Sequence record: OP795442
From: Escherichia phage A7_1
Strand: one strand, 5' to 3'
Length of the DNA stretch: 64,000 nt
Shown here: positions 1 to 64,000 of the stretch, piece by piece
How the letters are laid out: every line of letters begins with the position of its first letter
Position numbering within the stretch: the first letter of the stretch is position 1
Notes under the pieces: model-generated
What the model was told of the DNA's origin: nothing
The model's input: the letters and a program-made list of their open reading frames with translations, nothing else
Database searches by the model: none
Made by a program: the position numbers and the translations under genes

Positions 1-1488
1 ATGTCTGCTACATTCGCACCAGCGAGTCGAAAGCAACAAATGGTTCTCGAATCTGACGCACAAATAATGGTTATCGGTGGTGCAGCGGGATCAGGTAAGT
101 CCTACCTGCTCCAGTTGATGCCTTTGTTGATTGTAAACGACCCTAGAACAGCGTGTATCATGTTCCGTCGTACCGTCCCTCAGATTCGTGGACAAGGTGG
201 TTTGTTCGACAAAGCTAAGGATATTTACAACCAACTGCCTCCGGTAGTTAAGCCTAAGTTTAAAGAAAATGAAATGACTGCGACATTCCCTAACGGTGCA
301 ACCGTTAAGTGGCAGTCTATGCAACACGTAAGCGATAAATTTGATATTCAGGGGTTGGAGTTTACATTTATCGGTGTTGACGAAGGAACACAGTTTGAAT
401 GGGAACAATTGGAATATATGATGTCCCGTTTGCGTTCAAACTCGAAATACCCTTCTCGCATGGTAATAAGTTGTAACCCCGATCCTGATCATTATCTTCG
501 TAAGATGGTTGACTGGTATCTCGATAAGGATGGATATCCTAATCCTGAAAAAGACGGTGTTATTCGTTATTTCGTCCGTGTGGATGACCAATACATGTGG
601 GGAGACTCAGTAGAGGAGTTGAAGAAACGTTATGGTAAGAAATGTAAGCCCGTATCGTTCACATTCATATCTTCCACTATTTATGACAACCCGCCAATGC
701 TTATCAACAACCCCGAATACCTTGCTCAGTTGGAAGGTCTTAACGAGGTTGACCGTGCACGACTTCTTCATGGTAACTGGGATGCTCGTCCGCAGGGTGC
801 AAACTATTTTAAACGTTCTTTCCTCAAAAATGTAGATCATCTCCCGCTTAATTGCGACAAGGTTAGATCTTACGATAAAGCAGGTACAGAGCGTTCCACA
901 GGTAACAAAACACCTGACTTCACGGCAGGTATAGGTGTAGCGCGAGATCAGGATGGGTTCTACTACCTGTTCGGTGATTATTGTGATGAATTCGTTGATA
1001 CTGGCGATTGGTCCACTGGACAAGCCGGACGCTTCTGCAAAAAAGCAGGTGAGCGTGACAAGATTATTCTTAAACAGGCAATACATGACGGAGATGACGT
1101 TAGGATCATCTTCCCTGTTGACCCTGGTCAAGCAGGTCTATCCGAATTTACTACATCTTCTCGTGAGTTATTAAGTAAAGGGTTCATGGTTGAGAAAGAT
1201 CCAACACCAGGTAACAAGAAGAAGCTTGTACGCTTCTCTCCGTTTGCTAACTTAGCACAGAACGGATTTGTACGGATTGTTGAGAAATCTTTTCCTATGG
1301 ACACATTAGAAGCTTTATTGAAGGAACTTGAATCTTTCGACGGTGAGAGGTCAACTGGATCACGTAAGGACGACTGGGTGGATGCCATCTCTTCGGGTAT
1401 TAACTATCTGGAGAAAACAGAAATTGTCCGTGCTGTTCCAATACCACGACCTCACGCCCCTACGATGTATTCCAGGTATAGACGATAA
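1..1488 (+). CDS. terminase large subunit
   Basis: 495 aa; Walker A-like GGAAGSGKS near N-terminus; first gene of the structural module, followed by portal. ORF starts at window edge so the 5' end may be incomplete. Confidence 0.85.
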   Translation: MSATFAPASRKQQMVLESDAQIMVIGGAAGSGKSYLLQLMPLLIVNDPRTACIMFRRTVPQIRGQGGLFDKAKDIYNQLPPVVKPKFKENEMTATFPNGATVKWQSMQHVSDKFDIQGLEFTFIGVDEGTQFEWEQLEYMMSRLRSNSKYPSRMVISCNPDPDHYLRKMVDWYLDKDGYPNPEKDGVIRYFVRVDDQYMWGDSVEELKKRYGKKCKPVSFTFISSTIYDNPPMLINNPEYLAQLEGLNEVDRARLLHGNWDARPQGANYFKRSFLKNVDHLPLNCDKVRSYDKAGTERSTGNKTPDFTAGIGVARDQDGFYYLFGDYCDEFVDTGDWSTGQAGRFCKKAGERDKIILKQAIHDGDDVRIIFPVDPGQAGLSEFTTSSRELLSKGFMVEKDPTPGNKKKLVRFSPFANLAQNGFVRIVEKSFPMDTLEALLKELESFDGERSTGSRKDDWVDAISSGINYLEKTEIVRAVPIPRPHAPTMYSRYRR

Positions 1489-1503
1489 CTGAGGGGAATT
1501 ATT

Positions 1504-3036
1504 TTGAAGAAGAAGAATAAAGGTCGCAACACACAGGTTCGTAAAGCGACGAGCGAAGAATTAAACGTTGCTCGTTTACGAATGAGTGAGCAAGGTACTT
1601 TTGCTTTAGCTAAGGTTCAGGTGGAAACTGAACGTATGAAAGCTGAAGAAATTAAATGGCCTCAATTGATCGGTACGGTTGAAGCTATGAAACAAGATGC
1701 TACGGTAGCGACTGGTCTTGATATGCTTTACACTTTCGTAGAGAAAGCATTCAAGGACTTCAAAGTAATCCCTGGCAAATCTAAAGAGTCTCAAGACGCA
1801 GCAGAGTTCATTACCTTCTGCCTTCGTAACATGGAAGGTCAAACCCTGCGTCAATTTGCCCGTGACGCTGCCACATTTAACGAATACGGCATCTCTGTAG
1901 TTGAGAAGGTATATACTCAGATCCAGACTGGTGAATATGCAGGACGATTTAAGATTAAAAACCTTGCATTCCGTCCACAGGCTTCTCTGAGTCGTAAAAA
2001 CCCTCTCGTGTACAGCGATGATGGTTCTCGTGTTGTAGGTGTTAAGCAATCCCTTGATTCTTTCAAGAACTACACTGCCAGTCCTCTTGGCGCTTCTATT
2101 AGTGGCCTTATCGGCTCTCGTAAAGGCAATGACGTTGTAATCCCAGCAAACAAGCTGATGATCATGACTACTGGTGGTTCTTCTTCTCAAGCACTCGGCG
2201 TTTCCCCGTTGGTTGCTTGTTACCGACCTTGGCGTGAAAAGGTTCTTATTGAGAACCTCGAAGTTGTTGGTGCTACGAAAGACATGGGCGGCGTTATCGA
2301 ACTGAAGATTCCTTCTGCCATCCTTAACAAAGCTGCCATCGATCCTTCCAGCTACGAAGCAGAAATGGTTCAGGGTTTGATGATGGATGCTGCAAACGCC
2401 CACTCCGGTGAGCAATCTTTCTTTATGCTACCATCTGACGTTAAAGACAACTCACCTTTGTACTCAATGTCTCTGAAAGGCATTGATGGTATGGGTAAAC
2501 AGTACAGCACTCGCGACCTGATCAGTGATCGTAAGAAATCAATTCTTGATCGTTTAGGTGCAGGATTCTTGAACGTAGGTAATGATGCCTCTGGTTCATA
2601 CAACCTGTCGGAATCAAAACAAACTATCCATACTCAATTTGTACAACGTGTTAATGAAATTATCGCTGAAGCACTGAATGAAAACCTGCTCCCTCAGCTT
2701 CTGGCTCTGAACGGTATTCGTCTGGCAGAAAAAGAAATGCCATTCGTTAAATTCGGTCAGATCGTTGATACAGACATGGAAGGTTTCTCTAAAGCGGTTC
2801 AGCGTATGGGTGCTGTCGGCTACTTGCCTAAGACACCGGAAGTTATTAATCGCATTCTTGATGTTCTTGGAATCGATTATCAAGTTGGTGAAGATATTTC
2901 GCAAGAAGAACTTATGCTTCTCCTTGGAGATAATACCAGTCGTTCTGGCGATGGCTTTGCACAGGGGACTTCTGGAAACGGGACTGCAAAGATTAGCGGA
3001 ACAAGAGATAATTCAGTTTCTAATTTAGAAAATTGA
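1504..3036 (+). CDS. portal protein
   Basis: 510 aa ORF directly downstream of terminase with GAGGGG RBS; size and position typical of portal. TTG start at 1504, so exact start uncertain. Confidence 0.7.
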   Translation: MKKKNKGRNTQVRKATSEELNVARLRMSEQGTFALAKVQVETERMKAEEIKWPQLIGTVEAMKQDATVATGLDMLYTFVEKAFKDFKVIPGKSKESQDAAEFITFCLRNMEGQTLRQFARDAATFNEYGISVVEKVYTQIQTGEYAGRFKIKNLAFRPQASLSRKNPLVYSDDGSRVVGVKQSLDSFKNYTASPLGASISGLIGSRKGNDVVIPANKLMIMTTGGSSSQALGVSPLVACYRPWREKVLIENLEVVGATKDMGGVIELKIPSAILNKAAIDPSSYEAEMVQGLMMDAANAHSGEQSFFMLPSDVKDNSPLYSMSLKGIDGMGKQYSTRDLISDRKKSILDRLGAGFLNVGNDASGSYNLSESKQTIHTQFVQRVNEIIAEALNENLLPQLLALNGIRLAEKEMPFVKFGQIVDTDMEGFSKAVQRMGAVGYLPKTPEVINRILDVLGIDYQVGEDISQEELMLLLGDNTSRSGDGFAQGTSGNGTAKISGTRDNSVSNLEN

Positions 3037-3057
3037 TCTTTGATTTAAATCAGACTC

Positions 3058-3675
3058 TTGCAAAACGAATCGTTCAGTGTTAAAATAAATATCACGGGAG
3101 CAATGATGGAAAACATTACTATCTCCGACCTTCCTTCACAAACCTATCTGTCCCGAATCCAAAAGGGACGGGCTGTGAAAAAGGCCAATGAGCTACTTAA
3201 ACAGGGCTTCAATAAAGAGGCTTCTATTTCTGGAGCCATTGGCTCCGTTCTTGTCCAAAAAGCTGCACAGAAAGAAGAGATGATTTCTTACGAGATCATT
3301 TACGAACCTGATACGCCGGATGCTCATGGACAATGGATGAGCAAAGAGACACTAGTTAAAGCACAACAAGATTTCAAGAAAGCTCAAGAAATCGGTGCGG
3401 TAACTGAGAACTTGTACCACTTGGTTGATACCGAAGCATTCAAGATCGTAGATCATTGGATTCAGCCAGAAATTGATGTAACTGTCACACAAACAGGAGA
3501 AATCATAAAAGCAGGATCATGGGTAGCAAAGGTTCAATATTCACCTGAAGCATGGGAGTTAAAGAAAGCTGGCATCGTCGGTGGATTATCTCTTCAGTGC
3601 GGTGGTATGTTGAATGAGGAAACAAATGAGCTATCCGATCTTGATTTCAGTATCGAATTGGAAGAGGAAGAATAA
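3058..3675 (+). CDS. head morphogenesis protein (possible prohead protease)
   Basis: ORF between portal and scaffold, the protease slot in lambda-like head gene order. No catalytic motif recognised. Start ambiguous (TTG 3058 or ATG 3103/3106 after GGGAG). Confidence 0.45.
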   Translation: MQNESFSVKINITGAMMENITISDLPSQTYLSRIQKGRAVKKANELLKQGFNKEASISGAIGSVLVQKAAQKEEMISYEIIYEPDTPDAHGQWMSKETLVKAQQDFKKAQEIGAVTENLYHLVDTEAFKIVDHWIQPEIDVTVTQTGEIIKAGSWVAKVQYSPEAWELKKAGIVGGLSLQCGGMLNEETNELSDLDFSIELEEEE

Positions 3676-4769
3676 TGATTAAGACCCTTATAGAGAAAGG
3701 TCGCCAGATTAAATCTCGCGGAATTGCTCTAACTCACCGAGATCAAGGCTACAGTGCGAATAACCGCCACGTAAGCCTCCTCACTAAATCTGACATTGAC
3801 CCTAGCAAACTTACGGTTGATGTTATCAAAGCCCTTGAGCAAGTTCAAGTAACTATCAGTATGGAAGAGTTTTTACGTCGCTTCTTCCACATGTATTGTG
3901 ATGATGCTGAGTTACTTACTAAGCTGCTGGGCTTCACAACTACCTTCGAAGACGAATATGCTGATAAAGATCCTGAAGACTTGGATTCTTATACGGCTGA
4001 TTACATCCGTCGTCATCAAGAATATCTCGATGAGAAGCTTGAAACAATCACTATCATCAAGAAAGCAAAAGAAGGTGCTGACCTTTCTCTCGTTGAACGC
4101 TTCGAGTTAATTAAGACTCGCAAGCAGTTTGAAGACGGATGTAAAGAATTGGGCCTTGACTTTGGTGACAATTCAGAATTACGCAAACCAGAAACTGGTG
4201 AAGTAGTTAAATCAGCTACTAAGCCTGAACCTGTAAGCTCCGCTGGAGCGACCACAACCATCAAGGAGACTCCTGTGGAAAAAGAAGTAGATGTAACCAA
4301 GTCCCAACAATTCATTGATCTGATGAAAGCTAATGAAGCGTTGATGGCTCAGGTTGAAGGTATGAAAGAAACCTTCACCGCTGCTCAAGAAATCGTTAAA
4401 GCTCAGGCTGTTGCAAAACGTGAAGTTGCCTTGAACAAAGCTGCAAGTTTTGGTTTTGTTGCTGATGACCAACGTGAAGCTGTTGCTGACCTGATCGAAG
4501 ACCCAGCTAAAGCATCTGTTGTTGCTGTGCTGGAAAAAGCTGCTGCTGCTCTTAAAGAGAAAGACGAAGCTCTCGTCGCTAAAGATGCAGAAATCGAAGA
4601 GATCAAAAAATCCTTCGCTGACGGCAAAGAAGTAGGTGCTGATGGTCAACTGACTGAAGTTGCTAAAGGCTCTGAAGACGCTCAGGCTCGTTTGAACCGA
4701 GTAATCGCAGAACGTGCAGCAGAGATCGCTAAGGCTGCTAACGGCAATGCTGAATTTATTAACGCCTAA
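3675..4769 (+). CDS. scaffolding protein
   Basis: 364 aa, Ala/Glu/Lys-rich with helical low-complexity C-terminal half; start overlaps upstream stop (ATGA); lies just upstream of capsid genes. Confidence 0.6.
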   Translation: MIKTLIEKGRQIKSRGIALTHRDQGYSANNRHVSLLTKSDIDPSKLTVDVIKALEQVQVTISMEEFLRRFFHMYCDDAELLTKLLGFTTTFEDEYADKDPEDLDSYTADYIRRHQEYLDEKLETITIIKKAKEGADLSLVERFELIKTRKQFEDGCKELGLDFGDNSELRKPETGEVVKSATKPEPVSSAGATTTIKETPVEKEVDVTKSQQFIDLMKANEALMAQVEGMKETFTAAQEIVKAQAVAKREVALNKAASFGFVADDQREAVADLIEDPAKASVVAVLEKAAAALKEKDEALVAKDAEIEEIKKSFADGKEVGADGQLTEVAKGSEDAQARLNRVIAERAAEIAKAANGNAEFINA

Positions 4770-4789
4770 TTATTGAGGAAACGAATAGA

Positions 4790-5221
4790 ATGGCTAAAGC
4801 ACATGTTGTAACTCTCGAAGGTAACTACTCTGATATCGTACTGGGCCGTGTTGTTGCATTTGGTGACACTGGTTGGAACTTTGAAGAAGTAGAAATGGAT
4901 TATACTGCTGATCTGGTCGCAGGTCTGCTGGTTAAAGCTGATGGTACTCCGGCTGCTGTTGCAGACGCTGCTGACGTTTACGGTGTTCTGGTTGACCGTA
5001 AAGTTCTGCCTGGTGTTACCAAGCATGACGGCGCTACCCCGATGGCTGGTGAGAAGCTTCCTATGACTATCGCTGTTCGTGGTCTGACCCTGAACGCAAC
5101 CAAACTGGTCTACGCTGATGGTACTGTAATTGACGCTGCTGGTAAACTGGCTCTGTCTAAAGCTGGAAACCAAGTGACTGACCGTGTAGTAGCTACCGAA
5201 TTCCTGGGCGCTGTCCTGTAA
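4790..5221 (+). CDS. putative head decoration / capsid-associated protein
   Basis: 143 aa ORF immediately upstream of the major capsid gene (position of lambda gpD); highly biased codon usage suggests high expression. Confidence 0.45.
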   Translation: MAKAHVVTLEGNYSDIVLGRVVAFGDTGWNFEEVEMDYTADLVAGLLVKADGTPAAVADAADVYGVLVDRKVLPGVTKHDGATPMAGEKLPMTIAVRGLTLNATKLVYADGTVIDAAGKLALSKAGNQVTDRVVATEFLGAVL

Positions 5222-5244
5222 CTTTTTCGAAGGAGAATATTTAA

Positions 5245-6240
5245 ATGCATAATGGTGATTTTCAAATCCTGGATTACACTGGCCTGATCTCTACTCTGCC
5301 GCGTGTTGATACCCTGCTTCAAAGCATGAACCTGTTCACTGAGAACTTTGGTCGTACCACTATCGCTAAAATCGAACGTCGTGATGACGGTGCTGGTCAG
5401 ATCAATGCTGTACAGCGTGGTAGCGTTCGTCAGCACCTGGGTAATGATCGTAAAAAGATCGTCAACCTGAATATCCCGTTCTTCCCTCTGGACCGTTCCA
5501 TTGACCGTGCTGATATCCAGAACTTCCGTGAATTCGGTACTGAAAATGCTCCGGCAACTGTTGAAGCTGAAGTAGCTCGTCACCTGGCTCGTATCCGTCG
5601 TAGTCATGCGGTTCTGAAATCCAAGGCAATGTACGCTGCTCTGAAAGGTACTTCCTGGTCGCCAAATGATCCGGTTTGTGATTACGACTACTACGATGTT
5701 TGGGGTGTAACCCAGCAGACTGCTGATGTTGACTTCACCTCTCTGGCTGTTGACCCGATTGAAGTGCTGGAAGCTGAAGCTCGTGCACATATCATCGATT
5801 ACGCAGGTGATCAAGGCGACAACTACGAGATCGTTGTTATGGCATCCCGTCAGTGGTTCTCTGCTCTGATTTCTCACCCGCAGGTAACTGGTGCATACTC
5901 TCAGTATCCGTCTACTCAGGAAATCCTGCGTCGTCGTCTGGGCGGTAATGCTAATAACCGTATCTTCGAACACAAGAACATCCTGTTCATCGAAGACATT
6001 TCCGGTAACATCCCTGCTGGTGAAGCATACATCTTCCCTCGTGGTATCGATCGTATGTTCGAAATCTATTACGCGCCGAGCGACACTCTGGAAGGTGCTA
6101 ACCAAGTAGCTCAGGAACTGTATGTATTCTTCAAAGAATCTCAGTACCTGCGTGAAGCGAAGATCGAATCTGAAACTTCCTTCCTGACTGTTAACAACCG
6201 TCCTGAACTGGTAGTTAAGTCTGTTGGTAAGTTTGAGTAA
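5245..6240 (+). CDS. major capsid protein (lambda E-like)
   Basis: 331 aa, strong RBS (AAGGAGA), strongly optimised codons, followed by a strong terminator; position after scaffold and decoration genes. Confidence 0.75.
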   Translation: MHNGDFQILDYTGLISTLPRVDTLLQSMNLFTENFGRTTIAKIERRDDGAGQINAVQRGSVRQHLGNDRKKIVNLNIPFFPLDRSIDRADIQNFREFGTENAPATVEAEVARHLARIRRSHAVLKSKAMYAALKGTSWSPNDPVCDYDYYDVWGVTQQTADVDFTSLAVDPIEVLEAEARAHIIDYAGDQGDNYEIVVMASRQWFSALISHPQVTGAYSQYPSTQEILRRRLGGNANNRIFEHKNILFIEDISGNIPAGEAYIFPRGIDRMFEIYYAPSDTLEGANQVAQELYVFFKESQYLREAKIESETSFLTVNNRPELVVKSVGKFE

Positions 6241-6256
6241 TCTTAATAACTAATTA

Positions 6257-6286
6257 AAGGTCACCTTCGGGTGGCCTTTTTTATTA
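6257..6286 (+). terminator. rho-independent terminator after capsid gene
   Basis: Hairpin AGGTCACC-TTCG-GGTGGCCT (one G-U pair) followed by TTTTTTATT. Confidence 0.75.
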
Positions 6287-6364
6287 TGCCTGTACAATTT
6301 AACCAAAATAGTGTACCATTATAAGATAGGCTATTAATCTAATCAATGACGAAGGAGTTATTTA

Positions 6365-6949
6365 ATGTCTAAGCAAACTCACTTGGAAGTCTTTAAGAGT
6401 GAATATCACATGCTCAAGTTCTTTGGTGAATATCTTGAAAAACTTGATGTAAACACCTCTGCACGTTTAGGTGCATTCCTTTATAGTTACGACGGTAAAC
6501 TGGTTCTTGCTCGTGGACTTTACGATTTCCTAACCCAAATGGAAAAGATGACCGCTCTCGGCATCGATACTATGGCTTCTGCACAAAAAGGTACAAGTTT
6601 CTTAGTGTTTTTCAAAGAAAAACCTAAAGACCCTTTAAAATTTCGATTAGATGTTAAGAAAATCGAGGCTGTTAAAGAAGCTATCGTTGCTGACACCCCG
6701 TCTAAGGTAATGGAAGAGTCTGTTCTTGTCAATACCAAAGTTGAAGAAGTAGAAGTAAAGGCAGAATCATCTGACCGTACTGAAGAAGAAAAAGCACAGA
6801 TCTTGACTAAAGCTGAAGAACTGCGTGATGACAGCAAAAAGGCTGCATCTAAGGCTGCATTGGAAGCTTTCGCTGTGGAATATGGTATTTCACTGAGCAA
6901 AGGCAAAACCTTTGATGGGATGCTTGAAGATTTAGCTGCTGCACTATAA
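6365..6949 (+). CDS. hypothetical acidic protein (head region)
   Basis: 194 aa ORF with AAGGAG RBS after the capsid terminator; Glu/Lys-rich C-terminal half. Confidence 0.6.
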   Translation: MSKQTHLEVFKSEYHMLKFFGEYLEKLDVNTSARLGAFLYSYDGKLVLARGLYDFLTQMEKMTALGIDTMASAQKGTSFLVFFKEKPKDPLKFRLDVKKIEAVKEAIVADTPSKVMEESVLVNTKVEEVEVKAESSDRTEEEKAQILTKAEELRDDSKKAASKAALEAFAVEYGISLSKGKTFDGMLEDLAAAL

Positions 6950-7002
6950 TCCCACCTCATGCCCCTGTTCAGGGGCTTAAAATCCCTAGGAGAATTTTAT
7001 AA

Positions 7003-10000
7003 ATGGCTGAATATAATGATAAGGTCGTGGAAGCATTCGTTACTGCCCCAGATCCTGTCGTAACTACCACTGGTGGTGGAGTTATTTTTGACGGTATTGA
7101 AACAGAAGATACTGTATCAACCCTGCTGATTGGTGATGGTACTGCATCCTCCCCTTTACAAGCGCAAGTCAAACTTTCTCGCCGTGCTGGTAACGCCCTG
7201 ACTATCGTTCAATCCGATACCGAGCAAGGCTTGTTTGCTACTGCCGGAGATGCTAAAGTTTCAGCTTCTCAAGTGAACATTGCAAAATACGTAACTGCGG
7301 AAGAAGCTGCTGCACAAGGCGATGCAGGTCTGGAAGGTATTTTGGTAGAGCCTGTCCATGCGACCACCACCGCAGTTGGCGATGCCTTGGAAATTACCGC
7401 AGATCCTTTGACGGCTAAAAAATCCCGCATTTCCCTGAAAGTTTCCCCTTCCGCAACCAACGCGTTATCTGTAGAGTCAGATGGATTGGCAGTTAAAGTC
7501 TCTCCTGCCGTTGACAACAGCCTGCAAGTCCGTGAAGGTGCACTTTACGTAGCTCCTGTTGGTGCTGATATTTCTCAAGACCCAGGTAACAAACTGGAAC
7601 AGCGTTCAGATGGACTGTTCGTAGAAACCATCAAAGGCGACAAAGGTGATCAGGGCGAGCAAGGACCAGAAGGTCCTCAAGGCCCAGCAGGGGAAGCTGG
7701 ACCTGCTGGACCACAGGGTGAAAAAGGCGACAAAGGCGATCAAGGTGAAGTCGGCCCTGCTGGCGCAACTGGCCCTGCTGGCCTGACTGGTGCAACTGGT
7801 CCTCGTGGTATAGAAGGACCTCGTGGCCCTGCTGGTATTGGTATTAATATCCTAGACACCCTTGCATCTGAAGACCAATTACCTTCTGTTGTTGATCTTT
7901 CGAATGGGGATACCTATGTAATAGGACAGAGTTTCTTTACCGTTATCACTGAAGGTGGTATCAAACAATGGAGAAACGTAGGTAACTTCGCTGGACCTGA
8001 AGGTCTTTCTGCATTTGAAGTTGCTGAAACCGCAGGCTTTGTTGGAACAGTTGATGACTGGTTGGCTACCCTTCGTGGTGCTGATGGAATCGGTCTGCAA
8101 TTACTCGGTTCTTTCCAACGAATTGAAGACCTTCCGGCAGAAGAGAACAACCCAGGCGATGCCTACATCATCCAAGAAAAGATGTATGTTTGGACTGGTG
8201 ATACAGATGGCTGGCAACCTGTAGGACAGATCGGTCCTGAAGGTCGTTCTGCTTATCAGGTCTGGCTGGCTAACGGGAACGTAGGTTCTCAGCGTGAATT
8301 CCTTGAATCACTGAAAGGTGAGAAAGGTGATACTGGCGATCAGGGTCCTCAGGGTATCCCAGGTGCAGATGGTAAAAATGCTAACGCCATTAATATCTTA
8401 GGTTCCGTTGCAGATCAGGCGAGTTTGCCAGAAGGTGCAGATGCAGGTGATGCTTACCTGATCGGTACTAACGTATTCGTTTCTGATGGTGCTGGCAACT
8501 GGCAAGACTTGGGATCTTTCCAAGGTCCGCAAGGTCCTACTGGTGCTAAAGGCGACAAGGGGGACAAAGGGGATAAAGGGGACAAAGGCGATAAAGGTGA
8601 TGACAACTATGCCATCGCAGTTGCTAACGGTTTCCAAGGATCAGTAAATGAATACCTTGCATCTATCAAGGGTGAGAAAGGTGACGTTGGTGCAACTGGC
8701 CCTCGTGGATTAGCTGGTCCACAAGGTGAACAAGGTCCTGTTGGTGCGGGTCTGAATATCCTTGGCTCAGTAGCTTCCGAAGACCAATTGCCTCAGACTG
8801 GTATTAGTGAAGGTGATGCTTATCTGATTGAAGCTGATCTTTATATCTTTACTGGCGGTCAGTGGACTAACGTTGGTAACATCAAAGGTCCCCAAGGGGA
8901 TGTAGGACCACAAGGTCCACAAGGTCCTATTGGTCTGACTGGGGCACAAGGACCGCAGGGTGCAACAGGGGCACAAGGTCCTGCTGGTCCCCAAGGTGAG
9001 ACTGGTCCACAAGGTGGTATTGGTCCACAGGGCGAGACTGGCGAGAAAGGTGACAAGGGCGATAAGGGTGATAAGGGTGATACTGGAATTGGTATCGTTG
9101 CTCGTGGTATTGTTGCAACTCAAGAAGCACTTCCTGCCGATGCCACCACTGGTGACTTCTACGTTGTAGAGTCTGAAGGTAATGGTTATGCTTGGGACGG
9201 CACTGCATGGGTACTGACTGGTCTTACTCGTGGACCTCAGGGTCTGAAGGGCGACAAAGGCGACACTGGTGAGAAAGGAGACAAAGGAGACAAAGGCGAC
9301 GCAGGTGATGCACTGAAGCTGAAAGGTTTGGTTGCAACCTCCGCTGAACTTCCTTCTACTGCTGAATTAGGTGACTTCTACGTAGCTGAAGACACTGGGA
9401 TCGGTTACGCTTGGGATGGCGTGGAATTCGTTTCTGCCGGAACCGTTAGAGGACCGCAAGGTGAAGTAGGGCCTCAGGGTGAAATTGGTCCTCAAGGACC
9501 GCAAGGCGAGAAGGGAGATGCTGGCGACCAAGGACCTCAAGGATTGGTCGGTGAAACAGGTGCAAAAGGTGATAAAGGGGATAAGGGTGACGTTGGCTCT
9601 GGTCTGATTCCGAGAGGAACTTTACCGTCTCAAGCAGACCTTCCTCAAACTGGTGAAGTTGGTGACTTCTACGTAGCTAACGATACTGGTATTGGATATG
9701 CTTTTGACGGAACTACATTCGTAGAAGCTGGCGTTGCCCGTGGTCCACAGGGTGAACAAGGACCTCAGGGTGAACAGGGACCTCAAGGTCTTAAAGGGGA
9801 TACTGGTGAAACAGGTGCTCAGGGACCTCAAGGTGCTCAAGGTGAGAAAGGTGATACCGGAGAACGTGGAGAGGTAGGTCCGCAAGGTGATCAGGGTCCG
9901 CAAGGTGAGCAAGGTCCTCAGGGTGATATCGGACCAGGTGTAGAGATCATTGGACGATTTGATACCTCTGATGAATTACCTTCCACGGGTACTTTGGGTC

Positions 10001-10803
10001 AAGGTTACCTTATCCAAGGCGACTTCTGGGGTTGGACTGGTGCAGCATACGAGAACTTGGGTCGTATTCAAGGTCCGGTTGGACCAGTAGGTCCTACGGG
10101 TGACCAAGGACCACAAGGCCCTGTCGGTAACAAAGGCGATAAAGGCGACCAAGGGACCCTTTGGGTAGTTTTTGCTCGTGCACCAATGGTGAGCGATGGT
10201 CGTGTTAACGACCTGTACCTCAACTCTTCCACTCTGGAATATTACCGTAAAACTTCCGCAACGAACTGGGCACTGCTCGGATTCTTAGGTGGTGGTAACG
10301 TGTATGACGCACCAGGGGACGGAAAGCTGTATGTCCGTACTGATGGTGGTTGGGTTGAATTACCTACCGCAGAAGTTCTGGAAGCACCTCGTGATGGTAA
10401 CCAATACGTCCGTAAAGACGGCGCTTGGACAACTGTTACAGTTCCTGTAACGGAAGCACCACTTGAAGGTGGATTCTACGTCCGTGAAAATGGTGCGTGG
10501 GTTAAACTGGATCAGTACGATTTACGTGTTGTTGCTTCAACTGGTGCAATTGATGCAAGCTCTGGTAATGCTTGGACTTTAGATGGTACAACCAACAAGT
10601 CCTTGACTATCACCGGATTGCCAGCAGGAAGGGCTAAAACCATAGTTTTACGATTCACTGGTAACGGTGGTCAGATTAACTGGGATAGCCAGATCGCTTG
10701 GTCTAACGGAACAGCACCTACTCTCGGGGCTACTCGCACTATCCTAACCTTGTTCTGGGATGGTGAGTTCCTGACGGGTACTCAAGCAATGACTATAGGT
10801 TAA
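7003..10803 (+). CDS. collagen-like repeat fiber protein
   Basis: 1266 aa with many Gly-X-Y runs (GPQGPQG, KGDKGD) alternating with about 8 copies of a module 'LP..G..GD.Y...W.G..W' and SAY...WL-SLKGEKGD motifs; C-terminal non-collagen domain. Confidence 0.85.
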   Translation: MAEYNDKVVEAFVTAPDPVVTTTGGGVIFDGIETEDTVSTLLIGDGTASSPLQAQVKLSRRAGNALTIVQSDTEQGLFATAGDAKVSASQVNIAKYVTAEEAAAQGDAGLEGILVEPVHATTTAVGDALEITADPLTAKKSRISLKVSPSATNALSVESDGLAVKVSPAVDNSLQVREGALYVAPVGADISQDPGNKLEQRSDGLFVETIKGDKGDQGEQGPEGPQGPAGEAGPAGPQGEKGDKGDQGEVGPAGATGPAGLTGATGPRGIEGPRGPAGIGINILDTLASEDQLPSVVDLSNGDTYVIGQSFFTVITEGGIKQWRNVGNFAGPEGLSAFEVAETAGFVGTVDDWLATLRGADGIGLQLLGSFQRIEDLPAEENNPGDAYIIQEKMYVWTGDTDGWQPVGQIGPEGRSAYQVWLANGNVGSQREFLESLKGEKGDTGDQGPQGIPGADGKNANAINILGSVADQASLPEGADAGDAYLIGTNVFVSDGAGNWQDLGSFQGPQGPTGAKGDKGDKGDKGDKGDKGDDNYAIAVANGFQGSVNEYLASIKGEKGDVGATGPRGLAGPQGEQGPVGAGLNILGSVASEDQLPQTGISEGDAYLIEADLYIFTGGQWTNVGNIKGPQGDVGPQGPQGPIGLTGAQGPQGATGAQGPAGPQGETGPQGGIGPQGETGEKGDKGDKGDKGDTGIGIVARGIVATQEALPADATTGDFYVVESEGNGYAWDGTAWVLTGLTRGPQGLKGDKGDTGEKGDKGDKGDAGDALKLKGLVATSAELPSTAELGDFYVAEDTGIGYAWDGVEFVSAGTVRGPQGEVGPQGEIGPQGPQGEKGDAGDQGPQGLVGETGAKGDKGDKGDVGSGLIPRGTLPSQADLPQTGEVGDFYVANDTGIGYAFDGTTFVEAGVARGPQGEQGPQGEQGPQGLKGDTGETGAQGPQGAQGEKGDTGERGEVGPQGDQGPQGEQGPQGDIGPGVEIIGRFDTSDELPSTGTLGQGYLIQGDFWGWTGAAYENLGRIQGPVGPVGPTGDQGPQGPVGNKGDKGDQGTLWVVFARAPMVSDGRVNDLYLNSSTLEYYRKTSATNWALLGFLGGGNVYDAPGDGKLYVRTDGGWVELPTAEVLEAPRDGNQYVRKDGAWTTVTVPVTEAPLEGGFYVRENGAWVKLDQYDLRVVASTGAIDASSGNAWTLDGTTNKSLTITGLPAGRAKTIVLRFTGNGGQINWDSQIAWSNGTAPTLGATRTILTLFWDGEFLTGTQAMTIG
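8548..8601 (+). repeat. tandem 9-bp repeat encoding (KGD)6
   Basis: aaa-ggN-gaY repeated six times in frame inside the collagen-like gene; similar shorter arrays at 7725-7745, 9043-9081 and 9250-9300. Confidence 0.8.
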
Positions 10804-10812
10804 TTTTTAAAT

Positions 10813-10834
10813 GGGGGCTTAGGCCCCCTCTTTC
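10813..10834 (+). terminator. rho-independent terminator
   Basis: GGGGGC-TTAG-GCCCCC hairpin followed by TCTTTC; directly after the stop of the 1266 aa gene. Confidence 0.55.
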
Positions 10835-10848
10835 AGAAAGGAGTTAAT

Positions 10849-11484
10849 ATGGTGATCGATAAGATTTATGGCTGGACCCCCATGATCCGCATGTCTGACA
10901 TGCGTTATCCGGTATACCTGGCCGACTACCGTGCTGAATATCCTAACGTATCTATTGGTAGCTTTGTTTACGCTGTCGGTATGGCTGAAGTTGGATATCA
11001 TGCGGTTTATGATGTACCGATGCCGCAAGGTGATGTTGTTACGGAAGGACTTCCAGAATTACGAGAAGACGGTTTCTGGTACAGAACTTGGAACGTTAGA
11101 GATTTCACCGAGCAAGAGATTGCCGATAATCTTATCCGTGAAAAAGAGCAACGCATCAATGAAGCTCGAATGGTTCTAGATAATGAAAGATCTGAGGGTG
11201 TTTTTGTATCCGGTAAAAGATATCAATCCGACGCTCAAGCTTTTACTTATTACAGTTCTATCTCTGCTGTTGCTAAAGATTCACCTGAAGGTGTTTTTCA
11301 CTTAGTGACCTCTGACAATCAGGTGGAGGAATTTTTTGGTGATGACGTTATTGTCCACATCAAAGAAATTCAAAAAGTAAATGCAAAAATTTACGATGAG
11401 TTTGCTAAAATTGTAAAAGTTATCCGCGAAGCAAAATCCCCTGAAGAAATCCCTCAAGTTCCTCCCTCGTTCCAAAATATCTAA
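10849..11484 (+). CDS. hypothetical protein (between collagen-like genes)
   Basis: 211 aa ORF with AAAGGAG RBS; possibly a fiber assembly factor by position only. Confidence 0.55.
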   Translation: MVIDKIYGWTPMIRMSDMRYPVYLADYRAEYPNVSIGSFVYAVGMAEVGYHAVYDVPMPQGDVVTEGLPELREDGFWYRTWNVRDFTEQEIADNLIREKEQRINEARMVLDNERSEGVFVSGKRYQSDAQAFTYYSSISAVAKDSPEGVFHLVTSDNQVEEFFGDDVIVHIKEIQKVNAKIYDEFAKIVKVIREAKSPEEIPQVPPSFQNI

Positions 11485-11516
11485 TTAATCTCCTAACGTA
11501 ACAGAAGGATGTAAAA

Positions 11517-13100
11517 ATGAGTACACTTGCTCGTGGTATTGCAGGAGAACAAAGAGGCGTATTTTATGGATATGCTCTTTACGATCTGGAACAAAAAAGA
11601 AAGATAGCCTTTAAAGATTTAACTAAGGGTGACTCAGGGGCAAAGGGCGATAAGGGTGATCCTGGTCCAGAAGGTCCACAAGGTGATAAAGGAGATACCG
11701 GAGAGCAAGGCCCTGTAGGACCTCAAGGTCCTGCTGGTGCAACAGGGCCACAAGGTGTGTCTGGTGAAAGAGGACCTCAAGGTCCCGAAGGTCCTGTAGG
11801 ACCTCAAGGTCCAATTGGTCCCGAAGGCCCAGTAGGGCCAATTGGCCCCCAAGGTCCAGAAGGTCCTAAAGGAGAGCAAGGTGACCAAGGCCCTTCTGGA
11901 TCTCAAGGCCCTCAAGGATTAAAAGGGGATACAGGGCCACAAGGACCTCAAGGTCCCGTTGGACCCAGAGGAGAGACAGGTGCAACAGGACCTGTTGGAC
12001 CTAAAGGGGACACAGGCCCAACAGGTCCAAAAGGAGAAACGGGTGAACAGGGACCCATTGGTCCGCAAGGACCTAAGGGTGATACAGGGCCTGTGGGTCC
12101 TGCAAGCTTAACCTTCAGAGGTTTCTATGAACCTCTTGAAGAATACAACGAAAAGGATACAGTAGCTTATAATGGTTCTACTTATTTTGCGTTAAGAACC
12201 AGTACAGGAGCAACACCGGATATTTCTCCCGATGACTGGGCATTACTTGCAGCTGAAGGTGCAGTTGGACCACAAGGACCTATGGGACCAGAGGGTCCGC
12301 AAGGTATCGCTGGTGCTCAAGGTCAGGAAGGCCCTGTAGGACCGCAAGGTGAACAGGGTCCGGTTGGACCTGTTGGCCCACAAGGCCCACAAGGTCCTGC
12401 GGGTCAGGAAGGAATAGAAGGCCCTCAGGGACCTCAAGGAGAAGAAGGCCCTATGGGACCTCAGGGACCACAAGGGATTGTAGGACCAACAGGTCCACAA
12501 GGCCCTCAAGGCCCCAAAGGGGACACTGGTGCAGTTGGACCACAAGGTCCTCAAGGCCAACAAGGTCTTGATGGTCCACAAGGCCCTGCTGGTCCGCAAG
12601 GCGAAAGAGGTGTTACTGGACTAACCGGACCCCAAGGTCCCAAGGGTGATATCGGCCCTGTGGGTCCGGCTGGCCCTCAAGGTAAGGATGGTAATTCTTA
12701 CACTATCTACAACTGGGGCAACATATCAACGGGCTATGGTGAGATGGTAATACCTGGTGTTACTAACACAGTATTCAGAGTGAGACGAGTAGGAACCACA
12801 TTAGAATACAGTGTACTTAGTAAAGGTGGTGCGAATAGATACCTTGACTTCCATACCATAATTCCAGCCCCCTCTACAGGGGGCGCTGTAATTATCCAAT
12901 CAGGAAATACAACATTGACATCCTCCAGCTCTTTAAATGTTGTTACATCTGCACCTCCTGGTCTTGGTTTTCGACCAATATTCATCTCTTTAAAAGAGTG
13001 GGGAGATAGGGCAATAGTAACCATAGAGGTTTTCCACACAGGTAGAAGTGGAGATGCCAGTTACCCAATACATGTTCGTATGCTAACGACGAAGTATTGA
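11517..13100 (+). CDS. collagen-like protein (second fiber protein)
   Basis: 527 aa; about 300 residues of uninterrupted Gly-X-Y (GPQGP, GPVGP) in two blocks plus a C-terminal globular domain of about 140 aa. Confidence 0.8.
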
Positions 13101-13104
13101 CATG

Positions 13105-13134
13105 AAAGCCACCTTCGGGTGGCTTTATTTTTAT
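13105..13134 (+). terminator. rho-independent terminator
   Basis: AAAGCCACC-TTCG-GGTGGCTTT hairpin followed by ATTTTTAT. Confidence 0.75.
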
Positions 13135-13157
13135 ACAAATGACTTTCTTTTAATTTT

Positions 13158-13712
13158 GTGATAACATGTTTTAATACACTGGAGGAATATATGACTGATG
13201 AAGAAGTAGTACAACTTGTCCGTAACTTTTTAGGCGGTCTTACTGAAGATGAAATGCCTGATAGCATGATTCTGTTTTTCTATAATAAATGGAAGGTCTG
13301 TTATGATTTAGAAAACAGACCTGATCAATTCTCCATTATTCTTTATAACACCGTATTAGATTGTGTCCGCTGGCTTCTGGTTCAAAGCGTTTCAAGTGGT
13401 GCTTCTGGCATCCGTGAAAGATTTGAGAAGGTAGGTGATGAGACGATATCTGTTAAGTATGGAGATAGCTCAGGTAATTGGCAAAATTTCTTGGATTACC
13501 TGCTTGAACATCCCGAATATATAGATCCTTGTTTAAAAGAGGCAAACGGGAATGGTTCAGGTCTTGTCATCATTGGCGGCGTAAGAAGAAATGAAGTTAA
13601 CCGTGTTCGTAGAAACCCAAATTCTCATAACGGTTTCATGGAGCAAGGTATCTATCCCGCACCAGGTACAAGATCCAGTGTAAGAAAGCGTAATCCGTGG
13701 ATGGTTAAGTAA
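13158..13712 (+). CDS. hypothetical protein (head completion / connector region)
   Basis: ORF after terminator; the more likely start is ATG 13191 after GGAGG (MTDEEVVQ...). Confidence 0.55.
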   Translation: MITCFNTLEEYMTDEEVVQLVRNFLGGLTEDEMPDSMILFFYNKWKVCYDLENRPDQFSIILYNTVLDCVRWLLVQSVSSGASGIRERFEKVGDETISVKYGDSSGNWQNFLDYLLEHPEYIDPCLKEANGNGSGLVIIGGVRRNEVNRVRRNPNSHNGFMEQGIYPAPGTRSSVRKRNPWMVK

Positions 13713-13775
13713 AGCTTTGAGTTTGTTGCTTTTGCTCATCTATTGTGGTAAAATAACTTTCATGGAGAAATAACC

Positions 13776-14237
13776 GTGAAGAAAACATCGACAATTGATT
13801 TTTCTGTCATGGATCGCTATTTCGACCAACTCTCAGATTTAGAAACAAAAGAGATTGAGGTGGGCTTCTTTGATGAGGCTCATTACTCTGGTCTAAATAT
13901 GGCGACTCTCGCAGCGATTCACGAACTAGGATGGAACAATCTTCCTGAACGTAACTTCATGCTTTCCACATCGATCCATTATCGAGGTGGACTTATCAAG
14001 AACCTCAAAAAACTCAATGATGATTTACTGAAAGGTAAGCCATATGACCCTGTGCTTAAGAAAATAGGTAAAGACTACGCTGACAGCATTCGTTTTACGA
14101 TTGACCAAGGTACGTTCTCTAATAACCGAGTGTCTACAGCATGGGCGAGCTATAAAGGGTTCAGTGATGCAATGATCCATTACGGCGATCTTTCAGATTC
14201 AGCGAAGTTTAAGATTGTCCCTCTTACGAAAGACTAA
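13776..14237 (+). CDS. hypothetical protein (neck / tail completion region)
   Basis: 153 aa, GTG start after GGAGA RBS; position between head and tail genes. Confidence 0.5.
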   Translation: MKKTSTIDFSVMDRYFDQLSDLETKEIEVGFFDEAHYSGLNMATLAAIHELGWNNLPERNFMLSTSIHYRGGLIKNLKKLNDDLLKGKPYDPVLKKIGKDYADSIRFTIDQGTFSNNRVSTAWASYKGFSDAMIHYGDLSDSAKFKIVPLTKD

Positions 14238-14246
14238 GGAGGCATC

Positions 14247-14687
14247 ATGTCTCGTGGCTATTTATTGTTAAGCCGTCGCAATCAGCTTATTCCTCGTATC
14301 GAGGTTGAAGGTCGCAGACGCGCTTATAAAAAGGTTGATCTGGATGACCCGTTTGATAACGGTGGTCTGGAGATTGAATATACACCATTCACGGCTGTTG
14401 AATGTGTCATTCAACCAATCAGAGGCAAAGCGCTTCGTGACCAGAACAACCAACTGACTACTGCTGGTGAGGAAGATTATGATTCCTACACTGTGTATTC
14501 AGAAACTGTATTGTATCGTGCACAAGAAGGAACGGATAAACTTTCTGATCAATTGTGGCTTCCCAATTCTGTTGGTGAGAATAGTTGGTTTACAGTAATG
14601 AAAGCTGACCGTTACCCAAGTGCAGGCAACATGAGATATCGTTACTATCTGATCGCTGTACCTGTTGGAACAGAGGGTGGATTATAA
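14247..14687 (+). CDS. hypothetical protein (neck / tail completion region)
   Basis: 146 aa, AGGAGG RBS; stop overlaps the next start. Confidence 0.55.
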   Translation: MSRGYLLLSRRNQLIPRIEVEGRRRAYKKVDLDDPFDNGGLEIEYTPFTAVECVIQPIRGKALRDQNNQLTTAGEEDYDSYTVYSETVLYRAQEGTDKLSDQLWLPNSVGENSWFTVMKADRYPSAGNMRYRYYLIAVPVGTEGGL

Positions 14688-15346
14688 TGGATCAATTGCC
14701 TAATGAGTTTACAAACTCCGACGAGATTATGGGCAATCTCACAAGGGTTATCGGTCGTCTCTTGAAAGACGTAACCACTTATAAGGTGGTTGAAGCTGGT
14801 GAAACAATCCCTAAAGTTGAGGGACCATTCATCCTCGTAGACCTCTCAGATTTAAGCCCTCTCGATTGGGAAACAAATCAGATTGTTGAGAATGGTATTA
14901 CACACACTGTTCACAACTACACTGCAACATACACACTCACCGCATATCGTGGAAAACCTCACTGGGCATTGACTCGTTTTCATCAGGCATTGAGCCTTGC
15001 ATGGATAAGAGATAAATACTTCCCTGTCGGATCACCTTATGCTTACTCGTCCACTTCTTCTATTGCAAGATTAAGAATTCCTCTTAATGAGCAATATTAT
15101 GAAAACAGGGCAAGGGTACTGATTACCTTTAACGTTACGTTCGTTGAAAGTGACTTTGGTCAGTTTGAAAATATCGAGAGCATCATTATCGACACCAGTG
15201 TTTCAGATCCTTCTGGAAACAAGATCGAAAATGAAGCCATTGTAGATATCAACGTCAAACCAGGTGGTGATGGTCCTAGTATCCCGCCAGAACCGGAGAT
15301 TCCTTTCACTTACATCGATACTATCGTTACTGTAAACGAGAAGTAA
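14687..15346 (+). CDS. hypothetical protein (tail completion region)
   Basis: 219 aa; ATGA overlap with the upstream gene. Confidence 0.55.
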   Translation: MDQLPNEFTNSDEIMGNLTRVIGRLLKDVTTYKVVEAGETIPKVEGPFILVDLSDLSPLDWETNQIVENGITHTVHNYTATYTLTAYRGKPHWALTRFHQALSLAWIRDKYFPVGSPYAYSSTSSIARLRIPLNEQYYENRARVLITFNVTFVESDFGQFENIESIIIDTSVSDPSGNKIENEAIVDINVKPGGDGPSIPPEPEIPFTYIDTIVTVNEK

Positions 15347-15458
15347 ATCCGGTTATTGATAGGCACACGCTTATCAGTGACAAATGAGGGGCTTTTAGCC
15401 CCTAATCAATTGGCACTTCCGGTGCTAGTCAATAATCGTCTAGAAGCAGAGGATAAAC

Positions 15459-16874
15459 ATGGCTTATGAAGATAAGGTAGTTGACGTCGAGGTAACGCTT
15501 GGCACTCAACCTATTGATACCGTAGGGTTTGAAACCCCAATGTTCTTAGCAGTACACAATAATTTCCCTGAACGTCTCCGTCTGTACGGATCTGTGGAAA
15601 GTCTGGTTGGTGATGGATTTGCAGTTGGGTCCGCAGCATATCAATTCGCATCCAATGCATTTGGTGGGTCTTTTGCCCCACAACTGGTAGCAATTGGTCG
15701 TATGTCCATGTCTGGTTCTCGAATCGACTTCACAGGCACTACCAATACCGAGCGTGTTGTGGTAAACATTACTATCAATAAGGTGGTAAAGGCAATAACT
15801 ATCACGATCAACCCTGGAAACACCCCTGGTCAGATCGCAACTGCTCTTGCAGAAGGTATTAACAATGATGTAGATTTGGCTGGTCGCGTTACTGCAACTG
15901 TTGAAGGCAGTACAGTCGTAGTTGTGCAATCCGCAGAGATTATCAGTGTAGGTAAAGGCGAAGGTAGCTACAAGATTGTAAACACCTCTGTTGAAACTGT
16001 TGCAACTGTTCTTCCGCAGGTACTTGCTGAAAACCACAACTGGTACTTCCTGTCTCACGAACAACGTTCTGATGCAGATATCGTTGCAGCGGCTGAATTT
16101 GCACAAGCTAATTACAAACTGCACGTATATAACTCCAGTGACAGCGATGCTCTGGCAGCAGCTAACCAAAGCGCTTCTGTGTTTGACACTCTGAAAGCTC
16201 TGGGTTACAACTCTTTAGGGACTTACGACAAAGAAGCGGATGTAGAATTCACCGAAGGTTCTGTTATCGGCGCAATGGCTGCTAACGATCCTTCTTACGG
16301 TGACTCTATTCACCTGAAGACAATGCCTGGCATGAAGCCTTCTACGATTTCCGAAACTCAGCGTAGCAACGCTTGGGGACGTAACGCAAACATCTATCGT
16401 GCAATGTACGGCACTAACAGCTACATCGAAGGGCGTACCTCCAGCGGTCAGTATGTTGACGTTATTCGTTTCTCCCATTGGCTGAAATTCCGCATGGAAG
16501 AATCTGTATTCGGATACATGAAGCGTCGTTCTGATCAAGGCCAGTCCATGAAGATGAGTGATGAAGACCTTCCGGTTCTGCGATCTATCCTGTTTAATAA
16601 CCCAATCAACATCGGTATTCGTAATGGTGGCATTCTGACTGGTTATGACACAGTGAACCGTGTTAGCTATGATCCGATTATCACCATTCCTCGCCGTGCT
16701 GAAATCCCAAGTAATGACTTAGCTAACCGTATTCTGCGTGATGTTAAAGTTGAAGTGGTTTACAACAACTCCCTGCACTACGTTAAAATTCGCGCTGCTG
16801 TTGTTCTGGATCGTCCGCAAAACACGACCCAAAGCACTCAGACTCCTTTCACTAACTCTACTGTAGGGGTGTAA
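15459..16874 (+). CDS. putative tail sheath protein
   Basis: 471 aa ORF immediately upstream of a 160 aa tube-sized gene, chaperone pair and tape measure (myovirus order); biased codon usage. Confidence 0.6.
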   Translation: MAYEDKVVDVEVTLGTQPIDTVGFETPMFLAVHNNFPERLRLYGSVESLVGDGFAVGSAAYQFASNAFGGSFAPQLVAIGRMSMSGSRIDFTGTTNTERVVVNITINKVVKAITITINPGNTPGQIATALAEGINNDVDLAGRVTATVEGSTVVVVQSAEIISVGKGEGSYKIVNTSVETVATVLPQVLAENHNWYFLSHEQRSDADIVAAAEFAQANYKLHVYNSSDSDALAAANQSASVFDTLKALGYNSLGTYDKEADVEFTEGSVIGAMAANDPSYGDSIHLKTMPGMKPSTISETQRSNAWGRNANIYRAMYGTNSYIEGRTSSGQYVDVIRFSHWLKFRMEESVFGYMKRRSDQGQSMKMSDEDLPVLRSILFNNPINIGIRNGGILTGYDTVNRVSYDPIITIPRRAEIPSNDLANRILRDVKVEVVYNNSLHYVKIRAAVVLDRPQNTTQSTQTPFTNSTVGV

Positions 16875-16877
16875 TAG

Positions 16878-17360
16878 ATGGCACTGAATCCTAAGTTAAT
16901 TAGTCTCCAGGCATACGACCCAGCGAAGGTTCTGATCTTCATCGGCGGTCAACGTGTTTCTGGATTTGCCGCTGATACGAAAGTTGTTGTTTCTCGTAAC
17001 AACGATAACATTACCCCGCTGTCTGGTGTTGATGGTGAAGTAAGTTCGGCTATCGTTCGCGACAACTCTGGTGTAGTAACTATCTCCTTGCAGAATACTT
17101 CTGTATGGAACGGTTATCTTTCCCAATGGCAGTTGCAAGCCCGTCTGACCGGACTTGTTTACTTCCCAATCCAGATTGAAGGTTCTCAGGGTCTGTCCTT
17201 GAACACCTTTGGTTGGATTCAACGTCAACCAGACCTGACCTATGGATCTGAAGTAGGGCAGATGGACTGGGAAATCGGCGTTGTCGATGCACAACTGAGT
17301 GCTGACCAGATTCAGGGTGTTGCTGCCGGAATCGGTGGAATCCTCGGTCTGGATCAATAA
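16878..17360 (+). CDS. putative tail tube protein
   Basis: 160 aa ORF between the sheath-sized gene and the chaperone pair. Confidence 0.55.
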   Translation: MALNPKLISLQAYDPAKVLIFIGGQRVSGFAADTKVVVSRNNDNITPLSGVDGEVSSAIVRDNSGVVTISLQNTSVWNGYLSQWQLQARLTGLVYFPIQIEGSQGLSLNTFGWIQRQPDLTYGSEVGQMDWEIGVVDAQLSADQIQGVAAGIGGILGLDQ

Positions 17361-17440
17361 TTACGTGAGCCTCAAGGATGAGGCCCTTCTCACGCAATGG
17401 ATGATATTCATATTAACAAAGTGGACACAGGAGTGTAAAC

Positions 17441-17911
17441 GTGCAAGGTTTTAAATTTAAAAAGACCACAGAGATTACTCTTTGCGGCGGTAAGCGATTC
17501 ACAATCTATCATTGGTCACCTACTCAAGTTATCCGTAATATGCCTAAGATTGGTAAACTGGTAGCTGTTCCTTTGGGCACGATGGCAGGTTCTGCTATTT
17601 CCGGTGGACAAGATTTTCAAGACGCTGTACCAACAGCAATTCTCTACATCTTAGATCGCATAGATGAAGGTGGTCTGGAAATTATTAATCTTCTGTTGGA
17701 AGGTGTAGAAGTAGACAACATGGGTGGCCCTATTGATATAGACGAAGTGTTCGATGGTCACGTAGAAGATTTGTTTAAACTGCTGGCAGAAATTATACAG
17801 GTGAACTACGGCTGTTTTTTCGGCAAGAGCGGTTTCGGGACAATCGAAAATCTCCTTCAGAAGTTCGGTCTGGTTCGCAAGGTGGACCAACTGGATCAGA
17901 CGGAAGCCTGA
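17441..17911 (+). CDS. tail assembly chaperone (G-like, frame 0 product)
   Basis: 156 aa ORF directly upstream of the tape measure gene; contains slippery heptamer T-TTT-TTC near its 3' end. Confidence 0.6.
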   Translation: MQGFKFKKTTEITLCGGKRFTIYHWSPTQVIRNMPKIGKLVAVPLGTMAGSAISGGQDFQDAVPTAILYILDRIDEGGLEIINLLLEGVEVDNMGGPIDIDEVFDGHVEDLFKLLAEIIQVNYGCFFGKSGFGTIENLLQKFGLVRKVDQLDQTEA

Positions 17912-18177
17912 GGCCGCTGAGTACGGTGGAAAGGGCCTTGGAGTATTGTAGGAAAAACTCCAGTCTGAAATGGTATGACTATCTTTATTTCCGTGTCATG
18001 GAGAAATTCAAGGGAGTTAATGAACTTTCTATTGAAAGTGGGGACATGGAAGACCTTCTTAAGAAAAATGAATATATAGATATTCAAGAATATTTGGAAG
18101 GTGTTCAAGAGAAAGAGAAGGAATACGAACGCCAGCGAATGGAACAACAAGAGGCCCAGTTAAAACGGAGAAAGTAA
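17441..18177 (+). CDS. tail assembly chaperone frameshift fusion (GT-like), predicted
   Basis: Frame 0 up to 17820 joined by -1 slip to the frame of ORF 17926-18177; about 245 aa. Conserved G/GT arrangement upstream of tape measure genes. Confidence 0.45.
17815..17821 (+). other. putative -1 programmed frameshift slippery site (TTTTTTC)
   Basis: X-XXY-YYZ heptamer in the chaperone frame (codons TTT-TTC = FF); the -1 frame stays open from 17821 to the stop at 18177. Confidence 0.5.
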
Positions 18178-18185
18178 ATAAATAG

Positions 18186-18220
18186 GGCTGGAGTCGAAAG
18201 ACTCTGGCCTTTATTTTTAT
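18186..18220 (+). terminator. rho-independent terminator (attenuator before tape measure)
   Basis: GGCTGGAGTC-GAAA-GACTCTGGCC hairpin (two G-U pairs) followed by TTTATTTTTATT. Confidence 0.55.
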
Positions 18221-18234
18221 TATGAGGAGTCAAA

Positions 18235-20658
18235 ATGGCTGTTGAAGTAATTGCAACAACAAAGAACCGTGTCATATTTGAAACTGACAAAGGTTCCTAT
18301 CGAAAAGCTCGTGAAGAGATTCGAAAACTCTCTAACGAATGGAAAAAGGCTTCAACAGAGGCTACTGCTGCCGGAAAGAATTCTCCTGCTGAGGCTTATA
18401 AACAATCTGCCCGTGAAATGCGATTAGTCAGTAAACGTTTGGAAGAAACTCGCAAACGTGAAGAGAAGAAAGCGACAGATTATCGTATTGCTCTGGCAAA
18501 GAAAGAAGCCAAGGCAAAGGAAGCGATCCAAAAGGTTTCTGCTGCAAAAATACGACAACAGGTTAAAAGCCTGACGGCTGCATCCCCTGGTTCTGCTGAG
18601 ATGAGAAAGTTCTATCAGGAACAGGAGAAAGCTGCCCGTGCTGCTGCAAGATCTGCAAACCGTACAGCGACACCTTTACCGCCTTTCAACATCCAACGTG
18701 TGGAAGCTGCAAATCAATTATTATCTCGCGGTAACAGAGAGCCAGGGTCAGGTATTGTTGGAGATCCTAATAGCCGATTCAACCCTGATTTAATTGCTGC
18801 ACAAAACAGAGCGATGCAACGTAGTTCTCGTATCAAAGAGAGAATGCAGAAGCAACAAACTCAAGAACAGGAACGTGAACGTGTCCGCGCTGCTCGTGCT
18901 GCTGCCCGTATTGATGATGTTACAGCACAACAACGTATTCGTCTATCCTCTCGATATGGTCGTGGTTATGCAGGTGCTTTGGGTCGTGATTCAGAGGGTC
19001 GTGGGATTGAAGATCTTAATAGACAATTCCGTGCGGGTACATTATCATCTGGACAATATCGACAAAGTGTTCAGGCACTCGAAAGACAATTTCGCGCCGC
19101 ACAATCAAGTGCTGGGTCTTTCTCTTCTACGTTGAGAGATATTCGTTCTAACTTGGTAAGTGCTACGGCTGCATATGGTGTTTTCTCCGCAGGTGCATCA
19201 ATCACTCGTCAAGGTCAATTCTTCGAAGGTATTAATGCAACCTCCTTGCTGATCTCTGATTCAGCAGAAGAGGCTGGTCAGCGTGTTAAGTTTGTTCGTG
19301 ACGAAGCATACCGTTTAGGTTTGGATCTGAAAACTGCATCGCAGGGATTTACCCAGTTAGCGATCTCTGCTGATGGTGTTATTAGTAAATCTCAAACAGA
19401 CGAATTATTTAGTGCATTTTCTGAATATTCCACCGCACTTCAGGTCGATCCCGTAAGATATCAGCGTGGCATTACAGCAATTCAACAGATCCTTGGTAAA
19501 GGTCAAGTAATGGCTGAAGAACTAAAGGGTCAGTTGGCTGAAGCAATTCCTGGTTCTTTACAGGTATTCTTGAAAGCAACTCAAGAAGCATTCGGCGACA
19601 CCTCTATCGACATTGCAAAATTGTTGAAGTTGATGGAAGATGGTGAATTGAAAGCCTCCAAGATCATACCCCTGGTTGGAAAATACTATGCAGAAGCTGC
19701 TAATAAGGGTGGCGCACTGGATAAAGCTTTAGAAAGTAACCGTGTTGCTTACCAGCGTTTAACTCAGACTTTTGCAGAGTTTCAAAACAGAATATTCCAA
19801 GGTGGCTTTGGTGAACAACTGACAAGAGTTTTCAATAACTTAGCTACAATCCTATCAAGCAATGGTAACGTTGCAAGCACCATCGGTAGATTCTTCGGTA
19901 ACGTAATTGAAGGATTTACAGACATGGTTCTTGAAATACATGATAACCTTGTCCTTTTGGATCGTGTGGTGTCTTATTACTTCAAGAAAATAGGTGTTGA
20001 AGGTGATACTCTTCGTCAAGTGTTTGATTGGGGTTCTTATCTCCTTGGTATCGGATTGTTCCTCGGCGGTCTAACTAAAGTGTTTAATATCCTAGCTAAG
20101 ATTGCAGGATTAAAAGGTGCACTTAAGGAGATTCGTGGAACCCTTGGTGGAGATTTAGCTACGGGTGGAAAAACCACAACTGGTGCAAACACTACAGCCT
20201 CTGGTGGCGCAACTACCCCAGGTAAGACAAGTGTAGCTGGAAGATTCAGTCAACTTGGTAAGCTTGGTAAGCTTTTTGGCCTTGGTACGCTTTATTCAGC
20301 AGGGTCAGAAATCAATGACCGCTTTATCCAAAGTGGAGAGAGCCGATTGGCTGGAGCAGGGCTTGACGCAACAGCTTTCCAGCAGCAATATGGTGTAACT
20401 CCACAACCTGTCGGGTTAACTGATGTGTTCAGAGAGTTGTTTGGTGGCTCTCGTGACATAACTGTAGATCCTAACACTATCTCGACTCCATCTGGTATTC
20501 GCCCTAGCGGATTTCCTCTGGAAACTCCAGCAGCACCACCTGAAGGTAAGATCACCGTTGAGATCAAGAGTGGAGAGATTCGTCAATATATCCGTGCAAT
20601 TGTGGATGAAGAGAACGGATTCAATATCAACCTGCTCACTCAGGGTGGTAACCAATAA
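18235..20658 (+). CDS. tail tape measure protein
   Basis: 807 aa, Ala/Arg/Gln-rich helical N-terminal region and Gly-rich hydrophobic segment; directly downstream of the frameshifted chaperone pair. Confidence 0.8.
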   Translation: MAVEVIATTKNRVIFETDKGSYRKAREEIRKLSNEWKKASTEATAAGKNSPAEAYKQSAREMRLVSKRLEETRKREEKKATDYRIALAKKEAKAKEAIQKVSAAKIRQQVKSLTAASPGSAEMRKFYQEQEKAARAAARSANRTATPLPPFNIQRVEAANQLLSRGNREPGSGIVGDPNSRFNPDLIAAQNRAMQRSSRIKERMQKQQTQEQERERVRAARAAARIDDVTAQQRIRLSSRYGRGYAGALGRDSEGRGIEDLNRQFRAGTLSSGQYRQSVQALERQFRAAQSSAGSFSSTLRDIRSNLVSATAAYGVFSAGASITRQGQFFEGINATSLLISDSAEEAGQRVKFVRDEAYRLGLDLKTASQGFTQLAISADGVISKSQTDELFSAFSEYSTALQVDPVRYQRGITAIQQILGKGQVMAEELKGQLAEAIPGSLQVFLKATQEAFGDTSIDIAKLLKLMEDGELKASKIIPLVGKYYAEAANKGGALDKALESNRVAYQRLTQTFAEFQNRIFQGGFGEQLTRVFNNLATILSSNGNVASTIGRFFGNVIEGFTDMVLEIHDNLVLLDRVVSYYFKKIGVEGDTLRQVFDWGSYLLGIGLFLGGLTKVFNILAKIAGLKGALKEIRGTLGGDLATGGKTTTGANTTASGGATTPGKTSVAGRFSQLGKLGKLFGLGTLYSAGSEINDRFIQSGESRLAGAGLDATAFQQQYGVTPQPVGLTDVFRELFGGSRDITVDPNTISTPSGIRPSGFPLETPAAPPEGKITVEIKSGEIRQYIRAIVDEENGFNINLLTQGGNQ

Positions 20659-20664
20659 TTACAG

Positions 20665-20690
20665 GGGGCTTCGGCCCCCTTTTTTATTGT
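20665..20690 (+). terminator. rho-independent terminator
   Basis: GGGGGC-TTCG-GCCCCC followed by TTTTTTATT. Confidence 0.75.
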
Positions 20691-20726
20691 ACTTATTCGT
20701 GTTAAAATACTGAAAGGAGGAAACTT

Positions 20727-21602
20727 ATGGCTACTGATTTAAAACCTAGCACTTACAAAATGGGTACGTATTCACCTGAGCAGATTGCTGCTATCGACAA
20801 GGCGTATCAGCAAGGTCAAGCTGAAGAGGCCCGTCAAAAACAGACGGCTCAGAATACCAAGTTGCGTGAAGATGTTCAATACACACTCTTCGCTTCTGGT
20901 ATAAATACAGGTAGAGCACCACTTCTTTACGACAAGAACCAAACAGACGATATTGCTATCCTGTTTGACGTTGTTACTACCCACACCTACACAAAGGATT
21001 ATAACAAAACCAGTTATGCTGTAGAATCAAAAGCTAAAGCATCTGATCATGTTGTAACTCAAGATGGTAAATTTAGTTTTTCGGCAGTCATCACTGACTC
21101 TCCTTTAATTATAAACGAGAGAAACTATATTGATTTCGATACAGACAAAAATAACCCGTTACAATCCAAGCGTCCAGCAAAAGCTGTAGAGATCCTTAAG
21201 CAAATTGGTGATGGTCATCAACTTGTTACCTTGGTAACAGAAGATGATATCCTGACGAACTATGTGATCACAAACTTCTCTGTTACTCGTGACAATGGTC
21301 AGGGAGGTAGCATTGCTGTTAGTTTGACCCTTGAAGAGTTCCGTTTCCGTGATATTTCTAAAACAGTTTTAGCAAGAACTACTGCTGATCCTAAGAAAGC
21401 TAAGAATGTAAACTCTGGCACTAAACAGACCGCAGAGAATGGTTCTGTTAGCGACAACGCTCAAGGTAAGCGTAAAACACCGTATCTCGGAAAGAATGCT
21501 GCTGCAAAAGAGCGAATCGAAAACGCACTTACAGGAACGACAGATTTCTCTGGAGAGGCAGGTAAGAAATATGAATTTGATCCAGCATCTTTGAAGAGGT
21601 AA
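20727..21602 (+). CDS. tail / baseplate protein (hypothetical)
   Basis: 291 aa, AAAGGAGG RBS, first gene after the tape measure terminator. Confidence 0.6.
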   Translation: MATDLKPSTYKMGTYSPEQIAAIDKAYQQGQAEEARQKQTAQNTKLREDVQYTLFASGINTGRAPLLYDKNQTDDIAILFDVVTTHTYTKDYNKTSYAVESKAKASDHVVTQDGKFSFSAVITDSPLIINERNYIDFDTDKNNPLQSKRPAKAVEILKQIGDGHQLVTLVTEDDILTNYVITNFSVTRDNGQGGSIAVSLTLEEFRFRDISKTVLARTTADPKKAKNVNSGTKQTAENGSVSDNAQGKRKTPYLGKNAAAKERIENALTGTTDFSGEAGKKYEFDPASLKR

Positions 21603-21604
21603 TA

Positions 21605-21973
21605 ATGATTGATCTTAACAAGAAATATGTGAGAACATTCGATTTTGAATTGACTGGATACCCTGACGAAACATTCCGTGTGGTCCTCGACTCCGTAACT
21701 TACGAGGTTCGTTTTACATGGAATGAAAGGGATGAGTCTTGGTTATTCTCTTTAGGTGATATCGGTGTTTCTCCTACGATAACTACCAAATTGACTTGCT
21801 ATAGTGATATTATCGGACCTTATCGTTATTTGGATAATGTTCCCGATGGTAACCTGTATTTATTCCCATTGCGAGATATTGCTACTCGTGTGGGTCGTTA
21901 TAATGTTGGACCTCTTTCTGGTGTCCAGATGATTTATGCATCCAGAGAGGAAGATGTGGAGGCGATCAATTAA
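21605..21973 (+). CDS. tail / baseplate protein (hypothetical)
   Basis: 122 aa; start 3 nt after the upstream stop. Confidence 0.55.
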   Translation: MIDLNKKYVRTFDFELTGYPDETFRVVLDSVTYEVRFTWNERDESWLFSLGDIGVSPTITTKLTCYSDIIGPYRYLDNVPDGNLYLFPLRDIATRVGRYNVGPLSGVQMIYASREEDVEAIN

Positions 21974-22929
21974 TGAAGGCATTGGAAAGGACATATACTT
22001 TAGTTATCGGAAGACCTGTTTATATTGGTGAAAAGCCTGTCAACATTGAGCGCTACGCCAGTAACAGTAACCAAGGTGAAGCATATGAGATCAAGGATCT
22101 TCATATTACCTTTCAGTTAAAGAAAGACAACTCAAAGGAACCTAACAAGGGATACGTAAGTGTATTTAACCTTTCCGATGACGTTGTTAACTACCTCAGT
22201 ATAAACCAAAGGGAATCTCTCGCTGTCCTTTTAAAAGCGGGATACAATGGTGACGAAAAACTTATCTTTTCTGGAACAATCGAGTTTGTAGAGGATACTT
22301 TCTCAGAGGAAACACGAGAGACTAAGTTTATTTTTGGTGATGGAACGCTAAACTTGACTACCGCCACAACCTCACGATCTTACAGAAAGGGAACGCCTGT
22401 GAATCAGGTTCTTAATGACCTTATCTCTGATCTTAAGCTACCCAAAGGGCGTGTTGTTCCTTTTAGTGCTGACACATTGCAGAGTTCTATGGCATTTACT
22501 GGGAATGCGGCACAGAACTTAGAAAACCTTGCAAAAAATACCGGATCTACCTTTTCCATACAGGATGGTGCTGTTTATTGGACAAAAGAAGGTTCTCGGT
22601 TTGCAAATGTTATGTTTGAGATCTCCGAAGAAGGCGGGATGGTTGGCACACCAACATTAAAGCAACCAAACATCTCGAAGAAGAAAAAGAAGAAAGATAC
22701 AAAAGAGACTTCAAATAAGAAGGAGAAGAATGTAAAAGAGGACGTTGGTTTAACAGTAACTACACTCCTTAATGGTGCGATCCTTCCTGAGTCTACAGTA
22801 TACCTAAACACTCGCTACATTAAAGGTTTTTACAAAGTCATTGAGTTGACACACAGGGGCGGTTACGAAACAGGCGACTGGGTAACCGAATTAGGTCTTG
22901 CAGAAACACGAGGGGAGTTGATAAGATAA
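21973..22929 (+). CDS. tail / baseplate protein (hypothetical)
   Basis: 318 aa with internal poly-Lys tract (KKKKKKDTKETSNKKEK); start overlaps upstream stop. Confidence 0.55.
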   Translation: MKALERTYTLVIGRPVYIGEKPVNIERYASNSNQGEAYEIKDLHITFQLKKDNSKEPNKGYVSVFNLSDDVVNYLSINQRESLAVLLKAGYNGDEKLIFSGTIEFVEDTFSEETRETKFIFGDGTLNLTTATTSRSYRKGTPVNQVLNDLISDLKLPKGRVVPFSADTLQSSMAFTGNAAQNLENLAKNTGSTFSIQDGAVYWTKEGSRFANVMFEISEEGGMVGTPTLKQPNISKKKKKKDTKETSNKKEKNVKEDVGLTVTTLLNGAILPESTVYLNTRYIKGFYKVIELTHRGGYETGDWVTELGLAETRGELIR

Positions 22930-22932
22930 CTT

Positions 22933-23625
22933 ATGGCTTACGTAGATCGTTATGATGCAGCACTATCTGTCTTTGTCGGAAGATATCTGCGAAACAACGT
23001 GCATACTAACATCCGAGGAACAGTGGTTGGCGTTAATTACGCCATTCCATCTGTTGATGTTAAACCTATGGCACAAACTGAATTTGAGAACGGAACAGTA
23101 GAAGCTTATCCGGTTATTTACGATGTTCCGATTAACTTCCCTTCCGGTGCAGGTGGAAAGGCAAGATTATCTATGCCTATAAAAGTCGGAGATCTAGTAG
23201 GTGTTGCTTTTTCAGAAAGAAATGAAAGCGACTTCAAGGATGTGAATACCCATCAATTGTTCCCTGGTTGGGCTGTGACACAGATATTTACCGAAGGTAA
23301 TGGAAAGGCTGCTCATCCAGATAACGTTGTTCTTGAGAACGACAAAGGAGTTATGACATTGATGCCTGATGGTACGATGACGTTTCAGAATCCCGCTGCA
23401 AATCTAAAGATTGAGCAAAGTGGCAAGATGACATTTTCGAATGGCCCTGCCAACATAGAAGTAATGGAATCTGGAATGGTAAGGGTGAATGGTTGCACCA
23501 TAACAACCTCCGGTAACGTGATCACAGCTTCCGGTGTTGATCTGGAAGATTTTTATGCCGACTACCTCAACCATAGACATAGTGGCGTTGAAAGAGGTGG
23601 TGATATAAGCGGGGTTAAAGTATAA
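22933..23625 (+). CDS. putative baseplate spike / hub protein (gpV-like position)
   Basis: 230 aa ORF upstream of the gp25/W-like and J-like genes. Confidence 0.45.
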   Translation: MAYVDRYDAALSVFVGRYLRNNVHTNIRGTVVGVNYAIPSVDVKPMAQTEFENGTVEAYPVIYDVPINFPSGAGGKARLSMPIKVGDLVGVAFSERNESDFKDVNTHQLFPGWAVTQIFTEGNGKAAHPDNVVLENDKGVMTLMPDGTMTFQNPAANLKIEQSGKMTFSNGPANIEVMESGMVRVNGCTITTSGNVITASGVDLEDFYADYLNHRHSGVERGGDISGVKV

Positions 23626-24149
23626 TGGCTACAGTATTTAAAGACTTCCTTCTAGATCCCTTAACAGGGGATCTTGATTTCTCGACTAGAACTTTGCAGG
23701 TTGTCACCTCTAACCAGATGAGTTTACGTCAGAGGCTTTATCTTCGCTTCGGGATCTGGCAGGGTACTTGGTATTTCGACGAAACAATAGGATTCCCCTA
23801 TGGGATGTTTATTGCTAAGAAACTATCAAAAACTGTTCTTGATAACAGGATAAAGCAAGAAGTTCGTCAAGAACCTGATGTTATTGCGATAAAAGATTTC
23901 AATTCTTCTGTGGAGATTTACAGCCGTAGTTATAAATGCTTCTTTACGGTTGTAACGTCAGAGGGTGAAGAGATTAACTTCGCATTCTTAGGTGATGATA
24001 CTTATGAGTATCCAACACCGCCGGAAGGTAACGTTGAACTGTGTGGTGACGAAGGTTCTTTAATTGAGTTCAAGAACAAACTTTACTACCTGATTAACTT
24101 TAGATTACCGAAATATGGTGACTCTACTTGGGTCAACACCTGGAAATAA
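23625..24149 (+). CDS. putative baseplate wedge protein (gp25/W-like)
   Basis: 174 aa; N-terminal segment (LRQRLYLRFG...W) resembles the gp25/GPW family; start overlaps upstream stop; terminator follows. Confidence 0.45.
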   Translation: MATVFKDFLLDPLTGDLDFSTRTLQVVTSNQMSLRQRLYLRFGIWQGTWYFDETIGFPYGMFIAKKLSKTVLDNRIKQEVRQEPDVIAIKDFNSSVEIYSRSYKCFFTVVTSEGEEINFAFLGDDTYEYPTPPEGNVELCGDEGSLIEFKNKLYYLINFRLPKYGDSTWVNTWK

Positions 24150-24155
24150 CCTCAA

Positions 24156-24183
24156 GGGAGCCTCGTGCTCCCTTTTCTTTTAA
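24156..24183 (+). terminator. rho-independent terminator
   Basis: GGGAGC-CTCGT-GCTCCC followed by TTTTCTTTT. Confidence 0.7.
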
Positions 24184-24240
24184 TTCTCTGGATATTATGA
24201 TAAAATACGCTTATCGTCTAATTTTGGAGCAGGAGGAACA

Positions 24241-25725
24241 ATGGCGTCCAATTACGGTCTAACGGGTAGTGGATTTAACCTCCCGCCGATGGAAGACTTG
24301 ATTCAGGAAACGAAGAAAACTTTCAAGAATGAATTTGGTGAAGATTTCAATACCGAAAGTAACTCAGTTGCTGACAAACTCATTTCTATCTTTAACGAAC
24401 GTGAATATCAACTCTGGTTGTTGATGGGTTCTGTTTATTACGCACAGACAATGCAAGGTGCAGAAGGTATTTACCTTGACGACCTTTTATCTAAGCGTGG
24501 TATTTATCGTAACGGGAAGACTCGAAGCACAGGTCAGGTTCAGTTGACCATTGATTCCACTATCCCTTACAACATGATTTACTCTGCCTCTGCATACACC
24601 ATCGACAACGATTATCGTCTCTCTAACGATGTTCAGGTTGCAGGAAACATTTTTGCTCAGGTCATCCGTGGTTCGGATCTTTCTGTCGGGAGTTACAGAT
24701 TACAGATCCAGAACATCAATGATCAATCGATCAAGACCATGACATATCAATTGACAGCCACCACTGGTGCGCCTGTTATCGCATTCTTCTCTGCAATTAA
24801 AGATTTCATTGTGGAGAACACTATCCTGTCCAACCGTGATAAAATCATTATTGATTCCGTAGCCAACTCTATCCACATTGGGTATGATAGTAACAAGAAC
24901 CTTATCGGCTTGTCAAGCAGAATCGATTTCCGTACTCAACCATTGGCAGGTACTAGAACTATCACAATGGATGTTAGAGCTACGGAGCCTGGTTTAACAT
25001 CTCGTGATGCTTTCAGTGTTCGTGGAATAAGTCCGGTTCCGGCGGGTTTCCTTGACTTGACGAACCTGATTGCATTCACTCCAGGGTCAGACGTAGAATC
25101 AGATAATGAATACCGTCTCCGTGCAATTGATGCAGTTAACACAGGAAAGGCCACTCGTGCAGCGATCCTTTCTGCACTGTTGAACAAAGTTGAGGGTATA
25201 GAAAAGGTAAGGATCTTTGCAAACAATACCGACAAGACTAACTCTGTTGGTGTACCTCCTTACTCCTTCATGCCTGTTGTTTACGGTGGTAACACTGCTG
25301 AAATCAGTCAGGTACTTTACGACACTATCGCTGGTTCCAACAATACGTCAGGGAGTACTTTCTACAACATCACCACTGAAGATGACCAAGTAGAAACAAT
25401 CTGGCACACGAAGGCCCAAGCTCGTAACCTGAGTATGAGAATCAGCTATCGTGGAAGACCTCTTTCTGTTGTCGAAGAAACAACTATCTCAAATAGCTTG
25501 ATTACTGCGATAAATGGGACTATTATAGCCGGAACTCTGTACAACGTTCAGTTGGTAGGTACAGTTATCAGTTCAACGGCATCATCTCGTTTCACTCAAG
25601 TTTTTGTTGAGATTAAGAACGTAGAAGAACCTGAGTCTTCCTATGTTGGAACAGATGTATCTGCCGATGTTACTGAAGTATTCGCCCTGTCCGCAGAGAA
25701 TATTGAATTCCGTCAGATAGTTTAA
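24241..25725 (+). CDS. putative baseplate J-like protein
   Basis: 494 aa ORF (GGAGCAGGAGG RBS) in the baseplate cluster, followed by a 213 aa ORF and tail fiber genes (P2/Mu-like J-I-H-G order). Confidence 0.5.
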   Translation: MASNYGLTGSGFNLPPMEDLIQETKKTFKNEFGEDFNTESNSVADKLISIFNEREYQLWLLMGSVYYAQTMQGAEGIYLDDLLSKRGIYRNGKTRSTGQVQLTIDSTIPYNMIYSASAYTIDNDYRLSNDVQVAGNIFAQVIRGSDLSVGSYRLQIQNINDQSIKTMTYQLTATTGAPVIAFFSAIKDFIVENTILSNRDKIIIDSVANSIHIGYDSNKNLIGLSSRIDFRTQPLAGTRTITMDVRATEPGLTSRDAFSVRGISPVPAGFLDLTNLIAFTPGSDVESDNEYRLRAIDAVNTGKATRAAILSALLNKVEGIEKVRIFANNTDKTNSVGVPPYSFMPVVYGGNTAEISQVLYDTIAGSNNTSGSTFYNITTEDDQVETIWHTKAQARNLSMRISYRGRPLSVVEETTISNSLITAINGTIIAGTLYNVQLVGTVISSTASSRFTQVFVEIKNVEEPESSYVGTDVSADVTEVFALSAENIEFRQIV

Positions 25726-25734
25726 GGAGAAAGA

Positions 25735-26376
25735 ATGGCAGAGGTTACAGAAAAGAAGGATGTTAACCACATACATCCTCTGCCTGATTTCGTCAAAGGG
25801 GGTATTGATTATTTACCCCCTGAGATCTTTGAGAATAAAGATAATATCCAAAAGGTCCTTGAGATCTTCTTGAAACGTCTTGAACTCATAGATCAGAAAG
25901 CTGTTGAACTGGCAGAGATGAGAACGATCATCAATGCAGAGGGCGACACTCTCGACGAAATAGGCAGACAAAACGGTATCTTCCGTAACGGATTGAATGA
26001 TCCTGAGTACAGGGCTGTTATTATAATCCTTACAGGTATTGGATCTAAAAGTGGAACAAGATCTGAAATTATATCCACATTGAAGCAATTATTCGGTGAA
26101 GAGGGTGTGACTACCTATAAGGGTAGAAACTACCGTATGGATATTAACATCTTCAATACCTGTGTGGAAGTTGAGCTTATTCTTGACCAAATACTTGATA
26201 TGCTCCCTCTGGTGACTCACTTGCGAGTTGTGGAGAATCAGGGATACCCGTTTGGATTTGAGGGTGACGAACAAGCATTTGGGTGGGCATCCGTCTACGA
26301 CACTGATCGTACTGGCGCGGGTGGACTTGCAACTTTAGTTTATGTATCTGACGACGAAGACCCTTGGGGCTTTTAA
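25735..26376 (+). CDS. putative baseplate / tail fiber attachment protein
   Basis: 213 aa ORF between the J-like gene and the tail fiber gene. Confidence 0.45.
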   Translation: MAEVTEKKDVNHIHPLPDFVKGGIDYLPPEIFENKDNIQKVLEIFLKRLELIDQKAVELAEMRTIINAEGDTLDEIGRQNGIFRNGLNDPEYRAVIIILTGIGSKSGTRSEIISTLKQLFGEEGVTTYKGRNYRMDINIFNTCVEVELILDQILDMLPLVTHLRVVENQGYPFGFEGDEQAFGWASVYDTDRTGAGGLATLVYVSDDEDPWGF

Positions 26377-26388
26377 TGGGAGAATTTA

Positions 26389-28023
26389 ATGGCTAGACCA
26401 ACAACACCGATTGTTGTCTTTGCGGCACAAGATGTTAACCTTCCTGGTACTGGAAGACCTAACAAATCAAAACCGATTGATGACCTTTTAGCAAAGGGCT
26501 ATGACAAAGGGCAAAAACCAGCGGCAGAAGAATTCAACTATATTCTTCACCAGTCTGGTGCTTGGCTTAATTGGATCGTAGAAGAGAAGTTTCCAGAGGT
26601 TGAAGAAGAATACAAGCGACTGATTCAGGAACTCGAAACACGAGTAAACAATCAACTGGAAGTTATTCGTGAAGATGTTGCGAACGTAAGACAATCTGTT
26701 GCAACCTTAAGAACTTATGTAGAGCAGACTGTTGCAGATCTTCGTCGTGAGATCACTGCGGTTGATCAGCGTGTTACTCGTTTGTCTCAAGACTTGGATA
26801 ATGCTGTTTCCAGATTGAACGCACGTATTGATGAACTTGAACCCCGTTTAGTCCCTATTGGTGCAATATTGACTTGGGCTGGTCAGGTCCCTCCTGCGGG
26901 ATTCTTAGAGTGTAATGGTCAGGTATTTAGTACATCACAGAACCCGAAACTATATGAGGTTCTGGGAAGAAACGTGGTGCCTGATTATCGTGGACTCTTC
27001 CTTCGTGGGTGGGCACATGGTTCTGGTGCTTATGATCCAGATTCTGGTCGTGGGTTAGGTTCTATACAAGGGGATGCAATTAGAAACATTACCGGAAACA
27101 TGGGTTGGGAAAGTATCCGTACTGACCACGGATATCGCCAATCTGGTGCGCTTTATACTCAAGTTAACTCTTATGCTGGACCAGACCATGACGGTGGAAA
27201 CCCTGCTGGCGACATTAAGTTCGATGCAAGCCGAGTAGTTCCTACCGCACCGGAAAACAGACCTAAGAACGTCGCGGTAATGTATATTATCAAGACTGAC
27301 CAAGCTCAAGGGACAGGGAGTTTATCTCCTACTGCGCTTGTTACGACACCAGATAGCATTACTAACCGTGTTGGATTTACTCGTGGAATTTCTGCACAGG
27401 TACTTCCTGCCAACTTAGCAAGTCAATACCCTGTAACTTGGACCTCTCAAAATGGTAACGTTGCAACGGTAGATAGTGCGGGTAACGTAAGACTGACTGG
27501 CCCAGGTGAGACAAACATTATAGCTTCTATCGCTACTGGAATCTCGGCTCAAATTAAGATAGTTTCGTACACAGCCCTGAGTGCCGTTTCTATTGGGACA
27601 ATACCGAGTATACAGGTGAACAGATCTGAACTGATCCCTGTGAATAAAACACCTGCGAACTCTAACGAACCACTTGAATATTCTAGTAGTAATTCTAACG
27701 TAGCTGTCGTGACTCAAAGCGGGTATGTTTCTGGTGTTGCTCCAGGTACTGCTGTTATTACTGTTCGTGGATCTATTACAGGTATCCAAGCAACGAGACA
27801 AGTTACAGTTATTCCAGCCGTAATTGTTCAAACTATCGAAGATGTTCGTTTAGGTATTGAGCAACAAACCACTATGAATGGTGATAACTATACCACCCCT
27901 GTTCGTGCTCCGGCAGGATGTGTTATTACTGGTGTTGTTTCAGCGGGACTTGGATTAAACCAAGGTTATTACAAGCCAATCCAGAAGCGTATGTCTGGCG
28001 TATGGGTAACGGTAGAGGGCTAA
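26389..28023 (+). CDS. tail fiber protein (tail-collar domain plus Ig-like repeats)
   Basis: 544 aa; N-terminal coiled coil; motif AILTWAGQVPPAGFLECNGQ...YRGLFLRGW typical of phage tail-collar fiber domains; C-terminal Ig-like beta repeats. Confidence 0.7.
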   Translation: MARPTTPIVVFAAQDVNLPGTGRPNKSKPIDDLLAKGYDKGQKPAAEEFNYILHQSGAWLNWIVEEKFPEVEEEYKRLIQELETRVNNQLEVIREDVANVRQSVATLRTYVEQTVADLRREITAVDQRVTRLSQDLDNAVSRLNARIDELEPRLVPIGAILTWAGQVPPAGFLECNGQVFSTSQNPKLYEVLGRNVVPDYRGLFLRGWAHGSGAYDPDSGRGLGSIQGDAIRNITGNMGWESIRTDHGYRQSGALYTQVNSYAGPDHDGGNPAGDIKFDASRVVPTAPENRPKNVAVMYIIKTDQAQGTGSLSPTALVTTPDSITNRVGFTRGISAQVLPANLASQYPVTWTSQNGNVATVDSAGNVRLTGPGETNIIASIATGISAQIKIVSYTALSAVSIGTIPSIQVNRSELIPVNKTPANSNEPLEYSSSNSNVAVVTQSGYVSGVAPGTAVITVRGSITGIQATRQVTVIPAVIVQTIEDVRLGIEQQTTMNGDNYTTPVRAPAGCVITGVVSAGLGLNQGYYKPIQKRMSGVWVTVEG

Positions 28024-28025
28024 TT

Positions 28026-28538
28026 ATGAGAATGAATAACTTCAAGCTTTATACACCGGAAGTTAAAGCTTTTGGAGAGGGTGTTCAGTATTTTCAGGAC
28101 GATAAAGGTCGTGATTTCTACGACTCTCGTGAACTGTTCAAAAAGAAATATGTTGTTTTCTTTGATGAACATAGCATTGTCCGTGGCTGGGCAAAGAGTG
28201 AAGAGGTTACCCGTCTTCACCCAGGTGGTTTGTCTGTTGTGGACCTTAATACACTCCCCAAAGATTTTTCTTTGCAAGGTGGTGTTTGGTCATTCAACGG
28301 TAAACAGGTAGTTAAGGCAGATTATGACCCTGCTTTTAGCACCGCTGCAAGAAAGGCTGGCATTCTGCAAGTGATCGGTTCTGTTATCGTCCCGCTTCAG
28401 GATGCTGTTGAATTGGGAGATGCTACAGACGATGAGCTTGAGAGATATAACGATCTTCGCAAGATGAGAGTTAAAGTCATGCGTATCCCTGATAGCACCT
28501 CCCCTGGTGATATCGACTGGTCAGAGTTCACCTTTTAA
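28026..28538 (+). CDS. tail fiber assembly chaperone
   Basis: ATG at 28026 right after the fiber stop; 170 aa starting MRMNNFKLYTPEV, resembling Tfa-type chaperones. The longer track ORF from 27918 is an overlapping extension. Confidence 0.6.
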   Translation: MRMNNFKLYTPEVKAFGEGVQYFQDDKGRDFYDSRELFKKKYVVFFDEHSIVRGWAKSEEVTRLHPGGLSVVDLNTLPKDFSLQGGVWSFNGKQVVKADYDPAFSTAARKAGILQVIGSVIVPLQDAVELGDATDDELERYNDLRKMRVKVMRIPDSTSPGDIDWSEFTF

Positions 28539-28577
28539 CCTTAGATAAGTCGGGCTTCGGCCCGACTATGGAGACTT

Positions 28578-28910
28578 ATGATTGTTGATATAATGGCAGT
28601 TCTGAAAGCACTTTGGGGTCTTTTAACATTCATTTTGCTGGGTGCACTAAAGATCTTTTACACCGACTTTAAAAAATTAGAGTCACGTCAAAGTGAGCTT
28701 GAAAAAGATGTTCTTCGTTTGAAGGAATCTGCGGTTACTAAGGATAGTATCGATGCCATTCTTGACCGTAAGATAAAGCATATCACTGATACGATTCAAG
28801 ATATCAGGACCGATATCACAGATATGCGAAAGGAAGCGAAAGAAGAAAACCACGCTCTACAGAAAGATATTCGAGAGTTACTAAACAAAATTATTGAGAA
28901 CCGCAAATGA
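28578..28910 (+). CDS. membrane-anchored coiled-coil protein
   Basis: 110 aa; N-terminal hydrophobic helix then charged coiled coil; ATGA overlap with the next gene. Confidence 0.5.
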   Translation: MIVDIMAVLKALWGLLTFILLGALKIFYTDFKKLESRQSELEKDVLRLKESAVTKDSIDAILDRKIKHITDTIQDIRTDITDMRKEAKEENHALQKDIRELLNKIIENRK

Positions 28911-29365
28911 TTACAGCCATAATATATGGCATTTGTTTCGTAATCCTTGCTACTCGAAAAGAGAGTGGAACAAAGATAATGGCTGGGCTTTGCCTAGCCT
29001 ATCTCGTATTGGAGAACCTGATCCTTTGGTTCTTCTCTACGCAACAATATTTCGACATCACTCTTTATTTTAATGTTCTCTGGACATTGGATTCGATACT
29101 GCTTTTCACTATGGGTTGTACAGTGAAAGGATTACGACAAAAACTTATCGTATGCCTAAGTATTCCGTTCATGCTTATTCAAGTGTTTGCAATCCAATAT
29201 CCAGAATTGTTCCCCTTATGGGTTTACGAATTCGCTCTTAGAGACGCTCACAAATATTTCATAGAAACCTTTGTGTTCGTTTATTCTTGGAAGGATAATA
29301 CCGTACCGGAATGGATAAGAACAGCAGTAGTGATATTTCTAGTGCTCATTGCCCACATGGTATGA
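28907..29365 (+). CDS. polytopic membrane protein
   Basis: 152 aa with at least 4 hydrophobic segments. Confidence 0.5.
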   Translation: MITAIIYGICFVILATRKESGTKIMAGLCLAYLVLENLILWFFSTQQYFDITLYFNVLWTLDSILLFTMGCTVKGLRQKLIVCLSIPFMLIQVFAIQYPELFPLWVYEFALRDAHKYFIETFVFVYSWKDNTVPEWIRTAVVIFLVLIAHMV

Positions 29366-29387
29366 ACATTGATAATGAAGGTGATCT

Positions 29388-29648
29388 ATGTTAAAATTTC
29401 TCAAAGACCTAGTGACCTCTGCGGTGGAACCAGATAAAGCTTCTCATACGAAGTTTTGGTCTAACGTAGGTATGGCTGCTATGACTGCCGTCTTTCTCTG
29501 GTATGGATTCAACAATACATTGCCTGAATGGTACGTATGGCTTTATGCCCCTACGGTAGTGGCCCCACACCTGTTGAGTGACCTCATCAACCTCCGTTGG
29601 GGATTATCTTTGAAAAAAGATAAAGACCCTTCCGACGAAAACAAGTAA
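29388..29648 (+). CDS. small membrane protein (two hydrophobic segments)
   Basis: 86 aa; hydrophobic segments MAAMTAVFLWYGF and WYVWLYAPTVVAPHLL; charged C-terminus. Confidence 0.5.
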   Translation: MLKFLKDLVTSAVEPDKASHTKFWSNVGMAAMTAVFLWYGFNNTLPEWYVWLYAPTVVAPHLLSDLINLRWGLSLKKDKDPSDENK

Positions 29649-29660
29649 GAGGAGAAAACT

Positions 29661-32600
29661 GTGTCGTCTAATACTGATATATTGGCACTGGTAAGCACTG
29701 AAGCAGACCTCGCTGTTGATCAGATCATCGAAGACTCTCGAAGACTTCATTTGATCGTCAACGGAACTGCAACAGAACAAGCTGTTACAGAAGATGGTAG
29801 CTTAATTCCTAGTGTACGTAAAGCGATAATTGATAACTTTTATTTTAAAACTCCACCGTTACCGTGGAGAAATGGAAGTTCAGTTATTGAATTCAATCAG
29901 TTGTATGCCTTTACTGATGTAAATGGCAACGTAACTTGGTGGTATGCCCCAGGTGCAACCAGCAGTACCCCTGTCGTTATGCGAGATAGTCCAATCAACG
30001 ACGGGAAGTTTAGACCTTTCTTCGATAAAGGTAACATTCAAGAAACTTACGCCCCTATCCTTTCCCCTGTCTTCCGTGGAAACCCTACCGTACCCCTTGC
30101 TGCTGAAGGCGATAGCTCATTTACTATCGCGAACACCGCTTGGGTTAGCCGAGAAATAGAAAAAGTACGTGGTGAGGTTCTTGAAGAATCCAGAGGTGAA
30201 TTCCAAAACATTATCGTTGCAGATGATGCGAGTCTGAAAGATCTCTATGTAAGTGGAGAAACCATCTTTACTGGTGATAGGATCGCTGCTCTTGATGCCG
30301 AGTTATCTTTAAAAAGATTACGAATGACAGGTACAGGCGCAGAAATCGCATTTGAACAAAATGGTGTTCCACCCCAAGCAGGATTAACAAAAAGAACAAA
30401 TATCAAACCTTTCCAAGTCACCACTGGGGTTGTTGATACAGATAATATAACTGCGAGAGAGATCAAGGTTGGAAATACCTCTGTTTCCACGAATTCCCTC
30501 GATGTTGATGGATTCATGCAAGGTGACTATCTTCACTTACAGGGTAATGCCAACAACGCAGAAGACCGCCCACAACTGATCGTTGACGGTGTTGCGGAAA
30601 TAAATACTCTTCGTGTGACGAACACCATTGAAGGATTGAAGGCTGACGTTGAAGGTCTGGATATTAATCCTAACAGTATTGTGGTTGAAAGAACTGCGGA
30701 GATCAAGGGAAATACAACCCTTGGTGCAGATCTTTCCGTTTCTGGCAATACCGTATTGAAAGATGTACGCATCGATGGTACTCTTACTGGCGCGGGAATC
30801 GGCGTTGATGGTAAAGATATCTCTCCTCGTAACGTGAGTGCAACATCCGTAACAGTTGCAGAGAATTTAAATATCACAGGTCCAACTAATGCTTCCGGCG
30901 ATGTTACAGTAAACAACCTCACTGTTAACGGGACACTTAGAGCAGATATCGATTTTGGAACAAGTGCTGTTGAATTTCAAGATTTAACTGTAACCAATAG
31001 AGCTACGATTAAAGATCTTGAGATCACGGGCAACGTTACAGGTTTTACTCCCTCTGTTGATGGAGAAGCAATATCCCCTTCATCTGTGACAACGACAGGG
31101 AACATTGATGTTGGAAACAATCTACGTGTCCGTGGCGATCTTAGCCTAGATGGTGAATTGAGCCTTCCAAGCTTAGATACTGGAGATATCTCCGCTGCTG
31201 AAATTGACGCTGCAAGTCTTTCGGTTAGTGGTGACATTACCGCAGGGACAACCTCGACTACAACGGTTAATAATCTTGTGGTAACAGGAACCACTACAGG
31301 AATCACTGTAACGGGCAATGTTGATGGACAAGACATTCTCCCATCGTCGGTAGAAACAACGTCTGTAGAAGCTTCTGAGAGCGTTACAACGGCAAACCTG
31401 ACAGCCACTGGAGAAACTCAGGTAAATAACCTGACAATCACGGGAACTGTAACAGGTTTTGAAGTAGACCTCACTGGGCGGGACATTCAGGTTAATACCC
31501 TGACGGTTACTCGTGGATCAACTTTTGACGAGGTTACTGCTAATAACATAACCAACAATCAAAAGATTACTACGGTAGATCTTCAGGTAACTGGAAACCT
31601 GACAAATGCCAATGGTGAGCAATTCTTTGCAAACGTCACTGGTCAAGACATTCTTCCAAATAGTGTGCAGTCTGCAACGTCTGTGAGAACTAAAACGCTA
31701 CGTGTCGAAGAGACTAGCCTCTTGGAAGGTGCTGTTACCTTAAATGATGGTTTGACTATCACCGCTGGTAATATCACATCTGTTCAAGGTCAAGCAAGCT
31801 TCAATGACGTACAGGTATTTGGATCTCTTCTGGACGCGAATGGTAATGCCTTAGGGACAGCGGAAAGCATAAACGGTAAAGATATCTCTCCCCGTAGCGT
31901 AACCGCTCAAGTTGAGATTCAGACTACTGCAATTGTTGCTACAGGTCAAGCTGAAGTTGGTTCTTTGATTTCAACTGGACAAGTAACGGCAGGAAGCTTA
32001 GAGGTTTCAGGGATAGGCAACATTGATCAAGTCATCACCGATGATATCCGTGCTGGTAAAGTGACTTCCGGTAACACTGTTATCACTCGCACTGTCGGGT
32101 CTAATGACCCCGCTCTTGAAGTTCGTGGACCAGGTGAGATTCAGGGCGACCTTAATGTAACCGGAACTGTAACTGGTAACATCGATCTTAGCTCTCAGGA
32201 CGTTAACGTTGCTTCTATGACCTCAACGGGAACAGTAAATGCCCTTTCCATTGAGTCTCGTACATCGGTAACTGGATTATCTGGTACATTCGGTGAAGAT
32301 TATGAAGGTGCACCTACATACGGGATAACTTCTCTTTCCGGCGCAAACATCAACAAGAACCTTCGAGTTGGTGGAAACCTGACTGTTGTTGGTAACATCT
32401 CTGGCAATATCGACTTGTCTGGAAAGGCGATCGAGCCTGCATCTTTGTCTACCACGACAGCTACGTTAACGACGGCGAACATAACAGACCTGACTGTAAC
32501 TGGTCAGTTTAATATCCCGACTGTACCGTTAAATGTTCAATCCCTTAGTTCTGAAAACGCTATTTCCGCAAGCAAGTTCAGCACCACACCAAAAGAAGTA

Positions 32601-32894
32601 AGCACCACCTCTTCTTCTTATATCCCAGACGGCTCAACGAGCATATATAACGTAAACGTTATAAATGATGTTGAAGTGAAAGCGCCGATTGGCCTGTTGA
32701 GTTCAGGAAAAGGTGAGTCAGTATTCCTCTTCTTTGAACAGGATGGTACTGGTGGACATGCGGTAACATTCGGATCGGAGTTTGTTGTGCACGGTACTGA
32801 AACCATCAACACAGATGCAAACACTGTATCGGTAGTTAACATGGTTTATCGTGGCAAAGGCCCATTGATTGACGTATTCATCACTCGTCGCTAA
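29661..32894 (+). CDS. large tail fiber / tailspike protein with internal repeats
   Basis: 1077 aa, GTG start after AGAGGAG; about 8 repeats containing 'G.DI.P.SV', Thr/Asn/Val-rich as in beta-helical fibers; terminator follows. Confidence 0.7.
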   Translation: MSSNTDILALVSTEADLAVDQIIEDSRRLHLIVNGTATEQAVTEDGSLIPSVRKAIIDNFYFKTPPLPWRNGSSVIEFNQLYAFTDVNGNVTWWYAPGATSSTPVVMRDSPINDGKFRPFFDKGNIQETYAPILSPVFRGNPTVPLAAEGDSSFTIANTAWVSREIEKVRGEVLEESRGEFQNIIVADDASLKDLYVSGETIFTGDRIAALDAELSLKRLRMTGTGAEIAFEQNGVPPQAGLTKRTNIKPFQVTTGVVDTDNITAREIKVGNTSVSTNSLDVDGFMQGDYLHLQGNANNAEDRPQLIVDGVAEINTLRVTNTIEGLKADVEGLDINPNSIVVERTAEIKGNTTLGADLSVSGNTVLKDVRIDGTLTGAGIGVDGKDISPRNVSATSVTVAENLNITGPTNASGDVTVNNLTVNGTLRADIDFGTSAVEFQDLTVTNRATIKDLEITGNVTGFTPSVDGEAISPSSVTTTGNIDVGNNLRVRGDLSLDGELSLPSLDTGDISAAEIDAASLSVSGDITAGTTSTTTVNNLVVTGTTTGITVTGNVDGQDILPSSVETTSVEASESVTTANLTATGETQVNNLTITGTVTGFEVDLTGRDIQVNTLTVTRGSTFDEVTANNITNNQKITTVDLQVTGNLTNANGEQFFANVTGQDILPNSVQSATSVRTKTLRVEETSLLEGAVTLNDGLTITAGNITSVQGQASFNDVQVFGSLLDANGNALGTAESINGKDISPRSVTAQVEIQTTAIVATGQAEVGSLISTGQVTAGSLEVSGIGNIDQVITDDIRAGKVTSGNTVITRTVGSNDPALEVRGPGEIQGDLNVTGTVTGNIDLSSQDVNVASMTSTGTVNALSIESRTSVTGLSGTFGEDYEGAPTYGITSLSGANINKNLRVGGNLTVVGNISGNIDLSGKAIEPASLSTTTATLTTANITDLTVTGQFNIPTVPLNVQSLSSENAISASKFSTTPKEVSTTSSSYIPDGSTSIYNVNVINDVEVKAPIGLLSSGKGESVFLFFEQDGTGGHAVTFGSEFVVHGTETINTDANTVSVVNMVYRGKGPLIDVFITRR

Positions 32895-32896
32895 TA

Positions 32897-32923
32897 GAGG
32901 CCCTTCGGGGCCTTTTCTTTTTA
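32897..32923 (+). terminator. rho-independent terminator
   Basis: AGGCCC-TTCG-GGGCCT followed by TTTCTTTTT. Confidence 0.7.
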
Positions 32924-32933
32924 GGAGGACAAC

Positions 32934-34169
32934 ATGATCCCTTTTCCAATTATTAATTTCGGTGGCGGTGTTCCACTACCTGTAGGCGTTACAATCAAGT
33001 ATGCAGTAAGTACCAGCACCGGAAATATTTTTATTCTGCTTACCAATGGGCATCTATATGTAACCGGATCTAATTATCTAAACGGGCTTGGTAAAACAGG
33101 GACCACAAATAATGCAACTTCGGGATGGTCACTTACTAACACAGGTGTTGAAGAAGTTTATGAGGTAGGAACAGAAAGTACACTGTACGGCGGTGTGTGG
33201 GTTAAGAAAAATAATAACCACTATGAATATATCTCTGCTGTAGTCTTTCCCGCTGTTGACACAACTCTCCAAAACAGTTGGAACGTCTTGCCTGAATCCG
33301 CATACATCGTTGGTGGTGTAAATATCTTATCTTCAGCAATACAAATAGCCAGATCATACGCGATCCAACCCGACGGCACTGTTTACAGACTGCTTCCAGA
33401 GGGGCCGCAAGTAGCTTGGCCTGAAAAAACAAAATACCTGTATTTTGCAAACTATAATGCTATTCGTGTCGAGGTGGATGGGACTTTAAAATACCGAGGC
33501 GACAATGGTGTAGATCAAGTGGCAGGCACTTCTGCCGGAACAACATTATCAACTTGGACAACCATCGGGGATTCTTCTGTAAGGTATATTAGGGCAAAAT
33601 GTGCTCGTGGTCAAGTGGCTAACACGAGTGGCGGTTCAGGTGCTCAATCTATTGTACTTGTTGTTGCACAGAGGGAAGATGGGTCATGGGATGCAGTTGG
33701 ATCGGCAGCAAGAGCAGGGATAAACTCAACCAACGTCCTCGGTCCTAATTTAGCACCTATGACAAGCATACCTGCGGGGGTTGAAGTTTATGTCACCAAC
33801 CAGATCAGCTATACAAACGCAAGTGTGAGCACAAGGGCAGCACTGCAAGTATTCATCTCTGACAGGGTTAATGGCATCTATCAATCAACGGGTGGACAAG
33901 GGGGATACACCTATTCTTTATTTAGGAATCTTCCTATAACCACCAACGCAACATCTTTCGAGAACATATCCGAAGATATTATAAACGATGGCGGTATCCT
34001 CAACATGACAGGTTCATTATCCGACACTTTCAAAGTGATTGTTAGTGGTAATGGTAATCTTTACTGGACAGGGAGAGGTTACACAGGGGCTATGTACCCT
34101 GCTGACTTTACGGCCTCTAATACGATAGCTCAGAAGTTTAACTTGGAAGGTATAGTTATTCCAGCATAA
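32934..34169 (+). CDS. hypothetical tail fiber-associated protein (last late gene)
   Basis: 411 aa, AGGAGG RBS, Gly/Thr/Asn-rich; last plus-strand gene before the convergent terminator. Confidence 0.55.
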   Translation: MIPFPIINFGGGVPLPVGVTIKYAVSTSTGNIFILLTNGHLYVTGSNYLNGLGKTGTTNNATSGWSLTNTGVEEVYEVGTESTLYGGVWVKKNNNHYEYISAVVFPAVDTTLQNSWNVLPESAYIVGGVNILSSAIQIARSYAIQPDGTVYRLLPEGPQVAWPEKTKYLYFANYNAIRVEVDGTLKYRGDNGVDQVAGTSAGTTLSTWTTIGDSSVRYIRAKCARGQVANTSGGSGAQSIVLVVAQREDGSWDAVGSAARAGINSTNVLGPNLAPMTSIPAGVEVYVTNQISYTNASVSTRAALQVFISDRVNGIYQSTGGQGGYTYSLFRNLPITTNATSFENISEDIINDGGILNMTGSLSDTFKVIVSGNGNLYWTGRGYTGAMYPADFTASNTIAQKFNLEGIVIPA

Positions 34170-34170
34170 A

Positions 34171-34206
34171 GAAAAGGCGCTCAAATGAGCGCCTTTATTT
34201 TTATCT
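34171..34206. terminator. bidirectional terminator between convergent modules
   Basis: AAAGGCGCTC-AAAT-GAGCGCCTTT hairpin flanked by an A-tract upstream and ATTTTTAT downstream; sits between plus-strand stop 34169 and minus-strand stop 34218. Confidence 0.75.
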
Positions 34207-34217
34207 AAATTTTACGA

Positions 34218-35393
34218 TCAAAACGGAATATCGTCGTCAAAATCCATATCATCTACAGACATATTTACATGTCCTTCAATATCAGGGGTAGGTGAATCTT
34301 CTGCTGACGGAGTTAACTGCGGTTCCGGCTCAGGTTTCTTTTCCTCTTGCTTAGGAGTTGAAGCACCGTTACGGATCTTATCTTCCAATTGACAGATGAA
34401 TCGGAAATTCTCTTCAGTCTTAGCAATAAAGGTTTCGATATTGTCACGACCCCAACGGGCAGAAAGAATGCCACACTGGCCTAAACGAGCACCGAAAGAG
34501 TAATCATCCATAGATTTAAACTCTTCACGCAGTTTTGCTTTGATCGAATCCATCGCTGCAAGAACTTGTTCTACGATCACACCCTGATTTGCAATAGTTT
34601 CATCAGGGAACATTGCATCGGTAATAGACAGTGCATTACCTAAACGAATAGGTAGATCATCTTTACCTTTACCTGAACGTGATCCTGTTCCAGTACTTGC
34701 ACCTTTTGGACCGTAAGCTTTAAAGCCTGTAACCGTACCATCATCTGAACGAACACCTGCAATACGACCACCTTCTGTAATCTGACCCGCCTGTTCATCA
34801 GTGAGGTTTACAGTAACTTCTGTGCCGTCTTCCAGCTTAACAACTACCTTATTGCCTTCAATAGATGTGATATCACCATAAATCTTCTTAGCTGCACCAC
34901 CAGACGGCTTTTGCTGCTGTTGGGAACCACTTGATTGCTGCTGTTTCTGACGAGGCTCACGAGCACCGGATGCGTCAGTAATTTTGATACGTGCTTTCTT
35001 ACCTTCTGTAGAAGAACCTTGACTACCATCTTCTTTGGTATAGGTCTTGATAACAACAGGTAAACGAATTTTCATACCCTCTTTAAGATCAGTGTAACCA
35101 CCTTCAGGATTTTTAATCTGGAACTGATTCTCATACTTCAGGTTTTTAACTTCACCCTCACCAAAAGAAATCCATGCTTGATCTTCACCTTCTTTAAGAA
35201 GAACCGCATAGCGGTGGGTATTGTTAATGCTTTTCTGCTGACCAGTATTCTTGTCTTTGAAGGTAGTCACTCGTGGGCTACCATCTTCATTAATACGTTT
35301 GATCATGATACGTTCAATCGTACCTGCTGCAATGTTTACTGTGGTATCGGAAACAGCATCGTATACAGCATTGATAACTTTAACTTCAGACAT
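34218..35393 (-). CDS. single-stranded DNA-binding protein (SSB-like, acidic C-terminal tail)
   Basis: 391 aa; Gly/Ser/Gln-rich linker; C-terminus ...DDMDFDDDIPF matches the bacterial SSB tail motif (DDDIPF). Confidence 0.6.
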   Translation of the reverse strand: MSEVKVINAVYDAVSDTTVNIAAGTIERIMIKRINEDGSPRVTTFKDKNTGQQKSINNTHRYAVLLKEGEDQAWISFGEGEVKNLKYENQFQIKNPEGGYTDLKEGMKIRLPVVIKTYTKEDGSQGSSTEGKKARIKITDASGAREPRQKQQQSSGSQQQQKPSGGAAKKIYGDITSIEGNKVVVKLEDGTEVTVNLTDEQAGQITEGGRIAGVRSDDGTVTGFKAYGPKGASTGTGSRSGKGKDDLPIRLGNALSITDAMFPDETIANQGVIVEQVLAAMDSIKAKLREEFKSMDDYSFGARLGQCGILSARWGRDNIETFIAKTEENFRFICQLEDKIRNGASTPKQEEKKPEPEPQLTPSAEDSPTPDIEGHVNMSVDDMDFDDDIPF

Positions 35394-35476
35394 TTAAATC
35401 TCCTTTAACTATTGAACACACCACTTAAGGCCGAGAAACTATATTACAACTAACTTATTTGAATTGCAAATAACTT

Positions 35477-35857
35477 TTAGAGATAAACTCGCTTAACTTT
35501 TTCATGAACATTATCAAACAAAGTGTTGATCATCTGCAAGTCTTTAATAAGTTCTTCCGTAAATTGTTCTTCTTTGTGAGCAAACACACGAGAACGGTCA
35601 ATGTTTACGGGATCTGCACTTTGGTCACCAGACAGGTCGAAAATGTCGATACCAATACGAGCACGACCTTTTTCAATCTTATTCTCATCATCAATACCAT
35701 AAACACTCATGATTTGCATTTCACGATCTTCTTCACTGTTTGTGTAAATGATCGTCGTATTCAAATTCTTAACACCATCGTAAATGTGAATGTTACGTGT
35801 CGCAGAGATAGGAATCCAATCAGCAACCAAATAATCTTTACCGTCGAAAATACTCAT
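35477..35857 (-). CDS. hypothetical protein
   Basis: 126 aa ORF in the minus-strand operon; no motif recognised. Confidence 0.5.
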   Translation of the reverse strand: MSIFDGKDYLVADWIPISATRNIHIYDGVKNLNTTIIYTNSEEDREMQIMSVYGIDDENKIEKGRARIGIDIFDLSGDQSADPVNIDRSRVFAHKEEQFTEELIKDLQMINTLFDNVHEKVKRVYL

Positions 35858-35911
35858 CTTCTTTCCTCTTTTGTTTAAGTGGGGCCATTATGCCCCACAC
35901 TTAACTTTCTG

Positions 35912-36499
35912 TCAAGGACGTTTCGGTGGACTAACGACACCTTTTTTAGATAAAGGTAATTCGTCTGCATCTTTTCCACGAAGAGATTCTAGCCACTCAT
36001 CTAAAGACAGGGGTACTTTACCATCACCTTTGGACCATACAGATAAGCAATACAGATCGTATGCAGATGGACCTCGATCACCTTTGTCACCATTCAACCC
36101 TTTTAAACTATCCAGCCAATCCTTCTCATTTAGTGGGATAGCGCCAGGATCTTCTTTACGAAGAACTCTCAGGTATGTTTCATAAGCAGACTCTCCACGG
36201 GGACCAATTGGACCAGGTAAACCTTGCGGTCCCTTTGCATACTCAAGACACTTAGAATCTAAATATGCAGACTTTGAACCATCATTAACCACTGAAACTT
36301 TATACAATGACCAAGCCAACAGAACTATCCAACAAGCAAACAATGCAAGCGGGTAAGGGATCATTGAAGTAAAGAATGACAGGGCTAAAATTACAACCTT
36401 GTTCTTGTGATCACGACGGAAAGCGATGATCACAGGGGCTAACCAGATAGCAAAGATAACCCACGCAGATAAGATAAACAACCAACTAATGTATTCCAT
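35912..36499 (-). CDS. membrane protein with collagen / fiber-like SAY...WL-SLKG modules
   Basis: 195 aa; two N-terminal hydrophobic helices; two copies of G(P/E)SAY...WL(D/E)SL(K/R)G plus short Gly-X-Y stretches, the same module as in the 7003-10803 fiber protein. Confidence 0.6.
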   Translation of the reverse strand: MEYISWLFILSAWVIFAIWLAPVIIAFRRDHKNKVVILALSFFTSMIPYPLALFACWIVLLAWSLYKVSVVNDGSKSAYLDSKCLEYAKGPQGLPGPIGPRGESAYETYLRVLRKEDPGAIPLNEKDWLDSLKGLNGDKGDRGPSAYDLYCLSVWSKGDGKVPLSLDEWLESLRGKDADELPLSKKGVVSPPKRP

Positions 36500-36687
36500 T
36501 AAGCCTCCTCAGTATCGTCTTTAAAGTAATCTAACATCCAACTCTCTACAGGTTTCGCATAGTAACCTGTTCGCCCTTTCTTTTGGAACTCCATAACAAT
36601 TTCATTTGCAATACTTTTTGTGATTGCGATCCCGATTAGTGCTCCACCAGGACCCATTACTGCGTGTGAACTAAAAACATTACTCAT
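36499..36687 (-). CDS. hypothetical small protein
   Basis: 62 aa; stop overlaps the start of the downstream gene. Confidence 0.4.
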   Translation of the reverse strand: MSNVFSSHAVMGPGGALIGIAITKSIANEIVMEFQKKGRTGYYAKPVESWMLDYFKDDTEEA

Positions 36688-36751
36688 ATTTAACCCCCTT
36701 TATTCTCTCCGCAACCGACAAGAAGAAGTATACATAAAATGATTAACCTCT

Positions 36752-36904
36752 TCAATAGCTACCTCCAAAATATTTTGTAGCCTCTACTGCAAATATTGTC
36801 CCAAGTATGAACCATGTCGCACTTAGCACGTTGAAAGGTAAAAACCTCGATCCTGCAAGAGAAACCATAATAAAAAATGTTACAAAAATCTCTGGAGAAA
36901 TCAT
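36752..36904 (-). CDS. small membrane protein (50 aa, not in ORF track)
   Basis: ATG overlaps the upstream stop (ATGA); translation MISPEIFVTFFIMVSLAGSRFLPFNVLSATWFILGTIFAVEATKYFGGSY is strongly hydrophobic. Confidence 0.3.
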   Translation of the reverse strand: MISPEIFVTFFIMVSLAGSRFLPFNVLSATWFILGTIFAVEATKYFGGSY

Positions 36905-37305
36905 CATTGTTTGATAGCCCCTTTGGCAATCATCTCGTCAAGTTCATCTTCCGCACGACACATGATTTGGTAGATAGTTTCTGGATTGTTTAAGAATTCT
37001 GTGTACTTCTTGATACGACAAACTAAACGTGCACGAACTTTACGCTCACGGGCCACATGATTAAAGTAATGTCCCTTTTGTCTGTAGACCCAAGCATAAT
37101 ATACAGTTTTTGCTCTCTGGCGATCAGAACCTAAACGTTCAGCTAATTCCGTGTACGGGTCATTGTTGGTTGGACCAAACAAAAATATTTCTGCAAAACT
37201 TTCCTTCATGATACGAGCTTCTTCATCCGTAACTCGCGGACATTCTTCAGAACCGTAACGTGGGGTTTTAGTGGCATTTGGCTTCTTAGGGTATACTTTA
37301 CGCAT
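36904..37305 (-). CDS. hypothetical basic protein
   Basis: 133 aa with GAGGAG RBS; Arg/Lys-rich, possible nucleic-acid binding. Confidence 0.5.
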   Translation of the reverse strand: MRKVYPKKPNATKTPRYGSEECPRVTDEEARIMKESFAEIFLFGPTNNDPYTELAERLGSDRQRAKTVYYAWVYRQKGHYFNHVARERKVRARLVCRIKKYTEFLNNPETIYQIMCRAEDELDEMIAKGAIKQ

Positions 37306-37372
37306 TTCATCACTCCTCTAATTAAAACTCTTACTCCCGATGTGAGGAGCCTTTCGGCCCCTCCCTTAAATA

Positions 37373-37981
37373 TCAATCACAACTGCTTGAAGAACTGCTA
37401 CTGCTACTATCCGAAGAATAACTATCGTAAGATGATGAGCTATCATACGAACTTGATCGACTTGAAGAACAGTAAGAACTTGAACTACTTGTACGATCTT
37501 CACTGGATGACATTACGGCAGCATACGTTGCCACACCACCTAAAGCTGCCACCTGAGGATCAACCTGGCTAGTTCCATATCCGTTTGGAGAGTCGCTCAT
37601 TTTACGTGGCGCTGCCCGACGTGCCTGATCAATATATTGTCGCTTTGCCTTCGGTGGTAATTTCTTACCTTGAGCATAAGACGGCAGTTCAACACCCTTC
37701 AGTTGTTCATCCAAAGGTTTCGGCGGCGTAGCCTGTGATTTTGGTCGTTCAACAGAGATATCAACAACCTTCATCGTCTTATCTTTGATGTTTAACCCAA
37801 CCAATACCTCATTTTCTTTTAATGGTTCTTCCAGATCGCGTGTTTCAACTGGACCGAATTTAACGCTTTCAGTTTCCTGACGCTGTTCGGCCTGCTTTGC
37901 AATATACTTGTCGATCGCCGCAGTTTCTACTTCCAGCGGAATAAACAGTGATTTTACCCAAGCAACAAACTTCTTGATCAT
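37373..37981 (-). CDS. hypothetical protein with Ser-rich C-terminal tail
   Basis: 202 aa; last about 50 residues are almost entirely Ser with Tyr/Asp/Cys (...SSSSSYCSSSRSSSYDSSSSYDSYSSDSSSSSSSSSCD). Confidence 0.5.
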   Translation of the reverse strand: MIKKFVAWVKSLFIPLEVETAAIDKYIAKQAEQRQETESVKFGPVETRDLEEPLKENEVLVGLNIKDKTMKVVDISVERPKSQATPPKPLDEQLKGVELPSYAQGKKLPPKAKRQYIDQARRAAPRKMSDSPNGYGTSQVDPQVAALGGVATYAAVMSSSEDRTSSSSSYCSSSRSSSYDSSSSYDSYSSDSSSSSSSSSCD

Positions 37982-38202
37982 ACTCTTTCTCCTTTTTCAT
38001 CAATAACAATCAGTGGCTCAATAACTAAAAGACGTTGCTTCATAAGACTTTTTATAGTCTCATCAATGTCAGACAGAAGAATATCTTTTTGACCTTCTAT
38101 CCAATTGAGTGCTGCCTTTTCTGAAACAAATGCAATACCTTCTTGACCAATATCCCATTCACAGAATACTTTATACACCATCATCTTCTCCCTTGTCAAC
38201 AT
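37978..38202 (-). CDS. hypothetical small protein
   Basis: 74 aa; start uncertain (internal Met residues at 7/8 would reduce overlap with the upstream gene). Confidence 0.4.
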   Translation of the reverse strand: MLTREKMMVYKVFCEWDIGQEGIAFVSEKAALNWIEGQKDILLSDIDETIKSLMKQRLLVIEPLIVIDEKGERV

Positions 38203-38488
38203 TATTCGGGTTAAGTTTCTTTTCTGCGGCCTTCAAAATAATATCCAGCTTTTCAATTTCCTTATGTAAAGGCTCAGATAATAACTTCTCACCAAAAAGC
38301 CAGAATTTCTTCATGCCTTTCTTAACGCACTTTCCCATAAAGCCCGCGAGGTCTTCTAGTCGCCAAGCAATAAAACTAAATATTGCAGCTAAAAGGTGAA
38401 TCAAGGCCAGCAGTAAACGATGCGGGTTTAGTACAGCAAGGCACAGGATCATAAAGATTATTTTAGTAAAACCCCAAATAATTTTCAT
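38171..38488 (-). CDS. small membrane protein
   Basis: 105 aa with two hydrophobic helices. Confidence 0.45.
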   Translation of the reverse strand: MKIIWGFTKIIFMILCLAVLNPHRLLLALIHLLAAIFSFIAWRLEDLAGFMGKCVKKGMKKFWLFGEKLLSEPLHKEIEKLDIILKAAEKKLNPNNVDKGEDDGV

Positions 38489-38871
38489 TCGTAATTGATC
38501 TCCACTTTAACAATTTTACCAGTTTTATCATTGAATACTTCAATATCGTAGTATTCAATAACACCTTCATCATCAAAAGAACTTTTTTGTTTGCAAGGTG
38601 ATACCCAAAAACCGTGGATTACTGCCTCCTCCAGTCCGTCGGTATGTGATACAACACTCAATGTCGGGTAAGGAACCATAATAGGTTTTACCTCACCACA
38701 ACCACACGTACAGCAAAATACTTCATCTTCTTCCAGTTGGTACAGTCGCTTTTCTGGAACAAAAGTCAGATGCGCCAAAGGATATTTAGAAACGATGGCA
38801 TTAATATAAGGCTTTCCTGCCAAGCTGTCAATAAAATCATTAAATTCTTTTCTATTTTTTGATAATCTCAT
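38485..38871 (-). CDS. hypothetical Cys-cluster protein
   Basis: 128 aa containing CCTCGCG and a later Cys/His, possible metal-binding; ATGA overlaps on both sides. Confidence 0.5.
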   Translation of the reverse strand: MRLSKNRKEFNDFIDSLAGKPYINAIVSKYPLAHLTFVPEKRLYQLEEDEVFCCTCGCGEVKPIMVPYPTLSVVSHTDGLEEAVIHGFWVSPCKQKSSFDDEGVIEYYDIEVFNDKTGKIVKVEINYE

Positions 38872-39104
38872 CGAGTACCTCCAAAAATATTTAAAGCTTT
38901 AGAATAATCAATGTGACCTGGAACAGTGTGGGCCTCTTGTACAAGGCATTGCCGACAAATACGTGACACAACTGTTGTCTTGATCTCTTCTGTATCGTAG
39001 AAGCGAGACATTACCTTTGTAACTTGATTACATTGAGTAATAACAAAATCGTGTTTACAACTTGGTTTGTTTTCTTCAGTTTCTTTCTTTTTAAAAGGCC
39101 ACAT
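38868..39104 (-). CDS. hypothetical zinc-ribbon-like protein
   Basis: 78 aa with two Cys pairs (C..H...C and CRQC). Confidence 0.45.
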   Translation of the reverse strand: MWPFKKKETEENKPSCKHDFVITQCNQVTKVMSRFYDTEEIKTTVVSRICRQCLVQEAHTVPGHIDYSKALNIFGGTR

Positions 39105-39112
39105 GGTGACTC

Positions 39113-39295
39113 CTATTCTTCAACTATTTCGTATTCATCTTTCAAGAGCATAAATTGATAGCCCTTGCCCTTATTCGCAATAATAGTACCAGACGCGCTT
39201 TCTTTTGTCACGAAAAGAATTGAATCTTTTTGGACACCGTAATACTTAAGTTGCTCAAGCAGTTTGGTCTTTGATTCTAAGATTTTGACTTTCAT
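39113..39295 (-). CDS. hypothetical small protein
   Basis: 60 aa ORF in the coupled operon. Confidence 0.35.
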   Translation of the reverse strand: MKVKILESKTKLLEQLKYYGVQKDSILFVTKESASGTIIANKGKGYQFMLLKDEYEIVEE

Positions 39296-39552
39296 CAGAT
39301 ATCAATTACTACGATTTCAAGCATTGAATTTTCAACAGCTTCCTTAAGCTCATCGTATACAATAATAGACCAATCATTGTTAAGATTACCTTTGATCAGT
39401 TTGGCTATCTGTTCTAACGAGGTCACAAAAGGTGTGTCACTCTCGTTATTGGAAAGACTTAACTTTGTATGGATAAAGCCATCATCGTCGGCAGTCTGCC
39501 AAAATGAAACAAATTCACCACTGACTTTATGTTTTGCTGAGTAAAATTTCAT
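39295..39552 (-). CDS. hypothetical protein
   Basis: 85 aa; stop adjacent to the next start. Confidence 0.45.
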   Translation of the reverse strand: MKFYSAKHKVSGEFVSFWQTADDDGFIHTKLSLSNNESDTPFVTSLEQIAKLIKGNLNNDWSIIVYDELKEAVENSMLEIVVIDI

Positions 39553-39573
39553 TTAATTATCCTCTCTGCCAGT

Positions 39574-39840
39574 TTATAACTTTTCTTTACCTAAAGTAAG
39601 ACTAATTTCGAAAGTTTTTGTTATAACTTTGTCGTCTTTGTCGAAGAAATCGAATTGGACATAACTCTCGGTCGAACTGACAACCAGACCTACAGAGACA
39701 GTCCCTTCTGGTACGAGAGCCTTATATTCTTCTTTTAGCACAACGTCGTAAAAATACAACGCTCCACAATAAACTTCATCCCAACCATCAAAAGATTCGA
39801 TGAAAGCTTTTTCAATACCAACTAAAGTATTTTCTGACAT
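39574..39840 (-). CDS. hypothetical protein
   Basis: 88 aa ORF; no motif recognised. Confidence 0.45.
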   Translation of the reverse strand: MSENTLVGIEKAFIESFDGWDEVYCGALYFYDVVLKEEYKALVPEGTVSVGLVVSSTESYVQFDFFDKDDKVITKTFEISLTLGKEKL

Positions 39841-39863
39841 TATATTATCCTCTTCGTTTCAAG

Positions 39864-40130
39864 TTAGATATAGTCTACACCAGCTTGTTCCAACAAGTCA
39901 AGTCTCAATTTAAGTTCTTTTTCACGATAATCGGAAACAAGTTTATCCTTTTTCTTTTCTTCTTCCTCAAACTGTTCGAGAGGAAGAATACGAATAATGT
40001 GTTCTGCCTTCATGTAGGACGTTGAACCAATAAGCTGAACATTACCATTTGGTAACAATCGGCCCTTGATCACCCGATAACGAGGGAACAAGTCATATTT
40101 AACAATCGCGGTAACTGCTAGATTACTCAT
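39864..40130 (-). CDS. hypothetical protein
   Basis: 88 aa; Glu/Lys-rich helical C-terminus. Confidence 0.45.
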   Translation of the reverse strand: MSNLAVTAIVKYDLFPRYRVIKGRLLPNGNVQLIGSTSYMKAEHIIRILPLEQFEEEEKKKDKLVSDYREKELKLRLDLLEQAGVDYI

Positions 40131-40500
40131 GTGTATTCTCCATATCGCGAATTCGATCTTCTACCCAACCACGACGATAAATGTTGAGGTAAGATTTACC
40201 TTTTGAACCATGATGGGCATATTCGTCAAAATCAAAATCGAAAGGTGTCTCGGTGTTAAGACCTGCATCAAAGAATTGATTCTTCATTTCGAATTGCACT
40301 TTCATATCTGGATCATTTTTACCTAAAAATGAGGACAAATTAAAACAAAGGCCAGCACCTCGGTAAAAAGCCCCATCTTTTGGTGCACCGATATCTAACC
40401 ATTTTTTATATTCTCGGTAGAAATTCAGAAGTTGCGGACTGCTTTTCATTTTGTTCTCCTCATTTGTTTTGATAGGACTACTATAACATAGTCCTATCAA
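40123..40500 (-). CDS. hypothetical protein (paralog of 50204-50500)
   Basis: Shares WLD.GAP...GLC and FxDAGLN.EFPFD motifs with ORF 50204-50500. Likely true start is ATG 40449 after AGGAGAA (MKSSPQ...); a palindrome lies at 40471-40498. Confidence 0.5.
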   Translation of the reverse strand: MIGLCYSSPIKTNEENKMKSSPQLLNFYREYKKWLDIGAPKDGAFYRGAGLCFNLSSFLGKNDPDMKVQFEMKNQFFDAGLNTETPFDFDFDEYAHHGSKGKSYLNIYRRGWVEDRIRDMENTHE

Positions 40501-40582
40501 CTTGTATACTATTTAATTAAAGATTTTATGAATACTTGGTAGGACCCTTCTTTAAATACTCATCTGGATAATAAAAATCATC

Positions 40583-40960
40583 CTATACTCCAAATGTGGA
40601 TTTGATTTCAGCAATAACCTCATGCACATTGTTTTCGTTTACTTCAAATGTGTAGGACGTTGGTTTAAGGAACGTCTGAGGTGAAACATTAACAAAGAAT
40701 TCAAATTCATCATCAAAAATTTCAAAGTATTTTCCCGGTGTTGATTCTTGACTTTTGAAAACAGTACCATCTTCCATAGTAACAGAAGAAACAGATTTTT
40801 CACCAAGGGTGTATGTTTTTAACTCATCAACAACGAAACTAGGACCGTGACGACGTAGTATTTCAACCATAGTTCGGTTGGCCCCGCAAATACCTGTCCG
40901 CTTAATAAATAACTCTTCACACCGAGGATTGAGAATATAAGTTTTTCCTACTTGCATCAT
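40583..40960 (-). CDS. tandem paralog family member 3
   Basis: 125 aa; shares MxxGKTYxLN, HGPxFVV, EDGxxG and C-terminal IKSTFxx with the two adjacent ORFs. Confidence 0.55.
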   Translation of the reverse strand: MMQVGKTYILNPRCEELFIKRTGICGANRTMVEILRRHGPSFVVDELKTYTLGEKSVSSVTMEDGTVFKSQESTPGKYFEIFDDEFEFFVNVSPQTFLKPTSYTFEVNENNVHEVIAEIKSTFGV

Positions 40961-40970
40961 AACAACCCCC

Positions 40971-41330
40971 TTAGGATAAGTTAAATGTGGATTTGATCAG
41001 GTCGATAGTTTCTTGTGCGTTTTGCTCAGATACTGACACCTGGATAATTTTAAGATCACTGACCTCTTCGAAGTATTTGAACTCAGATTCACGAAGTTCA
41101 AAGTACATTGCCCCACAGCCCACACTGAATGAATCACACCCTACAGCACCATCTTCTGTTGTGATGTTATTAACATACTCATCACCTTCGATCATACTCA
41201 TGTTATTAACAATAAATCGCGGCCCGTGCTCATCCAGAAAAGAAACAATCTCGTGATTGTAACTTGGGTCAGCCTTAATAAATTCTTCCACGAATTTTGG
41301 ATTAAGTTTATAAGTTTTACCTACTTCCAT
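40971..41330 (-). CDS. tandem paralog family member 2
   Basis: 119 aa; same conserved blocks as 40583-40960 and 41342-41716. Confidence 0.55.
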   Translation of the reverse strand: MEVGKTYKLNPKFVEEFIKADPSYNHEIVSFLDEHGPRFIVNNMSMIEGDEYVNNITTEDGAVGCDSFSVGCGAMYFELRESEFKYFEEVSDLKIIQVSVSEQNAQETIDLIKSTFNLS

Positions 41331-41341
41331 CTTTGTTCTCC

Positions 41342-41716
41342 TTACGCCAGGTTAAAGGTAGCTTTAATCAAATCTAAAGTTTCTTGTGCATTACTACGAG
41401 AGACGGCAACCTGAATAATAACAGGGTCTTCATCTTCCCCGACTTCTTTGAAGAAGGGAAATTCACTCTCTGCAAGTTCAAAGTATACACACTTGTTACC
41501 TTCGCAGTCGTGAAAAACGTCACTACCTAAAGTACCATCTTCAAATATGACATTGTTAACATATGCAACATTATCATAGAAGTGGGTGGTGTTGACAACA
41601 AATTTAGGACCGTGCTTATAAATAAGGTCAACCAATTCTTGATTGTAGCTAGGGTCCATATTGATAAAAGCTTTTTCTAAGTCTTTATTAAGAATGTAAG
41701 TTTTTCCGATTTCCAT
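41342..41716 (-). CDS. tandem paralog family member 1
   Basis: 124 aa; same conserved blocks (MEIGKTYILN...HGPKFVV...EDGTLG...LIKATFNLA). Confidence 0.55.
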   Translation of the reverse strand: MEIGKTYILNKDLEKAFINMDPSYNQELVDLIYKHGPKFVVNTTHFYDNVAYVNNVIFEDGTLGSDVFHDCEGNKCVYFELAESEFPFFKEVGEDEDPVIIQVAVSRSNAQETLDLIKATFNLA

Positions 41717-41736
41717 CTTTGCTCTCCTCTTATTTG

Positions 41737-41913
41737 TTGATGAATTGGCTAAGGATTTCGATAAGATCTTTAGCTTGTTTCTTGTCGAGAATCACGCTGT
41801 CTCCTGCATGGCAGATTTCAATAACATCCTCTTCTGCATGATATTCAACTTCCTTTGCATGAAAATCTTCAGTTTCTTTAATCACTTTTACAATGCGCTG
41901 TGTCATCTTGTTT
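41737..41913 (-). CDS. small hypothetical protein (58 aa, not in ORF track)
   Basis: Minus-strand ORF MTQRIVKVIKETEDFHAKEVEYHAEEDVIEICHAGDSVILDKKQAKDLIEILSQFINK with upstream GGGAGAG; fills an otherwise empty gap. Confidence 0.3.
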
Positions 41914-42016
41914 CTCTCCCTTTCTCTCTTTCATCGTTTAGTTTCGATAAGGTGATAGTACATCAACTAACCAATTATTATTTAGCAATTAGTGCTAAAC
42001 GCCATAATCAATCTTA

Positions 42017-42259
42017 TTAATTTTCATTTAATACCCTTAGTGCTCTCTTTTCACAAATATCCCTGAGCCTGATTACCTCTCCTATTAGATAGGAAATAGC
42101 CTTAGCTTGTACTGGTTCATCGTAATCCCCAACCGTCCCAAACACTTCATCGAGAGATAGGAAGAACTCTGAAGAGTAAATACTGTTTTGATCTTCTATA
42201 GCACGGTCTGCATTAAATTTAATATCTTCCAGGGCGCTATTACTGATATTCATAGTCAA
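42017..42259 (-). CDS. hypothetical protein
   Basis: 80 aa; start overlaps the upstream stop (ATGA). Confidence 0.45.
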   Translation of the reverse strand: MTMNISNSALEDIKFNADRAIEDQNSIYSSEFFLSLDEVFGTVGDYDEPVQAKAISYLIGEVIRLRDICEKRALRVLNEN

Positions 42260-42681
42260 ACTCCATAATCTATCTTAACAAGCTTCCCTTTGTAGTATCC
42301 AAAGTTTTTAGGAAATGCGTCGTACTCGAAGAAATCTCGGTCAAGGGTTCTATCTTTATCGTTATCAATCTCATCATAAAGTTTTTGTAGATCAGCTGTA
42401 AATAATTCCTTATTCTCTACTGATTTAGCCTTGTGCATCACAACCATAAGTCCGAATCTGTTTGAGTAAGCTATTGGGCATAGATGCGGGTTATTATACC
42501 CTTTCCACTGACCCTCTGTCATATTGCTGAGCATTCCCTGAACAAACGCCTTCCATGAATTAAATCTTGGGAACTTAATCGCATACTTGTTTGTGATTAT
42601 GACAATTCTCGTCCCACCACTCCTGTTTATCTGCATCTTAATATCTCCAGACCTCGTTACTTGTTTCGATGAGGGCATCAT
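42256..42681 (-). CDS. hypothetical protein with weak kinase-like motifs
   Basis: 141 aa; contains KYAIKFP (reminiscent of a kinase VAIK beta3 lysine) and C-terminal KIDYG (DFG-like). Too short for a full kinase; call is tentative. Confidence 0.45.
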   Translation of the reverse strand: MMPSSKQVTRSGDIKMQINRSGGTRIVIITNKYAIKFPRFNSWKAFVQGMLSNMTEGQWKGYNNPHLCPIAYSNRFGLMVVMHKAKSVENKELFTADLQKLYDEIDNDKDRTLDRDFFEYDAFPKNFGYYKGKLVKIDYGV

Positions 42682-42718
42682 ACCAGAATGAATCTGTGTG
42701 TCAACACTTTTTATTCAG

Positions 42719-42748
42719 ATAATAAAAAACCACCCCGAAGGGTGGTTT
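42719..42748 (-). terminator. rho-independent terminator (minus strand)
   Basis: Minus strand reads AACCACC-CTTCGG-GGTGGTT followed by TTTTTTATT; just downstream of the stop at 42752. Confidence 0.7.
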
Positions 42749-42751
42749 AAA

Positions 42752-43276
42752 TTAATTGCACAGGATGGTCTTTATAGCTGCATCAACTTCTGGACCTTCC
42801 TTACCGATAAAAGAAGCAAGACCCTTAAGTTTACAGGCTTCATACACTGCCCTAGCTTCTTCTTTTGTCCTGTATCTCCCAATATGTTTTTTGTTGATCT
42901 TGACCCTCCATTTCTGGCGATCTTCTTCCCAAGATATGCCTTTTCTTTTTGTCCAGTAACGATTAAGGTCACCGGAGATAAACAGGCAGGTTTCTGGTGA
43001 ATATACCTTACCGCCTTTTAAATCTTTATCAAGGCACTTCCCCTTCCAATCCTTTGTTTGCATCCACGCTTTGAAATTGCTAAACCTGAGCCACTCTTCA
43101 CAGACGGTAGTCCCCTCATAAGAGGGGTCCCTTGACAAAGCGCCCTGATCGTAACAACGTTGAAGCATACTCATCCATCGCATGTAGAATGGGCACATCT
43201 TTTCGTCTGGCCTAACATTGTAACCTGCGTCGTTTATACCCTTTCCGTAAACCATAAAAAACTCCTTATAAATCAA
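42752..43276 (-). CDS. AP2-domain DNA-binding protein (homing endonuclease-associated family)
   Basis: 174 aa; C-terminal KGISWEEDRQKWRVKINKKHIGRYRTKEEARAVYE fits the AP2 pattern (G.SW....KW...I....IG.Y....A..AY); directly downstream of the DNA polymerase. Confidence 0.5.
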   Translation of the reverse strand: MIYKEFFMVYGKGINDAGYNVRPDEKMCPFYMRWMSMLQRCYDQGALSRDPSYEGTTVCEEWLRFSNFKAWMQTKDWKGKCLDKDLKGGKVYSPETCLFISGDLNRYWTKRKGISWEEDRQKWRVKINKKHIGRYRTKEEARAVYEACKLKGLASFIGKEGPEVDAAIKTILCN

Positions 43277-43282
43277 TAACTA

Positions 43283-45937
43283 CTAATGGCACGCCCCCCA
43301 GTTCATCCCTGTGAGGTATTCTCCAGTTATCATCACTGGTGATTTCATCATCTTAGCTGCTTGTTCGACACAACGAACAACCATCTCTCCTACAGGGCAG
43401 TATGTAATAGTGAAGATACCATTTTCATCAGGATCACACTTAAACTTCCCTTCTTTCACACAATGACCATCTAAGACCATCTTCTTAGCCAAGCAAGCTT
43501 CTACAAATTTTTTCGCGTCAGCTTCGTTGTCAAAGGTCCAGGTCTTCTTGAACTTGTGTGGCACTTCAAGCTGGTATTCATCATGATAGTAAATGATACG
43601 GCGAACACCTTCATCATACCAACCTTTCTTAACCAACTGCCAGTGCAGGAGGATACCTACCAAGTCAAACAGTGCAGCACCACCATTCTGCTGATAAGCA
43701 TTAAGCAATGAGTGTTTGGAACGAGTGTAGATCTTACGTCCATCAAGACCGTAGATGAATCGCTTACCGTTAGCTTCCCAAAACTTCTCTAGTGCTTCTT
43801 TACGACCTTTCAAGCCGATGTTGCTATCCCAGAATGCGTCGATTACTGCCTGGGCCTTCTCAAGAGTGATCCCCAGCATTGATGCAATCTTCGCTGCCTG
43901 TGCCCCGTACATAATTCCGTATGTCACACCTTTACCTTCACCACGAGAAACCTTCTTCCCTGCCGCTTTGGTATACGCTTCTGCGTTTCGGGAGTGAGCA
44001 TCTCCAGATTCCATGATACGAAGATAAGCGCCACCATCGAAATCATACGCGCCCCATGCCGCGATCATACCTTCCAAGTTTGAACCGTCGATACCTACCT
44101 GATATTTACCCTCGGAGGCTCTAAACAGTTCACGCATCTCTTTACCGAGAAGAACTTTCTCATCCGGCTTAGGTACGTTTGCTACGATCGTATGCTTACG
44201 ACGACCTGTGTTAGTTATTCCACTATAACGGGCCGGAAGTTTACCGTCAACCCGTAGACGTGGATGGTTAAGCCATCCGGTATCAACCTTCTCTTCTTTC
44301 AGTGGGTCAAGAACAGATCGTCGGTTACGTAAAGACAGCCATTTAACAATCTGTTTAGCCATTTCACCATCTACTCGCTCAAGGTTAGGGCAAAGACCCT
44401 GCTGATCCTTAAGTTGTGGAGATGTTGGTAATGCACGGGCTTTCTTCCTGAAGAACTTATACATCTTCTCTTTATCTTGCCACTGCTTACCACTGATACC
44501 TAAACTTTTCAGAATCAGATCGCGATATTCAGTCTGGTCAAGATCATCAATATATTGACGAACAATGATATCGACTTCGTTATCGGGACGTTGTTTCTTA
44601 AACTGGTCCTTCGTCGCATCTTTAGTTCGCCACAATGTTGGGACCCAACCAGCATCACGAATAAGGAATTTTTTAACGTCATCCTGATTACCAATACGCA
44701 TCGGGATCATAATGTCCGGCATCTTTTGTTCTTTGATATCCATCAAAGCACGAGCCATATCTTCCGGCGGCAAAGGAACAAGCCCTTGCTGCTTAACGTT
44801 TTGTGCACGGATAAAATCACCCATTTTGGATTCATCTTCTACACCGTGTTCAACACAATACTTGATCGCGGCGGCAGTAAGAGATCCGTCAGCCTTAAAC
44901 GGCTTACTTGGTGCACCTTTAAACTCTAATGCTTCCCAATTGATATTATAACCTAACTTCTCTAACCATTTCCAACCTGTACCGGAAAGAGATCCATCAC
45001 CCTTGAAAGGCTTAGATGGGAATGTCGGTTGTGCTGATTTCGACATTTCTTTCTTCGGTAACTTAGGTTCAACCTCTAACTCAATGTCTGTCATCATCTT
45101 ATCGATACGATCACGGAGCTTGAGTGCTTTTTCTTCATCAAATGAAACACCCTGAATCTCTTGCTCAATCATCAGGTAGTCGGTCAGCATACCTCGACGC
45201 AGGGCATTCTTCCAGTTGATCATTTTAAACTTCTTCTGATCTTTGTCTGTTTCATCCTTAAACATGAAGCGTTTATCATCTGGCATGGATTCACAAGAGA
45301 TCTCTTTCATCAGAGCATCCCACACCATTTCGTTGATAATTACGTCTTCAATAATACGATCGCAATATTTCCAAAGTGGAAGGCCACGCCAATCTTCAAT
45401 CGCCACTTTCTGGTTGGCTACTCGCATACCCCAAGCTTCAAGCCCGTGAGGGCCTACAGGCTTCATTTTACCTGTGACTGGGTTCTTTACCATCTCGGGA
45501 CAACCACGAGGCAGAGGGCGATCTGGATACAATGTACGGGACATTGAAAGTGTATCGAAGATGTTTACTTGTTTACCATTAATCGTACCCATGCAACCAG
45601 GGTCTGCAAACATATCGTAAGTTGTTCCAAGCATCTTCTTAAACAACTGGAGGTCGTAGCCGAAGATGTTGTGGATAGCAATTGCTTTAGGCTCTGTGAC
45701 AAACCACTCGTTTAATTCCTCAATGGTCCGAATCTTAAAGTTTTTACCTTTAGATTGGATAAATTTAACAGCTTGATCGTAACCTTCCCGCTGGGGATCA
45801 AGAAAGATGTTCCAGTTATCTTTTTTATACTCTTTAAACAAGACGCAGTGAATCAGATCAACCTCTGTCAATAGACCATTCGCTTCCGCATCTCCAATAA
45901 ATAAGCCTTTCATTTTTTCTCCTTCTTCAAGCTCCAA
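43283..45937 (-). CDS. DNA polymerase, family A (T7 gp5 / Pol I-like) with 3'-5' exonuclease
   Basis: 884 aa; exo I motif FIGDAEANG (D.E) at N-terminus; motif B RGEGKGVTYGIMYGAQAAK and motif C YYHDEYQ. Confidence 0.9.
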   Translation of the reverse strand: MELEEGEKMKGLFIGDAEANGLLTEVDLIHCVLFKEYKKDNWNIFLDPQREGYDQAVKFIQSKGKNFKIRTIEELNEWFVTEPKAIAIHNIFGYDLQLFKKMLGTTYDMFADPGCMGTINGKQVNIFDTLSMSRTLYPDRPLPRGCPEMVKNPVTGKMKPVGPHGLEAWGMRVANQKVAIEDWRGLPLWKYCDRIIEDVIINEMVWDALMKEISCESMPDDKRFMFKDETDKDQKKFKMINWKNALRRGMLTDYLMIEQEIQGVSFDEEKALKLRDRIDKMMTDIELEVEPKLPKKEMSKSAQPTFPSKPFKGDGSLSGTGWKWLEKLGYNINWEALEFKGAPSKPFKADGSLTAAAIKYCVEHGVEDESKMGDFIRAQNVKQQGLVPLPPEDMARALMDIKEQKMPDIMIPMRIGNQDDVKKFLIRDAGWVPTLWRTKDATKDQFKKQRPDNEVDIIVRQYIDDLDQTEYRDLILKSLGISGKQWQDKEKMYKFFRKKARALPTSPQLKDQQGLCPNLERVDGEMAKQIVKWLSLRNRRSVLDPLKEEKVDTGWLNHPRLRVDGKLPARYSGITNTGRRKHTIVANVPKPDEKVLLGKEMRELFRASEGKYQVGIDGSNLEGMIAAWGAYDFDGGAYLRIMESGDAHSRNAEAYTKAAGKKVSRGEGKGVTYGIMYGAQAAKIASMLGITLEKAQAVIDAFWDSNIGLKGRKEALEKFWEANGKRFIYGLDGRKIYTRSKHSLLNAYQQNGGAALFDLVGILLHWQLVKKGWYDEGVRRIIYYHDEYQLEVPHKFKKTWTFDNEADAKKFVEACLAKKMVLDGHCVKEGKFKCDPDENGIFTITYCPVGEMVVRCVEQAAKMMKSPVMITGEYLTGMNWGACH

Positions 45938-46078
45938 CTAGACTAAAACAAAGCCCAGCCGGAGGTATGACCCTTCGGCTAGGTTATCAAAAGTGTCGGT
46001 ATCCTTCATCAATAAAATAAAGCATCACTAACAGGGCGAATACCCCACATAAGAAGATCAAGCCCAATAAGGTGGGCA

Positions 46079-46354
46079 TCAGTCTTCTATTACCTCAAAT
46101 TCACCACTAAAAGCTACGATAGTTTCACCGTAGCCCATGTTCAATCGGGCAGTTGTAGGTTTGCCATTCCTAGATAGATAGTACACCCTCGCTTCGTAAA
46201 TGTCACCAACTTTTACACCGTAAGCCTGTAGGTCTTTGTTATTGATATCTTTATTTTCAGCATTGATTATTCGAACACTGCTGATCTCTGAGTATACAGA
46301 ATTATCTTTCATCAGTATTTTTCCTCTGGACGGAAAACTCCACGGCAAGCCCAC
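46079..46354 (-). CDS. hypothetical protein
   Basis: 91 aa ORF; overlaps the upstream gene by about 40 nt, so the start may be at an internal Met. Confidence 0.4.
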   Translation of the reverse strand: MGLPWSFPSRGKILMKDNSVYSEISSVRIINAENKDINNKDLQAYGVKVGDIYEARVYYLSRNGKPTTARLNMGYGETIVAFSGEFEVIED

Positions 46355-46596
46355 ATACTTGCTTCTTTGAGGCGATCTTTAGCCTTAGATAAGCAATCAG
46401 ATGCAAAAAGCACGGAATCTAGATCCCCTTCGGGAATCGAAGAGTCATTAGCCAGTCGATTATATTCCTCAATAATCTCGTCTTCTAATGCTTTTAAAAT
46501 AAGACCTAAACGAATTTCAGCATCTTTAATGGCATTCACCTTACCGATTTTTTCATCGGTGTGTGGTTTGTAGCCCTTAATGTCATCAATAGCCAT
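46312..46596 (-). CDS. hypothetical protein
   Basis: 94 aa helical ORF; ATGA overlap with the upstream gene. Confidence 0.45.
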   Translation of the reverse strand: MAIDDIKGYKPHTDEKIGKVNAIKDAEIRLGLILKALEDEIIEEYNRLANDSSIPEGDLDSVLFASDCLSKAKDRLKEASMWACRGVFRPEEKY

Positions 46597-47090
46597 TACC
46601 AGTCCTCCTCTGTTTGTTCATACTCTGAAGGGGTGATGAAGTAATTCTGACCCCGCTTGCACTGGTTGAAAGTCCCAACATACCAAGTACCGATATCCAT
46701 GTTGATGAAAGTTTCTTCTTGAACAAAGATCAGATCAGCAAGATTATTGTCTGATCGTTGGGTCGCTAACAAAATATGCTCAAAATCTGCCAACGTCATG
46801 TTATAAGAGAAACCATCTTCGTCCTCCATAACCGCAACAACAGAACTGCGCCCCTGAGTGAATTGACGAAACTGTAAACGTAAATGACGATGCTCATGTT
46901 CATTCGTCTTTACCTTTTTCCGATTTTCAAAGTATTCTTCGGAATAATACGGATGCTTTAACTTTAGCTTTTCAATCTCTTCTAAAGAAAGAGCGTCCTT
47001 GTCCCAACCAGTGAACCATTTACCGTTATGATCAAATACCGCAGGGTATTTACGCTTACTTAAATCTTTAAACATCATAATCCTCCCCAT
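46596..47090 (-). CDS. hypothetical protein
   Basis: 164 aa; His-rich segment (EHEHRH). Confidence 0.5.
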   Translation of the reverse strand: MGRIMMFKDLSKRKYPAVFDHNGKWFTGWDKDALSLEEIEKLKLKHPYYSEEYFENRKKVKTNEHEHRHLRLQFRQFTQGRSSVVAVMEDEDGFSYNMTLADFEHILLATQRSDNNLADLIFVQEETFINMDIGTWYVGTFNQCKRGQNYFITPSEYEQTEEDW

Positions 47091-47400
47091 AAATATCTTG
47101 AATTTTTGAACTTAGGTATTCAGGATCGCTACCATCATACCAGACTTCTACGAAAACCTTTTGGGAACCTTTAACGATCTTTGCACCGACTCTTTCAATA
47201 CCTTTAAAGAAAGATTGCAAGATGTAATCATCTAACACGTTTACTCCATAAGCATCGTGGAGGGATTTTTCATTGTGAACATACACAACCATCTTACCAT
47301 CATAGGTGATTTGGATATGGGGATCATCTTCCCAAGTAATAGCCGGAGAATCCGGCTCAAGCTTTGCAATAACACCAATAGTCAATCGGTTGTCACTCAC
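47068..47400 (-). CDS. hypothetical protein
   Basis: 110 aa; start overlaps the stop of the GHKL-like gene (ATGA). Confidence 0.5.
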   Translation of the reverse strand: MSDNRLTIGVIAKLEPDSPAITWEDDPHIQITYDGKMVVYVHNEKSLHDAYGVNVLDDYILQSFFKGIERVGAKIVKGSQKVFVEVWYDGSDPEYLSSKIQDIYGEDYDV

Positions 47401-48614
47401 TCTTTACCCCCTGCGATGCGTAACATTTTGATAGTTTTCTCCAGTTCTTTACGAGGTTTAGCAACTAAACGACGTTCGTGTCGCTTCAGGAAGCCTTCTA
47501 AGAACTCTAGCGGTTTAAAGGATAACACTTCCTGTACTGATTCGTCAACAGCATACTCTTTCTGGACCATACGATAAACCGGATTTTTTACAGTTACAGG
47601 AGTATAACCCTTCGTGATCGCCATCTGAGTAACAACACGTTTCTTACCGTCGGTCCACGAATCGTCAATAGGGAAAGAATCTTTTCCGTATTTTTCAGCG
47701 AACAACTTAACTGCTGTCTTTGTCAGGTCGTCCTGATCTTCTTGTGACCGACTTTGACCCCAATAATAGCCACCAGAGGTCTTAGCACGACGTTCTGAGA
47801 ACAAAGCAAGGTCATCGTACTGCTCAAGAGCTAAACGCGCCAGAAGCTCGATATCGTCGCTTTCTGACAGTAGTCGGTTTGCTTCATACTTAACCTCAAA
47901 AGTATTTGCACTATCACGATCACGGTCAAGAGTAAAGGCTTCCGGCTTAAAATCATAATCGAATTTAAAATTACCTGGAACACGAGTAACGAACAGTCCA
48001 TTTACAAACAGGTTGCAGTCGCCACCTGTGATAGAGCCATCCTCTTCTTCATTTTGGTATTCGTCCGCAGCATTGTATAGCTTAGTATAAGCTTTACCGC
48101 GGTCATTCTGAATAACGACTGTACGTTCAGTAGTTGGTGCATAGTTATCCATAATTTCCGACATAGCGTACTGAGGGATGTTTTCAATGATAACGGTCAC
48201 AGTATTTGAATCACGACCCGATAAGGCGTTTTCATGGATATCCACCGCCAAAATGTTCTGTTCGTATGTGGTATCGTAAACCATATTTGGAATCCAAAGA
48301 TCATTACCATTTTCGATAACGATATCTGCGCCTTCACGAACAAGCACCAGAAGACCCACTTTCAGACCTTCACCAAACTTACCGATCTTACTGTCATCAT
48401 CACGTTTGGTTGAAACACCCATCAAAAGGCCGGAAACAGGAACAACACCGCCACGAGAGATGATTGTGATCTTACCTTGATTACTATCATCATTCCCAAA
48501 ATAAATATTGAAATCTTCTGTATCGATAGCATTTTGCATGAGTTCACGAGCACCTTGCCACCATGACCAGTGGCTGACGTAATTTTCAGTGATGCTCAAT
48601 TTAATCTGTTTCAT
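47397..48614 (-). CDS. GHKL-family (Hsp90 / MutL / MORC-like) ATPase-domain protein
   Basis: 405 aa; N-box-like ELMQNAIDT (consensus EL..NA.DA) followed by Gly-rich boxes (RGG; GKFGEGLKVG), the Bergerat ATP-binding fold; C-terminal 200 aa unassigned. Confidence 0.6.
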   Translation of the reverse strand: MKQIKLSITENYVSHWSWWQGARELMQNAIDTEDFNIYFGNDDSNQGKITIISRGGVVPVSGLLMGVSTKRDDDSKIGKFGEGLKVGLLVLVREGADIVIENGNDLWIPNMVYDTTYEQNILAVDIHENALSGRDSNTVTVIIENIPQYAMSEIMDNYAPTTERTVVIQNDRGKAYTKLYNAADEYQNEEEDGSITGGDCNLFVNGLFVTRVPGNFKFDYDFKPEAFTLDRDRDSANTFEVKYEANRLLSESDDIELLARLALEQYDDLALFSERRAKTSGGYYWGQSRSQEDQDDLTKTAVKLFAEKYGKDSFPIDDSWTDGKKRVVTQMAITKGYTPVTVKNPVYRMVQKEYAVDESVQEVLSFKPLEFLEGFLKRHERRLVAKPRKELEKTIKMLRIAGGKE

Positions 48615-48626
48615 TTATTTGTCCTC

Positions 48627-49343
48627 TTATTTGTTGTATTGATAAATTGCTTCAGCTAAGCCCCGTGGGGTTAGTGACCGGATCATCTTAGTTCTTGCTG
48701 ACTTACCTCCTAACTTATTCTGCTGATCTGACCAACCAGGTGCAACAGGAACCGGAGAGGTTTTTGGAATTATAAACCCATTTCCTGTCCAAAGTCCAGT
48801 CTTTTTCGGATAAGCATCCCTTGGTTTAATGTATTGAGGAAAATAAGGGTTAACATCATTTACCGGAAGGTAACCGCCATATTCCCAAGGGTTAAAATAT
48901 ACAGTAGGTTTTCGCCATTGTCCAGCTAAAACACTTACTGGGTTTTCAATCATATACGGACAATCGAAAACAAATTCAGCAAGCCAAGCTGCAATCTTCG
49001 CAGTTCTTACCGCCTTGACCTGGAAGAAAGGATCTTTTGCTTTCTTCGATGCAAAGTGACGAGAACCACTAACAGCCATATCGGTACATGGAGGATAGGC
49101 AAGGATCAGGTCCGGCGCAGGCAATCCTAAGTTCTCTACATTCTCCATCCATTCAATATCGATAAAGGCGTTAACGTAAGTGATGTTGGGATGAATTTCC
49201 TTTACGCCTTCATAATCCCCGTGATCAGCATCGTCATAGTTGAAGCAGTAGCATTTGTGCCCTGCCTTCGCCCAGGGAAGAACATCAATCCCTGAACCAG
49301 AAAAGAGACTCCAGATAATCTTTTTATTCATCGTAGCATCCAA
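48627..49343 (-). CDS. C5-methyltransferase-like protein (minimal catalytic core, no obvious target-recognition domain)
   Basis: 238 aa; motif I LFSGSG (F.G.G), motif IV PPCTDMAVSG (catalytic Pro-Cys), motif VI IENP (ENV-like), QWR after it; order matches the C5-MTase catalytic domain. Confidence 0.55.
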   Translation of the reverse strand: MDATMNKKIIWSLFSGSGIDVLPWAKAGHKCYCFNYDDADHGDYEGVKEIHPNITYVNAFIDIEWMENVENLGLPAPDLILAYPPCTDMAVSGSRHFASKKAKDPFFQVKAVRTAKIAAWLAEFVFDCPYMIENPVSVLAGQWRKPTVYFNPWEYGGYLPVNDVNPYFPQYIKPRDAYPKKTGLWTGNGFIIPKTSPVPVAPGWSDQQNKLGGKSARTKMIRSLTPRGLAEAIYQYNK

Positions 49344-49636
49344 ATAGTGGTTAATTTACAAATACACCAGAAAATCCCGATCAGTGTAGCCAGAGTAATA
49401 ACACAAGTCAATACTATAGGTAAGAATATCGTCATAATCACTGCAAAAACTGAAATACCTATGCTTGCAATAAGATCCGGCACGAAATAGTGAAATGGAT
49501 CTCTTGCCTTTTTAATGTTGTCCCATGTTATTACTACGGAGCTAAGGACGAGCCAGAATAAAAAGTACAAAATGCAAGGAAATAAAGTCATGTGTGACTT
49601 AACCATATCAAACCACATGTTGTAGAATTCAATCAT
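49328..49636 (-). CDS. small membrane protein
   Basis: 102 aa, three hydrophobic segments. Confidence 0.45.
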   Translation of the reverse strand: MIEFYNMWFDMVKSHMTLFPCILYFLFWLVLSSVVITWDNIKKARDPFHYFVPDLIASIGISVFAVIMTIFLPIVLTCVITLATLIGIFWCICKLTTIWMLR

Positions 49637-49956
49637 TCAGTTTTCCTCGGTACAGATGCAATAACAGCCTTTTCGACGAGACATACAATAAATCTCCCAA
49701 TCCCTGCCAAAAGGAGAGCAAAGACTGTAAAAGGCAACCCATAAATAAGAACCAAAATCATCAATCCAAAACAAGCGGAAAACAGGACTTCTGTGCCTAG
49801 CCACATTTTGGAGTAATTGATATAATTATGCCGCAATTTTAAAAACAGTCCAGCAATAGAGCCTACAGAAAATATACCAATCAACCAAGGTGCAGTTACA
49901 AATGAACGACTGAACCCTTCCCAAAAAACAAAAACATTAATGATTGCTTCGATCAT
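49633..49956 (-). CDS. small membrane protein
   Basis: 107 aa, hydrophobic throughout; ATGA overlaps on both sides. Confidence 0.45.
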   Translation of the reverse strand: MIEAIINVFVFWEGFSRSFVTAPWLIGIFSVGSIAGLFLKLRHNYINYSKMWLGTEVLFSACFGLMILVLIYGLPFTVFALLLAGIGRFIVCLVEKAVIASVPRKTE

Positions 49957-50207
49957 AAACCATACCTCGCTTCATATAAGAATTCATCAAGATCTTTACT
50001 GTCGTCGGAACCTTCTACTGTCAACGGCATCAGGTGTTCTTTGAAATAATAGCAAAGATTGCCGGAACTCGTTTCCACTAAACATGTGGTTTTGCAAACC
50101 ATCTTAACTTTCACCGATAGTCCCGCATCTTCATGGCTGTGGACCATTGCAAGACAACCATCATAAAGCTTATCCTCGTAAGGTAAGCAAGGATCTGGAT
50201 TTTTCAT
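49953..50207 (-). CDS. hypothetical Cys-containing protein
   Basis: 84 aa with several Cys residues. Confidence 0.45.
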   Translation of the reverse strand: MKNPDPCLPYEDKLYDGCLAMVHSHEDAGLSVKVKMVCKTTCLVETSSGNLCYYFKEHLMPLTVEGSDDSKDLDEFLYEARYGL

Positions 50208-50500
50208 CGTGAACTTTCCTCCTCCGCATGTTTACGCACCCATTCTACACGGGACGCGTTCAGGTGTTTGTTATCGTCGTAGTGATACGCTTTCCAACCT
50301 TCGTCGAAAGGGAACTCCCAGTTCAGTCCGGCATCGGTAAACTGTTGCTGCATCTCTTTGAGTAACTTATAGTCACACTCTGAAAACTCTTCCAGTGCGT
50401 TACACAGACCGCAGGTCCGATCAAACGTCTCGGAGTGTGGTGCACCAGCGTCAAGCCACTCAGCATAGGCTTTATAGAATGCTTTAAGTTGCTCGCTCAT
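50204..50500 (-). CDS. hypothetical protein (paralog of 40123-40500)
   Basis: 98 aa; shares WLDAGAP...CGLCNAL...FTDAGLNWEFPFDEG with ORF 40123-40500. Confidence 0.5.
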   Translation of the reverse strand: MSEQLKAFYKAYAEWLDAGAPHSETFDRTCGLCNALEEFSECDYKLLKEMQQQFTDAGLNWEFPFDEGWKAYHYDDNKHLNASRVEWVRKHAEEESSR

Positions 50501-50896
50501 TTATTTATCCTCTGCATATGCAATCTTAGTCATGTAGTCAATACAATCATATTGAACATTGTGGCTATTAAAAACAGCCTTGTCTTTGTAAATAACTTGC
50601 CAATAATCAATGCTTTCAATTTCGGAAAGGTATGCAACACACTCCCCTTTTGGATTAATAAGTTCAACTCGATCAGTTTCTCGTAATTTCCAACCAGTAG
50701 GTAACTGAACAGCTTGTTCCTTAAAAATCACAATATCGTCACGGTGACCAGTTGCCCTTTTAAATGCCCGCAGTAATTCTTTGTATTCACGATATTTCAC
50801 ATAAAGGCCGTCCTCTGATTTTTCCATACGGGCTTCATTGATATTGCAATTACCATCCATATCTCCAACCAGGTCGTAACGATATACAGGTTTCAT
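50501..50896 (-). CDS. hypothetical protein
   Basis: 131 aa ORF immediately following the upstream stop. Confidence 0.5.
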   Translation of the reverse strand: MKPVYRYDLVGDMDGNCNINEARMEKSEDGLYVKYREYKELLRAFKRATGHRDDIVIFKEQAVQLPTGWKLRETDRVELINPKGECVAYLSEIESIDYWQVIYKDKAVFNSHNVQYDCIDYMTKIAYAEDK

Positions 50897-51105
50897 TTTT
50901 TAACTTTCTCCTTTTTCTCAGGTTTTACATCGCAAACTTTTTGTTGATAACTGATCGGTGTTACATAGCGCCACGTCTTTTTAAGGTTCTCAACGAGGAT
51001 TCGCATTTGTTCCTCATCAGCACCCCAGCCTGCGGTATGTGCTATTTCATCAACACTCATCTGGCATTTAACGTACCATCTTGTAATTGTCTTCGATTGT
51101 ATCAT
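50893..51105 (-). CDS. hypothetical small protein
   Basis: 70 aa; Lys-rich C-terminus. Confidence 0.4.
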   Translation of the reverse strand: MIQSKTITRWYVKCQMSVDEIAHTAGWGADEEQMRILVENLKKTWRYVTPISYQQKVCDVKPEKKEKVKK

Positions 51106-51132
51106 TATCGTTTCCTTAAGGTCAAGAGATTT

Positions 51133-51429
51133 TTATTTAATACCTAATTCTTTTGCACTGTAAATATCATTACCTTCATAGCCTTTGTAGTAGATCAGGA
51201 TATCTTTGACAATCTCTCCCGTCGGTCCGCTCCGGCGAGTACGTGGTCGCTGTGCATTGACCAAATAAACTTCACCACGAGTATTTATTTTTGTTGTACG
51301 ATGGCCTTCGACAAAGGTCAAAGTTGTATATGCAGGAACCTTAACAAGAACTTCTACCTGGTCACCAGCAGTATTCTGTTGTTCATTTGCCATATCGTCT
51401 TTAACAACAGTCGTCATAAGTTTGGTCAT
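51133..51429 (-). CDS. hypothetical protein
   Basis: 98 aa ORF; no motif recognised. Confidence 0.45.
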   Translation of the reverse strand: MTKLMTTVVKDDMANEQQNTAGDQVEVLVKVPAYTTLTFVEGHRTTKINTRGEVYLVNAQRPRTRRSGPTGEIVKDILIYYKGYEGNDIYSAKELGIK

Positions 51430-51431
51430 TT

Positions 51432-51695
51432 TTATTCTCCTTTGTTCAATGTGGATACGAATTCGATATAAGATTCTGCATTTCGTTTATGATAAATCTG
51501 AGGATAGCTGTCGGTTACTTTGCCGTATTTGATGTATCGCTCAAGCATACCGACAACACCACCAATGGAATGCACAACAACGCCTTCTTCACCGACAAAG
51601 GTAACCACTTCTACGAATGGACTGTTATCATAAGAACGATTTACAATCAGATCGCCGACTTCAAATTCGATTTTATCATTTTGTGAGTAGTGCAT
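51432..51695 (-). CDS. hypothetical protein
   Basis: 87 aa, first gene downstream of the terminator at 51754-51782. Confidence 0.45.
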   Translation of the reverse strand: MHYSQNDKIEFEVGDLIVNRSYDNSPFVEVVTFVGEEGVVVHSIGGVVGMLERYIKYGKVTDSYPQIYHKRNAESYIEFVSTLNKGE

Positions 51696-51753
51696 TTGTT
51701 TCTCCTTTCTGTTTGGTATGGGAGAAGTATAGGGGAGTTTAGGAGGGGTGTCA

Positions 51754-51782
51754 ATAGAAAAACCGCCCGAAGGCGGTTTATT
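51754..51782 (-). terminator. rho-independent terminator after primase-helicase (minus strand)
   Basis: Minus strand reads AAACCGCC-TTCG-GGCGGTTT followed by TTCTATT; downstream of the stop at 51793. Confidence 0.65.
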
Positions 51783-51792
51783 TTGAAAAATA

Positions 51793-52902
51793 TCAGAAAG
51801 GTGCTTCGTCGTCGAAATCTACATCTTCAACTTCCGGTACATCAGGAATGTCACCTGCGGATTCAACGATACTCTGTTGTTCCCACGTAGGTTCCTCTGA
51901 AGGTTGGTCCATTTCTTCCATAACCTTCTTGATCTCTTCCTCTTGCTCACGTAGGAAGTTATCATCCGGCTCAGGAATATCTTCCTCTTTAATATCTGAA
52001 CGAGTGAGATCACTGTTTTGTTCAGACAAAGGTTGAATCTCTGCGGCCTTAGGTTTGAAATCTGGAGAACGATGATCATCTTCTGGATGAGCGGCATACC
52101 ACTCACGAAGAGTTTCATAAGGACTCTCTAGGAAGCCCTCTGGCGGTTCCAGATAATCACCTGTATCAATGTCATAGAACACAGGGAATTTACCAGCACG
52201 ACCGTGTTTACGGTCATCCAGGATAACAAAGTAAGAAGTGTTACGTTGTTTCATCGGAAGCTCTGGATCTTTGTTACGTTCAATACCCCACATATAGTAA
52301 GTGTTTCGCATCATTGCACGGCTACCAGCAAACTGCGCCGACTGGACTTGACCACCAAATTCATGAGGCTTACCAGATTCAGGCTTGTTAAGGTGACAGA
52401 AGCAATAATAAGTAAAGCCAAGCTCTTTTGCCAGTTTGGAGATCTCATCCGAGAATCGTTCCAGTTCCTGGTTAGCTTCAGAAGCACTCATACCTTGCAC
52501 AAGACGAGTGATCGGGTCAATAAAGATATCTTCACAACCTTCTACGATCACTGCGTGACGGATAGCACCTTTCAGTTCATCCCATACTGCACGACCATAG
52601 TTGTTATAATAGATAACACTATCACCAACTTCATCAGTAGCTTTGATCAGTTCTTCTTGCTTAAAGTAGCCACGTTGACCTTCAAATACTTCATTACCCC
52701 AAATGTCACGGAAAGTTCCATCTTCTTGAGGAATCATTACCTTTTCTGCGTTAACAAAGTCTTTATGATAACGCTTACCTGCGATCTTCTTACAAGTGAT
52801 CTCGTTCTCTTCTTCAAACTTAAACACCGCAGCTTTTGACTTCTCAATACCCGTGATGTGTTCAACCATTTGGTTAAGAAGTTCAGACTTGCCCATTTTC
52901 AC
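51793..52902 (-). CDS. primase-helicase, 3' exon (gp4 / DnaB-like helicase domain; proposed exon starts near 52899)
   Basis: Begins (V)KMGKSELL, the second half of a Walker A; CHLNKPESGKPHEFGG resembles T7 gp4 CHLKNPDKGKAHEEG; acidic tail ...VDFDDEAPF. The annotated GTG start is probably intron sequence. Confidence 0.75.
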   Translation of the reverse strand: MKMGKSELLNQMVEHITGIEKSKAAVFKFEEENEITCKKIAGKRYHKDFVNAEKVMIPQEDGTFRDIWGNEVFEGQRGYFKQEELIKATDEVGDSVIYYNNYGRAVWDELKGAIRHAVIVEGCEDIFIDPITRLVQGMSASEANQELERFSDEISKLAKELGFTYYCFCHLNKPESGKPHEFGGQVQSAQFAGSRAMMRNTYYMWGIERNKDPELPMKQRNTSYFVILDDRKHGRAGKFPVFYDIDTGDYLEPPEGFLESPYETLREWYAAHPEDDHRSPDFKPKAAEIQPLSEQNSDLTRSDIKEEDIPEPDDNFLREQEEEIKKVMEEMDQPSEEPTWEQQSIVESAGDIPDVPEVEDVDFDDEAPF

Positions 52903-53652
52903 CGTTATGTTCGACAGGGTTCGCTACTCCCTGCCCGTTCTCTTACGAACTGCTACATGTCCCCATGCAGACCAGACTATATCTTCAACCTGTTTCCAGG
53001 TGCTATGCACTTCGGACCGCTTGGTCCTACTCTACTCGATTCAAGAGTCTAGCTCTTGTCTTTCGATAGTCGTTGCTCCTTCCTCTCAACCGCTTTGTAA
53101 TTTGTCTTACGGTATCTCTGTGTATCCCAAAATGCTCTGCAATTTCTTTTTGTTGAAGCGTGGTATTAATAACCATTTCGTAAACCTGCTTCTCAAAATC
53201 ATCAGCATATCTATTTGGATTTCTTCTACCGTTGGCCCAACCATGATCGACATTTTCTTTCGTGGTTGTCCATTCCAAATTAACATCGTTGTTGTTTTGC
53301 CTGTCGCTATCTTTATGATTAACAACAGGAAGGTTATGAGGGTTATCAACGTAGTGTTCAGCCACCAATTGGTGAATAAATCTACGTGTAACCTTACCAT
53401 CTTTACTTAACGAAACTCTAAGATACCCTGAACTATTGGTATCCGGTTTGAGTTTTTTAAGCTTCCGGTAAACATCTCCCCTTCGGGTAATGATGTAATT
53501 TTCAAAACCTTTTATTCTTTTCATTTCCCCCTCCTTGCAATAAACAAAGAGGTTGAGAGGCTTGGATCAGGATTACGTGTTCTACGCTTCCCCTGAGTTC
53601 ACATAGTATTTAGTCGAGGCATCTCTGCCAAGGCTGGCTAGACTTAATGTTT
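52900..53652 (-). mobile_element. putative self-splicing (group I-type) intron carrying an HNH homing endonuclease gene
   Basis: Insert between ...GAG (exon ends in U) and KMGKS (preceded by G). Candidate P1: exon GCUGGU pairs with intron GCCAGC 15 nt in. Intron has GACTAAAT and AAGATATAGTC elements. Boundaries approximate. Confidence 0.5.
53027..53524 (-). CDS. HNH homing endonuclease (intron-encoded)
   Basis: 165 aa; N-terminal GFENYIITRRGDVY (NUMOD4-like), HNH core HQLVAEHYV...NHKD...NLEWTTTKEN, C-terminal helix-turn-helix-like segment; own RBS AAGGAGGGGG. Confidence 0.8.
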   Translation of the reverse strand: MKRIKGFENYIITRRGDVYRKLKKLKPDTNSSGYLRVSLSKDGKVTRRFIHQLVAEHYVDNPHNLPVVNHKDSDRQNNNDVNLEWTTTKENVDHGWANGRRNPNRYADDFEKQVYEMVINTTLQQKEIAEHFGIHRDTVRQITKRLRGRSNDYRKTRARLLNRVE

Positions 53653-54588
53653 ACCAGCACCGATGAAGTAACCTTCACCTGGACGACGACCCAAGGTAAG
53701 CTTGGTCATGGTGGGCCAAGGGAACTTCTTGCCGAGTTTAGGGATCTCATGTGCCTTTTCGCGGAACTGTGAATAAGTCGAGAAACCATCCGGCACATAT
53801 TCCTTTGGCTTCATTGCAGCCCAAAACAACTGATCAGAAAGTCCTTTGTTATACATGTCGCAAGGGTCCATATCTTCTGGAATGTCCACGACCTTCATTT
53901 GTGGAATTACAGAGTATACCGCTGCAACTGCATCTTTACCTTTCATGATCCCTTTGGCCTTCTCTGCTTCTGTCGCACGGTCAGCATCGAAAGCTACGAT
54001 AATCTCTTCAAACTTACTCAGAAGCTTATAGTTATTCTTCTGTGATAAGTTTTGCACGGCATTGGATGTACCGTTAGAGATAGATACAACTGTGAAGTTT
54101 GGTTTACGAGTGGAACCATCCTTCGGTTTGTACTTCTCTGTCAATACCTGCCACAAGATTGCAGCATCGTATTCACCTTCAGTGATAAAGATCATACGTT
54201 TGGAAGACTTGTTTGCACCTTCCAGACCAAACATATCACAGGCTACAGATTGGAAACCGATAGTTGTAAAGTGCCCTTTCTGTTGCTTAGGGATCGTAAG
54301 ATCACGCTTTTTAAAACCTACAACCTTACCTTCCAATGTGTACGGAAAATAATGTGCTTCTGGAGTCATACCGTCTTTAGCTGACAACTTGGTACGAATA
54401 CCAAATCGTTTAGCTGTCTTTTCGTCGATACCACGCTCAGGGATACTTTTACACGGGTAAGTCAATACATCTTCAACTGTTTCTTCCACACGAGACACAC
54501 CACCACCATAATTACGTGCTACTGAAGCTTTAGGATTTTTATGTCCGAACTTATAACCGCCAAACAAACTTTCGCCAATAGTGCTCAT
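53644..54588 (-). CDS. primase-helicase, 5' exon (TOPRIM primase domain; proposed exon ends near 53653)
   Basis: TOPRIM motifs IFITEGEYDA and VAFDADRAT; C-terminus LTLGRRPGEGYFIGAG parallels the segment preceding the T7 gp4 Walker A; ORF stops 3 codons later (KH*) inside the insert. Confidence 0.75.
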   Translation of the reverse strand: MSTIGESLFGGYKFGHKNPKASVARNYGGGVSRVEETVEDVLTYPCKSIPERGIDEKTAKRFGIRTKLSAKDGMTPEAHYFPYTLEGKVVGFKKRDLTIPKQQKGHFTTIGFQSVACDMFGLEGANKSSKRMIFITEGEYDAAILWQVLTEKYKPKDGSTRKPNFTVVSISNGTSNAVQNLSQKNNYKLLSKFEEIIVAFDADRATEAEKAKGIMKGKDAVAAVYSVIPQMKVVDIPEDMDPCDMYNKGLSDQLFWAAMKPKEYVPDGFSTYSQFREKAHEIPKLGKKFPWPTMTKLTLGRRPGEGYFIGAGKH

Positions 54589-54746
54589 TACTGCTCCTTG
54601 ATCATCGTCGCCAAATAAATAGTGTTACCGTTTGAATTAATACCTGTTGTTACAGAACCCATCAATTTATAACCGTAATCGTAATATTCTACAATACGCC
54701 TTTCAAGAGATAGTGTATTTGTATAAGTCAGGATCTTAACGTCCAT
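54588..54746 (-). CDS. small hypothetical protein (52 aa, not in ORF track)
   Basis: ATG overlaps the upstream stop and its TAA overlaps the primase ATG (TAATG); carries AAGGAG for the primase within its 3' end. Confidence 0.3.
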   Translation of the reverse strand: MDVKILTYTNTLSLERRIVEYYDYGYKLMGSVTTGINSNGNTIYLATMIKEQ

Positions 54747-55021
54747 CAAAAACCTCCAGTTTCTTCATTAAATGCCTGACTTACTTGTGCATCACGGACA
54801 CGTTCTTCAATACAACGATACACCACTTCATAAGGGATATCAAGAGCAATTTCTTCACCATCTTCATAAACAGTGATTGAAAAAATATCTAAGTAATCTT
54901 CGGCATCCCAATCTGATTCTGCATCTGGAATACCCTTGTACATAATAACCTCGGCCTCAACTACTACCTCTTTACCGATCGCTTTATGAAAATGTGTGAA
55001 TTCGAAGTTTACTGTACGCAT
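54746..55021 (-). CDS. hypothetical acidic protein
   Basis: 91 aa ORF; Asp/Glu-rich. Confidence 0.45.
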   Translation of the reverse strand: MRTVNFEFTHFHKAIGKEVVVEAEVIMYKGIPDAESDWDAEDYLDIFSITVYEDGEEIALDIPYEVVYRCIEERVRDAQVSQAFNEETGGF

Positions 55022-55057
55022 TTTATTTTCTCCTGATAATTTATATTTATTTACTGC

Positions 55058-55249
55058 TTACTTTTTGGAAATGATATGTTCTTCACGAACTTGAAGCTTA
55101 GTGCCATCTGTCATCTCGACAAGGTAGGCATTGCAAAGAATGTATTCTTGCAGCATCAAGATCTTACCATCACCTTTCTTACCGTACTTTTCGCCAACTT
55201 GATCGAAGCTCACATCATCATTGATTGCATATTTGAACACATTATTCAT
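55058..55249 (-). CDS. hypothetical small protein
   Basis: 63 aa; start overlaps the upstream stop. Confidence 0.4.
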   Translation of the reverse strand: MNNVFKYAINDDVSFDQVGEKYGKKGDGKILMLQEYILCNAYLVEMTDGTKLQVREEHIISKK

Positions 55250-55677
55250 GCGTATTCAACCTCACTGATCATTTCAAAGCCGTCATTTTGGATTAATGTT
55301 TTAACAAAGCCAATATTACCTTCTTCTATGTTTCGATGCAACCACATATAACCTTCAGCACAGTAAACATTAACACCGTAGCCTAGTTTAGCTGCCCGTT
55401 CAAAATCACCGCTTTCTTTCTTAACCAAACAACGAACCGTCTTTTTCATTAGTCTTTCCCCCTTATGATCAGGAACAACGTGTTTATTGATTACTTTAAC
55501 AATACGTTCCCGTAATTGTTGTGTATGCCCATATTTTGAAAAAGTCCCCATGATCTCACCAATATGCTTACTGAATAGGTGAGGTGGGATTTTTAACTTT
55601 CCGAGTTGATCCATATCATTCCTCAATAATCTCAAGTTTACCGTTGATAGTGTACAACGTAGTTGCTTTATCTTCAA
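55246..55677 (-). CDS. hypothetical protein
   Basis: 143 aa; basic helical N-terminal half, possible DNA-binding regulator (weak). Confidence 0.5.
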   Translation of the reverse strand: MKIKQLRCTLSTVNLRLLRNDMDQLGKLKIPPHLFSKHIGEIMGTFSKYGHTQQLRERIVKVINKHVVPDHKGERLMKKTVRCLVKKESGDFERAAKLGYGVNVYCAEGYMWLHRNIEEGNIGFVKTLIQNDGFEMISEVEYA

Positions 55678-55840
55678 TGGCTTTTAAAGCCTGAATGACA
55701 GAATCATAAAACTGTTCAGATTCCTTAACTTCTTGTTTGCACTTCTGGATATGATCAGCACTAATGTCGCGAAGACTCAGCAGTTGTGCACGGTTCAGTA
55801 CAGATAGGTCTACAGAAAAATCATCAACTTTAAAACTCAT
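55616..55840 (-). CDS. hypothetical small protein
   Basis: 74 aa; AAGGAG RBS after the terminator at 55886-55916. Confidence 0.45.
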   Translation of the reverse strand: MSFKVDDFSVDLSVLNRAQLLSLRDISADHIQKCKQEVKESEQFYDSVIQALKAIEDKATTLYTINGKLEIIEE

Positions 55841-55885
55841 CTCTAATCTCCTTGTTTGTGTTCAGTTACTTTATCATTTTAAGAT

Positions 55886-55916
55886 AAAGATGCAACAAGT
55901 TTATTGCATCTTTTTG
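55886..55916 (-). terminator. rho-independent terminator after helicase gene (minus strand)
   Basis: GATGCAA / TTGCATC 7-bp inverted repeat with T-rich flank on the minus strand (and TTTTTG on plus); located just past the stop at 55923. Confidence 0.5.
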
Positions 55917-55922
55917 AATTAT

Positions 55923-57281
55923 TTATTGATCCTTGAAGATACTGGGGAACTTCTCGTGATAGAAGTTTACAACATCTTGGTCAACAATGATATCTTTTAC
56001 TCGTAAGCGTTTCAAAAGGCGAAGACCTTCTACACTCGTGGCACGGGAGAGCATAACATATGCTTGACCAGGTGTGAAAGTACCAAAGCCGAGATCGATG
56101 TTTACCTTACCTAAAGTTAAACCTTGTGCCTTGTGACCAGTGATCGCATAGCCCAACTTGAATGGGTATTGAATGTATTCACCAATAGATTTATCAACAA
56201 GAACAGTCTTTTCAACCATCTTCTTGATCATCTTTTTAGTCCCGTCCGGCATATCAACCTCTTCCTCTTCAAGCATCATCTTTTTCTCAGGTACTTGAGC
56301 AACGTTGTTCCATGTTGCAGGACCAATTGGGACCATCTTGCCATCGATATCTACAACAACAAAGGTTTTTGCGATACGACGCACAATACCGACTGTACCA
56401 TTGACATAATCAGGAACTTTCTTCTTCTGATCATTGTCGTTAACAACGATCATTACTTTAAGACCTTCTTTGAGAAAGAGCTTTTCGTTAACTGGACGTT
56501 CAACAAACTCACCAGTAATACGAGCATTAAATTCATGCTGTTCAGCATTAATCTTTGCGTATTCTTTGTTGTTGATCTCTTCTGCCAGCTTGTTCGTGGT
56601 AGTTAAAGTTACTGCTCCATCAAGTGGACGACCAAAGCAACGCTGATTAAAGAAGTTAACAGCATCGGGGATGTTCTTCCCGATACGGATATTATTAAGG
56701 TGTTCTGCAAACACAGGATCACTTTGACGATGCACTTTGGGAAGATAGGCATAGGTCAAATTCAAGGATTCCCAACTTTCACAACCAAAAGGAATTTCCT
56801 TGCCATGTAGCTCACGGAACAGGGGAACTTCTTCTTTCTTAAGAACAGGCTTGATCTGGAAACCATCGCCAAACATGATGATCTGGAGTCCACCAAAAGG
56901 CTTATCGGATTTACGATGATGGCGAAGTTTCATATCGATTTCCTTCAGTTTGTCACTTCGAGTCATACCGATCTCATCAAACACGATACCATCCAGTGCA
57001 TCAGATGCCATAAGCATAGCTGCCTTTTTAGATTTTGCCTTATAATCCTCGGAAGTTGTGACACCAAAGGTTAAACCAAACGCCTTGTGAGCCGTAACAC
57101 CACGGATGTTTAATGATGCTACACCTGTAGGACCAACAAACAGAAAACTATCGGCAAAGAAGTCACGCAATGCAGCGATCATCATACTTTTACCACTACC
57201 ACCAGGTCCGGTGATAAAAACGTTTTCACCATTCATGATTGCCTGCATCGCTGCTTCGTTACCGATCACTGTCTTAGTCAT
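55923..57281 (-). CDS. SF1 DNA helicase (Dda / RecD-like)
   Basis: 452 aa; Walker A ITGPGGSGKS near N-terminus, Walker B region IVFDEIGM, C-terminal GQAYVMLSRAT motif typical of Dda/RecD/PIF1-type helicases. Confidence 0.85.
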   Translation of the reverse strand: MTKTVIGNEAAMQAIMNGENVFITGPGGSGKSMMIAALRDFFADSFLFVGPTGVASLNIRGVTAHKAFGLTFGVTTSEDYKAKSKKAAMLMASDALDGIVFDEIGMTRSDKLKEIDMKLRHHRKSDKPFGGLQIIMFGDGFQIKPVLKKEEVPLFRELHGKEIPFGCESWESLNLTYAYLPKVHRQSDPVFAEHLNNIRIGKNIPDAVNFFNQRCFGRPLDGAVTLTTTNKLAEEINNKEYAKINAEQHEFNARITGEFVERPVNEKLFLKEGLKVMIVVNDNDQKKKVPDYVNGTVGIVRRIAKTFVVVDIDGKMVPIGPATWNNVAQVPEKKMMLEEEEVDMPDGTKKMIKKMVEKTVLVDKSIGEYIQYPFKLGYAITGHKAQGLTLGKVNIDLGFGTFTPGQAYVMLSRATSVEGLRLLKRLRVKDIIVDQDVVNFYHEKFPSIFKDQ

Positions 57282-57492
57282 TATTTAGTTCCTCATATTC
57301 ATATGGGTAGAGTAGATATCCTTTGTTGTCTTTTAGTGCTACGGCTATAACACTCTCAAGGTAAAAATCATCATCATAGTGAATTTCTTCAATTACAAGA
57401 ATATCACCTTTCTTTGGATGGTCATCGCGATCACTGAAATCATTTAGTAGCTTTATTTTTACGTTTTTCATATAACATCTCCGCTGCCACAA
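57274..57492 (-). CDS. hypothetical small acidic protein
   Basis: 72 aa; overlaps the helicase start by 8 nt. Confidence 0.4.
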   Translation of the reverse strand: MWQRRCYMKNVKIKLLNDFSDRDDHPKKGDILVIEEIHYDDDFYLESVIAVALKDNKGYLLYPYEYEELNND

Positions 57493-57652
57493 GGGTTAAG
57501 ATCATTGCCATATACATTACAATAGAGGTCACACTGATTTGAATGAATAGTTCATCAGTAACATGATTGAAGTAAACATTCTTTACATATCGAACCCCTA
57601 TAAGCCAAAATGCCATCACCACAGCAAATGTTAGTATCATACGTTTTATCAT
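57440..57652 (-). CDS. putative holin (two hydrophobic segments)
   Basis: 70 aa with two hydrophobic helices and Lys-rich C-terminus; start overlaps the endolysin stop (ATGA). Confidence 0.45.
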   Translation of the reverse strand: MIKRMILTFAVVMAFWLIGVRYVKNVYFNHVTDELFIQISVTSIVMYMAMILTLVAAEMLYEKRKNKATK

Positions 57653-58164
57653 TTCTTCTTCTCCTCTTTGTCTTTATAAAAGATGTGATTTTCTATGGTT
57701 ACTGTTCTTTTTAGAAGTTTACGCCAAACGGGTTTAACCTTCTTCGTATGATAATACAGAGATCCATATGTCGGGTCAAACCTTTTGTACAAAATCTCGT
57801 TATTTTTTAGCTTATGTACGAATTTTGATATACTAAGAGCACCCTCCCAAGAATCTTTATCTGTTATATTATAGGAAGATTTGGTTAGTGTCCACGAGAA
57901 CTGAGAGGCTTGATACACAACACCCTTCATAGTGGTTGGGAACTTATCATGCTTCATACGATTCATAGTTACGAATGCAACAGCCATTTGACCATTGACC
58001 GTTTCTCCTCTCGCTTCCATATAAACATTGCAAGCTAAGGCATTAATAGAGTTATCCTTTTTAGTGCATTTGTGGATAACTTTCTGTGCTCTCTCTTTGG
58101 CATAAGTAACGCCTGGTGCCAGAGACAGAGTACAAATAAAACTATATAATACTAATTTCTTCAT
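57649..58164 (-). CDS. endolysin, SleB-type cell wall hydrolase with N-terminal signal peptide
   Basis: 171 aa; N-terminal MKKLVLYSFICTLSLAPGVTYA resembles a Sec signal; NVYMEARGE and QFSW motifs characteristic of the SleB / cell-wall hydrolase family. Confidence 0.65.
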   Translation of the reverse strand: MKKLVLYSFICTLSLAPGVTYAKERAQKVIHKCTKKDNSINALACNVYMEARGETVNGQMAVAFVTMNRMKHDKFPTTMKGVVYQASQFSWTLTKSSYNITDKDSWEGALSISKFVHKLKNNEILYKRFDPTYGSLYYHTKKVKPVWRKLLKRTVTIENHIFYKDKEEKKK

Positions 58165-58210
58165 TTTCCCTCCAATTGAGGACCCAGCTTATCACTGGGT
58201 CGCTCTCTTG

Positions 58211-58597
58211 TCAACTACCTTCTGTATGCTTTTTAATTTGGTCAGCGATCCCTTTCCATAGGCCGTTAAGGAAAGGGTTGCTTGTGATTACCTCGCCTAA
58301 CCAGGGGCCGTACAGGCGATATACGTAGTCATCTGTGATCGCATAGATACTTCCATCCCGTACAGCCAGTCCACGCACAAGAGATGTTGTTACACGACGG
58401 CCTGCGAATCCAGTTTTTTGATATTCCACTTCTGTATTCTCAATATAACCGACCAAATTCACAAGGTTTTTTGTCCCATCAATTGTAAAACCACACTTAT
58501 TTTCAAGATCTTCTGAAATAGTGCTGATCCCTTCTAGTGAGAAGTTGCCACCGAACTTTAGGCCATACTTAGCTGCAAGTTTATCGTGCGCTGTCAT
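58211..58597 (-). CDS. hypothetical protein
   Basis: 128 aa ORF; no motif recognised. Confidence 0.5.
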   Translation of the reverse strand: MTAHDKLAAKYGLKFGGNFSLEGISTISEDLENKCGFTIDGTKNLVNLVGYIENTEVEYQKTGFAGRRVTTSLVRGLAVRDGSIYAITDDYVYRLYGPWLGEVITSNPFLNGLWKGIADQIKKHTEGS

Positions 58598-58788
58598 TTT
58601 ACACTTTCCTTGATCAGTTGCTCAAAAGTTTCAACATCCTGAGTGATATGTGCTGTACTTCCATCACGGAAGACAACAACGGTAGTTTCTTCACCAAAAT
58701 GATTACCTTCACGAAAGAGAAGAATCTCTTCTACACGTAGAGCAACTTTAAGACCACCCTCACCTGTCAAATTTGCTTTTACGAACAT
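58594..58788 (-). CDS. hypothetical small protein
   Basis: 64 aa; ATGA overlap with the upstream gene. Confidence 0.4.
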   Translation of the reverse strand: MFVKANLTGEGGLKVALRVEEILLFREGNHFGEETTVVVFRDGSTAHITQDVETFEQLIKESVK

Positions 58789-58979
58789 TATAAACCTCCC
58801 ATGCTACGAAGAATAACATCTTTCATACGAATAAGAATTTCATTCTTATCCACCTCAGGAAAAATTTCAACCAGTTTAATAAGTAAACTTCTTCCACTTT
58901 TATACTCACCCGATCTTGCAAGGTGTAGAACAGTTCTTGCAAACTCTAACTCGTCTAAAGGTACTTTTCCTTCAACCAT
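58788..58979 (-). CDS. hypothetical small protein
   Basis: 63 aa; stop adjacent to the next start. Confidence 0.4.
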   Translation of the reverse strand: MVEGKVPLDELEFARTVLHLARSGEYKSGRSLLIKLVEIFPEVDKNEILIRMKDVILRSMGGL

Positions 58980-59233
58980 TCCGCAGCCTCCTTCAAGTTG
59001 TCAAACACTTTATAAGCAACACCTGTATATTCTGAATCCCAATCGTCACTTGGGTCATAATCCTCGTTAATCTCTTCTACATCAACATGATACTTATTTT
59101 CGTAGTCCTTTTCAACAAGAATACGAAGATCATGATAAACAGATGCTTCAACTTGGTCTGCTATTTTATCAAAGTAATCTCGATCTGTCATCTTTATACC
59201 CCACAACGTTGGAGAAAAGCTTCGCAAATGCAC
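58955..59233 (-). CDS. hypothetical acidic protein
   Basis: 92 aa; Asp/Glu-rich. Confidence 0.4.
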   Translation of the reverse strand: MHLRSFSPTLWGIKMTDRDYFDKIADQVEASVYHDLRILVEKDYENKYHVDVEEINEDYDPSDDWDSEYTGVAYKVFDNLKEAAEWLKEKYL

Positions 59234-59445
59234 AAAAAATCTTCTTTTTCTACATTCTTGATATCCATACCGATCTCTTTAAAAAGTTTAGGAAGATCAA
59301 GAGCCTTCGCGTCCTTTTCTAACTTGAAATAGCCGTTCTTATCATACGGAATTTTTTGGAGGAATAGAACATCTGGATTATCAGAGCCTTTTGTTTTTGT
59401 TGCTAGATAATCATAAATATCTTCACGAGGTACTGGCTTCTTCAT
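59194..59445 (-). CDS. hypothetical protein
   Basis: 83 aa ORF; no motif recognised. Confidence 0.4.
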   Translation of the reverse strand: MKKPVPREDIYDYLATKTKGSDNPDVLFLQKIPYDKNGYFKLEKDAKALDLPKLFKEIGMDIKNVEKEDFLCICEAFLQRCGV

Positions 59446-59446
59446 A

Positions 59447-59890
59447 TTATTCTCCTGTCAAATTTAATTTGTCACCTTTTCGCATCTCAAGGAAGGCTTT
59501 GAGATCTCCAAACTTAGTTTCCGTAAACGCAGAACCTGCCGGAGCTTTGTTATAATCCCATGTTTCCTTTGCTTCGTCAATATCTCCCACACGAGATTCA
59601 ATTTTCTTTCTGAATTCGTAAACGGAATACTTTGAACGAATAACTTTCGGCGGTACGTAACGCATAATGCCTGCGTCGCTTGATCTCTTTGATAATGAAA
59701 CCTTTTGTTGATGCATTTTAACACATCTTAAAACGTACTCCTCGAATTCCTTTTTAAAAGCCAGGTGAATCAAGGATTCTGGTGCAGAGAAGTGAACCTT
59801 GCGATAAGACCCATCATCATCCATAAGGTAACACACTTCTGGTTTTCCTGCAAAAACTTCAACATCAAAACTTTCAATCTGGAACTTCAT
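59447..59890 (-). CDS. hypothetical protein
   Basis: 147 aa ORF; no motif recognised. Confidence 0.5.
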   Translation of the reverse strand: MKFQIESFDVEVFAGKPEVCYLMDDDGSYRKVHFSAPESLIHLAFKKEFEEYVLRCVKMHQQKVSLSKRSSDAGIMRYVPPKVIRSKYSVYEFRKKIESRVGDIDEAKETWDYNKAPAGSAFTETKFGDLKAFLEMRKGDKLNLTGE

Positions 59891-59934
59891 AAAGTAAAAC
59901 CCCCATCGGTTAGGATAGGGGTATATTACATTGG

Positions 59935-60129
59935 TTACTCTACAGAGTCAACCGTTTCAACAAAGATAATATCACCATATTTCAGCTTACGGCGGTTGTC
60001 ACCTTTGTGGGTGTGGTCCACAGGGTTAAATGATCCAATATCATTGGAATGTTTCCAGCCAGATTTAACAGAAAACTGCTTAACAACAGCAGCAAAATCT
60101 TCCGGCTTTAACTCAATCATATGCTCCAT
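59935..60129 (-). CDS. hypothetical small protein
   Basis: 64 aa ORF with upstream GGAG. Confidence 0.4.
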   Translation of the reverse strand: MEHMIELKPEDFAAVVKQFSVKSGWKHSNDIGSFNPVDHTHKGDNRRKLKYGDIIFVETVDSVE

Positions 60130-60216
60130 TACATACTCCTTTCATAAGAAATTTCTCTATAGGGGCTTCATAGAGTAAAACCCCTATTGATTAAGATAGA
60201 ACCTATTATCAGTTAT

Positions 60217-60606
60217 TTACTCGTCAACAACTTTCCAACTCCAAAGATAACCATCTTTAGGCATAGTGGAACCTTTAACAAATATCATTTCGTCATAAAG
60301 ATCATCTTCGTTCGGCAAATCTTCTAAAAGTTTAAACTCAACATTGTTATACTCATTATAGATGATTTGTGCACGGAGTTTCTTGCCTACCTTAATGGAG
60401 TTAGTTTCTGATCGAACACATTCAATAATGTATCCCTTTTCATAAGAAATTTCTTCACGAGATACCTTATAGACCTTGACCAACGCAGGAAATTCCTTTT
60501 GTATTTTCAAAGCTGTATGCTGCGCTTCTTGTTCACTATCATAACCCTTGAAGAATTTAAAAACTTCACCTTCCCACTTGATCCAGACTTCATATTCTTT
60601 TTCCAT
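60217..60606 (-). CDS. hypothetical protein
   Basis: 129 aa ORF; no motif recognised. Confidence 0.5.
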   Translation of the reverse strand: MEKEYEVWIKWEGEVFKFFKGYDSEQEAQHTALKIQKEFPALVKVYKVSREEISYEKGYIIECVRSETNSIKVGKKLRAQIIYNEYNNVEFKLLEDLPNEDDLYDEMIFVKGSTMPKDGYLWSWKVVDE

Positions 60607-60616
60607 GTATCACCTC

Positions 60617-60934
60617 TTAAGAAATAAGTTGGATTTTTGGACCTTTTTCTTTTTCTGCTTGACGCAGGCGTTCACGAACGTACAGTTCGATATCAGTTGG
60701 TCGCCACAATTCAACTATAACCACATCGAAACGGTTTTCGTGAGCACCAGGTTGTTTATTCATGTAGCTTGCCATCAGGTCTGCACTTTCTTGATCAGCA
60801 AATACAGCTTTTGCTACGATTGGCTTACCATCTTCAGTTTGTCCCATACTCATGCTCGGAATGTTGTGACCTGCATCATTATCACGAATAGCAAACACAA
60901 GAGTAGTTTCAGCATTTTTCAGAAAGTCAGTCAT
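60617..60934 (-). CDS. hypothetical protein
   Basis: 105 aa ORF; no motif recognised. Confidence 0.5.
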   Translation of the reverse strand: MTDFLKNAETTLVFAIRDNDAGHNIPSMSMGQTEDGKPIVAKAVFADQESADLMASYMNKQPGAHENRFDVVIVELWRPTDIELYVRERLRQAEKEKGPKIQLIS

Positions 60935-61154
60935 TAATAATCTCCACGTCAGAATTGATATCAGTTTTATAAAACAGTCCCAGAGTTTCTGCGACCCCTA
61001 TCTCTATGAAAACAGCATCCTCATACACAACTGCATCAGAGGTTGCGTATACTTTATTATAAATTGGCTGGCCTGTAAAGTCACAATCAACAATATATTT
61101 AAACTTTTGGCCTTTCTTTACATCACGGGCCTTGATCAGCTTAACATTAATCAT
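60927..61154 (-). CDS. hypothetical small protein
   Basis: 75 aa; overlaps neighbours by 8 nt on each side. Confidence 0.4.
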   Translation of the reverse strand: MINVKLIKARDVKKGQKFKYIVDCDFTGQPIYNKVYATSDAVVYEDAVFIEIGVAETLGLFYKTDINSDVEIIND

Positions 61155-61842
61155 CGGTACTCCCTATTTGTAATGGTACAATACCTAAAGCTTCCAAACC
61201 TGCCTCCACGACCTTACGATTTACAGAAGCCTCAAACTCTGCTTGTGCTTTCGCCTTAACAACCTCGGAGTTTTCCTTAAACACGTTAATCGCATGTTGA
61301 GTGATATCCGGCAGCTTTGAATGAACACGAGTGATCTTATTCTTAAGTTCAGTCAATTCTTTCTTTGTTGCCTTACCTTTCTCAATAAGTTGCTGGACTT
61401 CAATTACGGCTTCCAGATGGTCCTTTAAAAGATCTTTTAAGTCTTTATCCACGTTCAAGCCGATCATGTCAGAACTGTTTTGTTGTCCCTCAATGCCAGG
61501 AACATATCCATCGCCCTTGATATATCTTAATGTGATTGGTACGCCTTGTCCACTATGGGATGCCACTAACTCTGCCCATTGGTAAGATGTTAATTCAATC
61601 TCAATGACACGAGAGTTTCGTGACGTATAATAAGACGGCAAACCATAAGAGATCTCCTGGTATGCGGTATCAATACGTAAACAAACACGTTGATTATGGG
61701 TCGTGTCTGATCCGAACATTTCCACATTCCCACCAGTTGGGTGAGTGATTGATGCCAACCCATAAGCTGGGTGTGTCTGGATTACACGCTCAAATACTCC
61801 AGCTTCAGATAATTTTACTTCGGGCTTCATTACGTTTCTCAT
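61147..61842 (-). CDS. hypothetical protein with C-terminal coiled coil
   Basis: 231 aa; charged heptad-like C-terminal 90 residues. Confidence 0.55.
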   Translation of the reverse strand: MRNVMKPEVKLSEAGVFERVIQTHPAYGLASITHPTGGNVEMFGSDTTHNQRVCLRIDTAYQEISYGLPSYYTSRNSRVIEIELTSYQWAELVASHSGQGVPITLRYIKGDGYVPGIEGQQNSSDMIGLNVDKDLKDLLKDHLEAVIEVQQLIEKGKATKKELTELKNKITRVHSKLPDITQHAINVFKENSEVVKAKAQAEFEASVNRKVVEAGLEALGIVPLQIGSTDD

Positions 61843-61850
61843 AAAATCCC

Positions 61851-62051
61851 CTATTTTATTTTTACAATGTATTTAGAAGTTCTTCGGATTCTTTGGGTCC
61901 TTGTCCAAGTTGGGTCAACATACTCTATTCCTGCCATACCCTTACTCGGGATGATTCTGGTGATAATCCCCTTAAATATAGTTTTACGATCGTCATAAGT
62001 AAAAGCTACTTTGTCACCAACTTTCATCTCTATACCCATTAAATCTTTCAA
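61851..62051 (-). CDS. hypothetical small protein
   Basis: 66 aa ORF; no motif recognised. Confidence 0.4.
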   Translation of the reverse strand: MKDLMGIEMKVGDKVAFTYDDRKTIFKGIITRIIPSKGMAGIEYVDPTWTRTQRIRRTSKYIVKIK

Positions 62052-62055
62052 ATCA

Positions 62056-62280
62056 TCAACCCCGTCTTTCTTTCAGTTCCTGTAAGAACAACTCATCAGC
62101 AAGATTATTTAAACTATTTGCCAGATTTCGGGCTTGTTCACGAGTAACACGAATACCAACAGAATCACAACCCTCACGATCGCAGTAGTCAATTCCGATC
62201 AGGATTTTACCTTTTTCAGTTGAGGGTGTAATATTAATTTCTGCCTGATAATCTACGCCAATATCCTGGAATGTCATCAT
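62056..62280 (-). CDS. hypothetical small protein
   Basis: 74 aa; start ATGATG overlaps the stop of an upstream small ORF. Confidence 0.4.
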   Translation of the reverse strand: MMTFQDIGVDYQAEINITPSTEKGKILIGIDYCDREGCDSVGIRVTREQARNLANSLNNLADELFLQELKERRG

Positions 62281-62435
62281 TTTGTGTATACCTCTTGTAT
62301 TTCTGCGATTAATGTTTCAGAGGAACTGGCAATTTCTGCTCGGACTTCCTCTGCTTTTTCTTTATCTTCAAATAGGGTCGGATGAATTTGAGCATCCTCA
62401 CCACAATGAAGACACAGTATAGCATAATACTTCAT
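62277..62435 (-). CDS. small hypothetical CxxC protein (about 52 aa, not in ORF track)
   Basis: ORF MKYYAILCLHCGEDAQIHPTLFEDKEKAEEVRAEIASSSETLIAEIQEVYTK fills the apparent gap; ATGA overlap upstream, TGATG overlap downstream. Confidence 0.3.
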   Translation of the reverse strand: MKYYAILCLHCGEDAQIHPTLFEDKEKAEEVRAEIASSSETLIAEIQEVYTK

Positions 62436-62797
62436 CACTTATTACCTTTTTCTTCTTCATGCGGCTTAACAATAATCTCTTCAATAATCTCAGGATCAAT
62501 GTTTTTAGTATACATAAAAGTATAAAGCGCCGTTTTCAAAGCGGCACGTTTACCATAGTAATGATCTGCGATGCCATTCTGTTTTGATAGTTTATGAATC
62601 TCCACTATTTTGCTTTCAACTTCTTCGTTGGAGATCTCTATATACTCGACTGCTGACATGCGTTCAATAAATATTGCATTAAGACCGTATAACTTGGCAT
62701 CTCGCTCCACGTATTCTTTGAATCGCTGCCACTCTACCTCATCTTTGATAAGGTCTGCAATTTTAAAGATTACTGGGTGCTTACGTGATTTGGTCAT
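62435..62797 (-). CDS. hypothetical protein
   Basis: 120 aa; Glu/Lys-rich. Confidence 0.5.
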   Translation of the reverse strand: MTKSRKHPVIFKIADLIKDEVEWQRFKEYVERDAKLYGLNAIFIERMSAVEYIEISNEEVESKIVEIHKLSKQNGIADHYYGKRAALKTALYTFMYTKNIDPEIIEEIIVKPHEEEKGNK

Positions 62798-62853
62798 TTA
62801 TTCTCTCCTCGTTTGTTTTGATAGGGTCATATTACACGACCCTTGATATGTTG

Positions 62854-63111
62854 TCAACTAAAAATTAAAGAAACAACGTGGTAAATTACTTGGGGAAAGA
62901 TAACTACGAAGTACAGATCAACAAATCCAGAGATAAAGTGATAAGCCTTCAGTTTTGTACGTTTACCTTTGTAAAAATCAGAGATGATTTTGAAATATTT
63001 ATAAAGATTCCTTAAAAGTGCAAAACCGATCAACCCCAATCCACTAAGAACCACAACAAAAAGTGAAAACTGGACGTCCGCACTAAAAACACCAACAATA
63101 AGATCTAACAT
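62854..63111 (-). CDS. small membrane protein
   Basis: 85 aa with two long hydrophobic segments. Confidence 0.45.
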   Translation of the reverse strand: MLDLIVGVFSADVQFSLFVVVLSGLGLIGFALLRNLYKYFKIISDFYKGKRTKLKAYHFISGFVDLYFVVIFPQVIYHVVSLIFS

Positions 63112-63392
63112 TAAATTTCCTCCAAATCAGCTTCTACGACATAGATACCTGGTAAAACTCTATAAGCCCAGGTGTTAAAAGTACAAGAATACATAATTCC
63201 TTTTACCTTGTAAGTTTTATTTGCAAACTGGCTTACAGGGTCAGTGACTTTAACTACGGTGTCACTTGCAAACTTAGGCATACCGTGCTTTGAAATTGCT
63301 TCACGATCAACTTTGTAAACATCCCTCCCAAAGAACTTTTCTAGTGGACAAAGATTATTCTCAAAATCAGTACCCATAGTCAACATCTCCAT
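63111..63392 (-). CDS. hypothetical protein
   Basis: 93 aa; ATGA overlap with the downstream gene. Confidence 0.45.
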   Translation of the reverse strand: MEMLTMGTDFENNLCPLEKFFGRDVYKVDREAISKHGMPKFASDTVVKVTDPVSQFANKTYKVKGIMYSCTFNTWAYRVLPGIYVVEADLEEI

Positions 63393-63633
63393 TAATTACC
63401 GAGGTGCTTTTGTTTGTCTTACCATTTGAAGTCTTGATATGAGTATCTGCATGAGGACAATACACCACATTCAGACTCATATCTCCTGGGTTAGCTTTGA
63501 GACGATAAATCTTACAACCTGCCTCTTTCATTTCTTGCGGTAAAATGTAATTAGTAGTCTTATCGACAACGCCCTTTTGATCACAACCGGAAATGAAACA
63601 TACCATAAAAATCGCAGCAATAATCTTTTTCAT
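63367..63633 (-). CDS. putative lipoprotein
   Basis: 88 aa; N-terminal MKKIIAAIFMVCFISGCDQ has a signal peptide and lipobox-like ISGC. Confidence 0.5.
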   Translation of the reverse strand: MKKIIAAIFMVCFISGCDQKGVVDKTTNYILPQEMKEAGCKIYRLKANPGDMSLNVVYCPHADTHIKTSNGKTNKSTSVINGDVDYGY

Positions 63634-63980
63634 TTTACCTCCATCATAAATACTTTAACTTTTCGTACCTCTAATCTTACTTTATTAGAGCCTTGAAGTC
63701 TATTTCTTTTTTCAATTGCGTCATTAATGTCGCCATAGAAGTAGTGATCCTTACCTATTGTTGGTATTCCATTGCCGCCTTGCATAGCCAGTGTATACAT
63801 TTCTTTTCCACCTTGCAACCCTTTTGATACTTTTTCTTCAAAATATTTATTGAATTGGGTTGGTGAAGTGTCAATTTCTACATCATCTTCCCATCCCATA
63901 ACTTTATCCCAAAAACGGTCAATCTTGTCAAGAACTTTGTTACTAATCTTTTTAATCTTCTTCAACATAATCTTCCCCAT
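63630..63980 (-). CDS. hypothetical protein
   Basis: 116 aa basic ORF; ATGA overlap with the lipoprotein gene. Confidence 0.45.
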   Translation of the reverse strand: MGKIMLKKIKKISNKVLDKIDRFWDKVMGWEDDVEIDTSPTQFNKYFEEKVSKGLQGGKEMYTLAMQGGNGIPTIGKDHYFYGDINDAIEKRNRLQGSNKVRLEVRKVKVFMMEVK

Positions 63981-64000
63981 TATTTATTTGGATACCGAAA

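What the first reader, a model, noticed from the sequence alone, without database searches (positions are those of the whole stretch)
34218..52902. Matching acidic C-terminal tails on the SSB-like protein and the helicase
Seen in sequence: the SSB-like protein ends ...DDMDFDDDIPF and the helicase exon ends ...VEDVDFDDEAPF. Established knowledge: bacterial SSB uses the DDDIPF tail as a protein-interaction hub, and in T7 the acidic tails of gp2.5 and gp4 both bind the polymerase. Inference: both replisome components here probably use a shared tail-docking site, possibly also on host SSB-interacting proteins.
Basis: partly seen in the sequence, partly recalled or inferred. Interest (0 to 1): 0.45.

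Follow-up and report, generated by a model that had tools for sequence, protein, structure and literature searches.

The report
Matching docking tails on phage replisome proteins
In this E. coli phage, the SSB-like protein and the primase-helicase both end in a conserved acidic peptide finishing in Pro-Phe; the first copies the last nine residues of the host SSB, which suggests, without proving, that the two proteins share docking sites as their counterparts do in phage T7.

Summary
ORF 34218-35393(-) ends ...DDMDFDDDIPF. The helicase exon 51793-52902(-) ends ...VEDVDFDDEAPF.

A scoring matrix built from the last 8 residues of SSB-like homologues ranks the helicase second of 385 window ORFs (+19.3 bits; next best -9.7). 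Only 3 of 3360 permutations of its tail score as well, so the match depends on residue position, not just acidity.

Both tails are conserved. 79 of 97 SSB-like homologues end D-[FWY]-D-[DE]-D-[IV]-P-F. 97 of 114 full-length helicase homologues end in Phe, 38 of them in acidic ...PF. The pairing persists in eight Vequintavirinae phages, down to about 25% identity (Bas52: ...SFDDDIPF and ...GFEDDETPF).

The last nine residues of the SSB-like protein equal those of E. coli SSB. The closest solved relatives of the helicase and polymerase are T7 gp4 and gp5, whose replisome uses exactly such paired tails.

The SSB-like protein has no Pfam SSB match, only an OB fold. Its Bas52 orthologue was described in a 2026 preprint as an SSB-like trigger of the DRT10 defence with this tip. 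The helicase match appears not to have been reported.

The shared docking site is inferred, not shown. This is a new variant of a known kind, of moderate interest.

The parts
34218..35393 (-). Gene for the 391-aa SSB-like protein (phrog_4477). Its predicted parts are an N-terminal OB-type beta domain (residues 1-140), a small beta domain (169-227), a helical domain (247-341), a disordered Pro/Glu-rich linker (345-371) and the acidic tip.
34221..34247 (-). Codons for the tip MDFDDDIPF of the SSB-like protein. It is identical to the last nine residues of E. coli SSB.
   Evidence: E. coli SSB tail (1eqq ...PPMDFDDDIPF) and PMC3632105. 79 of 97 homologues keep D-[FWY]-D-[DE]-D-[IV]-P-F.
51793..52902 (-). 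Exon 2 of the T7 gp4-type primase-helicase: the SF4 helicase domain from the second half of Walker A, plus a C-terminal extension.
   Evidence: DnaB_C match and phrog_239 'DNA primase/helicase'. Colinear with the uninterrupted A73 gene. T7 gp4 is the closest solved structure, E 2e-20.
51796..52143 (-). 116-residue acidic C-terminal extension of the helicase (net charge -29). The last 28 residues are predicted to be disordered.
   Evidence: Composition. AlphaFold2 model: pLDDT 44-49 over residues 342-369, with one confident helix at 314-331.
51796..51822 (-). Codons for the helicase tip VDFDDEAPF. It matches the SSB-like tip at 7 of 9 positions.
   Evidence: PSSM rank 2 of 385 ORFs, and 3 of 3360 permutations score as well. 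Conserved as acidic ...PF in relatives.
52903..53652 (-). 750-nt insertion that splits the helicase Walker A codons. It is probably a group I intron.
   Evidence: Absent from A73 and LTH01. RF00028 match at 24.9 bits, E 6e-4, below the gathering score. The flanking exon ends in U and the insertion ends in G.
53027..53524 (-). HNH homing endonuclease ORF inside the insertion.
   Evidence: Pfam HNH_3 and HTH matches, phrog_59 at E 4e-43. Annotated as an HNH homing endonuclease in phage A5-4.
53653..54588 (-). Exon 1 of the primase-helicase: the TOPRIM primase part up to GEGYFIGAG.
   Evidence: Toprim matches and phrog_239. Spliced reading frame reconstructed.
43283..45937 (-). Family A DNA polymerase. 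By analogy with T7 it is the candidate receptor for both tails. This role is inferred.
   Evidence: Pfam DNA_pol_A; T7 gp5 is the best PDB match at E 8e-16. K and R align with T7 R590 and R591 of the front basic patch, and Bas52 has KK there. K587 and K589 lie in an insertion found only in T7.

Best explanation
Both proteins end in a disordered acidic tether capped by the same kind of C-terminal docking peptide: hydrophobic or aromatic, then acidic x3, then x, Pro, Phe with a free carboxylate.

Shown:
- The two tips match position by position, and both are conserved across the phage subfamily.
- The SSB-like tip is identical to the host SSB tip.
- The helicase and polymerase are of the T7 type.

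Inferred:
- As with T7 gp2.5 and gp4, the two tips compete for the same pocket or pockets, each a hydrophobic hole for Pro-Phe beside a basic rim. The most likely location is the phage family A polymerase.
- This arrangement would let the hexameric helicase hold and exchange polymerases, and let the SSB-like protein hand the template over to the polymerase.
- Because the SSB-like tip copies the host's exactly, it can probably also plug into host proteins that bind the SSB tail, such as ExoI/SbcB, chi, PriA and RecQ.
- The helicase tip is a looser version (Ala, Pro or Cys instead of Ile at position -3) and would bind such pockets more weakly, if at all.
For: - Tails present, and a match that depends on residue position.
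- Conservation of the SSB-like tip: 79 of 97 homologues, plus 103 of 140 further representatives that end in PF.
- Conservation of the helicase tip: 97 of 114 full-length homologues end in Phe. 38 end in PF with a mean net charge of -4.9 over the last 12 residues, against -1.4 for the other Phe-ending tails.
- The pair is present in eight phages: the window phage, A73, SSBI34, CR3, PcCB7V, F5M1E, ChuuTotoro and Bas52.
- In 82 kb of Bas52, only these two proteins and NrdB have an acidic tail ending in an aromatic residue. The NrdB tail binds RNR subunit R1 (from my own knowledge), so it serves as a positive control for this kind of peptide.
- T7-type replisome.
- Both tips lie in regions predicted to be disordered.
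- Identity with the E. coli SSB tip: and PMC3632105.
- T7 mechanism: PMC12593628, PMC12339929.
- Two of the four T7 front-basic-patch positions are K/R in this polymerase and in the Bas52 polymerase.
- The Bas52 orthologue has a functional link to host ExoI through DRT10 (bioRxiv 10.64898/2026.04.29.721553).
Against: - No binding was tested, and no docking model could be built.
- The helicase tip is much more variable than the SSB-like tip, which points to different constraints and perhaps different partners.
- Only half of the PF-type helicase tails have an aromatic residue at positions -6 to -8.
- 15 of 97 SSB-like homologues extend beyond ...IPF by a conserved 15 residues. That is hard to reconcile with a pocket that reads the free carboxylate.
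- In Aeromonas phage 2L372D, the SSB-like protein has that extension and the primase-helicase ends ...GFEIEM, so the pairing is not universal.
- The basic patch of the polymerase is only partly conserved.
- ssDNA binding by the 391-aa protein has not been shown.
Confidence: 0.5

Rival explanations
1. The tails share a chemistry but have different partners. The SSB-like tip is a host mimic that recruits or titrates host proteins that bind the SSB tail, such as ExoI/SbcB, chi, PriA, RecQ, RecO and DnaG. The helicase tip is simply the ancestral gp4-type tether to the phage polymerase. The resemblance arises because both kinds of pocket favour an acidic peptide with a C-terminal Phe, and no site is shared.
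For: - The SSB-like tip is nearly invariant and equals the host tip at 9 of 9 residues.
- The helicase tip varies at positions -3 and -7.
- A terminal Phe is found across the whole gp4-like family, including relatives with tails that are not acidic (97 of 114). It therefore predates the SSB-like form.
- The Bas52 orthologue is linked to host ExoI through DRT10.
Against: - In the closest clade the helicase tail matches the SSB-like tail far better than mere 'acidic plus Phe' requires: D-F/W-D-D-D/E-A-P-F, +19 to +23 bits, with a permutation test of 3 in 3360.
- In T7, the two tails are known to use the same basic patch on the polymerase (PMC12339929, PMC12593628).
Confidence: 0.3
2. The tails act mainly on the DNA-binding sites themselves. 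Each acidic tip competes with ssDNA for a basic cleft. This could be its own cleft, as shown for T7 gp2.5 and proposed for E. coli SSB. Alternatively, the helicase tip could occupy the OB cleft of the SSB-like protein, regulating its loading and release just behind the helicase.
For: - For T7, the title of Marintcheva et al. [quoted passage not shown]
- A weak interaction of the E. coli SSB tail with its own DNA-binding site is reported in the text quoted.
- Both tips here sit on long flexible acidic linkers.
Against: - Autoinhibition needs acidity but does not explain the strict conservation of Pro-Phe at the very end, nor the exact identity with the host tip.
- The AlphaFold2 model does not dock the tip back onto the OB domain with any confidence (tip pLDDT 50-59).
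Confidence: 0.12
3. The resemblance is chance, or generic low-complexity acidity at two C-termini.
For: Acidic C-termini are common in DNA-binding proteins. A third tail of this type in phage A73 (A73_235...VDEDIPF) is not conserved in Certrevirus homologues, so isolated matches of this kind can arise.
Against: - Rank 2 of 385 ORFs, with a gap of 29 bits to the next ORF.
- Only 3 of 3360 permutations reach the observed score.
- Both tails are conserved in orthologues down to 25-28% identity.
Confidence: 0.02

Closest known systems
Phage T7 replisome: acidic C-terminal tails of gp2.5 (SSB) and gp4 (primase-helicase), both ending in Phe, docking on basic patches of gp5 polymerase
   Same: - The helicase and polymerase here have T7 gp4 and gp5 as their closest solved relatives.
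- Both the ssDNA-binding-type protein and the helicase carry disordered acidic tails ending in Phe.
- A terminal Phe is found across the gp4-like family (97 of 114).
   Different: - The tips here are of the bacterial SSB type (...DDDIPF...DDEAPF) rather than T7's ...DTDF for gp4 (both T7 tails end in Phe).
- The helicase extension is 116 residues. The T7 gp4 tail is about 17 residues (from my own knowledge).
- The SSB-like protein is a 391-aa, three-domain protein with no detectable similarity to gp2.5.
- The N-terminal Cys4 zinc-binding domain of gp4 is absent.
- Only part of the front basic patch of gp5 is conserved.
E. coli SSB C-terminal tip (SSB-Ct, MDFDDDIPF), the hub for chi, ExoI, RecQ, RecO, PriA, DnaG and others
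   Same: The last nine residues of the SSB-like protein are identical to it. It also follows a disordered linker after an OB fold (PMC3632105).
   Different: - The OB domain is not a Pfam SSB domain. tblastn with the E. coli SSB OB domain finds nothing with E below 0.3 in the window or in the A73 genome.
- Extra beta and helical domains are present.
- The second copy of the motif sits on a helicase, and has Ala instead of Ile at position -3.
Bas52_0087 (QXV84166.1) of Escherichia phage RudolfGeigy, the SSB-like trigger of the DRT10/UG17 reverse-transcriptase defence (bioRxiv 10.64898/2026.04.29.721553)
   Same: It is a full-length homologue: 28% identity, E 3e-21, with the same domain order and tip (...FDDDIPF). 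The escape position D252 aligns with D245, which is invariant in the family. The preprint already points out that the tip resembles that of E. coli SSB.
   Different: In the passages I read, the preprint never uses the word 'primase' and uses 'helicase' once, in a passage I did not see, so it does not appear to mention the helicase tail. I found that Bas52's own primase-helicase, bas52_0075, ends ...GFEDDETPF.
Phage HK620 SSB and Sak4 (PMC5928155)
   Same: The C-terminal hexapeptide of a phage SSB (NDYPPF, similar to DDDIPF) is needed to recruit a phage-encoded partner.
   Different: HK620 SSB is a canonical SSB homologue, and no second protein carrying the same tip was reported.

Membership tests
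Bacterial SSB family (Pfam PF00436) | OB domain recognisable by sequence as PF00436 | tested here: not met
   No SSB match in Pfam at E up to 0.01. The family profile hits E. coli SSB in the PDB only through the tail. tblastn with the E. coli SSB OB domain gives E of 0.8 or worse.
Bacterial SSB family (Pfam PF00436) | OB fold of the ssDNA-binding class | tested here: inconclusive
Bacterial SSB family (Pfam PF00436) | Disordered linker followed by the C-terminal tip D-D-D-I/L-P-F | tested here: met
   The linker at 345-371 has pLDDT below 50. The tip MDFDDDIPF is identical to that of E. coli SSB.
Bacterial SSB family (Pfam PF00436) | Binds ssDNA as a homo-oligomer | not testable with these tools
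   Needs biochemistry. The preprint on Bas52_0087 offers predictions only.
T7 gp4-type primase-helicase | TOPRIM primase fused to an SF4 (DnaB-like) helicase, with sequence similarity to T7 gp4 | tested here: met
   Toprim and DnaB_C matches, phrog_239. PDB 5ikn and 6n7i at E 2e-20, aligned over residues 51-528.
T7 gp4-type primase-helicase | N-terminal Cys4 zinc-binding domain | tested here: not met
   The first 50 residues contain a single Cys, and the alignment to gp4 begins at gp4 residue 83.
T7 gp4-type primase-helicase | Acidic C-terminal tail ending in Phe | tested here: met
   ...VEDVDFDDEAPF. 97 of 114 homologues end in Phe. The tail is predicted to be disordered.
T7 gp4-type primase-helicase | The tail binds basic patches of the cognate polymerase | not testable with these tools
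   Only partial conservation could be checked: K and R align with T7 R590 and R591.
SSB-Ct short linear motif, applied to the helicase tip | Phe at the very C-terminus, preceded by Pro | tested here: met
   ...APF*. 38 homologues end in PF.
SSB-Ct short linear motif, applied to the helicase tip | Ile, Leu or Val at position -3 | tested here: not met
   Ala in the window phage. Among PF-type homologues the residue is P (11), A (8), C (7), E (6) or V (2).
SSB-Ct short linear motif, applied to the helicase tip | Three acidic residues at positions -4 to -6 and an aromatic at -7 | tested here: met
   F-D-D-E in the window phage and W-D-D-D in A73. In Certrevirus phages a Met occupies the position of the aromatic residue.
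Group I intron (for the 'helicase exon') | Match to the Rfam RF00028 covariance model at the gathering score | tested here: inconclusive
   24.9 bits against a gathering score of 50, E 6e-4. The conserved GAAGAUAUAGUC core is aligned.
Group I intron (for the 'helicase exon') | A precise insertion relative to an intron-less allele, U before the 5' splice site, G at the 3' end, and an internal homing endonuclease | tested here: met
   with the HNH ORF. Splicing itself was not shown.

The most novel reading that the evidence does not exclude
The phage replisome displays host-type SSB tips on two scaffolds: the SSB-like protein coating the ssDNA, and six 116-residue acidic arms on the helicase hexamer. 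Together these would capture or titrate the host proteins that bind the SSB tail (ExoI/SbcB, RecQ, PriA, chi, RNase HI and others) at the phage fork. That would protect phage 3' ends and take over host factors. This disturbance of host ssDNA metabolism would then be what defences such as DRT10 detect.
Probability: 0.2. Interest if true: 0.65.

Novelty: new variant of a known kind. Interest (0 to 1): 0.42.

Why it matters
If the two tips share pockets, Vequintavirinae would be a second, independent example of the T7 principle, in which helicase and SSB tails take turns on the polymerase. Here, however, the principle would be written in the sequence language of the host SSB tail, which would tie replisome coupling to hijacking of the host's SSB interaction network.

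The finding also yields a concrete prediction for the experimentally tractable phage Bas52. Its SSB-like protein triggers the DRT10 defence in a way that depends on host ExoI. Its primase-helicase, bas52_0075, carries a related tip (...GFEDDETPF) that may contribute to, or buffer, that trigger.

Finally, it suggests a function for a large family with none assigned: phrog_4477, with at least 209 representative clusters, most ending in ...[IVL]PF.

Tried and rejected
1. Docking the tails onto the polymerase by structure prediction. The two available jobs went on the SSB-like protein and on helicase exon 2.

2. A third protein carrying the tail. A73_235 (phrog_12009, outside the window) ends ...FIVDEDIPF and scores +12 bits. 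Its Certrevirus homologues end ...FFPMKDK, so I treat it as specific to that lineage or as chance.

3. A canonical SSB elsewhere in the genome. None is annotated in A73, and tblastn with the E. coli SSB OB domain finds nothing with E below 0.3 (the query sequence came from memory).

4. Deeper homology of the SSB-like family. A profile search of 1.84 billion representatives found 209 relatives. All ten that I scanned fall in phrog_4477 and none has a Pfam domain, so no link to a characterised SSB family emerged.

5. Conservation of the polymerase basic patch. Only two of the four T7 front-patch residues can be aligned and are basic. The region corresponding to the thioredoxin-binding domain cannot be aligned. 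This evidence is too weak to count for much.

6. A literature search for the ...IPFAPIGLQY... extension found nothing relevant.

7. Covariation between the two tips across phages. No clear co-evolution appears. PcCB7V has W at -7 and V at -3 in its SSB-like tip, while its helicase ends ...DDMDDDVCPF.

Full report
**What the window is.** The window belongs to a phage of the subfamily Vequintavirinae. The polymerase, SSB-like and helicase regions are 94-99% identical in nucleotide sequence to Escherichia phages A73, W70, A5-4, UPEC06 and LTH01. The 391-aa protein is 100% identical to a protein of Escherichia phage A7_1. The replication genes lie on the minus strand. In order of transcription they are a PIF1-like helicase (55923-57281), the primase-helicase (54588 down to 51793), the family A polymerase (45937 down to 43283) and, at the end of the block, the 391-aa gene (35393 down to 34218).

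**Checking the observation.** ORF 34218-35393(-) ends ...NMSVDDMDFDDDIPF, and ORF 51793-52902(-) ends ...PEVEDVDFDDEAPF.
- Of 385 ORFs of at least 40 aa in all six frames, four end in PF. Only these two also have an acidic tail.
- I built a log-odds matrix from the last eight residues of 79 homologues of the SSB-like protein. It scores the SSB-like ORF at +33.7 bits, the helicase ORF at +19.3 and the next ORF at -9.7.
- In the complete genome of A73 the order is the same: +33.7, then +23.1 for a helicase ending ...PDDWDDDAPF, with only three of 907 ORFs above zero.
- Only 3 of the 3360 distinct permutations of DFDDEAPF reach the observed score.

**Is the helicase piece an exon?** Phage A73 has an uninterrupted primase-helicase of 681 aa. 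Relative to it, the window carries a 750-nt insertion between the codons for GAG and VKMGKS of the Walker A motif.
- With the boundaries placed at window 53653|53652 and 52903|52902, the upstream exon ends in U and the insertion ends in G.
- The insertion contains an HNH endonuclease ORF (53027-53524).
- It matches the Rfam group I intron model below the curated threshold (24.9 bits, E 6e-4), with the GAAGAUAUAGUC core aligned.
- A group I intron is therefore likely, although splicing itself is not shown. The spliced product has 681 residues.

**What the two proteins are.**

*The primase-helicase* is of the T7 gp4 type.
- It has Toprim and DnaB_C domain matches and belongs to phrog_239.
- T7 gp4 is its closest solved relative (E 2e-20).
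- It lacks the N-terminal Cys4 zinc-binding domain of gp4.
- After the helicase core it has a 116-residue extension with net charge -29. AlphaFold2 predicts one confident helix there (residues 314-331 of the exon-2 ORF) and a disordered end (pLDDT 44-49 for residues 342-369).

*The polymerase* has T7 gp5 as its closest solved relative (E 8e-16).

*The 391-aa protein* has no Pfam SSB match and belongs to phrog_4477, 'unknown function'.
- Its AlphaFold2 model (mean pLDDT 80) has a beta domain at 1-140, a small beta domain at 169-227, a helical domain at 247-341, disordered linkers, and the tip.
- No canonical SSB is annotated in the related genome A73, and none is detectable there.
- 'SSB-like' is thus a reasonable label based on fold and genomic context, but not an established function.

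**Conservation of the SSB-like tip.**
- Among 97 homologues of the SSB-like protein, down to about 30% identity, 79 end in D-[FWY]-D-[DE]-D-[IV]-P-F.
- A profile search of 1.84 billion representative proteins found 209 relatives. Of the 140 that were new, 103 end in PF. Many are shorter proteins of about 280 aa that share the helical domain and the tip.

**Conservation of the helicase tip.**
- Among 114 full-length homologues of the primase-helicase, 97 end in Phe.
- 38 end in PF, with a mean net charge of -4.9 over the last 12 residues.
- The more distant relatives of about 570 aa end in xF with little acidity, -1.4 on average.
- The terminal Phe therefore looks ancestral to the gp4-like family, as in T7. 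The acidic ...PF form belongs to the clade that includes this phage.

**The pairing across phages.** Both tails occur together in all eight Vequintavirinae phages that I checked.

| Phage | SSB-like protein ends | Primase-helicase ends |
|---|---|---|
| Window phage | ...MDFDDDIPF | ...VDFDDEAPF |
| A73 | ...MDFDDDIPF | ...DDWDDDAPF |
| SSBI34 | ...MDFDEDIPF plus an extension | ...DWDDQPPF |
| CR3 | ...VDFDDDIPF | ...EMDDDCPF |
| PcCB7V | ...MDWDDDVPF | ...MDDDVCPF |
| F5M1E | ...VDFDDDIPF | ...DMDDECPF |
| ChuuTotoro | ...MDFDDDIPF | ...EEDDECPF |
| Bas52 (RudolfGeigy) | ...SFDDDIPF | ...GFEDDETPF |

Bas52's proteins are only 28% and 25.5% identical to those of the window. In 82 kb of Bas52, the only other ORF with an acidic tail ending in an aromatic residue is the ribonucleotide reductase beta subunit. 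Its tail is a known docking peptide (my own knowledge), so it acts as a positive control.

**Comparison with what is known.**
- The last nine residues of E. coli SSB are MDFDDDIPF (PMC3632105; PDB 1eqq), identical to the tip of the SSB-like protein. According to PMC3632105, this tip docks with its terminal Phe in a hydrophobic pocket flanked by basic residues on chi, ExoI, RecQ, RecO and DnaG.
- In T7, the acidic tails of gp4 bind two basic patches on gp5 (PMC12593628), and the gp2.5 tail anchors on the front basic patch (PMC12339929).
- In the polymerase alignment, K and R of the window enzyme (GKRFIYGLDGRK) align with T7 R590 and R591, and Bas52 has KK there. K587 and K589 lie in an insertion found only in T7. 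This is weak support at best.
- A 2026 preprint (bioRxiv 10.64898/2026.04.29.721553) identified Bas52_0087 as an 'SSB-like' protein with two OB folds and a tip FDDDIPF resembling that of E. coli SSB. The protein is required to trigger the DRT10 reverse-transcriptase defence, which host ExoI modulates.
- I verified that Bas52_0087 is a full-length homologue of the window protein (E 3e-21). The escape position D252 aligns with D245, which is invariant in the family.
- The SSB-like nature of this family and its host-like tip are therefore already in the literature. In the passages I read, the matching tip on the primase-helicase is not mentioned.

**Most likely mechanism.** Both proteins carry a flexible acidic tether capped by a docking peptide of the same class.
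- By homology of the replisome to T7, and because the two tips match position by position, the best-supported reading is that they compete for the same pocket or pockets. The phage polymerase is the most likely location.
- This would couple helicase, polymerase and SSB-like protein as in T7.
- Because the SSB-like tip is an exact copy of the host's, it probably also engages host proteins that bind the SSB tail.
- I put this at about 0.5.

**Rivals.**
- The main rival (0.3) is that the partners differ: host proteins for the SSB-like tip, the phage polymerase for the helicase tip. The contrast between an invariant SSB-like tip and a variable helicase tip favours this view.
- A regulatory role through competition with ssDNA for the DNA-binding clefts is possible (0.12).
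- Chance is excluded for practical purposes.

**Evidence that does not fit neatly.**
- Fifteen of 97 SSB-like homologues, and some distant relatives, continue after ...IPF with a conserved peptide, A-P-[IV]-G-L-Q-Y-x-x-H-A-I-Y-x-L. That should block a pocket that reads the free carboxylate, unless the extension is removed.
- In Aeromonas phage 2L372D, the SSB-like protein has this extension and the primase-helicase ends ...GFEIEM. The pairing is therefore not universal outside Vequintavirinae.

**Verdict.** It is a new variant of a known kind: T7-style paired tails written in the sequence language of the host SSB tip, on a non-canonical SSB-like protein. Interest is moderate, raised somewhat by the link to DRT10 and by the direct prediction it makes for Bas52.

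Noticed in passing
Homologues P0007, P0008, P0014, P0015, P0029, P0052, P0054, P0069, P0079, P0082-P0084, P0086, P0087, P0089; L017:18467-19186 (Aeromonas phage 2L372D): A subset of SSB-like homologues does not end at ...DFDDDIPF. They continue with a conserved peptide of about 15 residues, A-P-[IV]-G-L-Q-Y-x-x-H-A-I-Y-x-L (for example ...IPFAPVGLQYPNHAIYVL in Salmonella phage SSBI34). This would bury the terminal Phe. I have no explanation, and nothing relevant turned up in the literature.
   Followed up: partly
window 52903-53652 (-); L003:41848-45250 (phage A73): Mobile insertions differ between sibling phages. The window has a probable group I intron with an HNH endonuclease in the Walker A codons of the helicase and an intact polymerase gene. 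A73, W70 and LTH01 have an intact helicase gene, but their polymerase gene is split around an inserted ORF.
   Followed up: partly
L004:48848-49369 (-) (phage A73, outside the window): A third protein, A73_235 (173 aa, phrog_12009, unknown function), ends ...FIVDEDIPF and scores +12 bits with the tail matrix. The tail is missing from its Certrevirus homologues, which end ...FFPMKDK.
   Followed up: yes
window 46312-46596 (-): This 94-aa protein matches the Pfam Acb2/Tad1 hairpin domain (E 1.4e-16). It is a likely sponge for cyclic-nucleotide immune signals, encoded between the polymerase and helicase genes.
   Followed up: no
window 46596-47090 (-): This 164-aa protein of unknown function (phrog_7983) lies in the replication block and ends in an acidic tail with a terminal aromatic residue, ...EYEQTEEDW.
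   Followed up: no
window 53653-54588 (-), first 50 codons: The primase-helicase lacks the N-terminal Cys4 zinc-binding domain of T7 gp4. There is a single Cys in the first 50 residues, and the alignment to gp4 starts at gp4 residue 83. This raises the question of how priming sites are recognised.
   Followed up: no
window 40583-40960, 40971-41330, 41342-41716 (-); also 40123-40500 and 50204-50500 (-): Three tandem paralogous genes of about 120 aa each begin M-x-[VI]-GKTY-x-LN. A separate pair of paralogues shares the motif ...Y-[RK]-x-Y-x-x-WLD-x-GAP.... None has a Pfam match.
   Followed up: no
window 43283-45937 (-), residues about 310-365 of the polymerase: The long insertion between the exonuclease and polymerase domains contains a repeated motif, PSKPFKGDGSLSGTG and PSKPFKADGSLTAAA. 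The region has no counterpart that can be aligned in T7 gp5.
   Followed up: no
window 55923-57281 (-): A PIF1-like SF1 helicase (Pfam PF05970, E 2.3e-22) is encoded just upstream of the primase-helicase. Its C-terminus has no tail of this type.
   Followed up: no
window 37373-37981 (-) and 35912-36499 (-): Two small proteins have unusual low-complexity parts. One has a C-terminus that is almost pure Ser/Tyr/Asp (...SSSSYCSSSRSSSYDSSSSYDSYSSDSSSSSSSSSCD). The other is a predicted membrane protein with a short collagen-like stretch, GPQGLPGPIGPRGE.
   Followed up: no
L015 (Bas52), record 112822-113910 (-): The class I ribonucleotide reductase beta subunit of Bas52 ends ...DAEEEIWEF. In the 82 kb scanned, it is the only other acidic tail ending in an aromatic residue. 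It is a useful positive control for C-terminal docking peptides.
   Followed up: no

What the first reader, a model, noticed from the sequence alone, without database searches (positions are those of the whole stretch)
35912..36499. Early-region inner-membrane protein carrying the fiber SAY...WL-SLKG module
Seen in sequence: two N-terminal transmembrane helices followed by GPQGLPGPIGPRGESAYETYL...WLDSLKG and GPSAYDLY...WLESLRG, the same module that recurs in the 7003-10803 structural fiber, but encoded on the opposite strand among early genes. Inference: possible domain capture from the fiber gene. A membrane-displayed fiber module could act in superinfection exclusion or receptor masking. A 50 aa hydrophobic ORF is translationally coupled just upstream.
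Basis: partly seen in the sequence, partly recalled or inferred. Interest (0 to 1): 0.5.

Follow-up and report, generated by a model that had tools for sequence, protein, structure and literature searches.

The report
Imm-type exclusion protein with collagen stalk
This early phage gene encodes a relative of the phage T4 Imm protein, which stops a second phage injecting its DNA, here extended by a short collagen-like stalk with two copies of a common tail-fibre repeat; this combination is recorded in databases but I found no description of it in print.

Summary
The ORF at 35912..36499 (-), 195 aa, is real. The window is a Septuagintavirus (Vequintavirinae) E. coli phage.

The N-terminal membrane domain is a homologue of T4 Imm (Pfam PF14373): profile-profile probability 97.4%, E 1.1e-11.

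The two SAY..WL.SL[KR]G modules are also real. They are divergent copies of a repeat found in tail fibres of many unrelated phages. They were not recently copied from this phage's fibre gene: there is no nucleotide similarity, and protein identity is only 41% over 51 aa.

Same-position orthologues in Certrevirus, Salmonella phage SSBI34 and metagenomic relatives share three parts:
- the Imm-like domain;
- 4-13 Gly-X-Y triplets;
- an invariant C-terminal peptide, G[KR]DADEIPLSKxGVLKPRK.

They carry 0, 1 or 2 modules, so the modules are a variable stalk element.

Canonical Imm homologues have signal peptides before the first membrane helix and zinc ribbons after the domain. This implies N-terminus out and C-terminus in, so the stalk is probably cytoplasmic. 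That argues against receptor masking.

Best reading: an Imm-type block on genome delivery, trimerised by the stalk. This is a new variant of a known kind and of moderate interest.

The parts
35912..36499 (-). Whole ORF, 195 aa plus stop: Imm-like membrane domain, collagen/fibre-repeat stalk and conserved C-terminal peptide.
   Evidence: It is 91-97% identical in five Septuagintavirus genomes. Purifying selection: pN/pS 0.2 overall.
36290..36499 (-). Residues 1-70: Imm_superinfect-like membrane domain. Helix 2-28, loop RRDHKNK, helices 34-46 and 48-71 with a turn at invariant P48.
   Evidence: phrog_15593 6e-19 and phrog_1039 'immunity to superinfection' 1e-5. PF14373 E 0.0017 here; matched by 6 of the 7 aligned family members, best E 1.8e-5. 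hhalign against T4-type Imm proteins: 97.4%, E 1.1e-11. AF2 helices. pN/pS 0.08.
36398..36418 (-). Residues 28-34, RRDHKNK: conserved basic loop. R29 aligns with T4 Imm R33.
   Evidence: R29, H31 and N33 are invariant or nearly so in 28 family members. Aligned to T4 R33 by hhalign. R33A weakens T4 Imm (bioRxiv 10.64898/2026.03.06.709160).
36233..36289 (-). Residues 71-89: variable juxtamembrane segment. It includes SKSAYLDSKCLEYAKG, a possible collapsed third module.
   Evidence: A 5-aa deletion in A73, W70 and A5-4. Module HMM score only 0.7 bits. Highest pN/pS, 0.34.
36188..36232 (-). Residues 90-104: five Gly-X-Y triplets (GPQGLPGPIGPRGES).
   Evidence: G90, G93 and G96 are invariant across the family. 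Weak PF01391 hit here; PF01391 is precomputed for several orthologues.
36098..36190 (-). Module 1, residues 104-134: SAYETYLRVLRKEDPGAIPLNEKDWLDSLKG.
   Evidence: 15.6 bits, 0 of 400 shuffles reach it. AF2 predicts helix-loop-helix, 105-116 and 125-133.
36065..36100 (-). Residues 134-145: four Gly-X-Y triplets linking the two modules.
35975..36067 (-). Module 2, residues 145-175: SAYDLYCLSVWSKGDGKVPLSLDEWLESLRG.
   Evidence: 14.1 bits, 0 of 400 shuffles reach it. It aligns with the single module of P0027, P0028, P0035, P0099 and P0101.
35915..35977 (-). Residues 175-195: conserved C-terminal peptide GKDADELPLSKKGVVSPPKRP.
   Evidence: G175, D177, A178, P182, L183, G187 and V188 are invariant in 28 members. 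The core [IV]P[LIM]SK.G is kept in the more distant members that retain a C-terminal tail. No non-synonymous changes among five genomes. It is found nowhere else in the window.
36499..36687 (-). Upstream 62-aa ORF. Its TAA stop overlaps the ATG (TAATG).
   Evidence: Annotated as A73_116 and W70_102. No family hit.
35887..35915 (-). Sigma-70-type promoter TTGACA-17-CATAAT (11 of 12) overlapping the ORF's stop codon. It faces the downstream DUF7325 gene.
   Evidence: It is the only match that stands out: 11 promoter-like sites were found against 10.6 expected by chance.
7003..10803 (+). Structural collagen-like fibre ORF, carrying three canonical 24-aa modules at 8008-8079, 8248-8319 and 8602-8673.

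Best explanation
The gene encodes a non-structural inner-membrane protein of the T4 Imm (Imm_superinfect) family, made early in infection.

Inferred function, by analogy with T4 Imm: it sits in the inner membrane and stops the tape-measure protein of a later-arriving related phage from opening a DNA channel, so that phage's genome is not delivered.

What is special is a C-terminal extension that runs on from the 'P..VVVQG' juxtamembrane motif of Imm proteins. It has 4-5-triplet Gly-X-Y segments, two helix-loop-helix 'SAY...WL.SL[KR]G' tail-fibre repeats, and an invariant acidic-then-basic end peptide.

I infer that the collagen and repeat part makes a trimeric stalk. This would hold three Imm domains together, matching the 3- or 6-fold tape-measure assembly, and would present the end peptide to an unknown partner.

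Fusion architectures of canonical Imm proteins suggest the stalk is more likely cytoplasmic than periplasmic.

Shown: the homology, the architecture, its conservation and variability, and selective constraint.
Inferred: the exclusion function, the tape-measure target, trimerisation and sidedness.
For: Imm homology:
- PHROG and Pfam hits.
- 6 of the 7 aligned family members match PF14373.
- The weaker tblastn hits of the 70-aa domain include many genes annotated as imm or superinfection immunity, in T4-like, FelixO1-like and Acinetobacter phages; most remaining listed hits are unannotated hypothetical proteins.
- hhalign against T4, S13, phiEa21-4, PS2 and P1068 Imm: 97.4%, E 1.1e-11.
- The family profile recovers small proteins of which all 30 scanned match PF14373, 27 of them at or above the gathering threshold, from 1.84 billion representatives.
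- UniRef already names the CR8 and PBES 02 orthologues 'Superinfection immunity protein'.

Mechanism of the prototype:
- T4 Imm binds the tape-measure protein, and R33A and W50A weaken exclusion (bioRxiv 10.64898/2026.03.06.709160).
- R29 here aligns with R33 and is nearly invariant.
- This phage's tape measure, 18235..20658, has a membrane-like segment at residues 602-624.

Architecture:
- 37 clusters at 90% identity, and about 25 representatives at 50%, share the Imm domain, Gly-X-Y triplets and the DADEIPLSK tail. They always sit at the same syntenic place, upstream of DUF7325.
- The stalk varies: 4-13 triplets and 0, 1 or 2 modules.
- Both ends are strongly constrained: pN/pS 0.08 and 0.0, against 0.22 for the stalk.

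Non-structural:
- The W70 orthologue, W70_103, does not appear in the text of the paper reporting the W70 virion proteome.

Sidedness:
- PF14373 proteins with signal peptides before the first helix: P0144, P0177, P0211.
- PF14373 proteins with Cys4 zinc ribbons directly after the domain: P0153, P0165, P0222, P0231.
Against: - No functional data exist for any member of this subfamily.
- The window protein itself scores below Pfam's gathering threshold: 18.7 against 27.9 bits.
- The T4 W50 contact loop is not conserved. Here the turn is 6 residues longer, so the target could differ.
- The shortest family members have only 4 triplets, too few for a stable free collagen helix, so trimerisation is unproven.
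- A plain hydropathy and positive-inside reading (N-out, loop in, one more span) would put the stalk in the periplasm. The AF2 model is low confidence overall (pTM 0.27) and gave no coordinates to settle hairpin against span.
- A role for a cytoplasmic stalk in blocking injection is not obvious.
Confidence: 0.55

Rival explanations
1. Same Imm-type exclusion protein, but with the stalk in the periplasm (N-out, C-out). A trimeric collagen rod would reach towards the incoming tail tube and catch the tail tip or tape measure before it touches the membrane.
For: - Hydropathy shows two stretches with an acidic N-terminus, a +2 to +5 loop and a neutral or acidic flank after the second stretch.
- The second stretch is 31 residues, 6 longer than in T4 Imm, and AF2 gives a 24-residue last helix.
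- Relatives encode a lipoprotein just upstream of this gene: overlapping its start in Certrevirus, one gene away in A73. This suggests a cluster of envelope-directed genes.
Against: - Canonical Imm domains are followed directly by zinc ribbons, which are cytoplasmic, in four independent proteins. In P0226 the domain is followed by another hydrophobic, membrane-like segment before a large soluble C-terminal region.
- An invariant mid-stretch proline suggests a hairpin turn.
- The far C-terminus is strongly basic.
Confidence: 0.2
2. One reading: a membrane-displayed copy of a fibre module masks the receptor or competes with adsorption.
For: The module is shared with the structural fibre.
Against: - The anchor is an inner-membrane Imm domain, so it cannot reach outer-membrane or flagellar receptors.
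- The module is an internal spacer flanked by collagen in fibres of many phages with different hosts. It is not a receptor-binding tip.
- Most orthologues have no module.
- The stalk is probably cytoplasmic.
Confidence: 0.03
3. A membrane-integrity or lysis-timing protein rather than an injection block. Examples: a holin- or antiholin-like protein, protection against lysis from without, or the inner-membrane partner of the neighbouring lipoprotein, like a spanin pair.
For: - T4 Imm also contributes to resistance to lysis from without and to lysis inhibition, and has been said to resemble a holin (PMC6832632).
- A lipoprotein gene (A73_115, CR3_039) sits upstream in relatives: directly upstream in Certrevirus, one gene away in A73. 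Its signal region weakly matches Rz-like and Cor families.
Against: - The gene is not in a recognisable lysis cassette. It lies among early and replication genes next to a sigma-70 promoter.
- The lipoprotein gene is reduced to 21 codons in this phage while the Imm-like gene is intact and constrained.
- The spanin and Cor matches cover only the lipoprotein signal peptide.
Confidence: 0.1
4. A fibre-assembly factor: a membrane tether that nucleates or regulates trimerisation of the collagen-like fibre chains through the shared module.
For: It shares collagen segments and the module with two fibre proteins of the same phage. The stalk would lie in the compartment where fibres fold, if it is cytoplasmic.
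Against: - Orthologues without modules exist in phages that keep similar fibres.
- The modules are a divergent subtype.
- The most constrained parts are the Imm domain and the end peptide, not the module.
Confidence: 0.05

Closest known systems
Phage T4 Imm (gp imm, Pfam PF14373 Imm_superinfect)
   Same: - Homologous membrane domain: acidic N-terminus, first helix ending in LP..IIA, basic R.H.N loop, and a second hydrophobic stretch with a central turn.
- An early gene of a lytic myovirus.
- The essential T4 R33 is conserved as R29.
   Different: - 195 aa against 83 aa.
- The turn that carries T4 W50 is 6 residues longer, with an invariant proline.
- It carries a collagen-like and fibre-repeat stalk plus a conserved end peptide that T4 Imm lacks.
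- The window protein alone is below Pfam's threshold.
Orthologues in Certrevirus (CR3_038, CR9_038, KaOmega gp38), Salmonella phage SSBI34 and metagenomic relatives
   Same: Same genomic position, same Imm-like domain, Gly-X-Y triplets and the DADEIPLSK..KPRK end.
   Different: They are 103-154 aa. Most have no SAY..WL module and a few have one (P0027, P0028, P0035, P0099, P0101). The Septuagintavirus protein has two.
The 'SAY(E/Q)xAxxxGFxGTxxxWLxSL(K/R)G' repeat of collagen-like tail fibres (for example Erwinia PhiEaH1, Mycobacterium 40AC, Streptomyces Kradal, Listeria LPJP1, and this phage's 7003..10803 fibre)
   Same: It keeps both ends of the repeat and its position between Gly-X-Y segments.
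   Different: The ORF's copies are 31 aa rather than 24. They lack the central GFxGT turn and sit in a non-virion membrane protein. No Pfam family or solved structure covers the repeat.
Other injection-blocking exclusion proteins (HK97 gp15, P22 SieA)
   Same: They are inner-membrane proteins thought to act on genome delivery. The T4 preprint cites HK97 gp15 as also acting on the tape measure.
   Different: No sequence relationship was detected here. Those are prophage-expressed.

Membership tests
Imm_superinfect (PF14373, T4 Imm family) | Sequence match to the family model at or above the curated threshold. | tested here: inconclusive
   The window protein scores 18.7 bits against a gathering score of 27.9. 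However, 6 of the 7 aligned family members match, best E 1.8e-5, and three family clusters have a precomputed PF14373 hit. Profile-profile comparison to T4-type Imm gives 97.4%, E 1.1e-11. The family profile retrieves genuine PF14373 proteins.
Imm_superinfect (PF14373, T4 Imm family) | Signature: hydrophobic helix ending in (Y/W)xxPxxIA, a basic R.H.N(K) loop, then a second hydrophobic stretch with a central turn and conserved Trp. | tested here: met
   IWLAPVIIAFRRDHKNKVVIL...P48...W57...L61. P22, A26, R29, H31, N33, P48, W57 and L61 are invariant or nearly so.
Imm_superinfect (PF14373, T4 Imm family) | Inner-membrane location with the N-terminus in the periplasm. | not testable with these tools
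   Indirect evidence only: an acidic N-terminus and a basic loop, and homologues with signal peptides ahead of the first helix.
Imm_superinfect (PF14373, T4 Imm family) | Blocks DNA entry of a superinfecting phage by binding its tape-measure protein. | not testable with these tools
   Known only for T4. This phage's tape measure has a hydrophobic segment.
Imm_superinfect (PF14373, T4 Imm family) | Small single-domain protein of about 60-100 aa. | tested here: not met
   195 aa with a 125-aa extension. Multi-domain PF14373 proteins do exist: zinc ribbon and SHOCT fusions.
Bacterial and phage collagen-like proteins (PF01391) | An uninterrupted run of Gly-X-Y triplets long enough for a triple helix. 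| tested here: inconclusive
   Runs of 5 and 4 triplets only. Pfam scores 14.3 bits against 27.2. Orthologues have 4-13 triplets, and several carry a precomputed PF01391 hit. Triple-helix formation was not testable.
Tail-fibre SAY..WL.SLKG repeat (no curated family) | Match to a profile of the repeat core that is better than shuffled sequence. | tested here: met
   15.6 and 14.1 bits, with 0 of 400 shuffles reaching these scores. The resident fibre's modules score 29-37 bits.
Virion (structural) fibre protein | Present in the virion, encoded in the structural module. | tested here: not met
   It lies on the opposite strand among early and replication genes. The orthologue W70_103 does not appear in the text of the paper reporting the W70 virion proteome.

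The most novel reading that the evidence does not exclude
Tail-fibre building blocks (short collagen segments plus the SAY..WL repeat) have been re-used, repeatedly and in variable copy number, as a trimerising stalk on a non-structural Imm-family protein. This would make a three-fold symmetric immunity complex matched to the incoming tape-measure channel. Its invariant end peptide (DADEIPLSK..KPRK) would recruit a so-far unknown host or phage partner on the cytoplasmic face. That would be a second, unrecognised step in Imm-type exclusion.
Probability: 0.25. Interest if true: 0.6.

Novelty: new variant of a known kind. Interest (0 to 1): 0.45.

Why it matters
How T4 Imm works was addressed only in 2026, in a preprint reporting that it binds the tape measure. 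A natural subfamily with an added oligomerising stalk and a strictly conserved end peptide offers a handle on two questions: stoichiometry, and possible partners beyond the membrane domain.

It is also a clean case of structural fibre repeats being used outside the virion.

In practice, Septuagintavirus and Certrevirus phages are being considered for therapy. An exclusion gene affects how related phages behave together in cocktails.

As a side result, fusion architectures of PF14373 proteins give an argument for an N-out, C-in topology of the Imm domain.

Tried and rejected
- PADLOC: no hit for the ORF.
- NCBIfam: only sub-threshold collagen-adhesin and KCU-star matches.
- Pfam Sel_put on residues 102-128 is sub-threshold (17.8 against 25 bits) and confined to module-bearing members. 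I treated it as chance.
- PDB sequence searches with the C-terminal 126 aa, the fibre module region and the Imm alignment found only generic collagens or noise.
- Foldseek of the AF2 model against viral structures found only the orthologue itself. The model is too poor (pTM 0.27) for fold inference.
- blastn of the ORF against the rest of the window found only 11-33-nt Gly-codon noise. This rejects a recent copy from the fibre gene.
- Literature: string searches for the repeat motif and for PF14373 gave nothing relevant. The 1993 paper on T4 Imm topology (PMC237878) is not held, so T4's C-terminal sidedness is not cited.
- The other proteins hit by the family profile at 7-11% coverage are plain collagens without the end peptide.
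- The resemblance of DADEIPL to the SSB tail DDDIPF was considered. It is not pursued as a claim, because the motif here is internal rather than C-terminal.

Full report
**What is there**

The window is about 95% identical to Escherichia phages A73, W70, LTH01, UPEC06 and A5-4. These are Vequintavirinae, genus Septuagintavirus.

The + strand up to about 34.2 kb carries the structural genes. They include the tape measure at 18235..20658 and several collagen-like fibres. The - strand from 64 kb down to 34.2 kb carries early and replication genes, including a DNA polymerase.

The ORF at 35912..36499 (-) encodes 195 aa. It has a GAGGAGG ribosome-binding site, and its ATG overlaps the TAA of a 62-aa upstream ORF. 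In all five sequenced relatives it is annotated only as 'hypothetical protein'.

**The observation**

The module also occurs three times in the 7003..10803 fibre.

The similarity is more than chance:
- BLASTP against the fibre gives E 1e-7, 41% identity over 51 aa.
- I built an HMM from 12 module cores, without their collagen flanks, taken from Erwinia, Mycobacterium, Streptomyces and Listeria phage fibres. It scores the ORF's two modules at 15.6 and 14.1 bits.
- None of 400 shuffles of each module reaches those scores. The fibre's own modules score 29-37 bits.

The ORF therefore carries divergent copies. They are 31 aa rather than 24, and the central GFxGT turn is replaced by a longer insert.

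One detail was wrong. The translationally coupled ORF is the 62-aa one. The 51-aa hydrophobic ORF lies further upstream, at 36752..36907.

**The membrane domain is an Imm domain**

- Residues 6-69 match phrog_15593 (6e-19) and phrog_1039 'immunity to superinfection' (1e-5). They match Pfam PF14373 weakly: E 0.0017, below threshold.
- Six of the seven aligned family members match PF14373, best E 1.8e-5.
- In a tblastn of the 70-aa domain, many of the weaker hits are genes annotated imm or superinfection immunity, in T4-like, FelixO1-like and Acinetobacter phages. Most of the remaining listed hits are unannotated hypothetical proteins.
- A profile of seven orthologous N-terminal domains aligns to a profile of T4, S13, phiEa21-4, PS2 and P1068 Imm with 97.4% probability, E 1.1e-11.
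- A profile of 28 family members, searched against 1.84 billion representatives, first recovers the family. It then recovers many small proteins; all 30 that I scanned match PF14373, 27 of them at or above the gathering threshold.

T4 R33 aligns with R29 here, which is nearly invariant in the family. A 2026 preprint reports that R33A weakens exclusion. The T4 W50 turn corresponds to a turn that is 6 residues longer here and carries an invariant proline.

**The family and the status of the modules**

Same-position orthologues share three parts:
- the Imm-like domain;
- a run of Gly-X-Y triplets that begins at a 'P..VVVQG' motif;
- an almost invariant end, G[KR]DADEIPLSKxGVLKPRK.

The gene lies upstream of a DUF7325 gene, near the convergent end of the structural block. 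Orthologues occur in Certrevirus (CR3, CR9, KaOmega, DU_PP_I, POP15), Salmonella phage SSBI34 and metagenomic contigs.

The 'P..VVVQG' motif is also present in canonical Imm proteins P0144, P0179 and P0226.

The middle of the protein is variable:
- 4 to 13 triplets;
- no module in most members;
- one module in P0027, P0028, P0035, P0099, P0100 and P0101;
- two modules only in the Septuagintavirus proteins.

P0101 comes from a contig with the same gene order as this window and has a single module. That module aligns with the start of module 1 and the end of module 2. The two-copy state therefore looks like a tandem duplication, or P0101 like a recombinational collapse.

More distant members (P0178, P0163, P0170) carry the canonical 24-aa form. 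By eye it is about two-thirds identical to the fibre's second module.

There is no nucleotide similarity between the ORF and the fibre gene. The modules are thus an old, exchangeable stalk element of this protein family, not a recent capture from the resident fibre.

**Constraint**

Among five genomes, pN/pS differs by region:

| Region | pN/pS |
|---|---|
| Imm domain | 0.08 |
| Juxtamembrane segment | 0.34 |
| Stalk | 0.22 |
| End peptide | 0.0 |

The two ends look like the functional parts. The stalk looks like a tolerant but still constrained spacer.

**Which side of the membrane?**

A plain reading predicts a periplasmic C-terminus: acidic N-terminus, +3 loop, then one more span. Domain fusions in genuine PF14373 proteins argue otherwise:
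- P0144, P0177 and P0211 have signal-peptide-like N-termini followed by a soluble region before the first helix. The N-terminus of the domain is therefore outside. This agrees with the preprint's statement for T4.
- P0153, P0165, P0222 and P0231 have Cys4 zinc ribbons directly after the domain, with no further membrane segment. The C-terminus is therefore inside.
- P0226 has an extra hydrophobic, membrane-like segment before a large soluble C-terminal region.

N-out and C-in requires one span plus a re-entrant hairpin. This fits the conserved mid-stretch turn and the AF2 break at residue 47.

By homology the stalk is more likely cytoplasmic; I put this at about 0.7. Tail-fibre collagen segments normally fold in the cytoplasm. 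The longer hairpin in this subfamily leaves room for doubt.

**Mechanism**

The best-supported mechanism is Imm-type exclusion at the genome-delivery step. T4 Imm binds the helical-bundle domain of the tape measure and blocks channel formation. This phage's tape measure has a hydrophobic segment at residues 602-624.

The stalk is most simply an oligomerisation device, because collagen-like segments and the fibre repeat occur in trimeric fibres. The invariant end peptide implies a specific partner that I cannot name.

Receptor masking is very unlikely:
- the anchor is in the inner membrane;
- the module is a spacer, not a tip;
- most orthologues lack it;
- the stalk is probably cytoplasmic.

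The W70 orthologue, W70_103, does not appear in the text of the paper reporting the W70 virion proteome.

**Comparison with what is known**

The domain combination is visible in precomputed annotations. SSBI34 has PF01391 plus PF14373, and UniRef names the CR8 and PBES 02 orthologues 'Superinfection immunity protein'. I found no paper describing it, the repeat or the end peptide. No solved structure matches.

It is a new variant of a known kind of protein.

**Limits**

- Nothing here is functional evidence.
- The AF2 model is poor overall (mean pLDDT 65, pTM 0.27).
- Trimerisation, sidedness and target are all inferences.
- The pN/pS figures are sums over non-independent pairs.

Noticed in passing
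window 36690-36755 (-), compared with L001 (A73) 5266-5565: Relatives encode a 98-99-aa lipoprotein (A73_115, W70_101, CR3_039; lipobox LLVGC or LLSGC; phrog_15849). Its signal region weakly resembles Cor and Rz-like lipoproteins. It lies one or two genes upstream of the Imm-like gene. In this window a 224-nt deletion leaves only 21 codons: LKRLIILCILLLVGCGENKGG. The pairing of a lipoprotein with an Imm-like protein recalls receptor-blocking plus injection-blocking exclusion pairs.
   Followed up: partly
window 34218-35393 (-): The 391-aa protein two genes downstream (phrog_4477, function unknown) ends in ...MDFDDDIPF, the same acidic tail as E. coli SSB. It has no SSB Pfam match. It may be a phage single-strand-binding protein or a mimic of the SSB tail. 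The Imm-like protein's conserved DADE(I/L)PL loosely resembles this motif but is internal.
   Followed up: partly
window 35887-35915 (-) and 35879-35898: A near-consensus sigma-70 promoter (TTGACA-17-CATAAT) overlaps the stop codon of the ORF. A 7-bp G+C-rich hairpin follows immediately, spanning the -10 hexamer and the likely transcription start and lacking a T-run. Both lie ahead of the DUF7325 gene.
   Followed up: no
window 35477-35857 (-): A DUF7325 (PF24011) gene follows the Imm-like gene in every relative where the neighbour was annotated or called, including a 1.4-kb metagenomic fragment. The exception is the distant P0170. This may indicate a functional pair.
   Followed up: partly
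window 36752-36907 (-): A 51-aa protein with two hydrophobic helices (phrog_22594). Its start overlaps the stop of the 133-aa ORF 36904-37305 (ATGA). A same-sized ORF (50-51 aa) sits at the same place in some Certrevirus genomes and in the P0101 contig. It is another small membrane protein in this cluster.
   Followed up: no
window 7003-10803 (+): The 1266-aa fibre alternates collagen runs with at least six copies of a repeat of about 35 aa (LP...GD.Y.I.......W...G). It also has a Fibritin_C (foldon-like) match at residues 1083-1122.
   Followed up: partly
window 37373-37981 (-): The 202-aa protein (phrog_13005) ends in a serine-rich tail of about 45 residues: SSSEDRTSSSSSYCSSSRSSSYDSSSSYDSYSSDSSSSSSSSSCD.
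   Followed up: no
window 34173-34196: A perfect 10-bp stem (AAAGGCGCTC...GAGCGCCTTT) with T-runs on both strands. It is a two-way terminator between the convergent structural and early gene blocks.
   Followed up: no
window 35912-36499 (-), five-genome comparison: Synonymous divergence is three to four times higher in the stalk and juxtamembrane segment (pS 0.23-0.31) than in the Imm domain and end peptide (about 0.07). This suggests recombination or repeat-driven turnover confined to the middle of the gene.
   Followed up: no

Follow-up and report, generated by a model that had tools for sequence, protein, structure and literature searches.

Phage genomes are rich in small paralogous ORFs, so a pair of related small genes such as the one described here, named genes A and B, is in itself routine. 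One described relative of this pair is gp3 of phage N4 (ABK54374.1), which is recognized by the HMM built for the family (E=1e-21) and keeps its W, GLC, PF and HLN..R..W signatures. In N4 this gene sits in the early block transcribed by the vRNAP, after gp1 and gp2, in an order that is also kept in another N4-like contig. N4 gp3 is only 29–32% identical to A and B and is single-copy in the N4 region examined, and N4 belongs to the Schitoviridae, another phage family with a different transcription strategy. Our literature search returned nothing on the function of N4 gp3, as the seeming mentions of "gp3" corresponded to gp30, gp32 or gp33, nor any relevant paper in which N4-like early genes were connected with anti-defence. 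A second relative is encoded by Shigella phage Sf12 (gp18/gp19, YP_009791990.1; Drexlerviridae), and it is the closest one to B outside its own genus among named phage records, with 68–69% amino acid identity and 77% nucleotide identity over 276 nt, although the Sf12 genome is that of an unrelated 48-kb siphovirus and the flanking genes differ. A comparable genomic behaviour is that of the FRD2 genes (PF03197), which are also small, non-structural, multi-copy genes from the early or replication regions of large lytic phages, arranged in tandem or dispersed, but unrelated in sequence and provided with a Pfam model that the A/B family lacks.

The window, which is the whole stretch of 64,000 nucleotides analysed here, corresponds to a Septuagintavirus-type E. 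coli myophage (Vequintavirinae) and is around 97% identical to phage A5-4. Genes A (40123–40449, 108 aa) and B (50204–50500, 98 aa) are both encoded on the minus strand. The homology between their products, already proposed in the preliminary description, was confirmed by BLASTP (41/93 identities, 44% over 93 aa; 68.6 bits, E=1e-21) and by comparison with shuffled controls, as the Smith–Waterman score of 169 was far above those of 2000 shuffles (26.7 ± 4.8, maximum 57; z=29.5). Three shared sequence blocks had been described and all of them are present, the first as FYREYKKWLDIGAP in A and FYKAYAEWLDAGAP in B, the second as GLCFNL in A versus GLCNAL in B, and the third as FFDAGLNTETPFD in A and FTDAGLNWEFPFD in B. 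From the first of these it follows that the second motif position has to be read as E/A rather than as E. No further copies were detected with tblastn and the family HMM in the 64-kb window, and tblastn also located only two sites in the complete genome of A5-4, the near-identical phage. Both genes lie in a minus-strand block where small genes are found together with replication genes and sigma-70-like promoters; this setting is consistent with an early or middle region, in agreement with the early assignment made before.

Gene A matches phrog_2510 (E=1.8e-22) and the family HMM built from 94 members (E=3e-31), and can be described as N4-gp3-like. Its start is likely the ATG at 40449, located 8 nt after an AGGAG sequence, in agreement with the annotation of four relatives, where the CDS has 327 nt. 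Therefore, of the ORF limits proposed before, those of B were correct, whereas the 40500 end given for A is the farthest upstream TTG, which falls inside a hairpin. This 13-bp hairpin (40500–40469, minus strand) is located around 20 nt upstream of the start of A and is predicted to fold with −18.4 kcal/mol (z=−4.7), a stability that was equalled by 0 of 200 shuffled sequences. It is overlapped by a weak promoter-like site, TATACA-17-TATAGT (40508–40480, minus strand), with 9 out of 12 matches in the promoter scan, so that the two elements together occupy 40469..40508. The orthologues of A in A5-4, W70, UPEC06 and LTH01 show 97–100% amino acid identity with dN/dS values of 0.00–0.06, the pattern of a stable gene of the phage genus under strong purifying selection. 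A gene of the FRD2 family adjoins A.

The situation at the B locus is quite different between sibling phages. B (phrog_2510 E=2.1e-25; family HMM E=8e-35) is 100% identical in A5-4, is represented by a 65%-identical allele in two further siblings, W70 and A73, and is lacking in UPEC06 and LTH01. Two 10-nt direct repeats mark the borders of the segment on the minus strand, the upstream or left-hand copy, ATGCAGAGGA (50508..50517), at the 3' end of the preceding gene (50501–50896), and the downstream or right-hand copy, ATGCGGAGGA (50220..50229), in the last codons of B itself. The repeats are spaced 288 nt, this is, 96 codons in frame, and in the alignment UPEC06 and LTH01 have only one ATATGCAGAGGAGGAAGG at the place that repeat, B and repeat occupy in the window. 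The homology with the Sf12 gene stops exactly at the right-hand repeat. B is thus an accessory, horizontally exchanged cassette that behaves as a 288-nt in-frame insertion. The insertion probably proceeded by recombination at the 10-nt microhomology ATGC[A/G]GAGGA, which the upstream gene and an incoming family member shared at their ends, and the ATGA in which a stop overlaps the start codon of the following gene was preserved. Alternatively, UPEC06 and LTH01 could have lost the segment by deletion, and the direction towards insertion is suggested by the composition of B, whose GC3 of 0.53 is an outlier with respect to the neighbouring genes (0.36 ± 0.07). Between the window and W70, the B alleles have a dS of 0.61 with a dN/dS of 0.38, inside a 1.6-kb segment where the overall nucleotide divergence is around 5–7%. 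The gene string that contains B is headed by a terminator-like hairpin (51779–51760, minus strand), after which comes a strong putative sigma-70-like promoter, TTGACA-17-TATACT (51754–51726, minus strand), both within 51726..51779; the promoter is a pattern match from a consensus scan (11/12).

The pair had been interpreted as the result of an intragenomic duplication. For a gene recently copied around 10 kb away inside the genome, with later divergence of the copies, it can be argued that the products are clearly homologous and that a single genome encodes both on the same strand, and that L010, L011 and phAPEC8 carry adjacent or clustered copies resembling local duplications. The data do not favour this origin, to which we give very little credit. 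Among 188 family representatives, B ranks only 20th in closeness to A and A ranks 96th in closeness to B, and for either protein many closer relatives belong to unrelated phages. The identity between A and B at third codon positions is 34%, with synonymous sites that are saturated (pS 0.86), and blastn did not find any significant DNA match between them, either in the genes or in their flanks. In addition, A has a GC3 of 0.30, far from that of B, and B is more similar to the gene of an unrelated siphovirus than to A, besides being present or absent among siblings. From the ranks, the saturation, the GC3 values, the identity to Sf12 and the cassette, we conclude that, as judged from these sequence comparisons, the pair is made of two anciently separated family members, of which at least B was horizontally acquired.

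The family to which both genes belong was matched by PHROG 2510 through A, B and also N4 gp3 (E=7.8e-24). At least 1,537 representatives of 50% identity clusters were found at E≤1e-3, of which 645 remained at E≤1e-10. Members were found in phages of alpha-, beta- and gamma-proteobacteria, and the named matches were all from phages or from one P1-like phage-plasmid, the latter being the single match in a search against plasmids. A scan of 185,579 bacterial and archaeal genomes, limited to a single peptide pattern, did not find any relative. The copy number can be high, with seven copies within the initial 30 kb of phAPEC8 and another seven in one 7.6-kb metagenomic contig, and tandem fusions of two and three units were also found (P0007, P0011 and P0141). 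PHROG 2510 and the related phrog_6418, 2176 and 27059 are all annotated as "unknown function", and every named relative as "hypothetical protein". A and B match PHROG 2510 at full length and share with it the unit of around 100 aa and the hallmark residues, but the profile has 219 positions and single-domain proteins match only the first 110 or so, a length that would fit two-domain fusions. Neither A nor B had matches near the curated cut-offs of Pfam and NCBIfam, or in PADLOC at E≤1; among the 94 members, Pfam produced one spurious match in one member at E≤0.01, and the scans of divergent copies and fusion proteins with the three collections gave nothing meaningful. The extra domains of the fusion proteins matched PHROG families of "unknown function" and, weakly, one labelled as "kinase" (2e-5), and the gene neighbourhoods in three metagenomic contigs were blocks of small unannotated genes. 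Literature searches found no paper mentioning phrog_2510 and nothing relevant on the paralogs of phAPEC8, and the A and B genes are not discussed in a Septuagintavirus paper. In conclusion, this is a phage-restricted family of proteins of around 100 aa, predicted to be all-helical, without a Pfam or NCBIfam model.

The conserved cysteine and aromatic residues noticed before in the pair turned out to be nearly invariant along the family. Counted over 206 domains, and with the numbering of B, Cys33 was conserved in 204/206, Arg84 in 205/205, Pro64 in 205/205, Phe65 in 204/205 and Trp15 in 203/206. The hallmarks W15, G31-L32-C33, P64-F65, N81, R84 and W87 are all found in A and B, and each is kept in at least 90% of the domains. 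Asn81, Glu49, Gln53 and His/Tyr79 are conserved in 83–92%, and the segments between conserved residues vary freely. The small folded domain that had been anticipated is supported by prediction, since the AlphaFold2 model of B (pLDDT 91.1, pTM 0.81) shows five helices (3–17, 32–39, 44–56, 69–74 and 82–93). When two models were compared with the PDB by Foldseek, no match fell below E=1, the best values being 3.5 for this model and 1.7 for an earlier one, and sequence and profile searches against the PDB gave best E values of 0.19–0.27 for unrelated or chance matches (bL21m, phospholipase B-like). Against BFVD, Foldseek found only uncharacterised phage proteins of a similar kind, with TM values about 0.6.

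Regarding their function, we infer that the A and B proteins are cytoplasmic, non-structural and expressed early, the timing being deduced from gene position and consensus promoters only. Mass spectrometry (MS/MS) of W70 virions identified 28 proteins (PMC11370258), and the main text of that paper does not mention the orthologues of A and B (W70_73 and W70_90). Our best guess is that A and B would be non-structural early accessory proteins that bind a ligand or a host target, for host takeover or counter-defence. The conservation of Cys33, Glu49, Gln53, Asn81, Arg84, Trp15/87 and Pro64-Phe65, while the segments between them vary, leads us to propose a conserved pocket; as Foldseek found no similar solved structure, it is from sequence conservation that this pocket is deduced. 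Through it, a small ligand or host component, itself conserved, would be bound or acted on by each copy, and the variable surface would tune the specificity. The expansion to up to seven copies per genome, the double and triple tandem fusions and the exchange of cassettes would then reflect an arms race around host takeover or counter-defence, against which counts that the overall dN/dS of the B alleles is below 1 and thus does not demonstrate positive selection. Alternatively, these residues could simply form the core on which a scaffold folds, with different proteins as its binding partners. Taken as a whole, the reading that joins the ancient divergence, the B cassette and an early accessory binder of a ligand or host target with a role in the arms race is one towards which we lean slightly. 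A broader proposal, in which the family would be an unrecognised class of phage effectors for counter-defence or host takeover, having a new all-helical fold and a conserved Cys/Arg/Asn/Glu pocket that binds or modifies a conserved small molecule or host factor, with specificity diversified through paralogs, fusions and cassettes, is made only tentatively and would be rather a surprise to us if it were right in full. PDB and Foldseek searches showed no fold or sequence similarity to characterised phage counter-defence proteins of solved structure.

Other functions can be considered with the same residues in mind. The family might be a small enzyme that uses Cys33 as nucleophile, with the help of Arg84, Asn81, Glu49 and His79, on a nucleotide-like or other small substrate, and such conservation of polar positions across phages of very different hosts, with Cys33 and Arg84 essentially invariant, is unusual for a pure protein-binding scaffold. 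We regard it as unlikely, because no enzyme matches this all-helical domain of around 95 aa in fold or in sequence, His79 and His91 can be replaced (A has Tyr and Arg at these positions), and seven copies per genome would be unusual for an enzyme. A zinc site formed by Cys33, His79 and His91 was set aside because the histidines are not conserved, and a cysteine protease because a conserved His is absent.

A stoichiometric inhibitor or DNA mimic that, like Ocr or ArdA, blocks restriction or other host proteins directed at DNA would be in consonance with the acidic character of B (pI 4.8, net charge −9) and with the C5-cytosine-methyltransferase-like gene found four genes downstream of it in the same gene string. 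However, A is only mildly acidic (pI 5.9), the family has a median pI of 5.5 that extends from 4.65 at the 10th percentile to 8.5 at the 90th, and the fold found no counterpart among solved structures with Foldseek, so we consider this role quite improbable. Hardly any credit is given to a divergent HEPN-like RNase, which the R84-x6-H91 spacing in the last helix could recall by its resemblance to the Rx4-6H motif. The domain is all-alpha and roughly of HEPN size, and the invariant R84 is followed seven residues later by a His in 152/198 domains, but this His91 is absent in about a quarter of the members, A included, none of the 94 members (0/94) matched the HEPN-type models of Pfam at E≤0.01, and no HEPN structure appeared among the Foldseek matches in the PDB. 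That A and B are chance ORFs or decaying pseudogenes without function, for which nothing but the lack of annotation speaks, can practically be dismissed in view of the purifying selection on A, the family HMM scores of both, their intact ribosome-binding sites and the confident fold prediction.

The interest of this pair resides in that it points to a very large phage-only family missing from Pfam, with a confidently predicted yet unmatched fold, a few near-invariant polar residues and as many as seven copies in one genome, and to which the classic model phage N4 contributes gp3. The junctions of the B cassette offer a clean case in which a gene was inserted through microhomology, with the frame preserved, between phage genes that are translationally coupled. 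Furthermore, the B locus is a natural experiment, as the gene is present in some siblings, absent from others and replaced by another allele in the rest, and because the siblings differ at this locus, a phenotype in host range or defence is directly testable.

Paralog A (40123-40449, minus strand, 108 aa) and paralog B (50204-50500, minus strand, 98 aa) had been read in the preliminary description as a dispersed pair, about 10 kb apart, derived by intragenomic duplication of a small folded protein. Their products are homologous, with 44% identity across 93 residues (E=1e-21) and a local alignment score of 169 against 26.7±4.8 in 2000 shuffles (z=29.5), and the sequence blocks cited for them occur in both, with minor spelling differences. 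The observation of the pair is therefore confirmed and its interpretation is borne out in part, but the claim of duplication is not. A and B are real genes. The ORFs were first given as 40123-40500 and 50204-50500; the most upstream start of A, a TTG at 40500, lies within a 13-bp hairpin, and an ATG at 40449, with AGGAG ahead, gives the 108-aa product and matches the annotation in four relatives. In the four relatives extracted, the A protein is 97-100% identical despite synonymous divergence of up to 0.28, with dN/dS of 0.00-0.06; B scores 8e-35 against the family HMM. Neither tblastn nor the family HMM found a third copy within the window, and only two family loci were detected by tblastn in the whole A5-4 genome.

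The region 40000-50600 is 96.7% identical to Escherichia phage A5-4 (95% coverage) and 94-95% identical to W70, A73, UPEC06 and vB_EcoM-LTH01 (LTH01), all Vequintavirinae; these five phages belong to the newly described genus Septuagintavirus (PMC11370258). The minus-strand gene block of the window starts at about 34 kb and holds numerous small ORFs as well as genes for a family-A DNA polymerase and a primase/helicase, and one that resembles a C5-methyltransferase.

Both proteins match PHROG 2510 ("unknown function"; A 1e-22, B 1e-25), with weaker matches to phrog_6418, 2176 and 27059; scans of the two proteins, 94 members, the divergent copies and the fusions against Pfam, NCBIfam and PADLOC gave no matching model. 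When 1.84 billion cluster representatives were searched with a profile, 1,537 family proteins passed E<=1e-3 and 645 passed E<=1e-10. Most are of 93-125 aa, some are made of two or three domains in tandem, and a few bear an extension of unknown kind or a Cys motif resembling a zinc ribbon. All named matches are to phages, namely phAPEC8- and phi92-like myoviruses, N4 and N4-like podoviruses of Erwinia, Achromobacter and Klebsiella, Drexlerviridae, phages of Rhizobium, Ralstonia, Pseudomonas, Delftia and Burkholderia, and jumbo phages; the sole plasmid match is a P1-like phage-plasmid, and one pattern-limited scan of bacterial genomes gave no relative. N4 gp3 belongs to the family (HMM 1e-21, phrog_2510 7.8e-24), and its gene follows gp1 and gp2 in the early block of N4, a position preserved in another N4-like contig. 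Copy number varies greatly, from two in the window to seven, the number counted both in the first 30 kb of phAPEC8 and in a 7.6-kb stretch of metagenomic phage contig. Local duplication looks likely behind the copies in phAPEC8 and the contig, in contrast to the A/B pair. Several of them adjoin one another.

Across 206 domain instances, W15 (203/206), C33 (204/206), P64 (205/205), F65 (204/205) and R84 (205/205), in B numbering, are near-invariant; G31 is kept in 199, L32 in 198 and W87 in 197/205, followed at 83-98% by F8, Y9, G19, F26, E49, Q53, F54, N81 and V88. Variation is largely unconstrained at residues 22-25, 29-30, 37-48, 60-62 and 67-78, except at L46, Y72 and E75. The small folded domain proposed for the pair is supported by the AlphaFold2 model of B, which predicts five helices (pLDDT 91.1, pTM 0.81, 94-sequence alignment; pLDDT 82 in an earlier model from seven sequences). 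Foldseek with both models against 350,542 PDB chains gave nothing below E=1, and PDB sequence and profile searches gave chance-level matches only; within reach of the tools used, the predicted fold is without a match.

A recent copying event is contradicted by several comparisons. Among 188 family representatives, B ranks 20th for A and A ranks 96th for B; synonymous change has reached saturation (pS 0.86), third codon positions agree in 34% of cases, and blastn of the genes with 1.3-1.4 kb of surrounding sequence found nothing significant. GC3 of A (0.30) is in line with local composition, and that of B is 0.53 against 0.364±0.074 for 48 minus-strand ORFs, the top value among ORFs not nested in a larger one. 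A gene of Sf12, a Drexlerviridae siphovirus, is 68-69% identical to B in protein and 77% in DNA. Judging from these sequences, the two genes did not arise by recent duplication within the genome.

B is a swappable, horizontally acquired cassette. Its gene is identical in A5-4, W70 has an allele 65% identical at the same position, hit counts suggest the like for A73, and the gene is missing from this site in UPEC06 and LTH01. The indel is 288 nt, in-frame, and bordered by ATGCAGAGGA (50517-50508) and ATGCGGAGGA (50229-50220), and the Sf12 homology breaks off exactly at ...AAACATGCGGAG. In phages without B, the "Eae"-annotated gene 5' of the site ends in ...KIAYAEEEGSQ (stop) and in the window in ...KIAYAEDK (stop), because the cassette junction falls within its last codons; the tail ...HAEEESSR (stop) now belongs to B, as does the ATGA shared with the following gene. 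The window agrees fully with W70 over the gene's first 30 nt and everywhere downstream of the gene, while the interior falls to a minimum of 53-60% identity per 30-nt window. With a dS of 0.61, compared with about 5-7% nucleotide divergence in the surrounding 1.6 kb, this indicates that the allele was replaced and did not diverge in place. As the composition of B is foreign, insertion seems favoured over deletion. We regard this evolutionary account as a whole as highly probable.

The "Eae protein" gene of relatives (50501-50896, -), upstream of B, has no Pfam match at E<=0.01 and no PHROG match at 1e-5. Farther upstream, at 51779-51726, pattern matches point to a hairpin of terminator type and a sigma-70-like promoter close to consensus. 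Downstream of B, the same gene string (47397-49956, -) includes two short ORFs of 107 and 102 aa that look hydrophobic and membrane-like by eye, a C5-cytosine-methyltransferase-like gene (48627-49343, -; phrog_757 5e-78) and a 405-aa protein matching phrog_6077 (unknown function), whose N-terminal ELMQNAIDT may resemble a GHKL-ATPase N-box.

About 20 nt 5' of the A start codon, the hairpin at 40469-40500 (-; 13 bp, -18.4 kcal/mol, z=-4.7) overlaps a -10-like TATAGT, has no T-run after the stem, and may serve in processing, stability or regulation. A5-4 has an additional 243-nt gene in the intergenic region upstream of A. Directly 5' of A, three tandem paralogs (40583-41716, -; 125, 119 and 124 aa) start with M(E/M)(V/I/Q)GKTY.LN, the first matching Pfam FRD2 (PF03197, 3.5e-20) and phrog_622; they are a second multi-copy small-gene family within this block, unrelated to A/B. 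The polymerase gene (43283-45937, -; 884 aa) is intact here and in UPEC06. At window point 43582/43583, A5-4, W70 and LTH01 carry an insertion of about 770 nt that includes an ORF of about 0.5 kb (492-519 nt), splits the annotated CDS and is probably an intron or homing-endonuclease element. Just downstream of the polymerase gene, an HNH/AP2-type homing-endonuclease-like gene (42752-43276, -; phrog_953 5e-58, weak Pfam AP2) has no DNA match in homologous regions of A5-4, W70, UPEC06 and LTH01, so it looks like an insertion particular to this phage.

Nothing in the searchable literature addresses N4 gp3 or PHROG 2510, and the main text of the W70 virion proteome paper (PMC11370258) does not name the A/B orthologues. 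Several conserved polar residues persist in phages of alpha-, beta- and gamma-proteobacteria. Enzyme, HEPN-like and DNA-mimic functions are alternative readings. In our judgement, the polar conservation, the variable loops, the multiplication of paralogs, the tandem fusions and the exchange of the cassette tentatively suggest, at rather less than even confidence, an accessory protein made early, with a conserved site for binding a ligand or target, that may act in host takeover or counter-defence. A and B are an ordinary pair within a known but uncharacterised phage protein family, and this orphan family merits a Pfam entry and experiment.
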